Shown here one piece after another: positions 1 through 64,000 of a stretch of 64,000 nucleotides of DNA. Position 1 is the stretch's first letter. The number at the start of each line of letters is the position of its first letter. Source of the stretch: Armatimonadota bacterium (GTDB lineage Bacteria > Armatimonadota > SYMT01); assembly GCA_041690135.1 (NCBI GenBank), contig JAWLHY010000010.1, positions 1 through 64,000 on the forward strand. Reading direction: 5' to 3'. The notes below the pieces were generated by a model. The model was given only the letters and a program-made list of their open reading frames with translations, was not told the DNA's origin and searched no databases. The position numbers and the translations under genes were made by a program.

Positions 1-1
1 T

Positions 2-7
2 TGTCAA
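2..7 (-). promoter_or_regulatory. -35 box (TTGACA) of a probable fifth tandem promoter; its -10 would lie outside the window
   Basis: TGTCAA at 2-7, same orientation as the four complete promoters that follow. Confidence 0.45.
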
Positions 8-39
8 CCCCTCGCGGGGCTCAAAGCATCAGGACCGTT

Positions 40-68
40 ATCTTATCCGATCCTTAACTCGCTGTCAA
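40..68 (-). promoter_or_regulatory. sigma70-type promoter TTGACA-N17-TAAGAT
   Basis: TGTCAA 63-68 and ATCTTA 40-45 with a spacer of exactly 17 bp. Confidence 0.8.
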
Positions 69-141
69 GAAGCTTTTTCGGAAGTTCCTTCCGGCCGGCC
101 TCTTTCCGGCGGCTTCCGGGGTTCCCCCCGTCGGCTCCCGT

Positions 142-170
142 ATCTTACTGGGAGCCTCTCCGGCTGTCAA
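142..170 (-). promoter_or_regulatory. sigma70-type promoter TTGACA-N17-TAAGAT
   Basis: TGTCAA 165-170, ATCTTA 142-147, 17 bp spacer. Confidence 0.8.
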
Positions 171-303
171 GGCGCTTTTTCGCGGGCTCGTTCGAGCGCT
201 ACGCGGGCACCTCTTCTGCCCTGCCGGGGTTTCCTGATCCGCTCTTGCGAGGGACCGGGCTCTCCCGGGGTCCACCCGCCCCAGGAGGCTGGCTGACTTC
301 GGT

Positions 304-332
304 ATCTTACCGGAAGGCGGCGTTGTTGTCAA
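304..332 (-). promoter_or_regulatory. sigma70-type promoter TTGACA-N17-TAAGAT
   Basis: TGTCAA 327-332, ATCTTA 304-309, 17 bp spacer. Confidence 0.8.
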
Positions 333-400
333 CACTTATGTTTTATGTTTTCAACGGTTCCGCCGCGGCTCTTGCGGGCCGCTCCCCTTACGGGACCCGT

Positions 401-429
401 AGAATACTCCAGGGTAATTTGCGTGTCAA
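401..429 (-). promoter_or_regulatory. sigma70-type promoter TTGACA-N17-TATTCT
   Basis: TGTCAA 424-429, AGAATA 401-406, 17 bp spacer. Confidence 0.75.
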
Positions 430-615
430 GAGGATCCTCAACGTGTACCATGGCTGGGGAATGGTCCTAACAATTCAGCACCGCCTTAACGCAGCTTCCG
501 GCGCGCACGGCCTGATCGTTCCTCCCCCACGACCAGCACTTCCTTCCCCAACCTGCCACGGCTCGTGAGGCGCTACCCGAGTGCCGGTGCCCGCGGATTA
601 AAGTGCAATCAGCGC

Positions 616-646
616 ATCCTATCTATCCTGTTCATCCTGTTCCTGT
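616..646. repeat. short 9-mer tandem repeat (ATCCTGTTC-like)
   Basis: atcctatct atcctgttc atcctgttc. Confidence 0.6.
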
Positions 647-682
647 GGGTCCCAGATCCGCATAGCGTAGCGGCCGCTCATA

Positions 683-725
683 AAGAGAAGAGGCCCGCTC
701 CAAAGCCGGAGCGGGCCTCTTCTTC
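683..725 (-). terminator. intrinsic terminator of the RRM gene
   Basis: 15-bp perfect stem gaagaggcccgctcc (687-701) / ggagcgggcctcttc (708-722), 6-nt loop, T-rich tail on the minus strand, about 25 bp after the stop codon. Confidence 0.8.
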
Positions 726-747
726 AGTTCGTATCTACGACTGGGGA

Positions 748-1131
748 TTACCAGCGGCGGCCGCCGCCACCACCCCCGCCGTAACCGCCGCGGCCACCGC
801 CGCCGCCACCGCCGAAGCCACGGCCGCCGCCGCCGAAGCCACGGCCACCGCCGAACCCGCGGCCGCCGCTCCCGCCCCAGGCGTTCACCTCGGGCTTCGG
901 CTTGGCTTCATTCACGGCGATGGCGCGTCCACCCAGTTCCTTGCCGTCCATCGCCTTGATCGCAGCTTCCATCTGATCCGCGGCGATGGTGACGAAGCCG
1001 AAACCCTTGGGGCGGCCGTTGTCGTTGGCCGGAATGGTCGCCTCGGTGGCGCCGTAGGGCGCGAAGGCTTCCTGAAGCTGGGGCTCGGAAATATCAAACG
1101 AGAGGTTGCCAACGAAAAGTCGCTTGGTCAT
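748..1131 (-). CDS. RRM (RNP-1) RNA-binding protein with Gly/Arg-rich tail
   Basis: RNP2 LFVGNL, RNP1 KGFGFVTI, VNEAKP, GGGRG repeats; AGGA RBS. Confidence 0.95.
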   Translation of the reverse strand: MTKRLFVGNLSFDISEPQLQEAFAPYGATEATIPANDNGRPKGFGFVTIAADQMEAAIKAMDGKELGGRAIAVNEAKPKPEVNAWGGSGGRGFGGGRGFGGGGRGFGGGGGGGRGGYGGGGGGGRRW

Positions 1132-1331
1132 AACACGGTCCTTTCCGGCTCTCCCCTGGGGACGAAGCCGTAATCATGGCGACCACCAGATCCCCGGTCG
1201 CATAGGGTCAGAAGGTTCGCGGACAACCGTAAAACAGGAAGCCCTTCCGGCAGGAGTGTAAGCACTCACCGGAAGGGGATAGGTTCCGAGGCGGTAATGC
1301 GTTACGAACTCGATCTGAATTTGCTCTGCAA

Positions 1332-1361
1332 ACTATAACAGTTTTGGTGTCCTATTCGCAA
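1332..1361 (-). promoter_or_regulatory. candidate promoter of the RRM gene (TTGCGA-N18-TATAGT with extended -10 TG)
   Basis: ACTATA 1332-1337, TGT immediately upstream of it on the minus strand, TCGCAA 1356-1361. Confidence 0.5.
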
Positions 1362-1415
1362 CTTGACGGCGGGACACCAACAGGACACATTCCTTCCTGC
1401 GAAGGGCGGATTCCC

Positions 1416-2069
1416 CTACCCCGAGGCAGGGACGAGGAGCAACATCACCACGAAGTGACAGGCGCTTCCTCCCATCACCATGCAGTGCCACAGGTCGTGG
1501 GCACCGAACCGGCCGGGCCAGAGCCGCGGACGTTCTGTGGCAAAGACCACCGCCCCCAGGCTGTAAACCACTCCTCCCGCTACGAGCCAGGCCATGGCCA
1601 TCGGTGACAGGAGTTGGACCAGCGGCACGATGGCAATCAGGCACAGCCAGCCCATGATGAGATAGAGGAGCAGGCAGAGCCAGGGAGGCGCGGCCTTCCA
1701 GGCAAACCGAAGAGTGATTCCGAGAAACGCCAGACCCCACACCACGCCCAGTAAGCTGAAACCCCAGGGCCCGCGCAGAGTCAGAAGGCAAAGCGGCGTG
1801 TACGTGCCGGCGATCAACAAATAGATCGCGGCCTGGTCTACGGCCAACAGGCGTTGCACCCACTTCGGTCCCACGGGCAGCAGGTGGTAAACGGCACTGG
1901 CCAGGTAGAGCGCGATCAGGCTCCCGCCGTAGATCGCGAAGGCGGAAACATGCCACGGGCGACCGCGCGCCAGCCACAACAGTACCACCAACCCCAGCAC
2001 CGAAAGGCCCGCTCCGGCCAGATGTGAAAGGCCGCTGAACGGATCCCGCAGCCGCCACCGTCGCTCCAT
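1416..2069 (-). CDS. hemolysin III / PAQR family membrane protein
   Basis: SHLAG, SAVYH, DQAAIYLLIAGTYTP, HDLWH..V..GSACHF motifs; GGAGG before ATG 2069. Confidence 0.93.
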   Translation of the reverse strand: MERRWRLRDPFSGLSHLAGAGLSVLGLVVLLWLARGRPWHVSAFAIYGGSLIALYLASAVYHLLPVGPKWVQRLLAVDQAAIYLLIAGTYTPLCLLTLRGPWGFSLLGVVWGLAFLGITLRFAWKAAPPWLCLLLYLIMGWLCLIAIVPLVQLLSPMAMAWLVAGGVVYSLGAVVFATERPRLWPGRFGAHDLWHCMVMGGSACHFVVMLLLVPASG

Positions 2070-2273
2070 CCCCACCTCCCCACGTTCCGCCCGGCAGGCA
2101 GGCAGAGAAACATGCTGAAGGTATGATAACGGCTTCCCCCTACCTACGCCACAAACCGCCGTCGGGATCGAGTTAACCCTCCGTTAAGCCTGGGACAGGC
2201 TCCCGATAAGGCCCTGGCAGAAAAGTACCAGCAGAGGCCGGGACGCTCTCTGTTCCTTCGAACCCTCAAAACC

Positions 2274-3548
2274 GTGAAAGTTCTAACCCCTCCCGTCTGG
2301 TCCGCCATCGTGATGGCGACCCTCTTCACCGGCTACGCCGGCTACTACATCTGTCGCTCCAATCTCTCGGTGGTCACGCCTCTCCTGCTCCAGGAGTTCG
2401 GCTCAAACGGGCTCACCAAGGCGGCGATCGGTGGTGTTGCGTCCACCGGCGTCCTCCTGTACGCCCTGGGCAAGATCAGCAATGGCGTGCTGGCGGACTA
2501 TCTCGGGGGAAGGCGACTTTTCCTCTTCGGCATTTTCGCATCAACCCTCTGCACCGTGGCCTTTGGGCTTGCCTCCGGCCTGCTGCTCTTCACGCTGATC
2601 TGGGCGGCCAACCGCTATGTCCAGTCCATGGGCTGGGGTGCCCTGGTGAAGATCGCTGCCCGCTGGTATCCCGTCCACCGGCACGCCACGGTGATGGGCT
2701 TCCTGTCCATGAGCTACCTGCTTGGCGACGCGTTCGCGCGCTGGTACCTCGGCGGCTTTATCAACGGTGGGGTCGGCTGGCGGGGGCTGTTCTTCATTGC
2801 GGCCGGGACTTTTGCCGCCATCGGACTTATCGCCTCCTTAACCCTCAAGCAGAGTCCGCGGGAAGTCGGCGGCGAGGAGCCGGGGGTGAACCCCCGGAAC
2901 GTCTTCGGTTCGGAAGGCGACTCTCTCCATCCGGGCAGCCTGCGTACCCTGCTGGGACCACTGGCCCGCAGTCCCCTCTTCTGGTGCGTGTGCGCGATGA
3001 ACGTGGGGCTGACCCTCATCCGGGAGACGTTCAACTTCTGGACTCCCACCTACCTGACGGAAGCGGCGGGGATGAGCGCGGGTATCGCGGCGCAGTCCAG
3101 CCTGTTCTTCCCGCTGGTGGGGGCGATCTCATCCGCGGTGGCCGGACGCGTTTCGGACTACCTGAACGGCCGTCACGGTCGCGTCATGCTTCCGGCGATG
3201 GCGCTCCTCATCACGGCCCTGGTGTTCCTGGCGGTCACCCCCGGTAAGATCGGCGGAACCACGGCGTTGGCGCTCATCGGGCTGGTGGCTCTCGGCCTGC
3301 TGGCGCCCTACAGTTTCCTCTCGGGCGTCATCGCGCTCGACCTGGGCGGAAAGCGGGGAGCTTCCACCGCATCCGGTTTGATCGATAGTGCCGGATACAT
3401 GGGAGCGGTGCTATCCGGTTTCGGCGTGGGCGCCGCCGCAGAGCGGTGGGGTTGGCCGGTAGCCTTCGGACTGCTGGCGGTCGTGGCGGTCCTGACCGGG
3501 CTGGCGGCCATCGCCTACTGGGTCCTCGATGAAAGGAGCGCGAAGTGA
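2274..3548 (+). CDS. MFS transporter, GlpT/UhpT (OPA)-like
   Basis: YAGYYICRSNLS (GlpT-like TM1), GVLADYLGGRR motif A, QSMGW, 12-TM pattern; start uncertain. Confidence 0.85.
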   Translation: MKVLTPPVWSAIVMATLFTGYAGYYICRSNLSVVTPLLLQEFGSNGLTKAAIGGVASTGVLLYALGKISNGVLADYLGGRRLFLFGIFASTLCTVAFGLASGLLLFTLIWAANRYVQSMGWGALVKIAARWYPVHRHATVMGFLSMSYLLGDAFARWYLGGFINGGVGWRGLFFIAAGTFAAIGLIASLTLKQSPREVGGEEPGVNPRNVFGSEGDSLHPGSLRTLLGPLARSPLFWCVCAMNVGLTLIRETFNFWTPTYLTEAAGMSAGIAAQSSLFFPLVGAISSAVAGRVSDYLNGRHGRVMLPAMALLITALVFLAVTPGKIGGTTALALIGLVALGLLAPYSFLSGVIALDLGGKRGASTASGLIDSAGYMGAVLSGFGVGAAAERWGWPVAFGLLAVVAVLTGLAAIAYWVLDERSAK

Positions 3549-4078
3549 GTAGCCGGTCCCGCTCCCCGGTCCATACAGGAGGGCCCCAGGGAAGTATGAA
3601 CGCCAATCCCGGGTTCTGACTCGAGGGTCGCTAGGTTACCGGACGCCAGTCCGGGGTTCGGGTACGGTGGTCGCAAGGGGGAACCGGACTTCGTCGGGAC
3701 TCCCGTCCCGCACTGGGTATGAAGATGGTTCGCCTCCTCACCCGCCACGGACGAGCGCCTACCTCCGGCGCCGAAATCAATTAAACCCGAGAGGTCATTC
3801 CGGACCGGCTCATAGCAACGCAACTTCAGTTCCGGCCGGTAGCAGCCCGGGGCCCCTCGCGAACCGGCACTTTGGTGTTTGGATGTCGGCAAGAACGGTC
3901 AGAGTCACTTACCGCGGCCTACTATTCCGGGCCCCTGCCTGGGAAAGCGTTCCCATCCCGCGCCGCGGCAGCGACCCACACTCTGACGCGCCGGCGTAGG
4001 TCGCGGCGACCGATCTATCCTGTCCGAATGGGGTAAGTTCGGTTGCGTTCGCCGCGCGTCCAACTCACGGAGGAAGCC

Positions 4079-5773
4079 ATGCGAGCCGGATATGCAGTTC
4101 TGGCCCTCGCCGCCGTGATGGCGGGCCCACTCTCGGTTCCCGTCCACCCGATTTCCGCGGCTGATCCCGCAACAACTCCCGCGCCTGCCCGACCAAGTGG
4201 GGGCGCCCCCTTGTTCGAGGACCTGGGTAACCATCAGCACCCGATCACGACCCGGTCACCGCAGGCGCAGCGCTATTTCAATCAGGGGTTGATCCTCGCC
4301 TATGGATTCAACCATCAGGAAGCCAAGCGGTCGTTTGAGGAGGCGGCCCGCCTCGACCCGGACGCCCCCATGCCGTATTGGGGCATCGCTCTGGTCCAGG
4401 GGCCCAACATCAACCGGCCCATGCCGCCGGAGCACGTTCCACTCGCATGGGATGCCCTCCAGAAGGCACGGGCCCGGATGCAGAACGGAACGGCGAAAGA
4501 ACGTGCTTACATCGAGGCGCTCACCCGCCGCTATAGCCCGGAAGTGGTGGAGGATCGTAGCTCGCTCGACCGGGCCTATGCCGAGGCGATGCGCGGGGTT
4601 TACGATCGGTATCCCGACGACACGGACGCGGCTACGCTCTACGCCGAGGCGATGATGGATACGATGCCGTGGAACTACTGGACCTCCGACTTGAAACCCC
4701 GGCCCGGCACGCAGGAACTCCTGGCCGCGCTGGAGCGGGCGATGGAGCGCGAGCCGTATCATCCCGGCACCACGCATCTCTATATCCATGCGGTGGAGTC
4801 CGGACCGAACCCGGAACGGGGTCTGGCCGCAGCGGATCGCCTGCGCAACTCGGCGCCTAGAACGGGGCATCTGATCCACATGCCGGGCCACATCTACCTG
4901 CGCCTGGGAATGTATCAGTTAGCCTCACTCGCCAACGAAAGGGCGGTGGAGGCGGACGAGGCCTATATCGCGAGTTGTCGAGTGCAGGGGTTCTACCCCA
5001 TCACCTACTACCCTCATAATCACCACTTCCTGTGGTACTCCACCATGATGGAAGGCCGCAGCGCGGACGCATTGAAGGCCGCGCGCGAGATCACGCGCCA
5101 GTTAACCGACGCGCACCCCGAAGGCGAGCGACTCCGTCCGGTCGCGCTGTTCACCCTGGTTCGTTTCGGCCGCTGGGACGACGCACTCCGGGAACCCTTG
5201 CCTCAAGGAAGCTCCCCCTATGTACGCGGCATGTGGCACTATGGCCGGGGACTGGCCTACGCCGCTCGGGGAGAACACGACCGAGCCTCCGCCGAGGCGA
5301 ATGCCCTGGCGAGCCTGGTCAATAGCCCGGAAGGCAGGGCGATGGAGCAGCCGAACGTCTTCGGCCACAGCCAACTCCGGATCGCGCACGAAGTGCTGGA
5401 AGGAGAACGGGCTGGCGCACGCGGCCAGCACACGGAGGCGGTTCAACACCTGCAGCGGGCGGTGGAGTTGCAAGATGCCCTTCCCTACATGGAGCCGCCC
5501 TACTGGTACTATCCGGTCCGGCAGTCGCTCGGGCGTGCCCTTCTGGATGCAGGCCGGCCGCGGGATGCGGAAGTTGTCTTCCGTGAGGACCTGCGCCGGC
5601 ATCCGATGAACGGCTGGGCGCTTCACGGGCTGGCGCAGAGCCTGCGTGCGCAGGGCAAGGAGGAAGTCGCCGCGGAAGTGGACCGGCAGTTCCGGCACGC
5701 GTGGCTCCGCGCCGACTTTGGGAACGAGTACGTCACTCGCGGCCCGGAAGTCGCAAGCGGCCGTGCGAATTAA
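4079..5773 (+). CDS. exported TPR-repeat protein with conserved His motifs
   Basis: signal peptide, TPR patterns, HLYIHAVE and GHLIHMPGHIY; GGAGG RBS before ATG 4079. Confidence 0.85.
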   Translation: MRAGYAVLALAAVMAGPLSVPVHPISAADPATTPAPARPSGGAPLFEDLGNHQHPITTRSPQAQRYFNQGLILAYGFNHQEAKRSFEEAARLDPDAPMPYWGIALVQGPNINRPMPPEHVPLAWDALQKARARMQNGTAKERAYIEALTRRYSPEVVEDRSSLDRAYAEAMRGVYDRYPDDTDAATLYAEAMMDTMPWNYWTSDLKPRPGTQELLAALERAMEREPYHPGTTHLYIHAVESGPNPERGLAAADRLRNSAPRTGHLIHMPGHIYLRLGMYQLASLANERAVEADEAYIASCRVQGFYPITYYPHNHHFLWYSTMMEGRSADALKAAREITRQLTDAHPEGERLRPVALFTLVRFGRWDDALREPLPQGSSPYVRGMWHYGRGLAYAARGEHDRASAEANALASLVNSPEGRAMEQPNVFGHSQLRIAHEVLEGERAGARGQHTEAVQHLQRAVELQDALPYMEPPYWYYPVRQSLGRALLDAGRPRDAEVVFREDLRRHPMNGWALHGLAQSLRAQGKEEVAAEVDRQFRHAWLRADFGNEYVTRGPEVASGRAN

Positions 5774-5830
5774 GGTTCGAACCGGCCACTCGCGCGGGCA
5801 GACCTCTCACGGGAGGTCTGCCCGGTGCCC

Positions 5831-7207
5831 ATGAAGACAATCATCGAGCCGTTCCGGATCAAGATGGTGGAGCCGATCCGGATGACGACACCGGAAGAGC
5901 GGGAAGCCTGTCTCCGGGCCGCCGGCTACAACGTTTTCTTGCTGCACGCCGACGATTGTCTGATCGACCTCCTCACCGATAGCGGCACCTCGGCAATGAG
6001 CTCCGAGCAGTGGGCGGCCGTGATGCGCGGCGACGAGTCTTATGCGGGGAGCAAGTCGTTCTACCGCTTTGAGGAGCGGGTCCGCGATGTTTTCGGCTTC
6101 CGCTACGTGCTTCCCACGCACCAGGGGAGGGCCGCGGAGCGGATCCTTTTCTCCGTCACGTGCCGCAAGGGGCACGTCGTCCCGAACAACACCCACTTTG
6201 ACACGACCCGCGCCAACATCGAATACGTGGGCGCCGAAGCGATCGACCTGGTGATTCCGGAAGGCAAGATCCCTTCGGCGCGGCACCCCTTCAAGGGGAA
6301 CATGGACCTGGCCCGCCTGGAGGCGGTGATCAGCGAAGTCGGGAAAGACCGAGTCCCGCTGGTGATGTTGACGGTCACCAATAATTCCGGTGGCGGACAG
6401 CCGGTGTCGATGGCCAACCTCAGGCAAGTCTCCGCGCTCTGCCGCTCGCACGGGATCCCCCTCTATCTGGATGCCTGCCGCTTTGCCGAGAACGCTTACT
6501 TCATCAAGCTGCGGGAGGAAGGCTTCGCTGACCGTACACCTCTGGAAATCGCCCGCGAGATGTTCTCCTATGCGGACGGCTGTACGATGTCGGCAAAGAA
6601 GGATGGTCTGGCCAACATCGGTGGATTCCTGGCCACCAACGATCCTTCTCTGGCGGAACAGGAGAAGAACCTGCTGATCCTCACGGAGGGCTTCCCCACC
6701 TATGGGGGCATGGCCGGCCGCGACCTCGATGCCATCTCTGTGGGCCTGGACGAGGTTCTTCACGAGGATTACCTGGGATACCGCATTGCCTCGGTGAGCT
6801 ATCTTGGAAACCACATCGCGCGGGAAGGCGTGCCCATCGTGCAGCCTCCCGGTGGTCATGCTGTCTATATCGATGCCGCCGCCTTCTTCCCGCATATCCC
6901 CCCGCAGGAGCTGCCGGGACAGGCCCTCGTCGTGGAACTTTACCGGGAGGCCGGAATACGGGCGGTCGAAATCGGCACCGTGATGTTCGGGCGTCGCGTC
7001 CCCGATACCGGCGAGGAGTTGCCTGCTTCCATGGAGCTGGTTCGACTGGCCGTACCGCGCCGTGTCTACACCCAGAGCCACATGGATTATGTGGTGGAGG
7101 CGATCCTCAACGTCTGGCGCCGGCGCGAGACAACCCGGGGCTACCGTATCGTAGACCAGGCGCCCTTCCTGCGCCACTTCACCGCGCGTTTTGCGCCTTT
7201 GCCTTGA
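5831..7207 (+). CDS. tnaA: tryptophanase (PLP beta-eliminating lyase)
   Basis: DLLTDSGT, THQGR, SAKKD PLP lysine; FDTT and C-terminal LRHFTARF fit tryptophanase rather than tyrosine phenol-lyase (FTTT / LRFFTARF). Confidence 0.88.
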   Translation: MKTIIEPFRIKMVEPIRMTTPEEREACLRAAGYNVFLLHADDCLIDLLTDSGTSAMSSEQWAAVMRGDESYAGSKSFYRFEERVRDVFGFRYVLPTHQGRAAERILFSVTCRKGHVVPNNTHFDTTRANIEYVGAEAIDLVIPEGKIPSARHPFKGNMDLARLEAVISEVGKDRVPLVMLTVTNNSGGGQPVSMANLRQVSALCRSHGIPLYLDACRFAENAYFIKLREEGFADRTPLEIAREMFSYADGCTMSAKKDGLANIGGFLATNDPSLAEQEKNLLILTEGFPTYGGMAGRDLDAISVGLDEVLHEDYLGYRIASVSYLGNHIAREGVPIVQPPGGHAVYIDAAAFFPHIPPQELPGQALVVELYREAGIRAVEIGTVMFGRRVPDTGEELPASMELVRLAVPRRVYTQSHMDYVVEAILNVWRRRETTRGYRIVDQAPFLRHFTARFAPLP

Positions 7208-7555
7208 CCTGTGGGGCCGCATTGCTCCTGGTCGGCCCGTTTAACCCGGTCAGCTACGGTACTGGCACCGGGAACAGATCGTGCAATGCGGCGGCGAGCC
7301 GTAGTGGACGCAAAGGAACGTTCCCCTGGCGTTACACGAAGCGGACTACTGGGCTCCACCGAAGATGGCATTCGTCTCTACAATCTCAATATGGAACTTG
7401 ACCGCCTGTGTGTTAGAATGGCTGCCGGCCGGCTTTCCGCTTGTTCGGAAGCCGAATCTGGTATTCCGGCGTGCCTGGCGACGACGGGTGTATCGGATGG
7501 CGCGACCGCGGGCAACCGGCGCAACAGTCGCCCGTGAGATACGGCTCCCAACCTT

Positions 7556-8392
7556 ATGCGTCACTGGTATGTAATTGTGTGGCCCACTCAGCAGGCTCCC
7601 CTTGCGGAAGCGCGCGAGTGGGCGACGGATCTGGCGACGGCTTTGAACCTCCAGGAGGAGAAGGCCTGGGGCCTGGTCCTGGCGGTCAGCGAACTGCTGG
7701 CGTTAGCTCTCGCTACTTCCCTCGCCCCGGGTCAACCCCTGCGCCTTTCCGGCGAAATCACCGACGGTACCCTCCGGATCGTGCTGACATGGGAAGGTGA
7801 CGACCTTCCGGGCGAGCGCGCCGATGGATCGCCGCTGGCCAGGCGTGCCGATCAGCGGCGCTACCTGATCGAAGAATGCGTGGATCACTGGTACCTGGAC
7901 CAAAGCGGCCCTATTCGATCCGCCATCCTGGAAATTCAAGTGCATCCGGGTGAAGTGGAGCGACCCGCTCCCTCGTTGGCGCTTCCACTAATGCCCTGGA
8001 TCGACCTGGCCTGGTACCGCCGGCGGGAGCGGTCCCGGGTCTTGATCGTCGAGGATGACGATCTCCTGCGGGATACCCTGTCCGAGTTACTGGCCGAAGC
8101 CGGTTACGCCGTGGCGGAAGCTCGCCACGGAGGCGAAGCCCTACGCAAGCTGTCTGCGGGACTCAATCCGGACCTGATCCTGTTGGACCTGATGATGCCG
8201 GTAATGGATGGCTGCCAGTTTCTGCGGGCCACGCAGAGTGATCCCGCGCTCGCGCTGACGCCGATAGTTGTGCTGAGTGCCGCTTCCCGCAACGAAGAGG
8301 CGCTGGCCGGGGTGGTCGCATTCCTTCCGAAACCGTGCGATGACCGGAGGCTGCTGCAAGCCGTCTCCCGGTGGTGCCCGCCCGCCCGTTAA
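7556..8392 (+). CDS. degenerate RsbW/HATPase_c-like domain fused to a receiver domain
   Basis: LVLAVSEL helix in the N-terminal half; VLIVEDD, LLDLMMPVMDG, LSA and KP in the C-terminal REC. Confidence 0.8.
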   Translation: MRHWYVIVWPTQQAPLAEAREWATDLATALNLQEEKAWGLVLAVSELLALALATSLAPGQPLRLSGEITDGTLRIVLTWEGDDLPGERADGSPLARRADQRRYLIEECVDHWYLDQSGPIRSAILEIQVHPGEVERPAPSLALPLMPWIDLAWYRRRERSRVLIVEDDDLLRDTLSELLAEAGYAVAEARHGGEALRKLSAGLNPDLILLDLMMPVMDGCQFLRATQSDPALALTPIVVLSAASRNEEALAGVVAFLPKPCDDRRLLQAVSRWCPPAR

Positions 8393-8500
8393 GGTAGGTG
8401 CAACACTTCCCTCGCGGTCCATCCGACGTAGCATCGGGCACAGGACATCAGGGCTCCCCAACCAGGGATTGGAAAGCGAAGCCACAAGCCTAACGACCCA

Positions 8501-9682
8501 CTAGCTGGTTAGATCCGTCGCCAGTTGCCGCATTCGCAGGCCTCCCCCACCCGGGACGATTTCGCCACCACGGATCGTGGCTGCGGCCACGAGCAACTCC
8601 CGTCCGATGCGCTCCTCTCGGTAGCTGTCCGTGAATACGAACCTGCCATCTCGCTTCTCCAGCAAGGCGATATCGGCAATGGAGCCCTCGCGTAGGGTTC
8701 CCAATTCGCCACCACGCCCCAGCACGGCAGCCGGCCGGGTGCTGGACATCTCCACGACCTGTTCCAGGCTCAGACCCAGCAGCAGGAACTTCGACATGGT
8801 GGTGGGCATGTCGTACACCGGGCCGTGGAGATTCATGGCGTGGAGGTCGGTACTTATGGTGGAAGGCGGTAGGCCCTGTTCGAGGGCCGCTTCCGCCACC
8901 TGCCACTGGAAACTACCGTAACCGTGGCCCACGTCGAAGACGACCCCAACTGCGGCTGCTTCCCGCACTTCGTCATAAACCCGACCGCTTTCGTCCAGCA
9001 CCCGTGTGCTGCCTCCCTTGAAACAGTGCGTAATGCAATCTCCGGGCTGAAGGTGCTCCAGCATCTCGGGGATCGACATCGGGCTTTCGCCGATATGAAC
9101 CATCAACCAGGTTCCGGACATGCGGGCCGCCGCCGCGGCGTCTCTGAAGTTGGCCCAACCCTGTTCGCCCTCCCCGATGATGTGCTTCCCGGCGCGGATC
9201 TTCACTCCCACTGCGAAATCCGGATGTTCCCCGAGCGTGCGGACCACCCCCTGCGGGTCGGCGTACCGGCGGTCCAGCAGTTCTCCCAGGTTGGCGGCGA
9301 TCAGTCCGATCCGCGAGAGGTTGACCAGGGCGAGGACGCGCGTCCGGGTTCGCTCCAAAACATCCCGGCGGAACCCCGGAAAGTTCGCCGGGCCGGCGCT
9401 CCCGGCGTCCAGCATGGTCGTTACCCCACCCGCCGCGCACAGGGCGTCTGCGTCGAGCCCCAGGGGCATGTGGTCCCGGTAGACATGGACGTGGAGATCG
9501 ATCAGACCCGGAACCACATACAGTCCGCGCGCATCCAGCGTGTGCCGGGCGGACGCGTGACTCAGGTCTTCCGCGACCGTCGCGATGCGCCCGTTGAGGA
9601 CCGCCACATCGCGGATGCCGCGCAGATTCTGGGAAGGGTCGATCACCTCTCCTTGGCGAATGAGGACATCGTAAGTAGGCAT
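8501..9682 (-). CDS. amidohydrolase/deacetylase family metallohydrolase (dihydroorotase-like)
   Basis: PGLIDLHVH, GVTTMLDAGS, MVHIG, THCF, DVGHG, ISTDLH; start placed at MPTYDVLI. Confidence 0.9.
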   Translation of the reverse strand: MPTYDVLIRQGEVIDPSQNLRGIRDVAVLNGRIATVAEDLSHASARHTLDARGLYVVPGLIDLHVHVYRDHMPLGLDADALCAAGGVTTMLDAGSAGPANFPGFRRDVLERTRTRVLALVNLSRIGLIAANLGELLDRRYADPQGVVRTLGEHPDFAVGVKIRAGKHIIGEGEQGWANFRDAAAAARMSGTWLMVHIGESPMSIPEMLEHLQPGDCITHCFKGGSTRVLDESGRVYDEVREAAAVGVVFDVGHGYGSFQWQVAEAALEQGLPPSTISTDLHAMNLHGPVYDMPTTMSKFLLLGLSLEQVVEMSSTRPAAVLGRGGELGTLREGSIADIALLEKRDGRFVFTDSYREERIGRELLVAAATIRGGEIVPGGGGLRMRQLATDLTS

Positions 9683-9899
9683 GAGTCGGATTGGGTTAAC
9701 GAAAGCCAGTTCAAGGTTGGCAGGTCTTAAGGTTGATGGTCGAAAGTTGAAACTCCCGCGAGGGCGAGCGGTGGGGGATGGCGGAAGCCGTGGGTTCAAG
9801 CCGCTTGAGCGTTACCCCACTCGACTCTTCGGATCGAACCTATAAACGCCCTCTTTGGACGGAAGTTCAATCCCCGGATGAGCCGGGCAGGTAGCTCTC

Positions 9900-11057
9900 T
9901 TGGAACCACTGGAACCGATCGATTTGCACCGGAAGTACGGACTGCGGCGTGTCATCAACGCGTGCGGCAAAATGACACACCTGGCGGGAGCGATCGTACT
10001 TCCGGAGATCGCCGCCGTCGCTGCGGAATCGCTGAAGCACTTCTTCGTGCTGGATGAGCTCCAGGCCGCCGCCGGACGGATCATCGCCGAGACGACTGGC
10101 GCGGAGAGCGGTTGCGTCACGGCTTGCAGTGCTGCCGGCATCACCTTGAGTGTGGCGGCCTGCATGACCGGAGAAGACCTGGGGCGGGTCCTGCAACTCC
10201 CCGACACGGATGGGATGCCGAACCGGGTGCTCATCCAGAAGGGTCACTGCGTGAATTATGGTCAACCGATCACGCAGGCGATCCGCCTGGCAGGCGCGCG
10301 GGTAGTCGAAGTCGGCTCGGTCAACTCCTGTTCGGTTGCGGAACTCGGGCACGCCCTGCGGTCGGGAGGGGTGGCCGCGGTGGTGGCGGTCGAGTCGCAC
10401 CATACAGTTCGGCACGGCTATGTACCGCTGCCGCAACTTTGCCAATTGGCGCATGCGGCCGGCGTGCCGGTGGTCGTCGATGGGGCGGCCCAGGACCAGC
10501 GTCTTCGGGAGCTGATTGGATACGGTTGCGACCTGGTTATCACCAGTGCGCACAAGTATCTCTGCTCGACGACAGGCGGTATCGTCGCCGGTCGGGCGGA
10601 GCTCATCCGGGCCGTTTACCTGCAAAATCGCGGTATTGGTCGCGCCATGAAAGCCGGCAAGGAAGCAATCCTGGGAGCGATGGCCGCCCTGGAGTTCCGC
10701 GCGCAGCAGGATATGGCGGCCTGGACCGCGGAACAGGACCGCAAGGTTAGACTGATCCACGAACTCCTCACCGGTATCCCTGGGCTGCACCTTTCGGTAG
10801 ATCCCGATCCTAACGGCTGTCCCTTCTCGCGCGCGCGACTCACGATCGATCCCGCTGTTTGCGGCCATACCGCGGACTCGCTAACCGCCGCGCTGGCGGA
10901 AGGCGATCCGACCGTGGTAACACGGGCTCATCACGCGGTAGAAGGCTACCTGCATCTCGATGCCATTGAGATGACCGACGAGGAAATCCACCTGGCTTGC
11001 GAACGCGTGCGGAGAATCCTGGGCAGCGCAGAGGGGAGCGGCACACGAACCGCGTGA
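9900..11057 (+). CDS. SelA-like / DgaE-family PLP-dependent enzyme
   Basis: YGLRRVINACGKMTHL, QKGHCVNYG, VDGAA, SAHKYL, GIGRAMKAGKE. Confidence 0.88.
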   Translation: MEPLEPIDLHRKYGLRRVINACGKMTHLAGAIVLPEIAAVAAESLKHFFVLDELQAAAGRIIAETTGAESGCVTACSAAGITLSVAACMTGEDLGRVLQLPDTDGMPNRVLIQKGHCVNYGQPITQAIRLAGARVVEVGSVNSCSVAELGHALRSGGVAAVVAVESHHTVRHGYVPLPQLCQLAHAAGVPVVVDGAAQDQRLRELIGYGCDLVITSAHKYLCSTTGGIVAGRAELIRAVYLQNRGIGRAMKAGKEAILGAMAALEFRAQQDMAAWTAEQDRKVRLIHELLTGIPGLHLSVDPDPNGCPFSRARLTIDPAVCGHTADSLTAALAEGDPTVVTRAHHAVEGYLHLDAIEMTDEEIHLACERVRRILGSAEGSGTRTA

Positions 11058-11086
11058 ACCAACACACACCACTGGAGAAAAGACGC

Positions 11087-11566
11087 ATGGCGCAAGACCC
11101 CGCGGTCAAGCTCATAGGTCCCGACGAGGGACAACAATACACCCTCGTATCCGATACCTACACGTTCAAAGCCACTGGAGAAGACACGGGCGGCGCCTAC
11201 ACGCTGTTCACGGCACACGTACCGCCAGGGGGTGGTCCCCCTCCCCACATCCACCACCGGGAGGACGAGTCGTTCACCGTGCTGGAAGGCGAGTTTGAGT
11301 TCCTCGCGGGAGACCGGGTGGTTCGCGCAGGGCCTGGAGACTTCGTCTTCGGTCCGCGCGACATCCCACACAATTTTAAGAACGTGGGTACGGAATCCGG
11401 ACGGCTGATCATCATCTGCTCGCCCGCCGGCTTCGAGCACTTCGTGGCCGAGACGGCGGCGGAAGTCCCGGAGGGCGCCACCCGCCCCGACGGACTCCCG
11501 GACCTGGAGCGCCTCGTCGAGATTGCCGGGCGCTACGGCATTGAGATTCTTCCCCCTCCTGGCTAG
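11087..11566 (+). CDS. cupin domain protein (quercetin dioxygenase-like)
   Basis: PPHIHHREDESFTVLEG ... PRDIPHNF; GGAG RBS. Confidence 0.9.
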   Translation: MAQDPAVKLIGPDEGQQYTLVSDTYTFKATGEDTGGAYTLFTAHVPPGGGPPPHIHHREDESFTVLEGEFEFLAGDRVVRAGPGDFVFGPRDIPHNFKNVGTESGRLIIICSPAGFEHFVAETAAEVPEGATRPDGLPDLERLVEIAGRYGIEILPPPG

Positions 11567-11601
11567 AGGGCTTTCCCGTCGCAACGGCGACGTGGGCTGG
11601 A

Positions 11602-12606
11602 TCAGCAGGCTTCCCGATCCAGCCCACGATCCGTTTCGCCCATCCGAGCTACCGGCAATTGGGCGCCCGCAGGAGGCGATCCGTTGGCTGCGACGGGCAA
11701 GGCGCGAGTGTCCGTGACCGGAGTTGAAGCTGGTATGGGAAGATTGCCGATCCTTCCCGGGCAGTGTTCCAGCACTTGCAGCGCCTGCATGGAGAGACTG
11801 CGGACTTCGGCGTTTTCCCTGGAGGCCACCCTGGACAGGGAATATAGTTGGCGGAGCACGTCAAACCGCTCGCGTGGAGCCAGCGCTCCGCCGTGATCGA
11901 TGAGAAATCGCGCCGCCGCGCATCGGGTGCCCGCGTTCTTCGCGCGCAGCATCACTAACAGTTGCCGCCCCTCGAGCTTTGCACCGGACAGTTGTGCGGA
12001 GCCGAGTTCAACCAGGTTCAGATCAGCGCCACGCAGGTCGGCCCCATCCAGGCGTGCGTTGCCCAATCCTGTATCCAGCAACGACGCTTCTCGCAGGTTA
12101 GCTCCGATCAGTGTGGAACCGGAGAAGTCCCCCGCTGCCAGCACGGCTCGGCGCAGGTCGGCGCCCGTAAAGTCGGCGGCCAGGCCAACGGCCTCGGACA
12201 TGTCCGCCGCTCGCAGGTCGGCGCCTTGGAGATTCGCCATCACCAGGTCCGCTAGTTGCAGGCGCGCATCATGGAGCACGCTGACTTCAAGGGAAGCCCG
12301 CCGCAGGTTGGCGCGACGCAGGTCGATTTGCAAGCAGTGAGCGCCGCAGAGATTCGCCTCTTTCAGGTCGGCCCCGACCAGGAGGGCTTCCGCCAACTCC
12401 GCGCCGGCGAGTACGGCCCGCTTGAGGCACGCCCCCCGCAGGGAAGCTCTGCGGAGATACGCACCGGAGAGATCGATCCCCCGGAGATCCAGTCCACCGA
12501 GGTCCATCGCCGGGATACGGGAAGCCCGGAGCGCCTCTACCAGTTCCGCCGAATCGCGGACCGTAAACAGAATCCTTCGGTGTATCCGGTGCCGGATGGT
12601 AAGCAT
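11602..12606 (-). CDS. pentapeptide-repeat protein with helical C-terminal extension
   Basis: long run of A(D/N)LxX repeats. Confidence 0.88.
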   Translation of the reverse strand: MLTIRHRIHRRILFTVRDSAELVEALRASRIPAMDLGGLDLRGIDLSGAYLRRASLRGACLKRAVLAGAELAEALLVGADLKEANLCGAHCLQIDLRRANLRRASLEVSVLHDARLQLADLVMANLQGADLRAADMSEAVGLAADFTGADLRRAVLAAGDFSGSTLIGANLREASLLDTGLGNARLDGADLRGADLNLVELGSAQLSGAKLEGRQLLVMLRAKNAGTRCAAARFLIDHGGALAPRERFDVLRQLYSLSRVASRENAEVRSLSMQALQVLEHCPGRIGNLPIPASTPVTDTRALPVAANGSPPAGAQLPVARMGETDRGLDREAC

Positions 12607-12976
12607 GGCGCGCTCTCCCACATCCCAGTCGCCGTCGAACTGTCCCTGACACGCCGTTTTGCATACGTGTGAGGTTCACCTGCCTCGGCTGCGGACCACG
12701 TCAGCGCACAAGACGCGGGAGTGCGATAAGAGCGGGATGGAGAGAAGGTGATAAAGGAAGGGCCGTAGGAGCTGTAGCTCCCACGGCCCGTAACGAGGGG
12801 GTTCTTACAACGGAAGTCTCGCGGCCCCAGCTTAATGGAAAACGATTGCCGCCTTAAACTCCAGTTAACCCTCGACCCAACCCCGTCCGCTCCCTGCATT
12901 CTTCCCTCGTGATCGCGATCGTGATCGCCGCTCTCCCCTCATCACCCTCCCCTCTTCCCGCTCCACCCTCCCCACT

Positions 12977-13765
12977 TCAAATCGCCGTCCAGCCCCCATC
13001 AACTACCAGGTTCGTGCCGGTGATGTATTTAGAGGCGTCCGAGGCCAGGAACACTACGGCCCCCTGGACGTCGTCATTGCCCATCATCCTTCCGATAGGC
13101 ACTCGCCGGCAGTACTCGTCCACGAAGGGCTTCGGCTGGTCATTGAAGTAGCCGCCGGGGCTGATGCAGTTGGCGCGCACCCCGGATTTGCCGTGATAGG
13201 CCGCCAGGTAGCGGGTGAACTGGATCATCCCCCCCTTCACGAAGGTGTAACTCGGCGGCTGCCGCATTTCCGTGCCCTCGTAAAGCGTGGGATCGTTGGA
13301 GACCACTCCGTAGATGCTGGAAATGTTGATCACCGAGCCGCGACCCTGTCGCGCCATCTCCGGGATGAAGGACTTGCAGAGGAGAAAGAGGCCCACCATG
13401 TCGCCCTCGGCGGCTCGTGCCCACGTTTCCCCGGTCTGCTCCTCGAAGCCTCCCGCGTGGCCATCGCGGGTGAGAGCACTGTTGACCAGCACATCCAGCC
13501 GTCCGAACCGTTCCATCACCTCGTGATGCAGGTTTCGGATGGAATCCGGACAGGTAATATCGAGGGCCAACCCGTGGGCCTCATAACCTTGGTTGCGGAG
13601 CCCTTCCGCATAGGCCACGTTGCTTTCCAGAGAACGGGAGGCCGTGATCACCGTAGCTCCCGCCTCGGCCAATGCAGATGCGATACTGGACCCGAACAGC
13701 GGTCCAGCCCCGCCCGTGACCAGCGCAATCCGCCCCTTCAACGAAAATCGATCCAGAATGCCCAT
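12977..13765 (-). CDS. SDR family oxidoreductase (gluconate 5-dehydrogenase-like)
   Basis: TGGAGPLFG, NISSIYG, YTFVK, NCISPGG, VDGGW. Confidence 0.92.
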   Translation of the reverse strand: MGILDRFSLKGRIALVTGGAGPLFGSSIASALAEAGATVITASRSLESNVAYAEGLRNQGYEAHGLALDITCPDSIRNLHHEVMERFGRLDVLVNSALTRDGHAGGFEEQTGETWARAAEGDMVGLFLLCKSFIPEMARQGRGSVINISSIYGVVSNDPTLYEGTEMRQPPSYTFVKGGMIQFTRYLAAYHGKSGVRANCISPGGYFNDQPKPFVDEYCRRVPIGRMMGNDDVQGAVVFLASDASKYITGTNLVVDGGWTAI

Positions 13766-14000
13766 CGTATTTCGAAACTCCTGTCGCCGTCACTATATCG
13801 ACTGAGGGCCGGTTGACCGGCTGTCCCAAGCATCCCTTCCGAAAAATGCGAAGCGAATGAGGACAGTAGCACTCGCACGAAGAATGAAGGTACGAGGGAT
13901 TAACCGCAACTCCGACTTGATCCAGAGCTCGATAGCGGTGAGGCCATAAGTGCCGCCAGTGAGCTACCGCATTGTTGGAGTTTGAGTATCCTCTGATTGC

Positions 14001-14033
14001 CCGAACACCCGAACACCTGAAGACCTGAACACC
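14001..14033. repeat. 8-mer tandem repeat (CCGAACAC/CTGAACAC) immediately before the ATG
   Basis: ccgaacac ccgaacac ctgaagac ctgaacac c. Confidence 0.65.
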
Positions 14034-14933
14034 ATGCCTTTCGATTGGTTCTCCGGAAACTGGCCGGCAATGATCACGCCGATGCACGACGACGGGCGCA
14101 TCCGCCCGGAAAGCGTGCCTGCCCTGGTTGAGAAGTTCGTCCGCGAGCAGGCCGGCGGGATCTACCTGCTGGGCAGCACCGGCCAGGGACCCCTGCTTAC
14201 CGTGGAAGAGCGCAAGACGATCGCCGAAGCCACGGTCGCGGCAGCGGCGGGTCGGCTGCCGGTGATGATCCACGTGGGCGCCATCCGCGTGGAGGACGCC
14301 GTGGAGTTGGCGCGCCACGCGGGCGAGATCGGTGCCGACGCCGTCAGCAGCGTCGTGCCGATGTATTACCCGCCGACGCTGGCCTCCAGCATGGAACACT
14401 ACCGCCGAATCGGCGGCGCTTCGGACCTTCCGTTCTATGCCTACAACTTCGCCATCCCCAACTGCCCTGTGGAGGCTTACGTGGAGGCGCTGATGCAGAT
14501 TCCCACCGCTCGCGGCCTCAAGTTCACCAGTGTCAACATGTATGAGCTGGCCCGCCTGAAGATCGCCAGCGACGGTCGCCTGAACGTGCTCTCCGGCTCG
14601 GACGAATCGTACCTGGCCGCGCAGTCCCAGGGGGCGGACGGCGCTATTGGCAGTTCCCAGAATGTCGCGCTGCCGCTGTTCCGCGCCGTGGAGTTAGCCG
14701 CCCAGGGCGGACAGTGGCAAGAAGCGCGCCGCCTGATGCTCCAGGTCGTCCGGTTAGTCCACGAGGTCACCATCGGCTGCGGCCTCGCCTCCCTCCATGG
14801 CATCCTCACGAAGGAGGGGATCCCCTGTGGCCAAACGCGGCACCCCATTGCCAACGCTGATGCGGAAAAGATAGAACGCGCCTGGTCTATTTACCAGCGG
14901 CTGATGGACAAGGACAAAGAAGTGTCCAGGTAA
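14034..14933 (+). CDS. DapA/NanA family class I aldolase
   Basis: GSTGQG, PMYY, YAYN, GLKFTS Schiff-base lysine, GSDE, GAIGS. Confidence 0.9.
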   Translation: MPFDWFSGNWPAMITPMHDDGRIRPESVPALVEKFVREQAGGIYLLGSTGQGPLLTVEERKTIAEATVAAAAGRLPVMIHVGAIRVEDAVELARHAGEIGADAVSSVVPMYYPPTLASSMEHYRRIGGASDLPFYAYNFAIPNCPVEAYVEALMQIPTARGLKFTSVNMYELARLKIASDGRLNVLSGSDESYLAAQSQGADGAIGSSQNVALPLFRAVELAAQGGQWQEARRLMLQVVRLVHEVTIGCGLASLHGILTKEGIPCGQTRHPIANADAEKIERAWSIYQRLMDKDKEVSR

Positions 14934-15021
14934 GGATAAAGAGAGGATCTTGCGTGACCGCCCGAGATGGACGAATTCCTCGCTACGTTGGCACGCAAGA
15001 TCCTTCTCACCCGTTCCGCGT

Positions 15022-16776
15022 TCACCGAGAACGGGTAATCTCGACCTCAAGACCAGTTAGTGCCAGGGTGGGCGGGGCGGAATAGCCGGCCAGGGGCAGG
15101 TGAACCGGGCGTCCGCCGCGCTCCCCAAAAGGCCACACATTGAGGACGAGCACCGGGGCGCCCTGAGCCGGATCGCTGCGGATCTCGCTCTTGATGCGGG
15201 CCTTCAACCCGGGGCTCGCCGCCTCGGGCGCTATTGGGAGCAGTCGTGCCGCAAGCTCCCGCTCCGCCGGCGCTAGTTGGCCCCACTCCACGCCGCTGGT
15301 CACCAGCAACCGGCGGGAATTCGGGGTGAGGCGGGCGGGCACCCGGAAACCACGGTGCCAGTAATCCATGTGCGCGGCCATCGGGCCCAGGCTCTGCACC
15401 TGGAACAGGTCGAGTGCCGCCAGGGCGGGAAGATCATCCTCGCCGAGCGTCTTCCGCGCGCGCAGCGATTCCGCGAGGCGCTCTATCAGGTCCGCCGGCA
15501 ACACCGTGGCGCTATCCCAGAGCCAGGCGCCGCTGCGGACGAGGGCGCTGTCCCCCTTGCGCCACCAGAAGCTGTCAGATACCGACGCCGCTTTGCCGGA
15601 GCTGTCCCCAGCCAGGCAGAGCCGGTCCAACGCTTCCGCCAGGGTCAGCCGGCCGCCGACCGAGAACCCCTTCCGTGGGTGACCCGGTCCCCCGTGGTTG
15701 AAGTAGTGGTAGCAATCCGTATAGATTGCGGTCCCGCTCACTCGCGAGAGCCGCCCCAGGCCTTCGATCCAGTCCTTTGCCGGACTCGACGCGGTGCCGA
15801 AATCCAGAGCCCGGTTGTAAGGATCGTCGGCAGCAGCGGTTGTTTGCGGTGTGCCCGCCTTCCCCGGAACCGGAAATCGGGGTGAACGGTCGGCATAGAA
15901 CGCCGCGCCTTCCTTGCGGAGGTCATTTCCGTGGGCGCTGGTCCAGAAGTACCATGTCTCCGTATCGGTACGGAGACCGGCGCTGGCGCGAGGCGCACGG
16001 TCGAGATACAGCTCTACCGTTACCGTTGACCGCTCCGGGCGGGACGGCGGCTTGTCCATCGTGGCCCACTCGGGCGGAATCCCCCGGGCAATTTCATCCT
16101 CACGGATCGAACGCAGCGCGGCCGTCCGGGCTGCATCCTGGGCGCGGAGAATAGGGGCGAGACGCGACAGGATCCGCTCCCGATCCAACTCCGGCAGCGA
16201 GGTTACGGAGAGGTAGAGATACCCTTCCCGCAGCAACTCCGGCTCGCGGGCCGCCAGGAACGGGAGCACCTCGGGATACAGCGGCTTCCAGACCTGCGGC
16301 CTACCGGCCTTGCCTTCCGCCACCTGGTCCGGTTGACGGAGCGACCGGGCGAGTTGAGCAAGGACTTCCCGCAGGGCTCGCAGCCGCAGCGCCTGTTCTT
16401 CCTGTGCCCAGGCCGCCGGCTTTTCCAACCGGTAGCGGTAACGGTCGCCGCGTCTCTCCCGCACCCACCGCACGCGGTACAGGTCCGCCACTCGCTCTAG
16501 AACGTCCTTCACCGGCGATCCCGGGACGAAGGCAACCAGGCGCTCATCACCCACCCGTCCCGATGCCGATAGTTCGAGGCCGGTGGCCCGTTCGACCCGA
16601 GCCAGCACCCGGCTTACCGGGATGCCGCGAGACTCCAGGCGCACCTGGGTCGCCAGGCGCGGATCCTGATGAACATCCAGGGCTGCAGGGCCGGGATTGG
16701 GGACGGCGACCGCCACACTGGGCGTGGCGAATAGTCCGATGGCAGCAAGCGCGGTTCGTACTGAGGCCGGCAACAT
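15022..16776 (-). CDS. exported hypothetical protein, paralog of 58909-60612 (N-terminus reminiscent of STN/secretin-N modules)
   Basis: signal peptide; shared blocks with the 58909-60612 product. Confidence 0.75.
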   Translation of the reverse strand: MLPASVRTALAAIGLFATPSVAVAVPNPGPAALDVHQDPRLATQVRLESRGIPVSRVLARVERATGLELSASGRVGDERLVAFVPGSPVKDVLERVADLYRVRWVRERRGDRYRYRLEKPAAWAQEEQALRLRALREVLAQLARSLRQPDQVAEGKAGRPQVWKPLYPEVLPFLAAREPELLREGYLYLSVTSLPELDRERILSRLAPILRAQDAARTAALRSIREDEIARGIPPEWATMDKPPSRPERSTVTVELYLDRAPRASAGLRTDTETWYFWTSAHGNDLRKEGAAFYADRSPRFPVPGKAGTPQTTAAADDPYNRALDFGTASSPAKDWIEGLGRLSRVSGTAIYTDCYHYFNHGGPGHPRKGFSVGGRLTLAEALDRLCLAGDSSGKAASVSDSFWWRKGDSALVRSGAWLWDSATVLPADLIERLAESLRARKTLGEDDLPALAALDLFQVQSLGPMAAHMDYWHRGFRVPARLTPNSRRLLVTSGVEWGQLAPAERELAARLLPIAPEAASPGLKARIKSEIRSDPAQGAPVLVLNVWPFGERGGRPVHLPLAGYSAPPTLALTGLEVEITRSR

Positions 16777-17044
16777 GAGAAAGTCTCCCTGGGATGACTT
16801 CGATTGGCTCCAACGTTTGAGACGGGCGGCGGGTTTCCCAGGTTACAGGTCCCCTACACAACACGTTTTCGCGGCGAAGAAGGGAGGGAAGAAGGCGGTT
16901 GGCCCGAGAAGGAACGCCCCGGCTTACGAGCGGAAATCTACCGAGCCGGCAAACCGAGAAACTGCTGCGTGTGTTGCAGCTGGCCGCAGCGTGGATGAGT
17001 ATCGCTCATCCGACCGTCGTGAATAGGAACAAGAGAACCGAGCC

Positions 17045-18103
17045 ATGGCAGAGACGCTCAAGGTAGGCGTGATCGGTGTGGGTGGCATCGCGCGCACCCA
17101 CTTTCCCGGCTGGAGGGAGAGCCCCCACGCGGATGTGGCGGCACTCGCGGATGTCGTGCCGGACGTACTTCAACGTGTCGGACGCGAACAGGGTGTCTCC
17201 CGCCTTTACGAACGCCCCGAAGACCTGATTGCCGATCCCGACATTGACGTGGTGGACATCTGCACCCCCAACAACTACCACGCGCCCCTGGCCATCGCGG
17301 CGCTGGAAGCAGGGAAGCACGTCCTCTGCGAGAAGCCGCTGGCGCCGACCCCGGAGGCCATTCGCGACATGATCGCCGCGCGAGATCGGAGCGGGAAGCT
17401 GTTGATGACGGCCCAGCACTTCCGTTTCCAGGGGACGGCCCAGGCGTTGAAAACGGAGATCGATTCCGGCATTCTGGGCGACATCTATCACGCCCGGAGT
17501 TGGATGTTGCGCCGCGCCGCCGCCCCCACGCGGCCGGGCTTCATCATGAAGCAGCACAGCAGCGGCGGCCCCTGCATCGACATCGGGGTGCATATCCTCG
17601 ACCTCACCCTCTGGATGATGGGCTTTCCGAAGCCGGTCTCGGTCACCGGAGTGACCCAGGATAAACTGGCGCGCCAGCCGGGCGCCTTCAGCATCTGGGG
17701 CGGTCCCATCCCGAGGGAGCATTTCGACGTGGAAGAGTTCGCCGCGGCGTTCGTGCGCTTCGAGAACGGCGCCACCCTCATCCTGGAGGTCTCCTGGCTC
17801 CTCCACCACAAGACTCCCATGGAAGACATGCAGATGTGGCTCTATGGGGATAGGGCGGGCTCCCACTGGCCTTCCAACGAGATCCTCTGGAGCAACAACG
17901 CCTCGCAGCAGCAGATGAACACCACGCTAGTGCGCGCCGAGGGAGGTGAGCCACACGCCAAAGAGTGCGTGGCGTTCGCGGACGCGGTCGTAAACGGGCG
18001 ACCCTCCCCCGTTCCCGCCGAGCAGTCCCTGGTCGTGATGACGATCCTGGACGGCCTTTATCGCAGCGCCGCCGAGGGCCGGGAGATCCGCTTGGATACG
18101 TAA
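17045..18103 (+). CDS. Gfo/Idh/MocA oxidoreductase
   Basis: GVIGVGGIA, ICTPN, HVLCEKP, DIGVHILD. Confidence 0.95.
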   Translation: MAETLKVGVIGVGGIARTHFPGWRESPHADVAALADVVPDVLQRVGREQGVSRLYERPEDLIADPDIDVVDICTPNNYHAPLAIAALEAGKHVLCEKPLAPTPEAIRDMIAARDRSGKLLMTAQHFRFQGTAQALKTEIDSGILGDIYHARSWMLRRAAAPTRPGFIMKQHSSGGPCIDIGVHILDLTLWMMGFPKPVSVTGVTQDKLARQPGAFSIWGGPIPREHFDVEEFAAAFVRFENGATLILEVSWLLHHKTPMEDMQMWLYGDRAGSHWPSNEILWSNNASQQQMNTTLVRAEGGEPHAKECVAFADAVVNGRPSPVPAEQSLVVMTILDGLYRSAAEGREIRLDT

Positions 18104-18113
18104 GAATGTCACC

Positions 18114-19631
18114 TCAGGCAAGTATCTCCTTGATGACGCGCGCGGGGTGGACGGAGGTGAGCTTTTCATCCAGGCCGTTCTGGGAGTAGACGACGCCCTC
18201 GTGGTGGAGGCCCAACAGGTGGAAGAGGGTGGCGTGCCAGTCCGGCACGCTAACCTTCTGTGAAGAGGCGGCAAGACCGATATCGTCGGTCTCGCCGTAC
18301 ATCAGGCCGCCGCGCACGCCCGCGCCGGCCAGCCAGGTACACATCGCGTTCTTGTTGTGGTCCCGTCCGGCCTTCTTCTCGTCTTTATCGGCGGGGAGTT
18401 GCGCGATGGGAAGCCGCCCGAACTCCCCGCCCCATACTACCAGTGTCTCGTCCAGGAGGCCGCGCTGCTTCAGGTCCTTCAAGAGCGCGGCGATGGGCTG
18501 GTCGGTCTTCAGACAAGAAGAGCGCATGCCGGCGTCGATCCGGTCGTGGTGGTCCCAGATCTGGCGATCGATGTAAATCTGCACGAAACGCACCCCGCGC
18601 TCCACCAGGCGGCGGGCGATCAAACAGCGGCGGGCATAGGAATCCGTGGGCGCCTTCCCCACGCCGTAGCTCTCCCGGGTTTGCGCGCTCTCGGTCGAGA
18701 GGTCGAGGGCATCCGTGGCGGCCAACTGCATCCGCGCCGCCAGCGCATAGGCCGAGATGCGGGCATCGAGCTGCGGGTAATGCGGGCGGCGGTCCCGATG
18801 GACCTGGTCGAGACGGGCGATCAGGTCCCGCTCCAGATTGACGACGGTCTCGGGGATCTCCACCTCTGGTTTCAGATTCAGCACGGGCGCCCCGGTGGCC
18901 CGGAAGCGGGTCCCCTGGTAGACGGGAGGCAAGAAGCCGGCGCTCCAGTTATCGACCCCGTTAACCGGCAGTCCGCCGGGGTCATCCAGCACCACGTACG
19001 CGGGCAGGTTCTGGTTGAGGGTTCCCAGCGCGTACGTGACCCAGGCGCCGAAGGTGGGGTGACCCGGTAACATATGCCCCGACTGGATCAGGTAAAGGGC
19101 CGGCTCGTGAGTGAGATTGGTGGTGTACATCGAGCGGATAAAGGCGATGTCGTCCACACAGGTCGCCAGGTGGGGCATCACCTCCGACACCCAGCAACCG
19201 GATTTCCCGTGTCGAGCGAACCGGAAGGGACTGCGCATCAGGGCGCCGGCCGCCTGCGGGTTCTCCACCTCCCCGGCGATCTTGCCGAAATACGCCTGTC
19301 CGTGATGGCGGTCGAGCTCCGGCTTGGGGTCGAACAGGTCCATCTGGCTCGGTCCCCCGTTCATGAACAGGTGGATGACCGCCTTCGCACGCGGTGCGAA
19401 GTGCGTGGCGCGCGGGGCCATGGGGTGGGCGGGATCGGGAGGGAGGCTGCGCGGATGGGTTGTGGCAGCGACCTCCTGCTGGAACAGGTGGGTCAGCGCC
19501 GCCCCGCAAATCCCTGCGCCTACCTGCTGAAACAGGCTCCGGCGGCTGGTCAGCACCGATCCCCCAGATGGCGTAGGCAGGTCAGCCCGTGACCTGTCTG
19601 GACAATCTTCCTTTGCGGAACGAAGTCTCAC
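18114..19631 (-). CDS. DUF1501 protein (Tat-like signal)
   Basis: SRRSLF, FMNGGPSQMDLFDPKP, ARRLVERGVRFVQ, WDHH, GEFGR, GRDH; true start probably somewhat downstream. Confidence 0.92.
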   Translation of the reverse strand: MRLRSAKEDCPDRSRADLPTPSGGSVLTSRRSLFQQVGAGICGAALTHLFQQEVAATTHPRSLPPDPAHPMAPRATHFAPRAKAVIHLFMNGGPSQMDLFDPKPELDRHHGQAYFGKIAGEVENPQAAGALMRSPFRFARHGKSGCWVSEVMPHLATCVDDIAFIRSMYTTNLTHEPALYLIQSGHMLPGHPTFGAWVTYALGTLNQNLPAYVVLDDPGGLPVNGVDNWSAGFLPPVYQGTRFRATGAPVLNLKPEVEIPETVVNLERDLIARLDQVHRDRRPHYPQLDARISAYALAARMQLAATDALDLSTESAQTRESYGVGKAPTDSYARRCLIARRLVERGVRFVQIYIDRQIWDHHDRIDAGMRSSCLKTDQPIAALLKDLKQRGLLDETLVVWGGEFGRLPIAQLPADKDEKKAGRDHNKNAMCTWLAGAGVRGGLMYGETDDIGLAASSQKVSVPDWHATLFHLLGLHHEGVVYSQNGLDEKLTSVHPARVIKEILA

Positions 19632-19714
19632 ATTAACTCCACGCGCAGCACAAGCACCAGGCCTCTTCTGCCCCCAACCCCCAAATGAACTTCAAGCCCT
19701 GGCACTCGAGGGTT

Positions 19715-19905
19715 GGTTCAACTTGATGACCTGCCAACCTACAAACCTTCCAACCTTCCAACGTCTAAACTTGCAACACAGCACCCTGTAAACGCCAAAC
19801 CTTACCCGTCATAAAGCTCCAACCTTCAACCCCCGGCCCCCGCGGGGGGCTTCAACCCTTGGCCCCCGAGGGGGGCTTCAACTTTCAACCTTCAACCTTC
19901 CAACT
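19715..19905. repeat. (TTCAACC)n / (TTCCAACC)n array with two tandem 20-bp hairpin inserts
   Basis: heptamer/octamer repeats; hairpin units at 19831-19850 and 19857-19876 each flanked by TTCAAC. Confidence 0.85.
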
Positions 19906-19931
19906 CTGATCCCACCCGGATCAACCCGCAC

Positions 19932-22900
19932 TCAGTCAATGTACATAAAGGCGGCGGTATTAATCAGTGCATGGCAATAGGTTTCGAGTGCCTTCTGTCC
20001 GGCGGCCGCGTCAGCCCGATTTTCCGGCAAGTTGCGCTTCCACTCCGCCGTGATAAGGGCCAGGTTTTCCACTCCCAGCCGCCGCTCTTCCGCCGTGGGT
20101 GGCCGGGACAGGGCCGTCCAGTAGGCAGCCTCCACCTGCCGAGCCGGGTCCTCTCCCGCTTCGCGGACGATGCGTGCGGCGAAGGCGAGGGCGAGGGCGT
20201 GGATGCGTCCGTTGTTGAGGAGTTGGAGCGCCTGCGGGGAGGCCGTTGCCTCGGAGCGGACGATACAGTTCGGGCTCAGCTGCGGGAGATCGAACGCCTC
20301 CAGCAGGGAAAGGGGCTGCTTGCGCCGCTGGGTCACATAGATACTCCGCCGCCATCCGCGCTCCGTCCCGGCCGCCAGCACCAAACCGTCCGCGCGCGCT
20401 TCCAGCCGATCCGGCCTGCCGAACCGTCGCTCGTCCAACTTCCCCGCCACTAGGAGCAGGCTATCGTAGAGGACCTCCCCCTCCATCCGCCTCAGCCGCA
20501 TACGCGAAAGCAGCCGGTTGTCGGGATCGAGCTTCAACATCCGCTGCGTGACTGTCGATGACTGCCGGTAGGCCCGGGAAGTCATGAGAAGGCGGTGAAG
20601 CCGCTTCAGACTCCATCCCAGGCCTCCGGCGGGGCCAGGGTCGAAGGATGAAGGATCACCCCTACGGGGTACCCGGATGAAGGATGAACCCGAACCGCCG
20701 GAATCAGGAACGGCTGACGGCAGCAGGTTCCCTCCCCCCCCTGCTCCCATCACCCGTGCCCCTTTGCGTCCTGCCAAAACGTAACTCTGACGGTCAACAG
20801 GCATCCCTCCCCCGGTGCCCCCTCCTCCCTTGCGCCCCTGCGTTTCGGTGACCGTACCCGACTCGCAGCCCACATCCCGACTGGTAAACAGGACCGCCAG
20901 AAAATCCAGAAGCTCCGGATGCGTGGGCGCGGCGCCCGTTTTGCCCAAGTTATCCAGGGTCTTGACCAGTCCCTGGCCGAAGTGGTGGTGCCACACACGA
21001 TTGACAATGACGCGGGCGGTCAGGGGATTCTCGGGTCGGACCAGCCACCGCGCGAAGGAGAGCCGGCGGCCCGTTTTCTTCGCACCGGGCCAGGGCGGGC
21101 GGGCCAGGTAGGGGGCGCGGGGATCGGCAAGGACGGCCGGCACCCCGGGCTCCACCGGTATCCCTGGAGTGAGATAGTTGCCCCGGCGGTAGAGGTAGGC
21201 CGGCGAGGGGTCTCCGCGATCCCACAGAGCCCGGATGAGGGGCTGGGGCTCCCGCCTACTTTCCAGTTCTTTGATGCGGGCCTCGGTCTGTTCGGCTAGC
21301 TTGCGGTATTCCGGGTGGCGCTTCCGGAGATCGCCATCGTCCGCCTTCGCGCCCGGTGCATTCCCCGCACCGCGAAGCTCTTTAGCGCGGGCCGCGAGAG
21401 CTTGCCGCAGCCTGCCGATCTCCTCTGTGATCGCCCGCTCTCCTTCATCCCACTTCCGGCGCTCCGCGGTGGAGACGTAAGGAAGATAGCGCAATCGGGA
21501 GAGGTCCGGTCCAGGACGGTCGCCGGCATGCGGGATCAGCCAATCGTGCTCATCCAGCGCCCCACGGAAGATTGCGGTGAGGGCGTAGTAGTCCTTCTGC
21601 GTGATCGGATCGAATTTGTGGTCGTGGCATTTGGCACAGCGCAGCGTGAGGCCCAACACGGACGACGAGAGTACGGTGACCGCATCCGAGATGACGTCGA
21701 GCCGGTCCGGAACGAAGCCGGTGATCGGTGCGAAAGTGCCGTCAGTCGCCATCCGTAGAAATCCGGTAGCCACGAGATTGTCCGCCATCTCCGGTGTGAT
21801 CTCCGGGGCGTTCTCATAGTCTGCCAGCTCATCGCCGGCGATTTGCTCTAGCAGAAAGCGGTCGTACGGCTTATCGCTGTTTAAGGAGCGGATCACGTAA
21901 TCTCGATACCGCCAGGCGTGGGGGCGCAGCGGATCGGCATCCTGGATCCCTTCCGAGTCGGAATAGCCGGCCAGGTCGAGCCAGTGACGCCCCCACCGCT
22001 CCCCATACCGGGGCGAAGCGAGGAGGCGGTCGATGAGTTTCTCGTAGGAGTTTGGGGAGCGATCCGCTAGGAACGCCTTGGCCTCCTCTGGCGAGGGCGG
22101 AAGTCCCGTCAGATCAAAATACGCCCGGCGAAGGAGCGTGAGGCGGTCCGCTTCCGGCGCGAAGGTCAACCCCTGCTTCTCCAAATGTGCCAGGATGAAG
22201 GCATCGATGGGATTGTGCACCAGCCGCGCGTTTTTTGCGGCAGGAACCCTGGGGCGCTTGGGGGGGCGGAAGGCCCAGTGAATAGGTTGGGTGCGTGCTG
22301 CGCGTTGGGTATCGCGTAAGGGAACCACCCCCGCCCCCGAGCCGCCACGATTGCCCTGCGTTCCGGCCCCCTCTCCCCTGGCCCCAGGCACCCTACCCCC
22401 CAGCCCCCTTGCTTCCCAACTGGCGCCGGTGGCGATCCAGCGGGTGAGGAGGGCGACCTCCGCCGGATCCATCGGCTTGACGCTCACTTCGACCACGCGG
22501 CGGGGCGGCGGCATCTCTCCAGCGTGGATTCGTTTGAGAAGAAGACTCTCCTCCGGCTTACCCGGCACGATCGCGGGACCCGACTTTCCGCCGCGGACCA
22601 TGGACTCCCGGGTGCGCAGGTCCAGGCCGCCTTCCTGCTTCCGGTTTCCGTGACATACCGTGCAGCGCAAGTACATCAGCGGTTCGATGTCGTGCCGGGT
22701 TGCCGATGGCGTAGGTGGCGTGGCCACACGGACCCAGGTACGAAGGAGGGCCACTTCGCTCGCAGGCAGGCGAGAAAAACCCTTCGGCGGCATCCGGCCG
22801 GCTACGATCTCACGCAGCAGGGCACTCTCTTCCGGCTTCCCCGCCACCACGACCGGACCGGCATCCCCACCTCTCCAGATTCCGGCTACGGATGTCAGGT

Positions 22901-23111
22901 CGAGCCCTGCCTTACCCGCGGTGGCGTCGTGGCAGGTGCCACATCGCCGCTTCAAGACCGCTAGCGCTTCCTGGTCCGGGCCGTTCTCCTCCGCAGATCC
23001 CCGTCCAGGAAGTGACAGCAACGCCAGAATCCCGGCCACCAGCCAGGCAGAAGCGCCGAGGAGCCAGGAGTGACGTCTCTTTCGTTGGTGGGGCGGTTTG
23101 CGCATGTCCAT
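19932..23111 (-). CDS. DUF1549/DUF1553 protein with two N-terminal planctomycete cytochrome c domains
   Basis: [50 protein letters not shown]; start 23111 or 23105. Confidence 0.92.
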
Positions 23112-23323
23112 GTCTGACACCCCACACCTTTCGCGGTTGCGGGCCAGCGTGAAGCGGCGACATCCTCACTACACGCATCCGGGTACGGAGCGCGGCGGCG
23201 GCCGTGATCCACGGGGTCGTTTGCGACCGGCGGTTCGTCCGCGCGGTGGGGCTTCCCGTTTACTGCCTCGGCTCTCATCCTTTCGCCAGCGGGCGCGAGG
23301 ACTGCGGATGTTGCGTGAGAAGC

Positions 23324-23947
23324 TCAATCGCAATTCGTATGCATCCACCGGGATGCGAAAACCGCACACGCTGCCGCTGCACCCTGGCCCAGGCTGGGGA
23401 GTGCATACCAGACACCCGCGGGTGCCAGCCGTCGCAGTTCCTCCAGCGCGGGCTCGATGTGGACACCCGACTGCTCGCCTCCGAATGCCGTCAGCGCCAC
23501 TGTCGCGAGCAGCGCCCCCAGGAGCAAACTCGTCCAACCGCCCGCAACAACCTCTTCCCCCTCGAATACCTCCACATACCCGCCGAGCCGGCTTGACCGG
23601 AGGTTGGGAAGAGCGAAGAACCACACAAGCGGTACTACGGTCAGTAGGAACCATCCGGCCCCTTGACCGCGACCGCCTCCCGACTCAAGCGTCAACCAGG
23701 CCGCAACGAACCGGAAGAACGCGCCTCCAGTGATGAGCCCTCCCGTTGCCATCAACAGACAACCCCCGGCCAGGCCTGCAATAACCGCCAGAGAGATGTG
23801 CCGCACCTCGCACCAGGTAGCCTGGGCGGCCCGCCGGACGTCTTCCATTGCCTCTTCTCTCAGGAAGGATTCGCATTGGACGCAGAGATCAAGGCCGGTG
23901 GGATTCGGATAGTTGCAGAATGGGCAGCGAAGGTAATCTGAAGGCAT
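23324..23947 (-). CDS. membrane protein with N-terminal zinc ribbon
   Basis: CPFC...CVQC followed by several hydrophobic segments; GGAGG RBS. Confidence 0.7.
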   Translation of the reverse strand: MPSDYLRCPFCNYPNPTGLDLCVQCESFLREEAMEDVRRAAQATWCEVRHISLAVIAGLAGGCLLMATGGLITGGAFFRFVAAWLTLESGGGRGQGAGWFLLTVVPLVWFFALPNLRSSRLGGYVEVFEGEEVVAGGWTSLLLGALLATVALTAFGGEQSGVHIEPALEELRRLAPAGVWYALPSLGQGAAAACAVFASRWMHTNCD

Positions 23948-24183
23948 CGGCGGTCCCTCCCCGACTGCTCAACGCTGTCGCCCCCATCCTGGTTGCGGTC
24001 AGCCTCGCGCCGAATGATCAATTCTGAACAACTCCGCCCGGAGGGGGCTTCGTAGCCCGCGGCGAAGCAGGTAACACCTGCTCAATGGCACTGGGCTGGA
24101 AGCGTGCGAAACTTCGCGGCGCCGTTCGTGACAGGAATCTAGGTCTCCAGTCAACTCCGCCCTGCAGGCAAGGAAAGTAAAGG

Positions 24184-26688
24184 ATGTCCACGAACCACAG
24201 CAGACAACGGACTAAGCATCGGCGAACAGCCGCGCTGGTCGTGCTGGTACCGCTGGGGTTATCTTTCGCTGCGGCGGCCGCCCCGGCGACCCGGGCGGCG
24301 AAGACGGGAGCGAACGGCGACACTACCGGGATCCCCGCGGTAGACTTTAGCCGCCAGATCCTTCCCCTGCTGGCGGACCGCTGTTTCAACTGTCACGGGC
24401 CGGATGCCGCGAAGAGCGGGGCGGGGCTGCGGCTGGACGTGCGGGAAGGCGCCTTGGCCCGGCGTCCGAACGGACGCGCGGCCATCGTCCCCGGCAAGCC
24501 GGAAACGAGCGAGTTTGTCCGTCGAATCCTGGCCGAAAACGGGTCCGTGATGCCGCCGCGCCACTCGAACAAGACCCTGAGCCACTCCGAAAAGGAACTC
24601 CTCAAGCAGTGGATCGCGGAGGGCGCGGAATACCGGCGCCATTGGGCTTTCGTCGCACCGAAGCGCCCCGCCTTACCCCGCGTAAAGTGGAAGGGCTGGG
24701 TCCGTAATCCTATCGATGCCTTTGTGTTGGCACGCCTGGAACGCGAAGGCCTCCAACCGGCGCCGACGGCTGACCGCACCACTCTGATCCGCCGGCTCTC
24801 GCTCGACCTGACGGGCGTGCCGCCCACCCCCGCGGAAGTGGACGCCTTTCTGGCGGACCGTTCCCCCGATGCCTATGAAAAGGTGGTCGATCGCCTCCTC
24901 GCCTCGCCGCGCTATGGGGAGCGGATGGCCTGGGACTGGCTCGACGCGGCGCGCTACGCTGATACCAACGGCTACCAGGGCGACCGCACGCGCACCATGT
25001 GGTTCTGGCGTGACTGGGTGATCGATGCCTTCAACCGGAACATGCCGTTCGACCAGTTCACGGTAGAGCAGCTCGCGGGAGACCTCCTGCCAAATGCCAC
25101 GGTCGCCCAGAAGATCGCTACCGGCTTCAACCGCAACCACATGTTGAATGGCGAAGGCGGGCGTATCCCGGAAGAGTCGCGCGTGGATTACGTGGTGGAC
25201 CGGGTGGACACCACCTCCACAGTGTGGATGGGGCTGACGGTCGGCTGCGCCCGGTGCCACGACCACAAGTATGACCCGATCACGCAGAAGGAATACTACG
25301 GGCTCTTCGCCTACTTCAACAACCTGCCCGAAACGGGCTCCGTAGACCGCAACGGCCAGGCGAACCCGGTGCTCCTCCTCCCTACCCCCGCCCACAGGGC
25401 GCGACTGGAAGAGCTGACGAGAAAAGTGCAGACCCTGGAGGCCGAGCTGAAGGCCGCCGCCGACCCCGCGAAGGCCGAGGCACAGTCGCGGCTGGACGCG
25501 GCCCGAAAGGCGCTGCGCGATACCGAGAACTCGATCCCGGCGGCCATGGTGATGGCCGAGCGCCCGGAGCCCCGCGAGACTTTCGTCCTGCTCAAGGGCG
25601 CCTACGATAAGCCCGGCGAGAAGGTGGCCGCCGGCATTCCCTCGGTCCTTCCACCCCTTCCGGCCGGGAACGCCGTCCCGAACAACCGCTTGGCGCTGGC
25701 CCGGTGGCTGGTTTCTCCGGAGCATCCACTCACCGCGCGGGTGACGGTGAACCGCTTCTGGCAGTCGATTTTCGGGACCGGTCTTGTGAAGACCTCGGAA
25801 GACTTCGGCATCCAGGGTGAGTTGCCGTCCCCCCCGGTGCTCGTGGACTATTGGGCCAGCACCTTCGGCGCCGGGGTCAGGGGTCAGGGGTCGGAGTCCG
25901 GAGACACCAACCCCCAGCCCCTGACCCCTGACCCCGCCGCAGGCCTGGCCTGGAACCTCAAAGCTCTGTTAAAGCTCATCGTCACTTCGAACACCTACAA
26001 GCAGTCGTCGCGCGTGACGCCGGAACTGTTGGCGCGGGACCCGGAGAACCGGCTGTTGGCGCGAGGAGCGCGTTACCGGCTCACTTCCGCTGCGATCCGG
26101 GACCAGGCGCTGGCAGCGAGCGGTCTCCTGGTGGAAAAGGTGGGTGGCCCGCCTGTAAAGCCGTACCAGCCCCCTGGCGTATGGGCGGATGCCACGTTCG
26201 GCAAGATCACCTATCAACAGGATAAGGGCGAGGCGCTCTACCGCCGTAGCCTCTATACCTTCTGGCGGCGGATCGTGGGACCCACGAACCTGTTCGATAC
26301 GGCCGCGCGCCAACAGTGCACGGTCCGGACAGCACGGACCAACACGCCGCTCCACGCCTTGACCCTGTTGAACGACATCACCTACGTGGAGGCGGCGCGC
26401 ACCCTGGCGCAGCGGGTCATGACAGGCGAGGTAGCGCCACAGCGCCGGATTGAAAGCGCGTTCCGGCTGGCGGCGTCCCGGCTACCACGCCCCACGGAGT
26501 CGATGATTCTGCTTCAGCGCCTGGAGCGGCTGCGAGAGCAGTATGCGGCCGATCCAGCTGCGGCGAAGAAGCTTTTGAGCATCGGTGATTCGCCCCGGGA
26601 TGAGAAGCTGGATGCCGTCGAACACGCCGCCTACACCGGGCTGTGCAGCCTCATCCTCAACCTGGACGAAGTCATCACACGGGAGTAG
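24184..26688 (+). CDS. DUF1549/DUF1553 protein with cytochrome c domain
   Basis: CFNCHGPD, HWAF, YGERMAWDWLD, CARCHDHKYDP, RRSLYTFW, TNTPLHAL. Confidence 0.93.
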   Translation: MSTNHSRQRTKHRRTAALVVLVPLGLSFAAAAAPATRAAKTGANGDTTGIPAVDFSRQILPLLADRCFNCHGPDAAKSGAGLRLDVREGALARRPNGRAAIVPGKPETSEFVRRILAENGSVMPPRHSNKTLSHSEKELLKQWIAEGAEYRRHWAFVAPKRPALPRVKWKGWVRNPIDAFVLARLEREGLQPAPTADRTTLIRRLSLDLTGVPPTPAEVDAFLADRSPDAYEKVVDRLLASPRYGERMAWDWLDAARYADTNGYQGDRTRTMWFWRDWVIDAFNRNMPFDQFTVEQLAGDLLPNATVAQKIATGFNRNHMLNGEGGRIPEESRVDYVVDRVDTTSTVWMGLTVGCARCHDHKYDPITQKEYYGLFAYFNNLPETGSVDRNGQANPVLLLPTPAHRARLEELTRKVQTLEAELKAAADPAKAEAQSRLDAARKALRDTENSIPAAMVMAERPEPRETFVLLKGAYDKPGEKVAAGIPSVLPPLPAGNAVPNNRLALARWLVSPEHPLTARVTVNRFWQSIFGTGLVKTSEDFGIQGELPSPPVLVDYWASTFGAGVRGQGSESGDTNPQPLTPDPAAGLAWNLKALLKLIVTSNTYKQSSRVTPELLARDPENRLLARGARYRLTSAAIRDQALAASGLLVEKVGGPPVKPYQPPGVWADATFGKITYQQDKGEALYRRSLYTFWRRIVGPTNLFDTAARQQCTVRTARTNTPLHALTLLNDITYVEAARTLAQRVMTGEVAPQRRIESAFRLAASRLPRPTESMILLQRLERLREQYAADPAAAKKLLSIGDSPRDEKLDAVEHAAYTGLCSLILNLDEVITRE

Positions 26689-27116
26689 GTTGGGTTCACC
26701 GCAAAGACGCTGAGCAGCGCAAAGGGCCGCAAAGTAGGGATGACGAGAAGACACAGATTTCACAGCACGGCACAGCCGCACCCGAACCGGTTCCGGTCTC
26801 CTGAGGTAGCAGAGGGGCTTGTCCCCGTTGGTCACGGTGCGCGCCAAATGCGGACCATACCCGTACCTGAGGACGGCCAGCCTGTTCTGGCAACGGAACC
26901 AGCCTCCTGTATACCGCTACTCCGCTGGATCCCGGAGCCGCTGTCCTGGTCACGATGATCCCGCGGTGACTGGAGTCCCCTAATGATCACTGGAGACTCT
27001 GGCTGCGTAATGCGTGAAGGCTCGGGCGGGATGGGAGCTGGTTTGGCAGTAGCGAAGGGGTCAGAGTTGCGGTGGAATGGGTACTGTGAGCGATCGCTTG
27101 GGATTGGAGTGGTTGG

Positions 27117-28607
27117 ATGACTTCTGAACGAGAATTTCAGCGGATGTTGACCCGGCGCGCGCTGTTTGGGCGCGGCGCGGGTGGGCTCGGCGTGGCGGCG
27201 CTGGCATCCCTCCTGCAATCGGAAGCGCAGGGCGCGGCGGGTTCCCCCACACGCGATACGAAACACGCAACACGGGGCAATCCGCAAGCCGCATTGCCTT
27301 CCACACACTTCCCGCCAAAAGCCAAGCGCGTCATCTATCTCCTGCAGAACGGGGCGCCGACCCACTTGGACCTGTTCGACTATAAGCCGAAACTGAAGGA
27401 GATGATGGGGCAGGAGATTCCGCCTTCGGTCCAGGGCGGGCAGCGCTTGAGCACGATGACGCAGGGACAGAAGTCGAAGCCGCTGTTGCCCAACATCACC
27501 ACGTTCAAGCAGTATGGAGAGAGCGGGGCGTGGGTGTGCAACTTCCTCCCCCACACCGCTTCCATCGCGGACGACCTCTGCTTCATCAAATCGATGCATA
27601 CCGAGGCGATCAACCACGCCCCGGCGATCACGTTCTTCCTCACTGGGGCGGAGATTCCCGGGCGACCCAGCATGGGGGCCTGGCTCTCCTACGGGCTGGG
27701 CAGCGACACCCAGGACCTGCCCTCATTCGTAGTGATGACTTCTCGCGATAAGGAAGCCTCCTGCGGCCAAATCTTCTACGACTACTACTGGGGCAGCGGC
27801 TTCTTGCCGACCCGCTACCAGGGCGTGAAGTTCCGTGGAGGCGGGGACCCGGTCCTTTATCTCTCTAATCCGGAGGGGATGAGCCGGGAAGTGCGCCGAG
27901 GCTTGCTGGACGACCTGGCCCGGCTGAACCGTCTCAAGCTGGAGGAGAACGGTGACCCCGAGATCGCGACCCGCATCTCCCAATACGAGCTGGCCTACCG
28001 GATGCAGGCCTCCGTCCCCGAACTGACCGACGTGACGAAGGAGCCGAAGCACATCCTGGAGATGTACGGTCCCGACGTGACCCGTCCCGGATCCTACGCC
28101 TACAACTGCCTGCTGGCCCGTCGCCTCGCGGAGCGCGGCGTGCGTTTCGTACAGCTCATGCACGCCGGCTGGGACCAGCACCGCAACCTGACGTATCAAT
28201 TGGAAACCCAATGCAAAGATACGGACCAGCCCTCGGCGGCGCTGGTTAAGGACCTGAAGCAGCGCGGGATGCTGGAGGACACCCTGGTGATCTGGGGCGG
28301 CGAGTTTGGCCGCACCTCGTTCCTCCAGGGCGATATCAAGGACACCCGGAACTGGGGCCGCGACCATCACCCGCGCTGTTTCACGATCTGGATGGCGGGC
28401 GGCGGGATTCGGCCGGGAGTCTCCTATGGCGAGACGGACGATTTTGCCTACAACGTGGCAAAAGACCCCGTGCACGTCCACGATTTCCAGGCGACGGTGC
28501 TCCATTGCCTGGGAATCAACCACGAGCGCCTGACGTTCAAGTTCCAGGGACGGCAGTTCCGCCTCACGGACGTGGCGGGACAGGTGGTTAGGGGTGTCCT
28601 GGCCTGA
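27117..28607 (+). CDS. DUF1501 protein
   Basis: TRRALF, QNGAPTHLDLFDYKP, ARRLAERGVRFVQ, WDQH, GEFGRT, GRDHH. Confidence 0.94.
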   Translation: MTSEREFQRMLTRRALFGRGAGGLGVAALASLLQSEAQGAAGSPTRDTKHATRGNPQAALPSTHFPPKAKRVIYLLQNGAPTHLDLFDYKPKLKEMMGQEIPPSVQGGQRLSTMTQGQKSKPLLPNITTFKQYGESGAWVCNFLPHTASIADDLCFIKSMHTEAINHAPAITFFLTGAEIPGRPSMGAWLSYGLGSDTQDLPSFVVMTSRDKEASCGQIFYDYYWGSGFLPTRYQGVKFRGGGDPVLYLSNPEGMSREVRRGLLDDLARLNRLKLEENGDPEIATRISQYELAYRMQASVPELTDVTKEPKHILEMYGPDVTRPGSYAYNCLLARRLAERGVRFVQLMHAGWDQHRNLTYQLETQCKDTDQPSAALVKDLKQRGMLEDTLVIWGGEFGRTSFLQGDIKDTRNWGRDHHPRCFTIWMAGGGIRPGVSYGETDDFAYNVAKDPVHVHDFQATVLHCLGINHERLTFKFQGRQFRLTDVAGQVVRGVLA

Positions 28608-28624
28608 GAGTTGTAGCTAGTCTC

Positions 28625-30817
28625 ATGGATAATCTGAAACGTTTGAGCAACGGCGTCATCCAATATGGTGTGTTGCTACGTTCAAGGCCAATCCTCAACT
28701 GCCGGCTCCGCATTTCTTGCGCGAAGGTTTTAGCCGCCAGCTTCGCGACCGCGGCCGCTTCTGTTACTTTCGCCTTCCTGACTCCGGCGGCGAGCCAGGT
28801 CGTTCATTATCCCTACACCGATCTCACCGGAGTCTATCCGGCGGGCGGCCAGCGGGGCCAGCGGGTTACCGTCACCTTCACCGGAGTTTCCCTTTCCGGA
28901 CTCAGCGGAGTCCGGGCAAGTGGCACCGGGGTCACCGTGCGTTCCTTCAAGGAAATGGGAGCACGGCAGGCGCAGGCAGAGCTAGAGATTTCGCCGGACG
29001 CTCCCCTTGGTCGCCGGAATCTGCGGGTTGTATCCCGCAGCGGTGTCTCGGACCCGGTCTGGTTCCAGGTTGGGCAGCTCCCCGAAGTGATGGAAAAGGA
29101 GCCCAACCCCTCGGTAGCGGAGAGCCAGCCCGTGGAGCTTCCGGTCGTTGTCAACGCGCGCCTGAACCCTGGCGAGGATGTCGATGCGTTCCGGTTCCGC
29201 GCCCGCGCCGGGGAGGTCCTGACCCTGGCTGTGGAAGGGTTCGTCCTCGACTCTCAGCGCTCGGATCTTGCTTTCCTGGATACAACGCTGACGGTGTACG
29301 ATGCGACGGGACGGATCGTAGCGCGAAACGAGGATTTCCAAACGCTCGACCCCCTGCTGACGTTCCGTCCGGAAAAGGACGGGGAGTACGTGGCCGAAAT
29401 CCGGGAGCAGGGCTATGGCGGCGGGGACGGCGCGGTCTACCGCCTGACGCTGGGCACCGTGCCATGGGCGACGGCACTCTATCCAGCCGGTGGCCGGCGA
29501 GGAACCACCGTGTCCCTGGAGGTAGGCAAGCCCGACGGCGTGCGAGAGCGGGCCTCCCTGACGGTTCCGGCGAACTGCCCGGATGTGCTGGATACGGCCC
29601 TGCTGCCGGGCCAGGCCAACACGCGACCTTTCGTGGTCGGTGACCTGCCGGAAGTCCTGGAACAGGAGCCAAACGACACGCCGGCCCAGGCCAATCCGCT
29701 GACCATGCCAGCGGTATATAACGGCCGCATCGAACGGAAGGGTGACCGGGATGCCTTTCGGGTCCCCCTCCGCAAGGGCGAAGGCATCCGTATCGACGTA
29801 CTCGCGGGGCGCATCCTGCGCTCGCCGGTGGACCTCACCCTGACGGTGTTGAACGAGGCGGGCAACTCGATTGCAGCCAACGATGACAACCCCCACACCT
29901 TTGAGGCGACAGATAACCGGGAAGACAGTCTCAGCGGCGATCCCCTGATCGAGCTGATCGCACCGGCGGACGGCGTTTACACGGTAGTGATTCGCGATAT
30001 CGGCGGACGCGGCCATCCGGACTTCGTCTACCGGGCGAGCGTCACACCCCGAGAGCCGAGTTTTACGCTCGACACCTGGTATGACAATCCGTTGATCATG
30101 GGGCCGGGAGCCTGTGGCGTGATCCCGGTGCAGATTCATCGCTATGCGGGTTTCGCCGGCGAGGTGAAGTTGCGGATCACCGGCCTACCGACCGGCTACA
30201 CCGGTAGTGAGGCGATCATCCCCGCCGGGCGCCTGATCTATGGGCCCTCCGCCTCGCTGACCATCCGCGCTCCCGCCGAGGCGAAGGTAGGCACCCTCGT
30301 GCCGTTCGGGATCGAAGGAGAGGCCGAGGTGAACGGCCGCAAGGTGGTGATCCGCACGACTCCCCTCGCGCATCTCGGACAGAACAACGACCACGGCATC
30401 CGGCGGGTGACCGACACCTTCCTTGCCTGCGTGGTCCCGGCGGAGCAGTATCGCATCGAGGCCCTGACCCGCTCCGTCGCCGGTGCGCCCGGCCAGGTCG
30501 TTCCCATTCCCTTGAAGATCGAGCGACTGGGAGAGACGACGGGGGTGCCGACACTGATCCCGCTGCGCGGGCTCGGCAGACGGCACGACGTGTTCGGGTT
30601 CAGCCCGCCCCTTTCCGTCAAGGAAGAGAACGGCCGCTTTGAGTTTCCCCTCTCCATTCCGAAGGATCTGGCTCCCGGTGAATACACGTTCGTCCTCTGT
30701 CGGCCCCTCGCGGGTGACTTCCGCGGCAACCGGCCGACGACCACCACTGAGGTGATCCGCCTGACGGTGACCGGCGCCCGCACCGCGTCCGTGGCGGCGG
30801 CTGGAGGAAAGAAGTAA
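28625..30817 (+). CDS. pre-peptidase C-terminal (PPC) repeat protein
   Basis: YPAGGQRG, EKEPN/EQEPND, DVDAFRF, YRLTLG; true start probably downstream. Confidence 0.85.
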   Translation: MDNLKRLSNGVIQYGVLLRSRPILNCRLRISCAKVLAASFATAAASVTFAFLTPAASQVVHYPYTDLTGVYPAGGQRGQRVTVTFTGVSLSGLSGVRASGTGVTVRSFKEMGARQAQAELEISPDAPLGRRNLRVVSRSGVSDPVWFQVGQLPEVMEKEPNPSVAESQPVELPVVVNARLNPGEDVDAFRFRARAGEVLTLAVEGFVLDSQRSDLAFLDTTLTVYDATGRIVARNEDFQTLDPLLTFRPEKDGEYVAEIREQGYGGGDGAVYRLTLGTVPWATALYPAGGRRGTTVSLEVGKPDGVRERASLTVPANCPDVLDTALLPGQANTRPFVVGDLPEVLEQEPNDTPAQANPLTMPAVYNGRIERKGDRDAFRVPLRKGEGIRIDVLAGRILRSPVDLTLTVLNEAGNSIAANDDNPHTFEATDNREDSLSGDPLIELIAPADGVYTVVIRDIGGRGHPDFVYRASVTPREPSFTLDTWYDNPLIMGPGACGVIPVQIHRYAGFAGEVKLRITGLPTGYTGSEAIIPAGRLIYGPSASLTIRAPAEAKVGTLVPFGIEGEAEVNGRKVVIRTTPLAHLGQNNDHGIRRVTDTFLACVVPAEQYRIEALTRSVAGAPGQVVPIPLKIERLGETTGVPTLIPLRGLGRRHDVFGFSPPLSVKEENGRFEFPLSIPKDLAPGEYTFVLCRPLAGDFRGNRPTTTTEVIRLTVTGARTASVAAAGGKK

Positions 30818-30978
30818 TGCGAGTGCGAGTTTGCTGGCAGCGTAAATGGCAAACTGCAAGGGTGCAAAGACGACTTGCACCGGCAAGGAGTGAGACCTCT
30901 TCCCTCCGCAGGGATGAACGGTGTACCGTCTCCGGCTGGTTGCTGGATGCGTGCGGGCTCAGTCGTGGCTGCAATCCG

Positions 30979-33588
30979 ATGCGGCGGATTCTTCCTTTCG
31001 CTTCCGTGGCCCTCCTGGCCCTGGGGTGGGTGCCGGGAGAAGCCGCGCCGAAGCGGGTGGTGCCGGCGAAGCGGTCCGCAACCGCGACACCGGGCCAAAG
31101 CAAAGGGATCACCCTGCGTGTAAATCCGAGTGCCGTAACGCTGCTCGGTCCACGCACCGAGCAGCAAGTGTTGGTGACCGCGGTCAACCCCGATGGTTCT
31201 CACGAAGATGTCACCCGCTCGGCAGTGTTCACCACCTCCAGCCAGGCCATTACGGTGGAACAGGGCCGCATCCGCGCGCGGCAGGACGGCAGATATCGCG
31301 TCGCGGTGCGCTATACGCCGGGCGGCGGGCGAGCGGTGCAGGCGCAGGTCTCGGTGATGGCGCGTTCGACGACTACCGTGCAACCGGTGTCGTTCGTTAA
31401 TGAGGTCATCCCGGTGCTGACTCAGGCGGGCTGCAACCAGGGGACCTGCCACGGAGCTCAGTATGGGAAGGGCGGATTGAAGTTGTCCCTACTCGGGTTC
31501 GATCCGGAGTCGGATTATTACGCGCTGGTCCGCGATGCCGAAGGGCGGCGCGTGACGCGCAGCCAACCCGAGCGAAGCCTGCTGCTCTCCAAGCCGCTAA
31601 TGCAGATTCCGCACGCCGGTGGCAAACGGCTAACACCGGGCACCTGGCAATACCGTGTCCTAACGGAGTGGCTTGCAGGTGGCTTCCCCGGTCCCCTCAA
31701 CGATGAGCGCCGGGTCGCGCGAGTCGAAGTCGAGCCCGCCGTACGCGTGATGGAGCCCGGCCAGGCACAGCAGTTGCGCGTGACCGCCGTGTATGACGAT
31801 GGCTCCACTGAGGACGTGACGCGTGCCGCGCGCTTCGATACGAATAACGAACCCGTCGCCACCGTCGAGCCGGGAGGGCGGGTTAAGGGCCACCAGAGCG
31901 GGATGGCGCCCCTGATGATCCGGTACCAGGGCTACGCCGCCGTGGCTCGCACTATCGTGCCGTATGCGAAGGTGACGAAGCGGCCCTCCTTCCCTCATCG
32001 CAACCTCATCGATCCCCACATCGATAGGGAATGGAAGCGGCTGGGGCTTCTCCCCTCGGAGCCCTGCTCCGACGCGGAATTCATCCGTCGCGCCTACCTC
32101 GACAGCCTCGGCACGCTGCCTACCCCCGCCGAAGTGGAGGCGTTTCTGGCCGAGTGTGATACGGAGCGTCAGGCTGGTAACTCGAACAGAGTGCAAGGGA
32201 GCGAGGGAGCGGAGGGCAGGGGGAAAAGGAACAGTGGGAAGGTCCTTCCTTATCCTAATCCTCGTCCAAGTCCTAATCGGGCGCGAGAGCGCCTCGTCGC
32301 CCGCCTTCTGGAGCGCCCGGAGTGGGTGGATTACTGGACCCTCTACTTCGGAGACATCCTGCGCAACAATCGCCAACTCGTGGGCGACAAGGGGATGTGG
32401 GCGTTCCGGTCCTGGATCCAGGACTGTCTCCGAACCGGGAAGCCGTACAACGAGATGGTGCGGGAACTGATCGACGTGAGCGGCTCAGTTTACCGAAACG
32501 GCGCGGCGAACTACTACAGCGTGGCGCGGAACCCCGAGGACCTCGCCAAGACGACGAGCCAGGTGTTCCTGGGCATCCGGATCGAGTGCGCCGAGTGCCA
32601 CAACCACCCGTTCGAGAAGTGGACGCAAAAGGATTACTACAGCCTGGCCGCCTATTTTGCGCGGGTCAAGTACAAGGGCTTCCCAGGCAGCGGCCGCTTT
32701 GGCGGAGACCAGCTCGTGCTCATCGCCGAGAGCGGCGAGATCAAGCATCCTCGCACCGGGGAGGTGATGCTGCCCAAGCCGCTCGAAGGCAAGGCGCGGG
32801 AGATTCCCGGAGAGCAGCGGCTTGCCGATCTGGCCAACTGGCTCGCGGATCCGACGAACCCGTTCGTTGCGCGGAACATCGTCAACCGGATCTGGGGCCG
32901 CATCATGGGACGGGGGATCATCGACCCGGTTGATGACGTTCGGGCGTCCAATCCACCCACTCATCCGGAACTGCTCGATGCCCTGACACGCGATTTCGTA
33001 TCCGGCGGCTTCAACCTGAAACAGTTGATGCGTCGGATCTTGACGTCGGGTGTCTACCAGCTTTCGTCGCAAGCCACCGCCGCGAACCAGAAGGACACGC
33101 AGTACTACTCGTATTATCGCGCGCGGCGACTGGCGGCCGAGCCGCTGCTGGACGCGATCTGCAGCGTTACAGGTATTCCGGAGAAATTCGCCGGGCTGCC
33201 GGCGGGTTACCGGGCAATCTCCCTCCCGGACTCGCGCGTACCCTCGGCCCTGCTGGAGACCTTCGGCCGCCCGGCGCGGGAAGCGCTCTGCGAGTGTGAG
33301 CGGAACGCGGAGCCGAACCTTAGCCAAACGCTGCTGCTGACGAACGGGGAATTTCTGCAGAAGCGGATCTCGGCGAAAGAAAGCATCGTCAACCGGATGC
33401 TTGCCGCCGGCCGCTCGGACGAGGAGATCCTGCGGGAGATCTATCTGCGCGCTTTCTCCCGAGCGCCACGGCCGGATGAGCTGGTGCAGGCAAAGGGCTT
33501 CATTGTAGAGGCGGGCTCCCGCAAACAGGGACTGGAAGATTTGCTCTGGACCGTGCTGAATTCACGAGAGTTTTTGCTGCAGCATTAA
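30979..33588 (+). CDS. Ig-like (Big_2) plus DUF1549/DUF1553 protein
   Basis: GCNQGTCHG, DVTR repeats, FIRRAYLD, CAECHNHPFEKW, HPELLDAL, CECER, LNSREF. Confidence 0.92.
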   Translation: MRRILPFASVALLALGWVPGEAAPKRVVPAKRSATATPGQSKGITLRVNPSAVTLLGPRTEQQVLVTAVNPDGSHEDVTRSAVFTTSSQAITVEQGRIRARQDGRYRVAVRYTPGGGRAVQAQVSVMARSTTTVQPVSFVNEVIPVLTQAGCNQGTCHGAQYGKGGLKLSLLGFDPESDYYALVRDAEGRRVTRSQPERSLLLSKPLMQIPHAGGKRLTPGTWQYRVLTEWLAGGFPGPLNDERRVARVEVEPAVRVMEPGQAQQLRVTAVYDDGSTEDVTRAARFDTNNEPVATVEPGGRVKGHQSGMAPLMIRYQGYAAVARTIVPYAKVTKRPSFPHRNLIDPHIDREWKRLGLLPSEPCSDAEFIRRAYLDSLGTLPTPAEVEAFLAECDTERQAGNSNRVQGSEGAEGRGKRNSGKVLPYPNPRPSPNRARERLVARLLERPEWVDYWTLYFGDILRNNRQLVGDKGMWAFRSWIQDCLRTGKPYNEMVRELIDVSGSVYRNGAANYYSVARNPEDLAKTTSQVFLGIRIECAECHNHPFEKWTQKDYYSLAAYFARVKYKGFPGSGRFGGDQLVLIAESGEIKHPRTGEVMLPKPLEGKAREIPGEQRLADLANWLADPTNPFVARNIVNRIWGRIMGRGIIDPVDDVRASNPPTHPELLDALTRDFVSGGFNLKQLMRRILTSGVYQLSSQATAANQKDTQYYSYYRARRLAAEPLLDAICSVTGIPEKFAGLPAGYRAISLPDSRVPSALLETFGRPAREALCECERNAEPNLSQTLLLTNGEFLQKRISAKESIVNRMLAAGRSDEEILREIYLRAFSRAPRPDELVQAKGFIVEAGSRKQGLEDLLWTVLNSREFLLQH

Positions 33589-33606
33589 CGCTGCAAGGGG
33601 GCGAGG

Positions 33607-34905
33607 ATGTTCGACATCATCACCGGACGGAACTGGGATTGCACCGGGACGACCCGCCGGGATTTCTTGCGACTGGGTGGTCTGGCGGCGCTGGGGCTTG
33701 GCCTGCCCGATCTGCTCCGCCTACGGGAGGCCTCCGCGGCACCCGCCCCGGAGGTGAATTGCATCCTCCTCTGGTTGGTGGGGGGTCCTCCCCAGCACGA
33801 AACCTTCGATCCCAAGCCGGACGCTCCCATCGAGATCCGCGGCGATCTGGGCGTGACGAAGGCGAAAACCGGCTTCCTGGTTTCCGATGGCCTGCCGCGC
33901 CTGGCCGCGATGTCGGATCGGTATTCCGTCATTCGCTCCCTCACCCACACGGACAACAACCACGAAACTGCGCAGGTGTGGATGCAGTCCGGCTACAAGT
34001 TCAACGCGGCGACCCGTTATCCGTCATTTGGCTCCGTCGTGTCGAAGGAGAAGGGCTGGCGGAACGGCCTCCCTGCCTACGCCCTGCTGGGGGGCCAGCC
34101 CGCGGCGGAAGGCGCCGGGTACTTGGGCACCGTGTACAACCCCCTCTCCGTGACGGCGGACCCCAGCGCCAGAGACTTCAGCGTCAAAGACGTAACACTG
34201 CCGGCCGGCGTCTCCCGGACCGTTTTCGACCGCCGGCAGCGGATGCTGGCCGCCCTCGACCGTTTCCAGCGGAACACGGAGGCCCGCTCGGCGGTGGCGA
34301 AATCGATCGACCGGTTCCAGGAGCGAGCCGTCGACCTGGTGACCTCGCCCGCCGCTAAGAAAGCCTTTGCCCTGGATGAGGAGCCCGCGAACGTCCGGGA
34401 GAGCTACGGAAAGCACCGGTTCGGGCAGAGCTGTCTGCTCGCACGCCGCCTCGTGGAAGCCGGGGTGCGCTTTGTGACCGTGGGAATGGGCGGATGGGAT
34501 ACCCACCAGGACCACTCGCTACATATGAAATCGCTGCTTCCCCAGCTCGACGCCGGCTACTCCGCCCTGCTCCAGGACCTGAGCGACCGGGGTATGCTCG
34601 CCAACACGCTGGTCCTCACGTTCGGAGAATTCGGGCGCACCCCGCAGATCAACCCACGCGCCGGCCGCGACCACTGGGCCAGCGTCTTCAGCGTCTGCCT
34701 GGGCGGTGGCCCGGTCAAGCTCGGCCAGGTAGTCGGCGCCAGCGATGCCATCGGGGCTACCCCGGTCGACCGCCCGGTCACCGCTGCGGAGTTGGCCGCG
34801 ACGATTTACCACTCCCTGGGAGTGGACTACCGCAAAGAGTACCAGGTCCAGGGCCGCCCGATCCCGCTGGTATACGAAGGAGAACCGATTAGAGAACTCC
34901 TTTGA
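33607..34905 (+). CDS. DUF1501 protein
   Basis: TRRDFL, GGPPQHETFDPKP, ARRLVEAGVRFV, WDTH, GEFGRTP, GRDHW. Confidence 0.94.
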   Translation: MFDIITGRNWDCTGTTRRDFLRLGGLAALGLGLPDLLRLREASAAPAPEVNCILLWLVGGPPQHETFDPKPDAPIEIRGDLGVTKAKTGFLVSDGLPRLAAMSDRYSVIRSLTHTDNNHETAQVWMQSGYKFNAATRYPSFGSVVSKEKGWRNGLPAYALLGGQPAAEGAGYLGTVYNPLSVTADPSARDFSVKDVTLPAGVSRTVFDRRQRMLAALDRFQRNTEARSAVAKSIDRFQERAVDLVTSPAAKKAFALDEEPANVRESYGKHRFGQSCLLARRLVEAGVRFVTVGMGGWDTHQDHSLHMKSLLPQLDAGYSALLQDLSDRGMLANTLVLTFGEFGRTPQINPRAGRDHWASVFSVCLGGGPVKLGQVVGASDAIGATPVDRPVTAAELAATIYHSLGVDYRKEYQVQGRPIPLVYEGEPIRELL

Positions 34906-36583
34906 CGTCGTAACAGAGCAGCGTCTCCTGATCCCGAATCAGCAGCTTCCCGCCGGCCACGACGGGATGAGGCCAGGAGGGCTTGCTGGAACGCTCGGGT
35001 TGGGAGAAGCGACCTTTCTCGACATAGCGCTGCGGGTTGGCCTCCACCAGGGCGATGGAACCGCCCTCGCCGCGGACGTAGAGATGGCCGTCGGCATAGG
35101 TGACAGAGCCCTTGCCGACGCTCCGTTCCTGCCAGGTGGCGCGGCCGGTGCGGATGTCGAGACAGGTCAGGATCGCCTCGTCACAACCGTAGAGGTGATC
35201 CCCTACGAGGACCATCCCACCGTGATGGTTTTTCATGTCGCGCGTGAAGTAGACCTCGCGCGCGGTGAAGCCGCCGCCGTTCGGCACCAATTGGGCGAGG
35301 CCGCCGCCGGTGTTGTAGCCGGAAGCCGCGAAGACGAAGCCATTCGAAAAAATCGGCGTGGAGCAGTTGGCGGTCCCGTTGGCGGGACGGTTCCAGCGCC
35401 AAAGGAAGCGACCGTCCCGGGCGGAGACGCCGATAACGCCACCTCGCATAAACTGGATGTACTGCCGCTGGCCCGCGACATCCGCGGCAATGGCCGAGGC
35501 GTACTGGGCCATATCCCCTTCCGGCACGCGTGAGCGCCAGAGGTCGCGACCGGTCTGCTTGTCGAAGGCAACGATGGTGGCGTTCGCGCCGCCGGGACAG
35601 GCAATGACCCGGTCGCCATCCACCAGCGGCGACTCGCTGTAGCCCCAGTCCGGAATGCGGCCGCCGAACTCGCGCACGAGACTGCGGTGCCACTGAATCC
35701 CGCCGCGGGCTGTGTCGAGGCAGACCAGGTCCCCGCTCACCCCCAGGACATAAACCCGGTCGCCATCCACCGTGGGGGAACAGCGCGACCCCTCACCATA
35801 GCCGACACCCCGGTTCGCACGGGCGATCTCCGCCACCCACACGCTGCGACCCGTGGCCGCGTCCAGGCACCACACCGTCTCCGTTTCGCCCCGGTAGCCC
35901 ATGCCGTAAATCCGGCCGCCAGCCACCGTCGGCGTGGAGTAGCCGCCGCCCAAGCCGGGAGCGCGCCACGCCAGCCGGGGGCCCGTTTGTGGCCAGGAGT
36001 CGAGCAGCCCCGTTTCACGGGAGAGACCGTTGCGGTCCGGCCCCCGCCACTGCGGCCATTCCCCACCGGCTCCAGAGATACGCGCTGGAGCAGCGGGCTC
36101 CGTTGCCGCGGGGGGCTCAGTCGGCTTGGGAGCTGCAGGCTTGGAGACAGGCCTGGGGGCACTGCCCAGCGCATAGCGGCCGTTCACGATCTTCTCCCAT
36201 ACCGCCACCTCGCGCGCCGGTAGGGACTTGCCGCTCCCCAGGTCCTTGCCGACGACCAGCGCGCGGAACCCGGGCTTCAACTCGCCCAGCTCCACCGTTC
36301 GTGTGCGCTCCCGGCGCAGGAAAACGGCGGTCTCGCCGATCTCGATGGTCTTTGGCCGGGGTTGAGAAAGGCTGCGGGTGCTGCCGTTCGGAAGGGTAAA
36401 GCTGGCCGCATCGAGGACGAAGCTCTTCTCCTCGATATCGACCGAACGGATCACGCCCTGCAGGTGGATCTCGCCGGGACCGGGATCCAGCTCCCCCGCC
36501 GTCATCCCGGCGCGCGCCAGCAGCAGGCCCACCAGGGCGCCGCCCGCCAGCCATTTCGTCGTTCTTTCCCGGTTGCCGAGCAT
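34889..36583 (-). CDS. PQQ-like beta-propeller protein with N-terminal DUF5666-like OB domain
   Basis: WPQWRGPDRNG, GGGYSTP, WGYSESPLV, WPHPVV; Pro/Ala linker. Confidence 0.9.
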   Translation of the reverse strand: MLGNRERTTKWLAGGALVGLLLARAGMTAGELDPGPGEIHLQGVIRSVDIEEKSFVLDAASFTLPNGSTRSLSQPRPKTIEIGETAVFLRRERTRTVELGELKPGFRALVVGKDLGSGKSLPAREVAVWEKIVNGRYALGSAPRPVSKPAAPKPTEPPAATEPAAPARISGAGGEWPQWRGPDRNGLSRETGLLDSWPQTGPRLAWRAPGLGGGYSTPTVAGGRIYGMGYRGETETVWCLDAATGRSVWVAEIARANRGVGYGEGSRCSPTVDGDRVYVLGVSGDLVCLDTARGGIQWHRSLVREFGGRIPDWGYSESPLVDGDRVIACPGGANATIVAFDKQTGRDLWRSRVPEGDMAQYASAIAADVAGQRQYIQFMRGGVIGVSARDGRFLWRWNRPANGTANCSTPIFSNGFVFAASGYNTGGGLAQLVPNGGGFTAREVYFTRDMKNHHGGMVLVGDHLYGCDEAILTCLDIRTGRATWQERSVGKGSVTYADGHLYVRGEGGSIALVEANPQRYVEKGRFSQPERSSKPSWPHPVVAGGKLLIRDQETLLCYDVKGVL

Positions 36584-36691
36584 CGCCGCTCCCCTTCCTG
36601 ACCGACCAGATAAACGTGCTTTTCCTAAGTCCGACGAACACGAGTACGGCTTAGTTGCATAGAGTCTTGGCTAGGGTGCCTGCCTCGCCCA

Positions 36692-36795
36692 GAATGAATG
36701 GGGGAACTGATGAATGGAAGAATGGGTGCCCGCCTCAAACAAACCTGGCGTTTGCCTCTCCCATTCCCCATTTCTCCCCCACACCCCCACTCCCA
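36692..36795. repeat. inverted pair of degenerate 8-mer arrays (GAATGGGG... / CCCCATTC...)
   Basis: purine-rich arm gaatgaatgggggaactgatgaatggaagaatggg then pyrimidine-rich arm cccattccccatttctcccccacacccccactccc. Confidence 0.6.
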
Positions 36796-36823
36796 TGCCA
36801 TCTGGAGACCGTACCCGCTGGAG

Positions 36824-38116
36824 TTACCTCCGAAGGTGTCTGTCCGCGAAGTTGAGGAAGTGGGTCCAGTCCTCCCGGTTCATGGAGTGTTTGCCGGGGC
36901 GGATGAAGTAACCCAGGCGGCTGTCGACGAGCTTCCCGACCGGAGGCATCGTGCTCGCCGCGAGGCCCTCTACCCCCAGGAAACGGTAGACGGGGTCGGC
37001 CGCCTTCAACACCTCGAATTGACCTTCCGGGTTGGCCCAGGTGTCCTCGACGGCATTGCCGAAGAGTACGGGGCGCGGAGCGACGAGGGCCACCAGACTG
37101 TGCTGGTCGAATGGAAGTCGGTCCGTTTTGTCGTTGAACAGGGGGAAGGTATCGTTGAACCAGTGCGGAAAACGGTCGTTGATCTGCTTCACCGACTCGC
37201 CAATCTTGCCCCGGCTGGGGGCGGTACCGCCGCAGCCCGCCTGTAGCGGAATGGACAGCGCGATCCGCTCGTCCAACGCCGCGGCCAGCAGCGCCGTCTT
37301 GCCGTTCCTAGAGTGCCCCACCGTCGCGATGCGTTTGGGATCGACGTGCGGGTCGGTCACCAGGTAGTCAACAGCACGCGAGAAGCCCCAGGCCCACGCG
37401 GCGATGGTGCCCCAGTCGTGGGGACCGAGTTCCTTCTGGCCCGGCTTCAGGTAGTGCGGGTGGACGCCGTCGGAGAAGTCCGGCTTGTCCGGGTCCACGT
37501 CGCCGGTGTAGAAAGTCGCGAGCCCATAACCACGCTCCACGATCAGGTCCACGTTCCAGAGGTCCACCTGGGTACCGCGGGCCGCATCCGTGGCCCGGTT
37601 GTTCACCACGCCTGGACGGTTGGAGTAAATCCAGGCGTCGGATAGCCGGATCTGCGGATCGTTCAGCACCGCATGGTTTCCGGCAAAGTTGATCCCCAGG
37701 AAGGTGGGCACGCGCTTCTTACCATTGGGGGTGACCACCAGGAGGTGGATCGGCGGTGTTCCGGCGGGGCCAAACCGGAGTGTCACCTCCCGCAGAGTCG
37801 CCTTTCCACCCAGCGCGGTGCGGTCTTCCCGCTCCACCTTCGCCTCGACCCGGTCGGGGGCCGGCGGCGCGAAACCGTACATGTAGTGCTGGAACAGGCG
37901 CTTCAGTTCCGGTCGGCGTTCCTTCATCCACTGCTTCTTCGTGGTGACCCGTCGCCCGTCGAGCATCACCAGTGGGTCCGGCAGTCCGGGGTGCGCCGGC
38001 AATTCCGAAACTGGCGGGAGCAACGACTCACGCGGCGCGGTCTCGGCGCCGGTGACGGCGGAAAGGCAAAGGGCGGCGCCGGCGGCGAGGCCGAGCAGGA
38101 GCGTGGTTCGGATCAT
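36824..38116 (-). CDS. CE15-like (glucuronoyl/acetylxylan) esterase
   Basis: LPDPL, WGTIAAWAWG, GHSRNGK, LPFDQH, EDTWA, RPGKHSM; signal peptide. Confidence 0.88.
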   Translation of the reverse strand: MIRTTLLLGLAAGAALCLSAVTGAETAPRESLLPPVSELPAHPGLPDPLVMLDGRRVTTKKQWMKERRPELKRLFQHYMYGFAPPAPDRVEAKVEREDRTALGGKATLREVTLRFGPAGTPPIHLLVVTPNGKKRVPTFLGINFAGNHAVLNDPQIRLSDAWIYSNRPGVVNNRATDAARGTQVDLWNVDLIVERGYGLATFYTGDVDPDKPDFSDGVHPHYLKPGQKELGPHDWGTIAAWAWGFSRAVDYLVTDPHVDPKRIATVGHSRNGKTALLAAALDERIALSIPLQAGCGGTAPSRGKIGESVKQINDRFPHWFNDTFPLFNDKTDRLPFDQHSLVALVAPRPVLFGNAVEDTWANPEGQFEVLKAADPVYRFLGVEGLAASTMPPVGKLVDSRLGYFIRPGKHSMNREDWTHFLNFADRHLRR

Positions 38117-38314
38117 GGCAGGTCCCTGGCGATAAAGGTGGTGGAGTGTGGTTCACCATTAACGTTCGTCCGAGGGTGGCGGAAAGTCCTCGTCAAACAC
38201 CACGCGGCAAAGGTGTTCCACAGGCTGCTCATTATCACCATTACCCTAATATTTCAGCGAAACCACGGCGGCGAGTGAATTTCGGTCTGAACCCTCCGTC
38301 TGGGTTGGAACGTG

Positions 38315-38480
38315 GGCTCCCCCTCTCTGCATCGGAGAGGTTTACGCCCCGAGGGGGTGCCGGGTACCCGTGTGCGGGTGGCGGGGGTGAGGTCGTCGTG
38401 CGGATCGTACGTATGATGCAACTGCAGCCCCCGTCCCCTCTCCCGCGCTGCGGGAGAGGGTTACGCCCCGAGGGGTGGGA
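38315..38480. repeat. paired CCCCTCTC...GAGAGG hairpins carrying nested micro-insertions
   Basis: ccctctctgcatcggagagg and cccctctcccgcgctgcgggagaggg, each followed by TTACGCCCCGAGGGG. Confidence 0.75.
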
Positions 38481-38558
38481 AGCCGGTGCTCAAGACGAGA
38501 CGGAGCTCATCTCTGGTCGTCGTCGGGTGCACAGGTTTCCAGGTTGGAGAGGGGTGCC

Positions 38559-39764
38559 CTACTTGCCGATCGAGTCGACGGTGACCTGCATCATCTGCAG
38601 GTCGCCGTAGCTGGTGGGCTCGAAGTCGACATTGATCGAGGGGGTGTAGGGTTCCGAGAACTTGAGCGAAAGCTTCGAGTTCAGCGGTGTGGCCGCGCCT
38701 CCCGGAGTGATCAGGCGCGTGGCGAGCGCGTACTGGCCGACCGGGACATTCGTCAGGTACCAATGGATCGAGCTGGTAATGTTGCTGTCGAAGGTCCGGC
38801 GGAAGGTGACCGGCTGGCCCGCGCTGCCGTCGATCAGCGGGCCTCTCGGCGTCAGGGTGATCTCCAGGGTCGCGCCCTTCGTGAAGTACACGGGGGAGTT
38901 CAGCGTGCCCTCTTCCCGGTTCTTCACCAGCACGTAGCCGCCGTAGTACTTGGTACCTTCCGTGTGCGCGCCTTCCTCACCCGGCTTCTGGTTCGGCTTG
39001 AGGCCGGAGATCTTCCAGATGAAGTTCTTCACGATCCCCGCGGATGCGTCGTGCCCCGGAGCCGTCTTGCCGTCCGTGGGAAACAGGGTGAAGCGATAGT
39101 TCTTGCCCTGGTAAGTGGTCTCGTAGTAGGCGGCAATCCCGTAAATTCCGTCCGGCACCCGGAGCGAGTACTGCCCGTTCGCGGCCGTCTCGACCTCGAA
39201 GCGCGTCCGGTCCCCGGCGGCGGTGGTGCCGAAGATCCCGACTCCTACGCCGGCCAGCGGCTTTCCGGCCATCGTGGTGACGCGGCCCACGACATAACCC
39301 GGCTTCGCTTTCAACGCGGGAAGGACGGGCAGTTTCGCCGGTGCCGGACGAGGGGCGGGAGGTGTCGGCTTCGTGACCGGAGGCGCAGTCGGGCGCGGAA
39401 CATCTGCGACAGGGCCTGTGGGACGGGCGGAGAGGCGCGCCGTAATTACCTGCTCTTTGCCGTCGCGAAGTATCCGAAGGCGGACGGTGGTCCCCTCCGG
39501 AAGCCCTTCCATAAACCGGCCCAACGCAACTCCGCTCGTCACCGGGAGATCATTTACCGCTGTGACGATGTCCCCGACGCGAAGGCCAGCCTGTTCCGCG
39601 GGACTTCCCTGCGCCACGCGCGTGATGGGAGCGCCTTCCGCAGTACCGGCGCCGAGATAACCCGCGTCCGCACTGACAAGCCGTGCGCTGCTGACGAGCA
39701 GTCCGAGCGCCGCCACGGCGGCCATACGCTGCTTGCTTCCTGATCCAGACAACAGAACCTCCAT
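38559..39764 (-). CDS. exported PDZ-domain protein with carboxypeptidase-regulatory-like domain
   Basis: GYLG...GSPAEQAGLRVGDIV, Pro-rich linker, GRVTTMAGKPLAGV; start 39764 or 39725. Confidence 0.85.
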   Translation of the reverse strand: MEVLLSGSGSKQRMAAVAALGLLVSSARLVSADAGYLGAGTAEGAPITRVAQGSPAEQAGLRVGDIVTAVNDLPVTSGVALGRFMEGLPEGTTVRLRILRDGKEQVITARLSARPTGPVADVPRPTAPPVTKPTPPAPRPAPAKLPVLPALKAKPGYVVGRVTTMAGKPLAGVGVGIFGTTAAGDRTRFEVETAANGQYSLRVPDGIYGIAAYYETTYQGKNYRFTLFPTDGKTAPGHDASAGIVKNFIWKISGLKPNQKPGEEGAHTEGTKYYGGYVLVKNREEGTLNSPVYFTKGATLEITLTPRGPLIDGSAGQPVTFRRTFDSNITSSIHWYLTNVPVGQYALATRLITPGGAATPLNSKLSLKFSEPYTPSINVDFEPTSYGDLQMMQVTVDSIGK

Positions 39765-39897
39765 TTTGGTACAAACAGAGCACCGTTGTCGTCTACCGGA
39801 AGGACGGCATCGCAGGTTCCACCCCGGCCGGCAACCCACGTGTCAGTAGTCGCGGCCGGGCCGATGATAGCACATCCTGTTTCGCCAGATCCGTAGC

Positions 39898-40254
39898 TTA
39901 CGAAGGGGGTCTCCGGATGCGGATGCGCCCCGGTGAAATAACGGAGAAATTCCCCGGCATCTCCGCTGCATGAGCGGAAATGGCTACCGAAACGAGGGCA
40001 GCCTTTGTCTCGGGAGCGAGACCCGGTAGGCGCACCAACACCACGCCCAGATGCACCAGGCGCTGCCGGAAAACCAGTTCACCAAAGTCGTGGTCCTCTG
40101 TGATGAGGAGCGCACCATGTTCGTTGGCTCGCTGGAGAACCAGGTCATCCGAGATGCTTGGCTCCATCTCGGCAACGTAGAGGACGAGGTGCCCATCTGC
40201 CCGGAGCCGCCGGACGATCTGCGACTCCAGGTTCTCGTCGGCCAGCAGATTCAT
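39898..40254 (-). CDS. DUF5615 PIN-like toxin
   Basis: MNLLADEN, SDDLVL, LITEDHDFGEL, RIRIR; overlaps the antitoxin stop (ATGA). Confidence 0.92.
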   Translation of the reverse strand: MNLLADENLESQIVRRLRADGHLVLYVAEMEPSISDDLVLQRANEHGALLITEDHDFGELVFRQRLVHLGVVLVRLPGLAPETKAALVSVAISAHAAEMPGNFSVISPGRIRIRRPPS

Positions 40255-40487
40255 GCCGCCTGGGCTTCAAGAGGATACACGACGTCGGCACGTAGAGCGC
40301 GTGCGGCGAAATCAAGCGCTGCCAGCACTCCCGCGTGGGTAAGACGTGGGTATGCTTCCAGCAACTGGTCGATGCTTTCACCCGCAGCCAGCTTTTCCAG
40401 TATGAGCTCCACAGTGATGCGAGTTCCAGTCACTACAGGTTTACCCATCATCACTTTGGGATCCGATTGAATCAATGGCGCGTCCAA
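40251..40487 (-). CDS. DUF433 antitoxin
   Basis: DPKVMMGKPVVTGTRITVELILEKLAAG...YPRLT. Confidence 0.93.
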   Translation of the reverse strand: MDAPLIQSDPKVMMGKPVVTGTRITVELILEKLAAGESIDQLLEAYPRLTHAGVLAALDFAARALRADVVYPLEAQAA

Positions 40488-40689
40488 TGGGGTGCTCCTC
40501 TCCTGCGGTAGGATCTAATACCTGACGTTCGTTTCCTATCTGCCCCGCTGCAAACAAACGAGGCTGACAGCAGGTGTCTCCGGAAATCATCAGCATATGG
40601 CTGGCTCTGCGCAGATGCCGTTTCGAATTGTACTGCCAGGTTGACGACACCTGCAAGTAACCGCGGCAGTTGCCGGTGACCGCTACAAC

Positions 40690-40900
40690 GGAACTGGGCG
40701 GGTTGCCCGGTGGCTTCCAGGACGGACATCCAGCTTCCGGCCGGAGACCGCCAGTTCCATCGGCACGTGGACGAACTCGCCGTGCCACTGGCTGACGATC
40801 ATGGCGGTGTTCCCGGCCATGGCGGCATGGATCAGCTCGCGGACCAGCCCCTGGACGACGTTATTCAGGCCGGAGCAAAGGCCGCCGCCCGTCGCGAAAC
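40690..40900 (-). pseudogene. internally deleted 6-phosphofructokinase remnant
   Basis: N-terminal TGGGLCSGLNNVVQGLV joined to C-terminal HAAMAGNTAMIVSQWHGEFVHVP, then WMSVLEATGQP in another frame. Confidence 0.75.
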
Positions 40901-41062
40901 TCCCGCAGGAATTCGGAAGCCTCCTGCCGCGCCAAGGACGTGACCGGTGCATCATTGGTGCCCATCTGTCCGTATTCCCGCCAAGCCACTTCACTCAACT
41001 CGATGACTTGCTGCGTCTCTTTCATCTCTTCGTGCCTTCGTGGTTAACAGGCCCCTGCCGTG

Positions 41063-42469
41063 TCAACGGAGGCGGAGTTGGGTCAGGAAGATGTCGTTGC
41101 TGCCCGTGGCGGTGAGGGAGGCCGTGCCGTAGCGGGTCGTGCGATTGAAGGCGCCGGAGAGATACGCGTGGCCTTTGCCGTCCAGCGCGACGCAGTAGCA
41201 GAGGTCATCCCCCTCCGTGCCGCCGGGTTTGACCCAGGAGAGGGTTCCATTCTGCTCCACGCGGGCTACATAGAGATCGCGTCCGCCGGCGTTGGGCACG
41301 GTGGTAGCGGCATTGGAGCCGGTGGAACTAAAGGTAGCGGTGCCACTGATCTCGCCGACCGCGTAGCAGCCCCCCTTCGGATCGGCCGCGATCCCCAGGC
41401 AATAGTCGATGCCCGCACTTGCCCCCTTGTGAGCCCACCGGGGCTTCCCATCCGGATCGAAGCCGGCAATGAACAGGTCGTAATCGCCGCTGCCGGACAG
41501 GGTGGTGTTTCCAAAGACCGCGGTGCTCTTGAACATACCTCCGATATAGCTGTGGCCCCGGTCGTCCACGGCTACACCGGTCGCCACTCCGTCCGACTTG
41601 CCTCCGGCCCCGGTGGCCCAGAGCGCCCTGCCGTCGGCGTCGTATTTCACCAGGACCACATCCCGCCCGGTTGCCGCATAAGTGGCACCGCCAAAGTCCG
41701 CCTCGGCGGAGACGGAACCGGTCGCCCAGCAGTTCCCGGACCGATCCACGGCAAGAGCCTGCCCGGCCGCGCCCCGGCCGCGGCTCTGACGCACCCAGGC
41801 GATTTTGCCGCTGGGAGCGTACTTTGCGACGAAGAGATGGGAACCGACTGGATTCTCCACCTTTTCCCCACCGAAGTCGTTGTTGCCGACGACGCCCCCG
41901 GTGACATAGCAGTTTCCCGTTCCGTCCACGCCGATCCCGTGACCGTAGTCGTAACCTTCCCCGCCAGCAGTCTGCACCCACTGCAGTTTGCCCTGCGGGT
42001 CGTAGCGGGCCACGAAGATATCGTGATCTCCCCGCTGCGGGAGGGCCGGGCTCCCGTCAAACGTCGCGTCCGTGCTCTGGTAGTGACCGGTCACGAAAAC
42101 GTTGCCTTGCCGGTCGACTTCGACTTCGTAACCGCGGTCCGTTCGGGCTCCCCCACCCTGGCGCACCCACAGGCACTCGCCGGCCGGGCTGTATTTGGCC
42201 ACGAAGAAGTCGTAGTCGCCGCGACTGGTGAGCGTGTGCTTGCCGAAATCGGCGACCTCGGCGAATTCGCCGGTCATGTAGACATTACCCGCAGCGTCGG
42301 TGGTCAGCCCACGGGTCTTATCGGCCTTCTTGCCCCCCGCCCGGACGGCCCAGAGAAACTCCGGCTCCTTCGACTGGCCGGACACGGGGGCGGGGGAAAC
42401 GGCAGCAACCAGGAAAGCAAGGGCAGCCAGGGGCAGAAGCAAGTGGGAAATGCGGCGGTGGTTCATCAC
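41063..42469 (-). CDS. exported SBBP-type beta-propeller repeat protein
   Basis: repeated DxxGNxYxTG...DIFVAKY..G...W units. Confidence 0.9.
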   Translation of the reverse strand: MMNHRRISHLLLPLAALAFLVAAVSPAPVSGQSKEPEFLWAVRAGGKKADKTRGLTTDAAGNVYMTGEFAEVADFGKHTLTSRGDYDFFVAKYSPAGECLWVRQGGGARTDRGYEVEVDRQGNVFVTGHYQSTDATFDGSPALPQRGDHDIFVARYDPQGKLQWVQTAGGEGYDYGHGIGVDGTGNCYVTGGVVGNNDFGGEKVENPVGSHLFVAKYAPSGKIAWVRQSRGRGAAGQALAVDRSGNCWATGSVSAEADFGGATYAATGRDVVLVKYDADGRALWATGAGGKSDGVATGVAVDDRGHSYIGGMFKSTAVFGNTTLSGSGDYDLFIAGFDPDGKPRWAHKGASAGIDYCLGIAADPKGGCYAVGEISGTATFSSTGSNAATTVPNAGGRDLYVARVEQNGTLSWVKPGGTEGDDLCYCVALDGKGHAYLSGAFNRTTRYGTASLTATGSNDIFLTQLRLR

Positions 42470-42544
42470 AATCCATCATCCTCGCGGTGATCGGTCTCTG
42501 GACGAGCGTTCGCCTTCCAAGCCGAAAGCCCCTGCGGCAGGTTC

Positions 42545-42740
42545 CGCACTCCTCCTCCCACTCCTTTTCCATGGCTTCTTCATCCTCATCTTTTTCATCT
42601 TCTTCATCCTCATCTTCTTCCGTCCACCTGCCCCGCTCTCCCCTTCCTCCTCCTCATCCATCCTCTGCCTCTTCCATCCTCAACCTCATCCATCCACATC
42701 CTTTCCTTATCTTTATCTTCATCGCTCCTCATCCAATTCC
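42545..42740. repeat. pyrimidine-rich (TTC/ATC/CTC)n low-complexity tract
   Basis: ttcttcatcctcatc repeated; G almost absent on the plus strand. Confidence 0.8.
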
Positions 42741-42844
42741 GGCCGCAGGCAAGCGAGAGGGTTCCCTCCCGGCGGCTCGGAACTGTAGAGTGGGTTCAGT
42801 CATTCCGCTGTCCGGAATGCGACTGCGATCCAGTTGGTGGGAGA

Positions 42845-45800
42845 ATGGTTGGAGATTTGACGGAAGGCCTGGTCTTCCTATTTACGGACGTTGAAGGCAG
42901 CACGCGGACCTGGGAACTGCAGCCCGAGGGAATGCGCGCGGCGCTGGGGCGGCACGATGCTCTCCTGCGGAACGCGATCGCGAACCATGGGGGACGTGTC
43001 TTCAAGAGCATGGGGGATGGGTTTGCCGCGGTGTTTTCGGACCCGGCCGCGGCCGTTTCCGCCGCGTTCGAGGCGCAGCGCGAGCTCTTCCGCCAGGACT
43101 GGCAGGGGCTGCCGGTGTTGCGAGTGCGCATGGCGCTCCACACCGGCAGCGCCGAAGCCCGCGATGGAGATTTCTACGGACCCATCGTCAACCGGGTCGC
43201 GCGCCTGCTCGACTCGGCGCACGGGGGCCAGATCTTATTGACCGGTGCGATCTTTCAGGCATTGGGGGGCAGTCTGCCGCCCGGCTGTGAAGCCCGTGCC
43301 GTGGGCAGCTACCGTTTTCGGGATCTGCTCCTGCCGGAAGAGATCTATCAACTGGTCCACCCTCAGCTTCCGCCCGTGTTCGACCGGTTACGGGCCCTGG
43401 CCGCGTTTCCCCACAACCTGCCCACGCAGCTTTCCTCCTTTATTGGCCGTGAGAAAGAACTCTCCGCTCTCTCGGAGTGGCTGGAGGGGAGCCGGGTCCT
43501 GTCGCTGACGGGGCCCGGCGGAACCGGAAAGACCCGTCTCGCACTCCAGCTTGGCGCGGGCGTCACGGAGCAGTTTTCGGATGGCGTGTGGCTGGTAGAG
43601 CTCTCTCCCTTGCGGAAAGCCGATCAGATCTACCGGGCGCTAGGCGCGGCCCTGGGCGTGCGAGAAGATCCGTCGCGCGACCTGCTGACCACGCTGGCCG
43701 ATTACCTGGAGCACCGGCGCGCACTCCTCATCCTCGATAACTGCGAGCACCTGCTCGAGGAATGCGCGCATCTGGTGGAGCGGATCCTGCGGCACTGTCC
43801 CTACGTCCGCATCCTCACGACTACTCGTGAGATGCTGAAAGTGGCCGGAGAGCGGGTCTATCCCGTCCCTCCGCTCACCCTCCCCACTCCGGACGTGGCT
43901 CCGAATACGGAGCCTGTCTTGCCCGCACACCTCGAACAATTTGAGGCCGTCCGTTTGTTTGTAGATCGCGCCGTGGCGGCTCACCCTCGCTTCGCCCTGA
44001 CCGCCGACAATGCCGGGGCCGTGGTAGAGCTCTGCCGCCAATTGGATGGGTTGCCTCTGGCCATCGAATTGGCTGCGGCCCGAGTCCGGATGCTGTCGGT
44101 TGAGCAGCTTCTCGGCCGCATCCAGGACCGCTTCCGGCTGCTCGCTTCGGGGAGGCGGACCGCCGAAGAGCGCCAGAGCAGCCTTCGCGGAATGATCGAC
44201 TGGAGCTACCAGTTGCTCACGGAAGCCGAACGCGAACTGTTCCATCGCGTGGCGATCTTTCGCGGCAACTTCGACTTTGCCGCCGTCGAAGCCGTCTGCG
44301 TGGGGCAAGGGGTTCCCGAGGAAGACCTTTACCTGCTGCTCGAGAGCCTGATCGACAAATCGCTCCTGGTGGCGGAAGAGGTGGAAGGGGCAGTTCGCTA
44401 CCGCCTTCTGGAAACGCTGCAAGCCTACGCGCTGGAGCGGCTTCAGGAGGCGCACCGGGCCGAGGAGTTCGCGGGGAAACACGCCCGGTGGTATGTTCAG
44501 GTGGCACGAGAAGCAGGCGACCACCTGGAAGGGGAGCGGGGAGACCTGCAAGAAGCGGCCGCGCAACGGTTGGACCAGGAAGGGGAGAACCTGCGCGCGG
44601 CAATGGTCTGGGCTCTGGATCGCGACCTGGAAGCGGCTCTACACCTCGTGCGCGGGATGGGTCTTTACTGGTTGCGGAGGGGGCGCTGGTCCGAAGCGGC
44701 GGAAGCCCATGAGCGGGTTCTGGCCCTGCGGGGTAACACACCGGCCGACTTGCGCGCGAAAGTCCTGCGCCGGGCCGGAATCTTCGCGCGCATTCGCGGC
44801 GACTACCGGCGCGCGCACGCTCTCACCGCCGAAGCGTTGGCCCTGTACACGGACCTGGAGGATACGCTGGGGATCGCCGTGTCCCTCTATTCTTTAGGCA
44901 CCATTGCTCTGAATCGGGGCGAGACGCAGGAAGCCTGGTCCTATTACGAAGAAACGTTATCGCAGTTCCGATCAATCGGGCGCCAGGCGGGTATAGCGGA
45001 CTGCTTCCAGGCGTTGGGTCTGCTGGCGCTGGCGGCTTCGGACCTGGAGTTGGCCGGTACGCACTTCCAGCGGTGCCTGGAAATTCATGAAGAGTTGCGA
45101 CAAACCACGGGGATCGCCATCGCGCTGAACTACCTGGGCGTCGTAGCCTACCTCCAGGGAGCGGGCGCGGAAGCGCGGCGGCGCTATGAGGAGAGCCTGG
45201 CGATTCTCGGAGAAGGTGGAGACCGGGTGACCACGGCGGTGGTGCTGCAGAACCTTGGCCGCGAGGCGCGCAGCCGGGGCGACCTGGAGACTGCTCGCTC
45301 ATTGCTGGAACGGAGCCTGGCCGTGGCCCTGGAAATCGGCAGCCGGGAACGGGCGGCGGTGATCTGCGGAGACCTGGCACGGTTGGACCTGCGCGTGGGG
45401 CACACCGCGGCCGCGCGCGCCGCGCTGGAAGATAACCTGGGCACCTTGAAGCAAATCGGCAGCCGGCGATACGTGGCGAAATTCTTGCATGACCTGGGTG
45501 AAGTGGCCCTCGCCGAAGGGGACCTGGAAAAAGCTGCTCCCCTGCTGCGGGAAAGCCTGGAGATGCGACGCGAGATGCAGCATCTGCTCAACCTGCCGGA
45601 AAGCCTTGAAGCTGCGGCCCGGTTCGCCGCGGCCTCCGGCCAGGAAGCGAAGGCAGCGGGCCTGTTCGGCGCGGTGGAAGCATGCCGGCGCCACCTCGGC
45701 ATCGCCGCCTGTTCGGATGCGCAGGCGGCTCTGGCGCGGGATGAAGAACGCCTCCGCGGCCAGTTAGGAGAAGACCGTTACTTGACGGCCAGGACAGCCG

Positions 45801-45889
45801 GGCAGAAACTCGCGCGGGAAGCGGCTATGAATGTGGCACTCGCGTTGCTTCGCGCGGAGCCCGAGAAGCCACCGGAGGACAGCGAATGA
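42845..45889 (+). CDS. class III adenylate/guanylate cyclase - STAND NTPase - TPR protein
   Basis: FLFTDVEGST, KSMGDGF, GPIVNRVARL; Walker A GPGGTGKT, LILDNCEHL, DGLPLAIELAAAR; C-terminal TPRs. Confidence 0.93.
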   Translation: MVGDLTEGLVFLFTDVEGSTRTWELQPEGMRAALGRHDALLRNAIANHGGRVFKSMGDGFAAVFSDPAAAVSAAFEAQRELFRQDWQGLPVLRVRMALHTGSAEARDGDFYGPIVNRVARLLDSAHGGQILLTGAIFQALGGSLPPGCEARAVGSYRFRDLLLPEEIYQLVHPQLPPVFDRLRALAAFPHNLPTQLSSFIGREKELSALSEWLEGSRVLSLTGPGGTGKTRLALQLGAGVTEQFSDGVWLVELSPLRKADQIYRALGAALGVREDPSRDLLTTLADYLEHRRALLILDNCEHLLEECAHLVERILRHCPYVRILTTTREMLKVAGERVYPVPPLTLPTPDVAPNTEPVLPAHLEQFEAVRLFVDRAVAAHPRFALTADNAGAVVELCRQLDGLPLAIELAAARVRMLSVEQLLGRIQDRFRLLASGRRTAEERQSSLRGMIDWSYQLLTEAERELFHRVAIFRGNFDFAAVEAVCVGQGVPEEDLYLLLESLIDKSLLVAEEVEGAVRYRLLETLQAYALERLQEAHRAEEFAGKHARWYVQVAREAGDHLEGERGDLQEAAAQRLDQEGENLRAAMVWALDRDLEAALHLVRGMGLYWLRRGRWSEAAEAHERVLALRGNTPADLRAKVLRRAGIFARIRGDYRRAHALTAEALALYTDLEDTLGIAVSLYSLGTIALNRGETQEAWSYYEETLSQFRSIGRQAGIADCFQALGLLALAASDLELAGTHFQRCLEIHEELRQTTGIAIALNYLGVVAYLQGAGAEARRRYEESLAILGEGGDRVTTAVVLQNLGREARSRGDLETARSLLERSLAVALEIGSRERAAVICGDLARLDLRVGHTAAARAALEDNLGTLKQIGSRRYVAKFLHDLGEVALAEGDLEKAAPLLRESLEMRREMQHLLNLPESLEAAARFAAASGQEAKAAGLFGAVEACRRHLGIAACSDAQAALARDEERLRGQLGEDRYLTARTAGQKLAREAAMNVALALLRAEPEKPPEDSE

Positions 45890-48681
45890 CCGTCGATCGC
45901 TACTATGTGGCGTCCGGAGCCGACTACGAGGCGGCATGGGCACCGGAAAGTGGGGAGCGGGAGCGCCTCCTTCCACGCCAGGACGGCAGCTTGCCCCCTG
46001 CGGTGTTCGGCAGTGGAGCAGCGCGTTTGCGACTGCACCGGACCTGGGAACCACTTTCCCCTCGCTGGCGGGAGCCGTCCAATGCTTCGCTTGGGATCGG
46101 GATCATCAGTTGCAACCGCCTCGACCGGGTCCGCTGGCTGGTGGAAGCTCTGCAGAGCCACACGCACACCCCATTCCACCTGGTGATCGCGGACGACGGC
46201 AGCGTGGACGGCACGGCCGCCTGGGCGCGGGAGAGCGGCATCCCGGTGGTGACCGGCCGCAACCGCGGGGTAGCCTGGAACAAGAACCGGGCTCTCTACT
46301 GGCTGATGCACCGCACTTCCTGCGAAAAGCTGCTGCTGATCGAGGACGACATCCATCCGGTGCGCGATGGGTGGGAGCGCGGTTGGCTGGAGGCCCTCGA
46401 CTGCTTCGGTCACCTCAATTACTGTCCCGACAGCGGGCGCCCCGAAGGAGGCCAACAGGTCGCCGTCTACGACCCCTATCCGGCCTTCGACTGGGTCAAT
46501 GGCCTGATGATGGCCTTCACCCGACCGGCGGTGGAGCAAGTGGGTTACCTCGACACCCGGTTTCAGGGTTACGGAGCCGGGCATGTGGAGTACACGGAGC
46601 GGTTCAGGCGGGCAGGCCTGCACCCCCCACGCGGCTTCGTGACCCTGCGCGACGGCTCGTTGAGTGAGCACCCACGACAGCCCCTACAGGAAAGTCGCGT
46701 CGCGGATATCGCTCGAAACCGGGCTCTGCGTCGTGAGTTGGCTCAAGATCCAGTCTGGCGACCGCCGGCTCGGGGCTCGCGGGAGGCGGCAATCCTGGTG
46801 CATGAGCAAGAGCGTGCCCGGTGGTCACAGAAACTACCGGTTGGCGAAGGGGCCGAGATCGTTTCCGTGTTGTGTGCGAGCCGCACGGAGGCGCTCGCCC
46901 GGCGCATGGCCGCCTCGTTCAGTAACGATCCGAACATCGAATTCCTTTGGGCCTGGAACGGCGAAGGGATGCCGGACCTGCCAGGGCGCGTGCTCGACTA
47001 TCCCGGGCGTCCCTTCAACTACTGCGAGGCCTATAACTGGGTAGCCCGCCACGCACGGGGCAAAGTGCTGCTGATGGTCAACGACGATGTCGAGTTGACC
47101 TGCACCGGCCTTCCCCGGTTCCTCCTGGACCTTTATCGCTCCCGGCCGGACCTCGGCGTTGCTTACGGCGGACAGGCCGGCACGTGGGAAGTCCATGATG
47201 CCCCGGAGGCGCCTCACTGGCAGGGTTGTTGTTGGGCGATCTCGCGAAGCGCGTTCGCAGCCATGGGAGGGCTCGAGGAGTCCCTCCACGGATACGGTGC
47301 CGACGAGTTCGTTACTACCATCCGCATGCTGCGCCTCGGGTATGCCGGGGCGAGAATAAACGGCTGGACTTACCGCCATGAGGCTCACAAATCTTACGGT
47401 CAGGTGGAAGGCCTGCGCTACAACCGCCGAGAAGTTCCCGCCGCCCTGGGGTGGGGAGTCGCCACGGAACTGAGCGATCTGGATCTTGGTTGGAACGGTC
47501 CCTGGCTACATCAGCAGATCGCCACCGCCGAGGGTCGGGGGGACCTCGCGGACGCCTGGTTGCCCAATGTGTTCAAGTCAGCCGCCTCCGAACCACTCTC
47601 CCTGGCGGACACTACCCTTTCGGTAGCAGGTGACACCGCGCACTACAGTGCAGATGCGGTCACTGCCGGGAATACGGCCGGGCACCCACTGCCATCCATT
47701 GGGTACACCCTGGGGATTGCTCCCGCAAACGGACCGCACGTGGCGTCCCCCGCCATCGCCAAGGGGATGGGGGAACGATCTGAACAGTTTTTGACTGCTC
47801 GGCACGAACCTGTTTCTCCCTCCACACCCCTTGGATCATCACGACTGGGTGCGGCTTCCGGTCCATCGCCGAAGCCGTTCGATCGGATCCCGTTGTCTCC
47901 CTGGTTCGAGCCGGCTCGGGCGCCGCTTGGAATCGGGATCATCAGTTGCAACCGCCTCGCGCAAGTAAGGCGCCTGGTGGAGGCCTTACAGAACCACACG
48001 TTCACCCCATTCCACCTGGTGATCGCGGACGACGGCAGCGTGGACGGCACGGCCGCCTGGGCGCGGGAGAGCGGCATCCCGGTGATGACCGGCCGCAACC
48101 GCGGGGTAGCCTGGAACAAGAACCGGGCTCTCTACTGGCTGATGCACCGCACTTCCTGCGAAAAGCTGCTGCTGATCGAGGACGACATCCATCCGGTGCG
48201 CGATGGGTGGGAGCGCGGTTGGCTGGAGGCCCTCGAGCGCTTCGGCCATCTCTGCTACAGCCCCGAGGGGGCTCACGTTCCCGAGCAACTGGTGGCGCTC
48301 CACTTCGGTTACGTCGCCCTCGACTGGGTGGGCGGCGCCCTGATGGCAATGACCCGGAAGACCGTGGAGAGGGTGGGTTACCTCGACACCCGCTTCCAAG
48401 GATACGGCGACGAGCACATCGAATACAGCGAGCGATGCCAGCGCGCGGGATACTACTCCCACCCGGGGTTTGTCACCCTGCGGGACGGCTCCCTCTGCGA
48501 CCATCCCCCGATCGAGGGCTCCCCGGAGCGTCTCCGGGATCTCCTGCGCAATCGAAAACTCCGTGCTCGGCTAGTCGAAGAGCCGGTCTACCGTCCCCCT
48601 GCCCGGGACGAACCGGAGCGACAGGTACTGGAAACGGAGATCGAAGCGGCCATCGCCCTCCGTGAGTTGGCTTGGGTTTAG
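45886..48681 (+). CDS. glycosyltransferase with three GT2-type domains
   Basis: IADDGSVDGT, NRGVAWNKN and IEDD twice; middle domain with MVNDDV and GGLEE..HGYGADE; ATGA overlap with the upstream gene. Confidence 0.88.
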   Translation: MTVDRYYVASGADYEAAWAPESGERERLLPRQDGSLPPAVFGSGAARLRLHRTWEPLSPRWREPSNASLGIGIISCNRLDRVRWLVEALQSHTHTPFHLVIADDGSVDGTAAWARESGIPVVTGRNRGVAWNKNRALYWLMHRTSCEKLLLIEDDIHPVRDGWERGWLEALDCFGHLNYCPDSGRPEGGQQVAVYDPYPAFDWVNGLMMAFTRPAVEQVGYLDTRFQGYGAGHVEYTERFRRAGLHPPRGFVTLRDGSLSEHPRQPLQESRVADIARNRALRRELAQDPVWRPPARGSREAAILVHEQERARWSQKLPVGEGAEIVSVLCASRTEALARRMAASFSNDPNIEFLWAWNGEGMPDLPGRVLDYPGRPFNYCEAYNWVARHARGKVLLMVNDDVELTCTGLPRFLLDLYRSRPDLGVAYGGQAGTWEVHDAPEAPHWQGCCWAISRSAFAAMGGLEESLHGYGADEFVTTIRMLRLGYAGARINGWTYRHEAHKSYGQVEGLRYNRREVPAALGWGVATELSDLDLGWNGPWLHQQIATAEGRGDLADAWLPNVFKSAASEPLSLADTTLSVAGDTAHYSADAVTAGNTAGHPLPSIGYTLGIAPANGPHVASPAIAKGMGERSEQFLTARHEPVSPSTPLGSSRLGAASGPSPKPFDRIPLSPWFEPARAPLGIGIISCNRLAQVRRLVEALQNHTFTPFHLVIADDGSVDGTAAWARESGIPVMTGRNRGVAWNKNRALYWLMHRTSCEKLLLIEDDIHPVRDGWERGWLEALERFGHLCYSPEGAHVPEQLVALHFGYVALDWVGGALMAMTRKTVERVGYLDTRFQGYGDEHIEYSERCQRAGYYSHPGFVTLRDGSLCDHPPIEGSPERLRDLLRNRKLRARLVEEPVYRPPARDEPERQVLETEIEAAIALRELAWV

Positions 48682-48935
48682 GCCCGCCTGGCGGAATGGG
48701 CGCGGATGAGCTGCCGCCTGATCCCGAATGGAGTGGACCGGCCCGGTCCGGCCCGAACGACGACACCGCAAGGTGCCGCCGTTCGGGTTGCACGGGGATG
48801 GAACCCTGCATCGTCCCCGCCCCATGCTTTCACGTTCCACGGTTCACACTTAAGCATCATGCCTGCGATGCACGAGAACCCGGTTATTGTCTTTGCGCCC
48901 TTCTTCAACGACGTACCGATACTCGCACAAGAAAG

Positions 48936-49925
48936 CTAGCTGGTGAAGCGTACCGGGGTGCCGGTGCTAACCATTCCGGCCAGTTCCTGGGCATCCCAGT
49001 TGGTCAGTCGCACGCAGCCATGCGAGGCCTGTTTGCTGATTCGTGACGGCGTGGGAGTGCCGTGGATTCCATACCCCTCTTTGGATAGGTCGATCCAAAC
49101 GATGCCCACCGGATTGTTAGGTCCCGGCGGCACCTTGAGCACTTCCCCTTCTTCCAGGTCTGCATACTCCAGATCCCCGCTGTAGGTGAACACCGGCCGC
49201 TCCGCAATTCCATTGACCTCCAGGTCGCCGGAAGGCGAGGGGAACTGGTTACTCCCCACCGTCGCCGGATAAAAGGCGATGAGCTGCCCATCGGTCCCGT
49301 AGGCTTTCACAGTCTGGTTGTTGCGATCCACCATTACGGTCTTGATCTCACCGGCCGGCTGGCGGTCGAGCACATTGGCTACGGTGATCTGGGTTCCCGC
49401 GCTACCGAAGTCCACACCTGGGTTCAGGTCCTCCAACAGGTCCTGGTCCATGTGGAACTTCTCCGCCAGGAGTTCGGCGGGAGACGTGTAGGGCATCCGC
49501 TCCATCTCCGCCATTTCGGTCATCTGATTGGGAATCGACTCCGCGAATGGGCCGTTCGCGTCATCTTCGGAGATGGTGTAGGTCGTCAACACGGGCGCAT
49601 TGCCGCCTTTGCGTAGCAGCGCCTCCCACGTCTGCCGGTCGAGGTTCCCTGTCCGGGGCAAGCCGTTTACGTATTGGAAAGCCCGCAATGCCTTGCGGGT
49701 ATTACCGCCGTAGTAGCCGTCAATGACCCCTGGTGAGATGTAGGCGCGGTCCAACAGAATCTGCGCCTTGGTCATTATTCCCTGTGGCCCTCCGCCCTGC
49801 CGGGCCTGTGGGCTGAACTCCGCCTGCCGGACTTCCTCCGGATTGATCTGAGCCCATGCGGGCGTTGCGCCACCCACGAGCGCCACCGCACCGATGGCCC
49901 CCAGGATCTGCCTCCACTGTTTCAT
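48936..49925 (-). CDS. L,D-transpeptidase with peptidoglycan-binding domain
   Basis: IDGYYGGNTRKALRAFQ, PPGPNNPVG, YGIHGT, SHGCVRLTNWD; ATG 49925 overlaps the upstream stop. Confidence 0.93.
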   Translation of the reverse strand: MKQWRQILGAIGAVALVGGATPAWAQINPEEVRQAEFSPQARQGGGPQGIMTKAQILLDRAYISPGVIDGYYGGNTRKALRAFQYVNGLPRTGNLDRQTWEALLRKGGNAPVLTTYTISEDDANGPFAESIPNQMTEMAEMERMPYTSPAELLAEKFHMDQDLLEDLNPGVDFGSAGTQITVANVLDRQPAGEIKTVMVDRNNQTVKAYGTDGQLIAFYPATVGSNQFPSPSGDLEVNGIAERPVFTYSGDLEYADLEEGEVLKVPPGPNNPVGIVWIDLSKEGYGIHGTPTPSRISKQASHGCVRLTNWDAQELAGMVSTGTPVRFTS

Positions 49926-51193
49926 TGTCCCTGTCTCCCTTCCGTGTTCCTTTTCTCGTTTTGCTCTTCTCTTTCCGTTGCGTCTCCCAACTCCTCCGGG
50001 GGCGACATCTTCGCGGCCGGCCCCTCTATGGCAAGGTCGGGGTTGGACACTTCGGCGGCCGGCAGGTAGAAGTGCATGATGTCCCCGCTGCCGTTTGCCA
50101 TGTCCGTGCCGCCCCACATGATCCCCACTTCGCCCAGGGCACGAACCAGCTCCTGGGACAGGTTCATAAAGCCAAACTCCGGAGCCCGGTACTGCGCGTC
50201 GCCCACGAAGGGCCGTTCCGCTTCGCCCAGAGGTTGCGGGTCGGGATAGGTGAACCCGGCAACCGGCGGCCCGGCGCGCCCCGCCAGCGTTACGTAGTCC
50301 TGCAGCATCTGGCGTTGGAGCGCATCCGCCGTGATCTCCTCCCCTCCGGGTAGGATCTCATTCCAGAAGGCAGGCGGCGCCGGGTCCGTAATGGCTTGCA
50401 GGTGGCGATCGATCTCCGGGCGATCCTGCATCAGGCGGAAGTAGGCAATCATCGCGCGGCTCTCCTCTTCCAACTGTTGGAAGAGGCGCATCCGCCGCTC
50501 CTGGCTCGGCGGCCAGGTGGTGATTTCTTCGGGAATTACCGAATCGCGGCCCAGCATCAGGCGAGCGATGCGATGATAGACCTCGCCCAACTGGCGGTTG
50601 AGTTCGTCCTCCCCCTGCTCGTGCATGATGTAGGGGTTGCGGAAGTAGTTGATGTCGATCGCCAGACCACGCGAGTGCGCACGGCTGCCGGGCCGATAGC
50701 CGGAGATGGTCCGTACCCCCCAACGTCCCTGGTCGCTGGCTCCCGATGACTCCACCTGTGCGAGAAGTCGTTCTGCTTCCAGGAGCCGATCCCGCATCTC
50801 CGGGTGCAAGCCGTAGACGGTGGTGCCAAAGACTTCTACATCCACGAGCGCCTCCGGGATATCGGTACGCCTCGGCGCCGCGGGCAATTCGCCGGGCGGC
50901 GGGGGCGTCGGTAACGGAGGCGGTGCGATCTGGCCGGCCCCCGCCGTTCCGTTGGGTCCCTCGCCGGTGGAATCCGTGGGGTCTTCGGGGCACGTTTCAT
51001 GCATCTCGGAATTCGTCGCGTAGGCCTCTCCCTGCGGCGTCGCGCGGACGACCTCCTCCGGCAGAGGCAGCGCCTCACATCCCCCCACCAGTACCGCCGC
51101 GCTGACGGTGAGCACGGTCCATACGCCAGTCGCCGTCCGGCGCACCGAGCCGGGAAGGTGGTGTCTCCCGACATTTGGTGTTCCTTGTCTCAT
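49922..51193 (-). CDS. probable lipoprotein, M15-type (D-Ala-D-Ala) metallopeptidase
   Basis: lipobox-like LVGGC, SGYR..SRAHSRGLAIDIN, WGG...DIMHF; GGAGG RBS. Confidence 0.8.
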   Translation of the reverse strand: MRQGTPNVGRHHLPGSVRRTATGVWTVLTVSAAVLVGGCEALPLPEEVVRATPQGEAYATNSEMHETCPEDPTDSTGEGPNGTAGAGQIAPPPLPTPPPPGELPAAPRRTDIPEALVDVEVFGTTVYGLHPEMRDRLLEAERLLAQVESSGASDQGRWGVRTISGYRPGSRAHSRGLAIDINYFRNPYIMHEQGEDELNRQLGEVYHRIARLMLGRDSVIPEEITTWPPSQERRMRLFQQLEEESRAMIAYFRLMQDRPEIDRHLQAITDPAPPAFWNEILPGGEEITADALQRQMLQDYVTLAGRAGPPVAGFTYPDPQPLGEAERPFVGDAQYRAPEFGFMNLSQELVRALGEVGIMWGGTDMANGSGDIMHFYLPAAEVSNPDLAIEGPAAKMSPPEELGDATEREEQNEKRNTEGRQGQ

Positions 51194-51364
51194 TCCTGTC
51201 CTCCGGTACGCCCGTTTTACCTGAATCGGAGAAGGCCCAACCTTTCCACGACGACAAAGCAGGAGACACAACTGCAGCCCGAGCGGAGACCGATTGAGGG
51301 ACGAACGACTTGGGTAAGCCCCAGTTAAGGCGGAAACTGTAGCCCGCCGGAAAGGAACGAAAAG

Positions 51365-51520
51365 ATGTGGGGAGTGCTTTGGACGATTATCGCGGTGCTG
51401 GTGGTCCTCTGGATCGTTGGGTTGGTCCTGGACCTGTTTAGCCCCATCCTGCACCTGCTGCTGGTTGTAGCCGCGGTGCTGTTTGTAATCAACATGTTCA
51501 TGGGGCGGACGCGGGTCTAG
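51365..51520 (+). CDS. 51-aa lmo0937/DUF5670-like small membrane protein (below ORF-track cutoff)
   Basis: MWGVLWTIIAVLVVLWIVGLVLDLFSPILHLLLVVAAVLFVINMFMGRTRV*; AAAGGA RBS. Confidence 0.85.
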   Translation: MWGVLWTIIAVLVVLWIVGLVLDLFSPILHLLLVVAAVLFVINMFMGRTRV

Positions 51521-51535
51521 CTTTCAGACCGCATG

Positions 51536-52127
51536 GGGTGCGGTTTGGCGGGATCTGGGTTGGCAGGTTGAAGCCCCCCTCGGGGGCCAAGGGGTGAAAG
51601 TTGCTCCGGATCCGGCGCTTGGTACGGTTCGATAAGACCGGGATCCGAGTCGGAAACTTGAGATCCGTCAATCCCCAGCAGGCCTCTCCGGGCTTGGCGT
51701 AATCAGGGCCGGCAGTTCCGTCGGGCTGAAGCGTTTCGCCGTGAGACCTTCAATCCTGACCCCGTAACAGCCGAACCGAATAAGCCGCTGCCGCTGGGCT
51801 CCCAACCTGCCACCTGCCAACCCTCAGCCCTGATTAAATCCCGCGAAGCCGCACCCCATTCTGGCCGCAGGGGTCCCCAACCCCTGGCCCCCAAGGGGGC
51901 ATCAACTTTCAACCTTCAACGCTTGGCCCCCGAGGAGGGCTTCAACCTTCAACCTTCAACCCTTGGCCCCCGAGGGGGGCTTCAACCTTCGACCTTCGAC
52001 CTTCAACTCACAACTCAGATCTCATCGCAGCAAAACCGTACCAGCCTCAGCGACCCGAATTCCTAACCTTCAACTTTCCAACCTTCCAACCTTCAACCTG
52101 CAACCCAGATCCCGCCAAACCGCACCC
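51536..52127. mobile_element. MITE-like non-coding element bounded by 38/37-bp inverted repeats
   Basis: 51536-51573 is the reverse complement of 52091-52127 apart from one deleted base; interior holds heptamer arrays and four hairpin inserts; no TSD seen. Confidence 0.55.
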
Positions 52128-52131
52128 ACTC

Positions 52132-52160
52132 TTGACTCCATGCATAGACGCTCGTAAACT
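52132..52160 (+). promoter_or_regulatory. pyrG promoter TTGACT-N17-TAAACT
   Basis: near-consensus boxes with 17 bp spacer, 58 bp before the GTG. Confidence 0.7.
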
Positions 52161-52218
52161 GGCGGGTTGGAATGGCCCACTCCGGGCCTTTTAAGCAACT
52201 GGACCTGGTGAAAAGCAC

Positions 52219-53859
52219 GTGACTGACAATACCCGCTTCATTTTCGTCTCCGGAGGGGTCGTGTCCGGGCTCGGGAAGGGCATTACCGCCGCTTCTCTCG
52301 GACTGCTTCTCAAGGCGCGTGGATTCAGCGTCTCGCCGATCAAGTGCGACATGTACGTCAACCTGGACGCGGGGACGATGAACCCCACCATCCACGGCGA
52401 GGTCTTCGTGACCGACGATGGCCTGGAAGCGGACCAGGACCTGGGCCACTACGAGCGCTACCTCAACCAGGACACGAGTCGTGCCAACTACGTGACCACC
52501 GGCCAGATCTACTACTCCATCATCCAGAAGGAGCGAGAGCTGGCTTACGAGGGCAAGTGCGTCGAGGTGGTGCCCCACGTTCCGGAAGAGATCATCTCCC
52601 GTATCACGCAGGCGGCCAACGGCGCGGAGTTCGTGATCGCGGAGTTCGGCGGCACGGTCGGCGAGTACCAGAGCGAAGTCTTCCTGGAAGCCACTCGTAT
52701 CATGGCGAAGCGGCTCCCGGGCCGGACCGCCCACATCCACGTCTCTTACTTCCCCTACCTCGATAGCCTGGGCGAGTTGAAATCCAAGCCGACCCAGCTC
52801 TCCATCCGCAAGTTGAACGAGTGCGGTATCCTCCCCGATTTCGTGGTCGCGCGCTCGGCACGGGCCGTGGATACTCCCCGGTTTACGACCCTTTGCCAGA
52901 ACTCGAACCTGGAGCCGGACCAGATCATCTTCAGCCCGGACATGCAGTCGGTCTACCAGGTGCCGATGAAACTGGAGGAGCAGGAGTTCGCCCAGAAGCT
53001 GCTTCGCCGGCTGGGCGTGAACGTGATCCCCCGTCCGCGCATCCAGGAGTGGGAAGACCGCGTCGCCAGGTTCCTGGCGCCCAACAAGCAGGTGCTCAAG
53101 GTCGGCATCGTGGCTAAATACCACGCGGTCGGCGACTACTCTCTCTCCGATGCCTATGTCAGCGTGGTGGAAGCGCTCCATCACGTGGAAGCGATCGCCG
53201 ACGTGAAAGTCGAGATCGACTGGGTGGACGCCGAGGACCTGCGCACGGTGAAGGATGCCGCCGCCCGCCTGGCGAGTTGCGATGGGGTCATCATCCCGCA
53301 GGGCTGGGGCTCGCGCGGCGCCGAGGGCAAGATCGCGGCCATCCAGTACCTGCGCGAGAACAACGTGCCTTACTTCGGTCTCTGCTACGGCATGCAGATG
53401 GCGGTGATCGAGTTCGGGCGCAACGTGCTGGGTCTGAAGAATGCCAGCAGCGAGGAAGTGAACCCCTCCACCCCGCACCCGGTGGTGCACGTGATGCCGG
53501 AGCAGGCGGAGATCATCCGCCAGAAGCGATACGGCGGCAGCATCCGGGTGGGCGCCTACCCCTGCCGGACCTCCGAGGGCTCCCGGCTCCGCGAGCTTTA
53601 CGGCTCCGAGGTGATCAGCGAGCGGCACCGGCACCGGTACGAGTTCAACAACGAGTACCGCGCGCAATTCGAAGCGGCGGGGCTGGTCTTCTCCGGGCAG
53701 TCGCCGGACGGGAAGTTGGTCGAGGCCGTGGAATTAACGGATCACCCGTTCTTCGTAGGCGTCCAGTACCACCCCGAGTACAAGAGCCGCTTCGAAGATG
53801 CGCATCCGCTCTTTGTCGGCTTCATCGAGGCCTGCCGCAACCGCGCCGACAACCGCTAA
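52219..53859 (+). CDS. pyrG: CTP synthase
   Basis: GGVVSGLGKG, HGEVFVT, DLGHYER, KPTQ, GLCYGMQ, ERHRHRYE, VQYHPE. Confidence 0.97.
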   Translation: MTDNTRFIFVSGGVVSGLGKGITAASLGLLLKARGFSVSPIKCDMYVNLDAGTMNPTIHGEVFVTDDGLEADQDLGHYERYLNQDTSRANYVTTGQIYYSIIQKERELAYEGKCVEVVPHVPEEIISRITQAANGAEFVIAEFGGTVGEYQSEVFLEATRIMAKRLPGRTAHIHVSYFPYLDSLGELKSKPTQLSIRKLNECGILPDFVVARSARAVDTPRFTTLCQNSNLEPDQIIFSPDMQSVYQVPMKLEEQEFAQKLLRRLGVNVIPRPRIQEWEDRVARFLAPNKQVLKVGIVAKYHAVGDYSLSDAYVSVVEALHHVEAIADVKVEIDWVDAEDLRTVKDAAARLASCDGVIIPQGWGSRGAEGKIAAIQYLRENNVPYFGLCYGMQMAVIEFGRNVLGLKNASSEEVNPSTPHPVVHVMPEQAEIIRQKRYGGSIRVGAYPCRTSEGSRLRELYGSEVISERHRHRYEFNNEYRAQFEAAGLVFSGQSPDGKLVEAVELTDHPFFVGVQYHPEYKSRFEDAHPLFVGFIEACRNRADNR

Positions 53860-53913
53860 CCAACTGGTTGAAGGTTCCAGCCCCCCCTCGGGGGCCGGGA
53901 GTTGAAAGTGGAA

Positions 53914-53947
53914 AGTTCAGGGGTCTCGCATGCGAGACCCCTGAACT
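53914..53947. terminator. 34-bp perfect palindrome downstream of pyrG
   Basis: agttcaggggtctcgca|tgcgagacccctgaact; no clear U-tract. Confidence 0.55.
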
Positions 53948-54117
53948 CATGGCGGACGGGTCAGGATCTGAGTTCGCACCGGGGGATGTAGGGCGGGATC
54001 TCGGTCCCCGCCTGGCTATGGATTTGCACCCGTGGTGGAAGTTGGTGGTAAATTCGGATTGATCGGCTGCAGCGCATGCGTCCGTAGGGATTGGACTGCA
54101 GCCGAAACACTTTGTGC

Positions 54118-54296
54118 GCAGTTGCACTGCGCCGCTCCTGACCTGGGGTTTGGCATTGGCGATCCGGGTGATCCGGGACGACTGCTGCACCATGGGCCCC
54201 CGCAGTGCAACCCCACACCCCTGCGGGGTACCCGGTCGTATGGCTGCAGGACGAACCACCCACTTCGTAGGTACCCGACGCGGGCTGTGCAACTGC
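54118..54296. repeat. GCAGTTGCACTGCG inverted repeat whose right arm is split by a nested insert
   Basis: GTGCAAC direct repeats at 54205-54211 and 54287-54293 flank two GGTACCCG hairpins. Confidence 0.65.
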
Positions 54297-54400
54297 CCGC
54301 GATCGAATTTCCAACCACATCGTTCGGGCGGCTGCGCCAACCCCTGCCAGCCCCTGGGCTCGCACTCGCCCCCGGACCTTACCCCGACACAACGCCCGAG

Positions 54401-55585
54401 TTAACGCCGTAGACTCTCCCACCAGATGATGTTCTTGCTGTTCTCGCCGGCTTGAATCAGGTCGAGATCGGTATCTCCGTCTAGATCCACGGCCCGGATG
54501 TCATTTCCGGATTGGGTCGCGTCGAGTTCGCGCCGGGTGAACTTTCCTTTGCCATCGTTCTCGAACCAGGCGGTCCGGCCATTCGTCCGTCCAGCACTGA
54601 TGACGTCGAAGTCGCCGTCTTTATCCAGGTCCGCCACCTCGATCGTGTGGGGACCTTCCAGCCAGCCCTCGTCGATAACCCGTTCTTCTTGCCAGCGGGG
54701 CCCGGCCAGCCACCCGATGCCGGAGGCGTGCCCCCGCGAATAGAGCAGGTCCCACTGGCTGTCGTTGTCGGCCTGGAACGGGATGCAATGCGTCGCGCCG
54801 GGAATCTCCTCGCGGATCACGTGTTTGGTCCAGATCAGGGTCGCGTCCGCCGGGCGCTCCCACCACGCCAGGTAGCCGCCTTTGGCAGCCGCGGTCACGA
54901 TGTCACGGTCGCCGTCCTTGTCCAGGTCCACGAACGAGAGGTAGTGGATCTCACCCCCGGCGCCGGAGCGCGCCAGGTACTTCCGCTCCCACATCGGGCG
55001 CCCCGCCGCCTCGCCGCGGTAGCTTGCCGGCAGTGCGCCCTGCGGGTTCCGGGGAATGGAGTACCACACGATCGCTCCCTCGTGAGCGGCGATCAACTCC
55101 GGCCGGCCGTCCCGGTTCAAGTCTTCCAGCGCCTCGAAGTGCACGCCCGGCAGGTTATCGATGAGGTGCCATTTCCACGGCTGCGTCGGGTCGGACGGGC
55201 ACTCGTACCACGCCAGGTTGCCGTTCGCGAGAGTGTGCGAGAGGAGATCCAGGTCCCCATCCCCATCCATGTCGTGCGTCGTCAGCCACGCCGACCAGAC
55301 CGAGCCGGTTTCGTCTGTGCGCTGCTGGATCACGTGCTTGCGCCAAAAACTCGGACGGGTACCCCGATCGAACCAGGCGACTTCCTCGTTGGAGGCGGCA
55401 GCGACATCCAGCTTGCCGTCCTTATTGAAGTCCGCCGCCACCACGCTGCCCGTCGCCGGACCGAATGCAATGATATGCTTCCGGAACCGCAGCCCGGAAC
55501 CCTGGGCCTTCACACCCTCTCCCGTAACCAGGCCACCCGCGACCACCGCGGCCAAACCCGCAACGCACCAACTTCGCTTTTTCAC
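54401..55585 (-). CDS. exported FG-GAP/VCBS repeat protein
   Basis: repeated D(F/L/M)DxDGDxD(L/I/V) motifs, signal peptide. Confidence 0.92.
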   Translation of the reverse strand: MKKRSWCVAGLAAVVAGGLVTGEGVKAQGSGLRFRKHIIAFGPATGSVVAADFNKDGKLDVAAASNEEVAWFDRGTRPSFWRKHVIQQRTDETGSVWSAWLTTHDMDGDGDLDLLSHTLANGNLAWYECPSDPTQPWKWHLIDNLPGVHFEALEDLNRDGRPELIAAHEGAIVWYSIPRNPQGALPASYRGEAAGRPMWERKYLARSGAGGEIHYLSFVDLDKDGDRDIVTAAAKGGYLAWWERPADATLIWTKHVIREEIPGATHCIPFQADNDSQWDLLYSRGHASGIGWLAGPRWQEERVIDEGWLEGPHTIEVADLDKDGDFDVISAGRTNGRTAWFENDGKGKFTRRELDATQSGNDIRAVDLDGDTDLDLIQAGENSKNIIWWESLRR

Positions 55586-56081
55586 CCTACCGGCTCCTTC
55601 TCTGCTTCCGACGCTTCCGCCTCATCTTCCACATGTACAGGTCGGCATCCCTCCCTCCGTGCCGTGGATCAGAAGCACTCCGCCGGGTGCAACGGTCGCA
55701 AATTGGCCCTCTCCCTCCGGTTGGTAGGAGTAGAACCAGGGCCGAGATCCGTAATGGATGAAAGGTAGAATGACGGTATCATGCCCGGAGTCCCGCTGCG
55801 AGGCGGGCCTTCGCGACCAGGAGAAAGGTGCTCGTGCTAATCGCTGGCAATTCTGCTTTGGATTGAGTGGCCGCCAAGGCGCCCGCAGCGCGAGGATGGA
55901 TGATGGATCCCGTGATGAAGATGGCGCATAGGATCTTGCGCTCGCATCGTAGAATCTCCGTTTCGGATAACCTACACCTCTCGCACCAGGAGACGGAGGC
56001 ACAGTCAGCCAGTAAGCGGAGGCGACGCGGGCATGGACGCCGGTCGCCTAGGGGTGCAGCGTCTCTACGAGCGAACGGATC

Positions 56082-57233
56082 ATGCGAAGCCGCCACGAAG
56101 GGCAGCGGTCCCTACAAGAAGCCAGGACGAAGGCGTCCGAACCTCCACCATTAACTCCACTGGATTGCGGCCGTACCCTCGATGACGCCCGCGCTGCGGA
56201 CTGCCGCTGGCGCCGCGACCACCTTGCCCGAATCCGCCGCCGCATCGCCTCCCTCTGCCGCGCGGAGCTCCACGCCGAACGCTGGGGCGTCGCCCTGTCT
56301 GTACTATTCCTCCTCGCGGCCATATCCACCATCCGCCCGCAGTCAGAGGCAGCCGAGATCCTCTCCAATTTCTACCGTTTGGTCTATCCTTCCATGGGCT
56401 TCGCTGCTGCGGGGCTCGGCCTCGTGGCTCTTGCACAATGGCTCCAGAAGCGCTTCCGCCACGAGACCCGCCGCCAGGGATTCAATATCGAAGACGGCTC
56501 CCATTCCGACGAGCCTCAACAGCGTGAGGCGCTTCCACGAGCCGCCGGGACCGTCGCCACGCTCCGCCGGATCCGGCTCGCAGTCGGAAGTGCGCTAGTA
56601 GGGCAGGTTCGCGCCCTATTGGTCATTGCAACGGCGATGGTTTTCTTCGCCCGAGACCCCGATCCTTTTGCTCCTACCTTTTTCTGGCTGCTGGCCGGCA
56701 CGGCCGGCACAGCCGTGCTCCAGGTCCTCACCGGCAGTGCGGCTTCCTGGTTGAACCGTGGAGACCGGTATGAGTCGGCGGATCCGGTAACAGTCCCGCT
56801 CTTCCGCTTCCAGCGAGCCGGAAGCCCCTGGACCTGCCCCGGCTGCGGCCAGAAGAATGCTTCTGCCCTGGCGCGTTGTCAGGGATGTACCGTCAGGTGT
56901 CCGGTCCGGAGCGTTCTTCTGCCGGGGTCTTTGGAGATCACCTTCCCGCACCGGCGTTGGAAGCGACGTTACGAAGGGATCAACCTGCTCCGCCCCCGAC
57001 GCCGAGCGGGCACTTTCACTGGCAGGTGGCGGTTGTTGATTTTGGCGGTGATGCTCGCCCTGACCGTAATCGTGGAGTGGCTGCCGAACTACCTTCCCGG
57101 TGTAGAGCTGGAAGGCTTCTACAAACTGGGACTACTGGCCTGGCTGGGATGCCTGGCGTGGAGCGTTCGTATCTGGAACGGGTCGCCGGAACCCGATCCA
57201 CTCGACTCTCTCCCTGCGGGGAAGCAGAAATGA
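56082..57233 (+). CDS. membrane protein with RanBP2-like zinc finger
   Basis: multiple hydrophobic segments, WTCPGCGQKN..LARCQGC; start uncertain. Confidence 0.65.
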   Translation: MRSRHEGQRSLQEARTKASEPPPLTPLDCGRTLDDARAADCRWRRDHLARIRRRIASLCRAELHAERWGVALSVLFLLAAISTIRPQSEAAEILSNFYRLVYPSMGFAAAGLGLVALAQWLQKRFRHETRRQGFNIEDGSHSDEPQQREALPRAAGTVATLRRIRLAVGSALVGQVRALLVIATAMVFFARDPDPFAPTFFWLLAGTAGTAVLQVLTGSAASWLNRGDRYESADPVTVPLFRFQRAGSPWTCPGCGQKNASALARCQGCTVRCPVRSVLLPGSLEITFPHRRWKRRYEGINLLRPRRRAGTFTGRWRLLILAVMLALTVIVEWLPNYLPGVELEGFYKLGLLAWLGCLAWSVRIWNGSPEPDPLDSLPAGKQK

Positions 57234-57943
57234 ACGCAAAAATGAACGATGGCCCGACCCCCACCTCCCGGCTCCCGAAGATTTCCGGCGCGCTGGCTAT
57301 CCTGTTCACCCTGGCGGCGCTCCTCCTCACCCTGCTCGGGGACCCACACCCGGACACGGCCGGGCAGATCGCGGCCCGGAACCAGCAGCTGAACCTGGGC
57401 CTCGTCGCGTGGGTGGCGGCGGGTGCACTCTGGGGCCTCGCCATCATCTCCTCCGCGCTCTCCCAGCCGCGCAGTCGCGACCGCCAGCAACTTCCGCCAC
57501 TCCTTCAGGCCCTCATTGGGATCCTCCCCCTGCTGCTGCTGGCGTGGCTGATCGGGTCGAGTATCCTGGCGCCCTCGCACGAGGACGATATCTGGGCCGC
57601 CATGACCCGCGGCGACAGCGCCGCGGTGCAGCGTCTGGTCCGCGACCACTCGGGGATGTCCGGCAGTCTCGAGGAGCAGGTGGTTCTCTGGAGCCTGGAG
57701 AGAGGCGATACGGAGCTACTCCGCCTCTTGCTGGACCGCGGCCTCGATCCGAACCGCGAGGTGCAATACGCACCCCTGTTGGTCCACGCCATCCGCCGCG
57801 GGGACCCGGCCCTGGTGCGCCTGCTGCTCTCCTACGGCGCCTCCCCCACTCAGCCGGACCGGGACCTGACCACGCCCCTGGAACATGCCGCCCAACTGCA
57901 GAACCCGGAGATCCTCCGGCTCCTCAAAGAACATGCCCGATGA
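57230..57943 (+). CDS. membrane-anchored ankyrin-repeat protein
   Basis: three TM segments, then GDTELLRLLLDRGLDPN, LVRLLLSYGASP, TPLEHA; ATGA coupling. Confidence 0.85.
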   Translation: MNAKMNDGPTPTSRLPKISGALAILFTLAALLLTLLGDPHPDTAGQIAARNQQLNLGLVAWVAAGALWGLAIISSALSQPRSRDRQQLPPLLQALIGILPLLLLAWLIGSSILAPSHEDDIWAAMTRGDSAAVQRLVRDHSGMSGSLEEQVVLWSLERGDTELLRLLLDRGLDPNREVQYAPLLVHAIRRGDPALVRLLLSYGASPTQPDRDLTTPLEHAAQLQNPEILRLLKEHAR

Positions 57944-58389
57944 AACCCTTGCGCAGTTGGCTACTCGTGGTGCTGGCCGCAATCATTGGCCTTGGCGCTG
58001 GCATCGCGGGTGTCGTGCTCCTCAACTGCCTCGGAGCCGAGTTGTACCTCCACCGCCACTATTCAGATGAATACTCACCCAACCCCGACCACGTGCCACT
58101 GGGCCTGGTGTTCGGCAGCACCACGGCTGTGGTGCTGTTGGGGTGGGTCGTCGCTCCGGGTCCTGCGCTCACGAAAGGAATAGGGTGGCTTTTCCCCCTG
58201 AACGGCCAGTGGTTGAAGGGACTCCTGGCGCCGTTGCTCTGGATGGTTACGCTGGCGGCCCTGTTCATTCTCGACGAGGCAAGGGCACTGGGAACACCGG
58301 TTGGGCTGACGCTACTAACCGGAATCTGGGTCTGCCTGGTCCGGGGCGGCATTCGCCACTGGTCGGAGGTGAGCCGCCGTGATACCTGA
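57940..58389 (+). CDS. small 4-TM hypothetical protein
   Basis: ATGA coupling to the ankyrin gene; hydrophobic; FPLNGQW..LLAP motif shared with the next gene. Confidence 0.75.
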   Translation: MKPLRSWLLVVLAAIIGLGAGIAGVVLLNCLGAELYLHRHYSDEYSPNPDHVPLGLVFGSTTAVVLLGWVVAPGPALTKGIGWLFPLNGQWLKGLLAPLLWMVTLAALFILDEARALGTPVGLTLLTGIWVCLVRGGIRHWSEVSRRDT

Positions 58390-58879
58390 ACCGCAAGATC
58401 AGCCACCGGCCCCCGAGCGCCGTGCCCTCCGCACCGCCGGCCTTTTCCTGTTGGGTATGCTCGCGGGACCTACCGTGCTGGGGTTGTGGAGCCTGCTTCC
58501 CATCGGCGGATATTCCGGGTCCGACCTGGCATCCTGGTGGGAGTGGGGCGGCATCCTGCTGGCGCCCCTGGGACTGCTCTACGGTCCCCTGTTCACCACC
58601 CTCATCGACCGCTGGGTACGGACTGCGCCGGAAAGTGCCGCCACCTTGCCCCGGAACGCCGCGCCTTTCCTACCCTTCCGTGGCCGCTGGGCGCGGTACT
58701 TTCTGGCCCCGGTGCTCTTCACCGCTGCGCATGGAGTGCTTTTCGGGCTGCTTCACGTCGGCGCGGTAGTCGGCGGAGGGACCTCACTTCTGGCAGCATC
58801 ACTCGTGTTGTGGTTCTTCCTGCTGGTGTTCACCGCGATCTATTGCAGCAGGTGCGCCTCATCCAATCGGAACGGGTAA
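58379..58879 (+). CDS. small 4-TM hypothetical protein
   Basis: hydrophobic ORF; its 3' half is duplicated at 61837-62030 with mostly synonymous or conservative changes. Confidence 0.75.
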   Translation: MIPEPQDQPPAPERRALRTAGLFLLGMLAGPTVLGLWSLLPIGGYSGSDLASWWEWGGILLAPLGLLYGPLFTTLIDRWVRTAPESAATLPRNAAPFLPFRGRWARYFLAPVLFTAAHGVLFGLLHVGAVVGGGTSLLAASLVLWFFLLVFTAIYCSRCASSNRNG

Positions 58880-58908
58880 GCAACCGGTGCTTTTGCCGGT
58901 CAGCTCCC

Positions 58909-60612
58909 TTAAGGGCTCGGCTCCAAACCAGGACGAGAAGCGGGTCCTCTGCCATCGGGCCCCACGGACCACTGCCAGGAGGGACCGAAGTTACTCTGCC
59001 CACGGATCGATAGGGCCCACCTCTCCATAGCTCCGTCTGGGGAACCCACCTTCGCCGGTAGGATGCGGAAGACCAGATCGCGCTGCTTCTCTTCGTCCAC
59101 CGCGCCTACCCACGCCAGCAGGGTGCGACCCAGGTACGCGCGCACCAGTTGCGGATCCGCCTGTGAGAGCGGCAACCCACGTTCCGAAGTCACCTGAGCC
59201 TTCTGTGGGTCCGGTAATCGCCGATAGAAGCGCAGGCAGGCGGGTGCACCCGTACCGTCCTCATGTCCCGCGACCAGGAGTCCAGCGGCGGCCGGGCAGA
59301 TCCCCGTGTCCAACAACTTGCGAAGCTGCACTTCCCGCAGGTCTGCCAGGGCCGCAAGGTCGTCCAGAGAAGCTCGGCTTTCCCCGCCCAGATCCTTCCG
59401 GAACCGGGCCAGCAGCTCGTCGGGGATATCGGCCTGGTCCTCCAGCCACCAATACTTCGCGCGGATCAGGACCGTGGTTTTCTCCGCATCGAGGAACTGC
59501 CACTCGCAGTCCCACATTCCGGCCAGTCGATCGAGGACCCGGTTCAGCGGGACCTCCCGGAATTCCAGTGGAGTGGGTAGCTCCAGGCTTGGGCGCAGGT
59601 ACCCGTCGGCGATGATGTTCAGGCGTGCCTGGTCGGCAAGGAGCGGAAGCAACTCGTCCAGCGTCCTCTTCACCGGTTTCCCGTCCGGTGGCTTTTGCGC
59701 CAACTGCACGGTCACCGGCCGTTCATCAGCGGCCGCCGCGGGCGCGGGGCTGCGAGTAGCGAAAAGGCGCTCCGGGACCTGCAAAATCGCCATGCGTACC
59801 TGCGTTAGGCCCTTACGCGTGACGAGCGCCAGCGTCAAACCGCCCAGCGGGCGCAACCCTCCCCGGACCCGGCTGAGTACGATTTGGTAGTCGTCGAGCG
59901 CGGCGTCACTGGCGCCGGCATAGGATTGCGAAACGGCCCGCAGCCAGCCCCGGACTTCGGAGCCGGCATGCGGCGGAAGGTCACCAATCCTTCGAACCAG
60001 CGTCTCCCCGGTCATCAACCGCTTCTGCTCTGCCGGCTGCAGTGCCTGTACGATCGCCGTATGGGCTACTCTCTGGTGGAGCAGTGCTTTTCGTGTCCCC
60101 GCAGGCGCAGTTTCTAACTCCTTGAGCCCGCGTTCTTTCACCCAGCGCGCTTCCTGCTCGACATGCCTGGCAAAGAGCAACTGGTCCAGATTCGCCAGCG
60201 CCGCAATTCTCTCTCGGCGGTTTCGGCTTTGTTCTAGACGCCATCCCCGACCCTCCGCGAGCTTCATCCAGAGCACGGGGCCATCTGGCTCGGCAAAGAG
60301 GAGGCGTTCCAGACCCCGCGCGACCTGTTCCAGCTTCACGTCTTGCGTGACAACGGTGACCCGCTGCCTGGCAAGATCGGCACTTGTGCTGAGTCGGACA
60401 CCGTAAGCAGTTGACGCTTGCCTCAGGAGAGACTCCAGCGTACCTCCCAGGCTCCTCAAGCTGGCGCTTTTATTTGAGGCAGGCACCGGACGCATCTCAG
60501 TGTCTGCGGAAGCCGTTCCGGGTGTCAGAATCACGAGGGCCGCCAGCATCGAAGCAACCCTCATGCGAACACATAATTGCCTGCCGTGGAATTGCGATTG
60601 AGACGTACCCAT
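58909..60612 (-). CDS. exported hypothetical protein, paralog of 15022-16776
   Basis: 567-aa ORF, signal-like N-terminus, shared blocks with the 15022-16776 product. Confidence 0.78.
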   Translation of the reverse strand: MGTSQSQFHGRQLCVRMRVASMLAALVILTPGTASADTEMRPVPASNKSASLRSLGGTLESLLRQASTAYGVRLSTSADLARQRVTVVTQDVKLEQVARGLERLLFAEPDGPVLWMKLAEGRGWRLEQSRNRRERIAALANLDQLLFARHVEQEARWVKERGLKELETAPAGTRKALLHQRVAHTAIVQALQPAEQKRLMTGETLVRRIGDLPPHAGSEVRGWLRAVSQSYAGASDAALDDYQIVLSRVRGGLRPLGGLTLALVTRKGLTQVRMAILQVPERLFATRSPAPAAAADERPVTVQLAQKPPDGKPVKRTLDELLPLLADQARLNIIADGYLRPSLELPTPLEFREVPLNRVLDRLAGMWDCEWQFLDAEKTTVLIRAKYWWLEDQADIPDELLARFRKDLGGESRASLDDLAALADLREVQLRKLLDTGICPAAAGLLVAGHEDGTGAPACLRFYRRLPDPQKAQVTSERGLPLSQADPQLVRAYLGRTLLAWVGAVDEEKQRDLVFRILPAKVGSPDGAMERWALSIRGQSNFGPSWQWSVGPDGRGPASRPGLEPSP

Positions 60613-60692
60613 TTGTCGTTAGCCCCAAGCCGTTTCGCGTGCAGCGGATGCGGGGAGTGACTGCTCGCCCCGCATCCGCTTTAGGGTGAAGA

Positions 60693-61226
60693 TCAAAAAC
60701 AGGTAAACTCTTGCCCCGTGAGGATGTGGGTGTCCGCCGTGCTAAGAATGATGATTGGACTTTGGACAGTACCATCCACTGCTGCACGTGCCGTGTTTGT
60801 TCCCGGGTTGATATCCATGTTCGTGCTTAAGCCATACCCAAAGTAGTAATGGCTTTCATCAACGAACTCAGTCTCGGGGTCGTCGGCCGTGACGTGCATT
60901 ACTACGGATGGGCCCGTTACAGATGGGTTACCGTCAAGAGATCCCTGCATCGAGCCCCAGATACCCGACTGAGAACAGGTAGGGTGTCGCGTCAGAGAAC
61001 CCCAGTAGAAGCTTTCAATCTCAATCGAGCCCTCAACCAGAACCACGTCTTCTCCATATGGCTCGAGTAACTCAGCAGTGACAGATATTCCAAGTTCCGT
61101 ATCGTTGTATTGTGCAACAACCTGATGTGCCTCGGCGGGCTTCCCCACTGGAAGCAGAGTACTGATGGCAAGTCCGAGGGACAACATGTACTTCCATTCT
61201 CTTCTGATTTGCAGTTTGACTGTCAT
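60693..61226 (-). CDS. secreted acidic hypothetical protein (lower GC)
   Basis: signal peptide ending AEA, AAGGGAG RBS. Confidence 0.7.
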   Translation of the reverse strand: MTVKLQIRREWKYMLSLGLAISTLLPVGKPAEAHQVVAQYNDTELGISVTAELLEPYGEDVVLVEGSIEIESFYWGSLTRHPTCSQSGIWGSMQGSLDGNPSVTGPSVVMHVTADDPETEFVDESHYYFGYGLSTNMDINPGTNTARAAVDGTVQSPIIILSTADTHILTGQEFTCF

Positions 61227-61508
61227 TGAATGTTATCTCCCTTGTGAGTTGCGGGTCCGACCTGCGGACCACTTCTTCGATGGCTGGCAATGGCCCCACA
61301 AAGCTTCGCCGTTGGACCAGGTTAATGCCAACCTTAGGAGACATTGAAAGCCAAGCCCGCACGGACCTTCATGACGAGTACGTATTTTTCGTGGCGAGAA
61401 TTACTTATTGAGCATCGAACGCAAGAATTTCTACTAGACACCAACAAATCCGCCCTCCTCGGGGATCTAAGTAGAGAGTCCACTCACTACCCAGAAAGGA
61501 GGCTTGCG

Positions 61509-61727
61509 ATGCAAATATATCAATATATTACAGATAAAGAGCTGGATGTTCTTCGATTGGTAGCAACGGGACATTCAAGTGAAATAATATCTCAACTACT
61601 TTACATCAGTCGACGAACAGTCGATACTCATAGATATCGAATCCGGAAAAAACTGAAGTTCAGCGGAAGCGCTACTGATTTCCGGACCTTTGCAGTAAAG
61701 TGGCTTGAAGGATCTGCGACACTTTGA
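61509..61727 (+). CDS. stand-alone LuxR/GerE-type HTH regulator
   Basis: ITDKELDVLRLVATGHSS..IS..LYISRRTVDTHRYRIRKKL; AAAGGAGG RBS; AT-rich. Confidence 0.88.
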   Translation: MQIYQYITDKELDVLRLVATGHSSEIISQLLYISRRTVDTHRYRIRKKLKFSGSATDFRTFAVKWLEGSATL

Positions 61728-61806
61728 AAGCATAGGGCCAATACACCACTGGAGAATCCAGTTGTTCGGGCGAATGGACTGGGGCAGGCGATAGCTGCCG
61801 TGTCGC

Positions 61807-62043
61807 ATGGCCTGGAGCAACATAGTCCCAACCGGCGCCACGCCATTCCTACCCTTCCGCGGCCGCTGGGCGCGATATTTTCTGGCCCCCGTGCTCTTCA
61901 CCGCTGCGTTCGGGCTGATGTACGGGCTGCTTTACGCGGGCGCGGTAGTCGGCGGAGGGACCACACTTCTGGCAGCGTTACTCGTGTTGTGGTTCTTCCT
62001 GCTGGTGTTCGCCACGATCCACTGCAACATCGCGAACCGGTAA
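61807..62043 (+). pseudogene. orphan 3'-half copy of the 58379-58879 gene
   Basis: about 25 mismatches over 192 bp by manual alignment; no 5' half. Confidence 0.7.
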
Positions 62044-62065
62044 TCGCCTCGATGAGACCGTCCGC

Positions 62066-62306
62066 TCACTGGGCGAATCGCGCAGTGCTGGCGAGTAAGC
62101 GCATCAGGACCGCCGGTTCCACCGGTTTCGCGAGGTACTCGTCAAAGCCCGCCGCCCTGCCCCGCGCGATGTCCTCGGGATGGGCGTAGCCGGAGAGCGC
62201 GATCAACCGCACTCCGGAAAGCGTGGGCTCCTGGCGCAGCGCGGCGGCCACGGAGTAGCCGTCCATCCCCGGCAGCCCGATGTCCGTCAGAACTACCTCG
62301 GGCAGG
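62066..62306 (-). pseudogene. N-terminally truncated receiver domain (hybrid-kinase C-terminus type)
   Basis: PEVVLTDIGLPGMDGY...LIALSGY...GFDEYLAKPV; first strands and a start codon are missing. Confidence 0.75.
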
Positions 62307-62480
62307 CAGGTCGGGGCGCATCGGGCTGCACTTCAGAAACCAATGAAACGGAAGGTGACGAGCCGATTTGGGGATAGCAGTTTCCCAACTTCCCCTCGTC
62401 GGCTTTCGCATCTGCACAATCTGCGGACTCATTGTCCACACTATCCCTTCAATCAGTGAAATCTGTGGCTCCCCGGTGCC

Positions 62481-63209
62481 CTACGGCAGTTCCCGGATCC
62501 GCAGGTCCCGGAACTCCGTCGGCGAGCCTTCCGACTCGAAGCAGAGCAGGCCGTTGGCCGGGTTGCAGTTCGTGCCGCCGCTCACCTCTTCGCCATTGAC
62601 CCACAGGCGCACCTCACCGTTGATCGCGCGGATGTAATAGTGGTTCCACTCGCCCGTCGGCTTGCTGAGCTGCTTCCGCGGGAAGCTGCGGCTGCCGTCC
62701 GGCGATATAGGCGGGAACGGCGTCATCTTGGAGGCCTTCGTGGGAAACACGTCGCCGTGGGTCGTGAACCAGTCCGCCTTCTTCCCCGTCTGCTTCTCGT
62801 ACTTCGCGGTGTAACCGGTGTCCAGCACCTGGACCTCGATCCCCTGCGGGAGCTGGTTTCGCTGCAGGCTCTTGATCGACTCCTCCACGCCCCAAAGGAA
62901 GATGCCGGAGTTTCCCGCATCCTTCAGGTGCCGCCAACGGGCCACCAGCTCGAAGTTCTTGTACGGCTTCTTGGACGGGGATACCCCCACCGGAATGCCG
63001 GTGCAGTCGAAGCCGTTGCCCTTCCACTTGAACGTCTCCGGGTCCACGTTCCCCTGGGTAAAGTCGTCCGCGATTAGGTCTCGCCATCCCGGTCCACTCC
63101 CATCGATAAAAGCTTTCGGCGCGGCCGTTCCCTCCGCCACGCCCCGTGCGGCCGGCACGGCCACCGCCGCCAGCCCCAACGCCCCGAACAATAACGCCAT
63201 CCCCTTCAT
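62481..63209 (-). CDS. DUF1080 (3-keto-disaccharide hydrolase-like) protein
   Basis: YKNFEL, GNSGIF, IEVQVLD, GEWNHY, LWVNG, ESEG..FRDLRIREL; GAGGAG RBS. Confidence 0.9.
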   Translation of the reverse strand: MKGMALLFGALGLAAVAVPAARGVAEGTAAPKAFIDGSGPGWRDLIADDFTQGNVDPETFKWKGNGFDCTGIPVGVSPSKKPYKNFELVARWRHLKDAGNSGIFLWGVEESIKSLQRNQLPQGIEVQVLDTGYTAKYEKQTGKKADWFTTHGDVFPTKASKMTPFPPISPDGSRSFPRKQLSKPTGEWNHYYIRAINGEVRLWVNGEEVSGGTNCNPANGLLCFESEGSPTEFRDLRIRELP

Positions 63210-63500
63210 CGCCAGATTCTCCTCAATCACTGGGCCGCGCTCCAGCCGTCTCCCAGTTCCCCAAAACCGCCCCATCCGCCTTCTCCGCCAGGATCCCACC
63301 ATCAACACGCAACCTCCACACCTTAACCCTGTGACGCTGTCCACATGCAGGTCAGGATCCGGCCCAAGCGCGGTTTGCCGTCCCTTGGATCCCCTTGCAT
63401 CTTTCCAATCTGCGTCATCTGTGGACCACTTTCGGCCCCCTCCGCTCCCCTTCCATCCTTCCAATCTCTTCAAAATCTGTGAAATCTGTGGCTCCCCCCC

Positions 63501-64000
63501 TCATCCCTCGTAGCGGCTGATACGGTAATCTGGCCGATCCGAGCGGAACAGGTCCGGGTTCAGCCGTGTGCCGAGGCCCGGACCCCGAGGCAATTCCGCC
63601 TCCCCGTTCCGGATCACCACCGGCGTGTCGATCAGGTCGGCGTAGAAGGTGCGGATATGGGCGCGGACCGACTCCTGGAAGCAACAGCCGGGGACCGCGG
63701 CATTCACATGCAGGCCCGAGAACAGCGTGAGGGGACCGGTGCAATCGTGCATCGTCACCGGCACGTTGTACGCCTGCGCCAGGTGCGCCAGCCGGACGGT
63801 CTCCGAGATCCCGCCCACCCAGGTCGGGTCGATCATCACGTAGTCCGCGCCCTGCGCCGCCAGCACCTGGGCGAAGTCCGCGCGCGAGAGCAGCATCTCG
63901 CTGATCGAGATCGGCACCCGGGCCTGCTTCCGGTACTCGGACAGCGTCTCCAGGTTATCCGTCTTCAGGATGTCCTCCAGCCACAGCGGCTGGAGCGGGC
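63501..64000 (-). CDS. mandelate racemase/muconate lactonizing enzyme family, 5' end outside the window
   Basis: PLWLEDIL, ISISEML, DPTWVGGISE, HDCTGP, PRGPGLG; frame open to the window edge. Confidence 0.88.
   Translation of the reverse strand, partial: PLQPLWLEDILKTDNLETLSEYRKQARVPISISEMLLSRADFAQVLAAQGADYVMIDPTWVGGISETVRLAHLAQAYNVPVTMHDCTGPLTLFSGLHVNAAVPGCCFQESVRAHIRTFYADLIDTPVVIRNGEAELPRGPGLGTRLNPDLFRSDRPDYRISRYEG

Follow-up and report, generated by a model that had tools for sequence, protein, structure and literature searches.

Short GC-rich hairpins recur within tandem arrays of CAAC-type words in the window, that is the whole 64-kb stretch of DNA analysed here, and they raise the question whether they are inserts that were placed into the arrays or simply parts of an expanding repeat. 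An earlier note on this DNA had listed seven copies of a 20-bp hairpin in a constant orientation relative to the arrays and had proposed that they were inserted by a trans-acting enzyme with a duplication of 6–7 bp of the target TTCAAC. All seven copies could be located (Table 1). Three are identical to the 20-mer CCTTGGCCCCCGAGGGGGGC, two are variants of it with 2–3 mismatches, and two are looser copies. The five matches to the 20-mer compare with 0.03 expected, and none of 100 shuffled sequences reached five. Each of the seven copies lies in or beside a run of heptamers or octamers and all have a single orientation relative to it; the array at about 9710–9752, described as lacking the canonical insert, is indeed a degenerate minus-strand run. 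Tandem Repeats Finder reports a period of 26 (2.3 copies) at 19824–19882 and a period of 40 (3.1 copies) at 51878–52001. The short minus-strand module at about 51537–51610 faces the plus-strand modules at a distance of about 270 bp. Downstream (3′) of the outer motif closing the latter there is a promoter-like site at 52132–52160.

Table 1. Positions of the hairpin copies, unit runs and conserved motifs in the window
Positions	Strand	Feature	Match
9708..9752	-	degenerate CAAC-type array without canonical hairpin
19729..19762	+	degenerate run of CAAC-type octamers lacking the hairpin, oriented as the composite run 19824..19905
19824..19905	+	composite run: two blocks of hairpin + TTCAAC (period 26), then four CAAC-type units
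19831..19850	+	hairpin copy, variant CCCCGG...GCG loop	3 mismatches
19857..19876	+	exact copy of the window 20-mer hairpin, tail subtype CCTTG	sequence match and fold
about 19906-19932		degenerate outer-motif-like sequence, 3′ of the composite run 19824..19905
51537..51558	-	outer motif CCAGATCCCG-CCAAACCGCACC belonging to the minus-strand module
51573..51592	-	hairpin copy within the short minus-strand module	exact 20-mer
51870-51881	+	inner motif GGGGTCCCCAAC, tandem 40-bp blocks begin directly after
51878..52001	+	three tandem 40-bp blocks, each of one hairpin and about three heptamers
51882..51900	+	hairpin copy, variant CCCTGGCCCCCAAGGGGGC	looser copy
51921..51940	+	hairpin copy, variant GCTTGG...GAGGAGGGC	2 mismatches
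51961..51980	+	hairpin copy	exact 20-mer
52060..52104	+	following tandem module, a run of CAAC-type units lacking the hairpin
52105..52126	+	outer motif CCAGATCCCG-CCAAACCGCACC, closes the plus-strand modules
53881..53899	-	degenerate hairpin copy CCCGGCCCCCGAGGGGGGG between GGTTGAAGG and GTTGAAAG units, convergent spacer after pyrG	looser copy

In the whole genome 72 matches within three errors of the hairpin consensus were found, 16 of them exact, and this consensus starts with CCCTGG and not with CCTTGG. The discrete unit is CYYTRG-C5-GMG-G6, situated between CAA(C/A) and C, and if it is taken out, the sequence returns to the heptamer period or to the motif GCCAAACCGYACC. The unit which behaves as an insert is 19 nt long (52 of 87 candidates retrieved with a regular expression have this insert length), and the earlier description as a discrete unit holds whereas its length of 20 bp does not. 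As single-stranded DNA the unit folds into a stem of six G:C base pairs with a loop of three nucleotides and a free energy of −6.9 kcal/mol, only a z of −1.35 relative to shuffles of the same GC-rich letters. In stem columns 6–11 and 15–18 no more than 4 of 70 copies deviate per column; columns 19–20 show 12–14 departures, which we read as a length shift of one G. Variation is found instead in 14–22 of the 70 copies at tail positions 2, 3, and 5 and at loop position 13. The conserved 5′ tail of the hairpin, CYYTR(G), is asymmetric.

The hairpins are embedded in a mosaic module of about 60–200 bp which consists of an inner motif GGGGTYCCCAAC, a run of the units CTTCAAC, CTTCCAAC or CTGCCAAC, and an outer motif CAGATCCC-N5-8-GCCAAACCGYACC. 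Arrays fill gaps between genes of this soil-type bacterium, and the modules are single, in tandem or arranged as inverted pairs. The outer motif, searched as CCAAACCG[TC]A[CG]C, has 43 occurrences, versus four in a reversed-sequence control, and is preceded by units in 16 of the 43 cases. The hairpin takes three positions in this architecture, namely between array units, where the array borders the outer motif, and within the conserved outer motif itself (GCCAAA^CCGYACC). In six copies at four loci the 13-nt motif GCCAAAC|CGYACC is cleanly split by exactly 19 nt, and about four further copies are found at CAAC|CCAGATCC. Of the 87 candidates 64 have CAAC and 7 have CAAA 5′ of the hairpin, and in 57 of the 87 a regular or degenerate unit follows 3′. 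The position of the hairpin varies within otherwise paralogous modules, and in the tandem module pair C15:47798-47931 one member is filled and the other is empty.

These contexts allow the proposed target duplication to be judged. TTCAAC is present on both sides in 18 of 60 copies, but an insert inside a tandem array is always flanked by units, and thus the flanking TTCAAC is the neighbouring array unit and not a target duplication. Ten copies are informative in that no array unit follows on their 3′ side; none of them has a duplication, and the duplication of 6–7 bp is not supported. Assignment to the MITE class was considered and rejected, as there is a single hairpin and no duplication in these ten copies. 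The hairpin is a discrete, orientation-specific unit at the fixed junction CAA(C/A)^C without target duplication. Comparison of the paralogous modules, and of interrupted with intact motifs, suggests that it was inserted there. The six interrupted outer motifs may go back to one ancestral event and not to four, since they all have a CTTTAG or CTCTAG tail and in most cases the loop is GCG or GCC.

The genome-wide count and tabulation of flanks that the earlier note had recommended yielded about 68 copies associated with arrays, distributed over 46 loci. In a substitution-only search with at most three mismatches 62 of 63 matches point the same way relative to the CAAC-type words, so that the constant orientation extends beyond the window; the sole exception (C16:165665) looks like a chance match. 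Array and hairpin together give up to 63 BLAST hits and their flanks match only themselves. TTCAACCTTCAACC is present 88 times with about none expected. Of the 136 array loci 104 are without hairpin. Outside this genome matches are rare: (CCTTCAA)3 within two mismatches has 97 matches here and none in six genomes of the same family, the hairpin element was not found in the 40 relatives searched, six of which belong to the same family, and among 185,579 species represented by one genome each there are only three isolated matches, in unrelated MAGs. The element is confined to a single word family and a single lineage.

Within a locus the hairpin copies multiply together with one or more units in blocks of 25–27 and 40 bp. 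Copies differ by 3.8 edits within a locus and by 6.1 edits between loci (32 versus 2246 pairs), and none of 2000 permutations gave a value as low. Moreover, copies of one locus share private variants, as at C4:211707 (five copies) and C6:300281 (three copies) as well as on C13, C23, and C12. The earlier note had set ordinary REP/BIME expansion against its insertion reading, and this objection is borne out in part, as copies always lie in a longer mosaic repeat and blocks expand within loci.

How then did the hairpin reach its sites? The explanation which we prefer, and to which we give an even chance, is that the 20-mer represents a REP-like 19-nt GC hairpin module of a lineage-specific mosaic intergenic repeat that was copied in and then multiplied locally. 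A strand- and junction-specific copy-in step would bring the hairpin to its sites, and blocks of hairpin and unit would afterwards multiply by slippage or unequal exchange. Several points count against this explanation. The CCTTG tail subtype clusters regionally, with five of eight copies in C10:19.8-67.7 kb, as if it had spread across tens of kilobases, which is beyond the reach of slippage. Homology-driven copying between arrays leaves the entry of the hairpin into the outer motif unexplained, and we know of no mechanism by which a 19-nt unit could be copied from locus to locus when CAA(C/A) and C are its only context. The strong conservation of the stem might also reflect selection for a host function.

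A trans-acting HUH/Y1 single-strand transposase, similar to those of IS200/IS605 or to RAYTs, could insert the hairpin 3′ of CAA(C/A) without duplication. Such an enzyme would account for the fixed junction, the single orientation, the lack of a duplication and the regional clustering of one tail subtype, and the asymmetric 5′ tail can be compared with the GTAG of REPs as presented in the excerpts of Ton-Hoang et al. (2012, PMC3333891). There are nine Y1_Tnp matches in the genome, and the only Y1 protein tested (L158) passes the NCBIfam IS200/IS605 model with 77 bits versus a cut-off of 55 and is below the cut-off for REP_Tyr_transpos. However, all nine matches are more than 1 kb away from any array or hairpin, contrary to the idea of a HUH/RAYT gene flanked by the hairpin, and of the three strongest Y1 genes the two examined, L158 and L160, carry their own inverted flanks which are unrelated to it. 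The single 19-nt hairpin also contrasts with the left and right hairpins of IS200/IS605 and the REP/iREP pairs of BIMEs, as far as these are covered in the excerpts (PMC3333891). In addition, block duplication explains the multiplicity within loci better. We consider the transposase unlikely. Orientation relative to the GC skew gave counts of 24/20 and 22/16 (Fisher p 0.83) and hence no visible bias, but the skew of this draft genome of 25 contigs is weak.

It appears distinctly unlikely that the hairpin is ancestral to the module and was never inserted, so that all variation would stem from slippage, deletion, and recombination of arrays. This origin would agree with the block-wise amplification, with the restriction of the copies to the repeat family and with the frequent location directly 3′ of the inner motif (window 51870-51900, C23:16619, C2:163980, C1:108792, and one arm of the PF05635 cassette described below). 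On the contrary, the intact outer motifs outnumber the split ones by 43 to six, the position within the modules varies and most array loci are free of hairpins. An exact loss of a palindrome with a flanking repeat of only 1 nt would hardly have taken place 43 times.

The preferred explanation also draws on a link of the module to the family PF05635, named '23S rRNA intervening-sequence protein'. In this genome inverted arrays of tandem words bracket seven of the eight PF05635 genes above cut-off. One of the seven, now frameshifted, lies between arms of the module with the TTCAACC-type word and a hairpin variant (L152; GGTTGAA runs 1077-1110 and 1366-1380, TTCAACC runs 1975-2037); the arms of the six others are built from other words. 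Two metagenome contigs (L100 and L119) also have a PF05635-like open reading frame beside TTCAACC arrays. In a further reading the hairpin would be a mobile unit of its own, the smallest yet seen, written into CAA(C/A)^C without duplication by a hairpin-guided single-strand DNA machinery that also builds and maintains the heptamer arms of PF05635 cassettes. The enzyme might be an unrecognised nuclease or a nucleic-acid-binding PF05635 protein with a host partner. We regard this further reading as doubtful.

Very improbably, the hairpins are selected functional elements (RNA stabilisers, protein-binding sites or attenuators in transcribed spacers), as selection for a host function could explain the nearly invariant stem next to a variable tail and loop, and as in excerpts of the respective papers E. 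coli REP/BIME are reported to bind IHF at some linkers (PMC3333891) and Xanthomonas heptamer repeats to be mostly transcribed (PMC4692102), but no consistent orientation relative to the flanking genes is seen (antisense to both in 41 cases, sense to both in 31), no Rfam family matched, no terminator-like site with a GC hairpin and a T run was found in 51400–52300 and 19600–19960, and the element was not found in the 40 relatives searched. With crude gene calls based on GC3 and longest open reading frames, a further 19 cases are located between convergent and 17 between divergent genes, and the intergenic classes resemble the background. Most likely the hairpin repeat is selfish or neutral DNA that the host tolerates, rather than a gene-control element.

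Overall, the hairpin resembles the REP/BIME repeats of E. coli more than a new kind of transposon. E. coli REPs are 30–40 nt long, and the tetranucleotide GTAG is conserved 5′ of the foot of their hairpin; in the excerpts of Ton-Hoang et al. (2012, PMC3333891) enterobacterial REP/BIME are, as here, short GC-rich imperfect palindromes with a conserved asymmetric 5′ tail, present in tens of intergenic copies, joined by fixed linker motifs to mosaics, and of locus-dependent tandem number. In contrast to the repeats portrayed there, our hairpin has only 19–20 nt, its tail is CYYTR(G) and not GTAG, its copies are arranged head-to-tail in one orientation without REP/iREP pairs, the linkers are heptamer microsatellites, and the hairpin was not found beside any of the Y1 genes.

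Heptamer arrays have been known in bacteria for decades, yet a mechanism is lacking; the STRR of heterocystous cyanobacteria reportedly go back to Mazel et al. in 1990. According to the excerpts of Rehm et al. (2015, PMC4692102), which state that there was no detailed literature on such arrays as of 2015, GGGAATC in Xanthomonas and GGGGA(C/T)T in Nostoc are heptameric simple-sequence repeats. Like these, the arrays described here are lineage-specific 7-nt tandem arrays with 2 to about 14 units, scattered over non-coding DNA and sometimes in convergent inverted pairs (PMC4692102, same excerpts). Unlike the Xanthomonas and Nostoc heptamers the word is free of G, so that no quadruplex is possible, and the run is flanked by conserved inner and outer motifs. 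It also contains a separate hairpin unit, and the excerpts describe no such insert for Xanthomonas or Nostoc (PMC4692102).

With IS200/IS605 and its miniature derivatives the hairpin shares the location beside a specific short word without target duplication, the dependence on a DNA hairpin and the single orientation, and it differs in having one hairpin instead of a left and right pair and no TnpA nearby. To our knowledge 19 nt are far below any described substrate of this type. If the copy-in step is only recombination, we are dealing with an ordinary, though well-resolved, repeat family. Still, a 13-nt motif that is intact 43 times and split by 19 nt six times is an unusually clean read-out of what, from the comparison of motifs, appears to be a tiny hairpin entering DNA at a defined junction without target duplication, and CAA(C/A)^C together with the hairpin is a concrete candidate substrate for biochemistry. 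In this mini-palindrome the junction of the insert and the absent duplication can be read from the interrupted conserved motif itself, and one organism links REP-like hairpins, heptamer microsatellites, and the enigmatic PF05635 cassettes.

The hairpin, a REP-like GC unit of 19 nt, is one module of a mosaic intergenic repeat. With all loci listed in one orientation, this repeat is composed of an inner motif, GGGGTYCCCAAC, a run of units of the type CTTCAAC, CTTCCAAC or CTGCCAAC in which hairpins are present or absent, and an outer motif, CAGATCCC-N5-8-GCCAAACCGYACC. The outer motif is frequently also found ~12 nt ahead of a following inner motif, and therefore the modules stand in tandem series (see the table). 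A stricter regular expression for the right end recovered only 15 sites and the 12-mer core of the outer motif, CCAAACCG[TC]A[CG]C, was used instead; this core is present 43 times in the genome as compared to 4 times in a reversed-sequence control and is preceded by at least three units in 16 of the 43 cases. Within the window a minus-strand module (51537-51610) opposes three plus-strand modules (~51797-52126) across a gap of ~190-270 bp, depending on the plus-strand module counted. Modules of quite different words, such as GTAATGCG-type or C/T-rich runs, also end in the outer motif CCAAACCGTACC (C3:987747-987813, C10:328322, C11:146928 and C18:20422); several repeat families may share it as a terminus or target.

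Hairpin copies of the window, genes next to them, tandem module series and PF05635 genes bracketed by inverted word arrays (C, contigs of the source genome; other positions refer to the window)
Feature	Position	Strand	Remark
Hairpin, exact 20-mer CCTTGGCCCCCGAGGGGGGC	19857	+	
Hairpin, exact 20-mer	51573	-	
Hairpin, exact 20-mer	51961	+	
Hairpin, 2-3 mismatches to the 20-mer	19831	+	
Hairpin, 2-3 mismatches to the 20-mer	51921	+	
Hairpin, looser copy	51882-51900	+	
Hairpin, looser copy	53881-53899	-	
DUF1501 gene	18114-19631	-	flanks first hairpin locus
PSCyt/PSD1 gene	19932-23120	-	flanks first hairpin locus
Weakly annotated gene	49922-51454	-	flanks second hairpin locus
pyrG	52219-53859	+	flanks second hairpin locus; converges on third with FG-GAP gene
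FG-GAP gene	54401-55585	-	converges with pyrG on third hairpin locus
Tandem module series	51797-52126		window
Tandem module series	C15:80171-80345		
Tandem module series	C15:47798-47931		
Tandem module series	C3:422109		
Tandem module series	C1:108792		
PF05635 locus L148	C2:458489		with arms
PF05635 locus L149	C12:139242		with arms
PF05635 locus L150	C3:996621		with arms
PF05635 locus L151	C6:103422		with arms
PF05635 locus L152	C1:613508		with arms
PF05635 locus L153	C13:91057		with arms
PF05635 locus L154	C6:194935		with arms

The hairpin copies of the window, their array context and the degenerate array without hairpin at 9708-9752 had been correctly described in the earlier note. All window copies are contained in or adjoin runs of CTTCAAC-type words, and Tandem Repeats Finder reports a period of 26 (x2.3) at 19824-19882 and of 40 (x3.1) at 51878-52001. 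The five matches to the 20-mer compare to 0.03 in dinucleotide-preserving shuffles, and five were reached in 0 of 100 shuffles. As single-stranded DNA the unit folds into a hairpin of six G:C pairs and a 3-nt loop (-6.9 kcal/mol), with a z of only -1.35 relative to equally GC-rich shuffles. All genes neighbouring these loci are ordinary. A perfect 32-nt palindrome (GTTCAGGGGTCTCGCA / TGCGAGACCCCTGAAC) at 53915-53946 adjoins the degenerate hairpin copy; it belongs to another repeat family, because the flank that contains it has matches of 69-125 nt with 79-89% identity on C9 and C2. Inverted heptamer runs, (GGGGTCA)x2.9 and (CCCCTGA)x2.6, at 25873-25935 lie within an ORF call (24184-26688, plus strand) and may be a translated heptamer hairpin, the ORF call being crude.

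The window corresponds to C10:1-64000. In the source genome (9.1 Mb, 65% GC, a draft of 25 contigs) the genome-wide count suggested earlier yielded 63 matches to the window 20-mer at up to 3 substitutions, of which four are exact and three of these lie in the window. The genomic consensus, CCCTGGCCCCCGAGGGGGGC, is found 16 times exactly and 72 times when up to 3 errors are allowed. Four of these 72 are chance matches in coding DNA lacking array context; the remaining 68 array-associated copies are distributed over 46 loci, 15 of which have two to five copies. The tail also has a second common subtype, CTTTAG.... All but one of the 63 substitution-only matches are found in or beside CAAC-type units or the outer motif, and the orientation relative to the words is identical for all 62. 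When array loci, defined as at least three CAAC spaced 5-9 nt, were pooled with hairpins we obtained 154 loci, with arrays in 136, hairpin matches in 50 and both in 32. By BLAST of the window spacers, the array and hairpin are repeated (up to 63 matches) and all else is unique.

It had been proposed that the hairpin is a discrete micro-insert which duplicates a 6-7 bp target, TTCAAC. With the flanks anchored in one way, the two sides of the hairpin share an identical 6-mer in only 19 of 60 copies, and TTCAAC is found on each side of 18. Such flanks are no proof of duplication, because any insert in a tandem array is flanked by units. Informative are the hairpins whose 3' side is no array unit. 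Six hairpins in four loci reside inside the outer motif (C1:108867 and 108987; C1:1151927; C2:337824; C6:343006 and 343114), which then reads GCCAAAC-[19 nt]-CGYACC as compared to GCCAAACCGYACC in 43 other copies, and about four further hairpins are located at an array edge, CAAC-[19 nt]-CCAGATCC or a variant. A duplicated word was found beside none of these ten copies, and thus the claimed target duplication is rejected. A census by regular expression gave 87 hairpin candidates with an insert length of 19 nt in 52, and the 5' flank CAAC in 64 and CAAA in 7. On the 3' side 49 candidates are followed by a regular and 8 by a degenerate unit, 6 run into the second half of the outer motif, and the other 24, many of them chance matches, are followed by other sequences. 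The junctions together with the census therefore define the unit as CYYTRG-C5-GMG-G6 between CAA(C/A) and C; once these 19 nt are deleted the heptamer period or the motif is restored. Within modules the hairpin is positioned directly after the inner motif, in the middle of the run, at the outer edge or within the outer motif, and at C15:47798-47931 one of two clearly paralogous tandem modules has the hairpin and the other lacks it. Hence, of the proposed micro-insert the 19-nt unit at a fixed junction stands and the target duplication does not; this junction-level evidence for an insert without duplication is new here.

How the copies multiplied can be read from their variants. The mean edit distance is 3.8 within a locus (32 pairs) and 6.1 between loci (2246 pairs), and none of 2000 label permutations was as low as 3.8. 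At C4:211707 five copies share one G fewer, at C6:300281 three copies share a GCG loop and a TTCCAAC linker, and private variants are also common to copy pairs on C13, C23 and C12. Each 40-bp block of the window comprises a single hairpin with some three heptamers. This fits slippage or unequal exchange of such composite blocks better than a repeated insertion at every third unit. Loci less than 100 kb apart show no greater overall likeness (6.8 versus 6.1); the CCTTG tail subtype has 5 of its 8 copies, and 4 of its 7 loci, within C10:19.8-67.7 kb (~0.001, a post-hoc hypergeometric estimate). Of 70 copies, no more than 4 vary at any one of the stem columns 6-11 and 15-18, and the 12-14 departures at columns 19-20 are interpreted as a length shift by one G; the variable sites, with 14-22 copies each, are positions 2, 3 and 5 of the tail and the middle base of the loop. 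With such a near-invariant stem, either hairpin-competent copies alone propagate or the stem is under selection.

Empty alleles, which had been predicted to retain a single TTCAAC, were not seen in the contigs of the public sequencing runs X1, X2 and X4: record 23 of X4 spans 51536-51715 with the hairpin present, the match of X2 record 8 ends at 51595 and is not readable as filled or empty, and no X1 contig bridging 51878-52004 was found. X1 contains a relative ~80-91% identical over pyrG and its upstream gene (window 49500-54500) and many array/hairpin contigs, which suggest that this uncultured relative carries many copies. The depth of X1 is concentrated on the stretch with array and hairpin, and thus uncultured kin seem to have the repeat family as well. 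The sequencing runs found to match share only a small part, and none of those listed is an RNA run. The hairpin 26-mer has no match in 40 relatives nor in JGI metagenome contigs, and hairpin and arrays are both absent from 6 same-family genomes. Three exact matches among 185,579 species genomes are taken as chance. By BLAST with both flanks of 101 loci no real paralogous filled/empty pair was found; these flanks match other small repeat families.

A transposase or reverse transcriptase gene flanked by the hairpin, as expected for an element placed by a trans-acting enzyme, was not found. All nine Y1_Tnp (PF01797) matches are more than 1 kb away from any array or hairpin, and by coordinates neither of the two RVT_1 matches is near a PF05635 gene or the listed loci. 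Two of the three strongest Y1 genes have their own long inverted flanks unrelated to the hairpin, and one Y1 protein exceeds the cut-off of the NCBIfam model for IS200/IS605 and stays below that of the REP-associated model. The genome can thus supply HUH enzymes in trans, and nothing ties them to the hairpin. The IS200/IS605-like Y1 genes at L158 (C11:209.7 kb) and L160 (C2:54.6 kb), with inverted repeats of 47-57 nt of their own, may be separate REP-like systems.

Arrays of short tandem words are also found around genes of the PF05635 family ('23S rRNA intervening-sequence protein'). The genome has 10 matches, 8 of them above cut-off, and 7 of these 8 genes stand between inverted arrays in which a word of 6-8 nt is repeated in tandem. 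The word differs from gene to gene: GGCAGAA, GTAAGA, GGTGTTCG, GATAAAG, ATTGCAA, GACAATT and GGTTGAA/TTCAACC. The remaining gene, L155, is without inverted word arrays. At L152, the locus with GGTTGAA/TTCAACC arms, the right arm carries the inner motif of the family and a hairpin variant, a further variant lies on the left side, one end resembles the outer motif, and a frameshift near L152:1700 interrupts the PF05635 gene (L152:1480-1940). An 8-mer array (CCCGAACA x4.2) at window 14000-14033, just upstream of a gene start, has the arm word of the PF05635 gene at C3:996621. The exact 20-mer of the TTCAACC word is present in at least 124 metagenome contigs (L024-L147) of 30-70% GC, some with inverted pairs, and TTCAACC arrays are not unique to the source lineage. 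Among the matches listed none has the hairpin, and in two a PF05635-like ORF adjoins the arrays (L100:2000-2446 and L119:1-460), as judged by an HMM built from the proteins of the source genome.

Relative to the neighbouring genes 41 of the 154 loci are antisense to both, 31 sense to both, 19 lie between convergent and 17 between divergent genes, 45 are inside ORF calls, which are crude, and a contig ends at the one remaining locus. Orientation is therefore mixed, and the loci are distributed over the intergenic classes about as the background is by length. No terminator-like site was found in 51400-52300 or 19600-19960, and Rfam gave no match at gathering or E<=1 thresholds. Our reading is that the repeat family is probably tolerated selfish or neutral DNA. 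A promoter-like TTGACT-17-TAAACT follows directly after the outer motif at 52132-52160, with the pyrG start ~60 nt downstream; by eye, TTGACA-type hexamers follow the outer motif at a few other loci, and this is not general.

In titles and abstracts of the open-access literature we found none on hairpin inserts inside heptamer arrays, and in open-access full text no paper with PF05635 or 'intervening sequence protein'. The arrays can be grouped with the heptameric repeats of the Xanthomonas/Nostoc/STRR type, as far as these are described in PMC4692102. With REP/BIME elements, as portrayed in PMC3333891, the hairpin shares the small palindrome, the asymmetric tail, the linker mosaics and the variable tandem number; unlike the elements portrayed there it has no GTAG, no REP/iREP pairing and no cognate RAYT. 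Thus, among the kinds described in these sources REP/BIME is the closest, and we regard the hairpin unit as a variant thereof.
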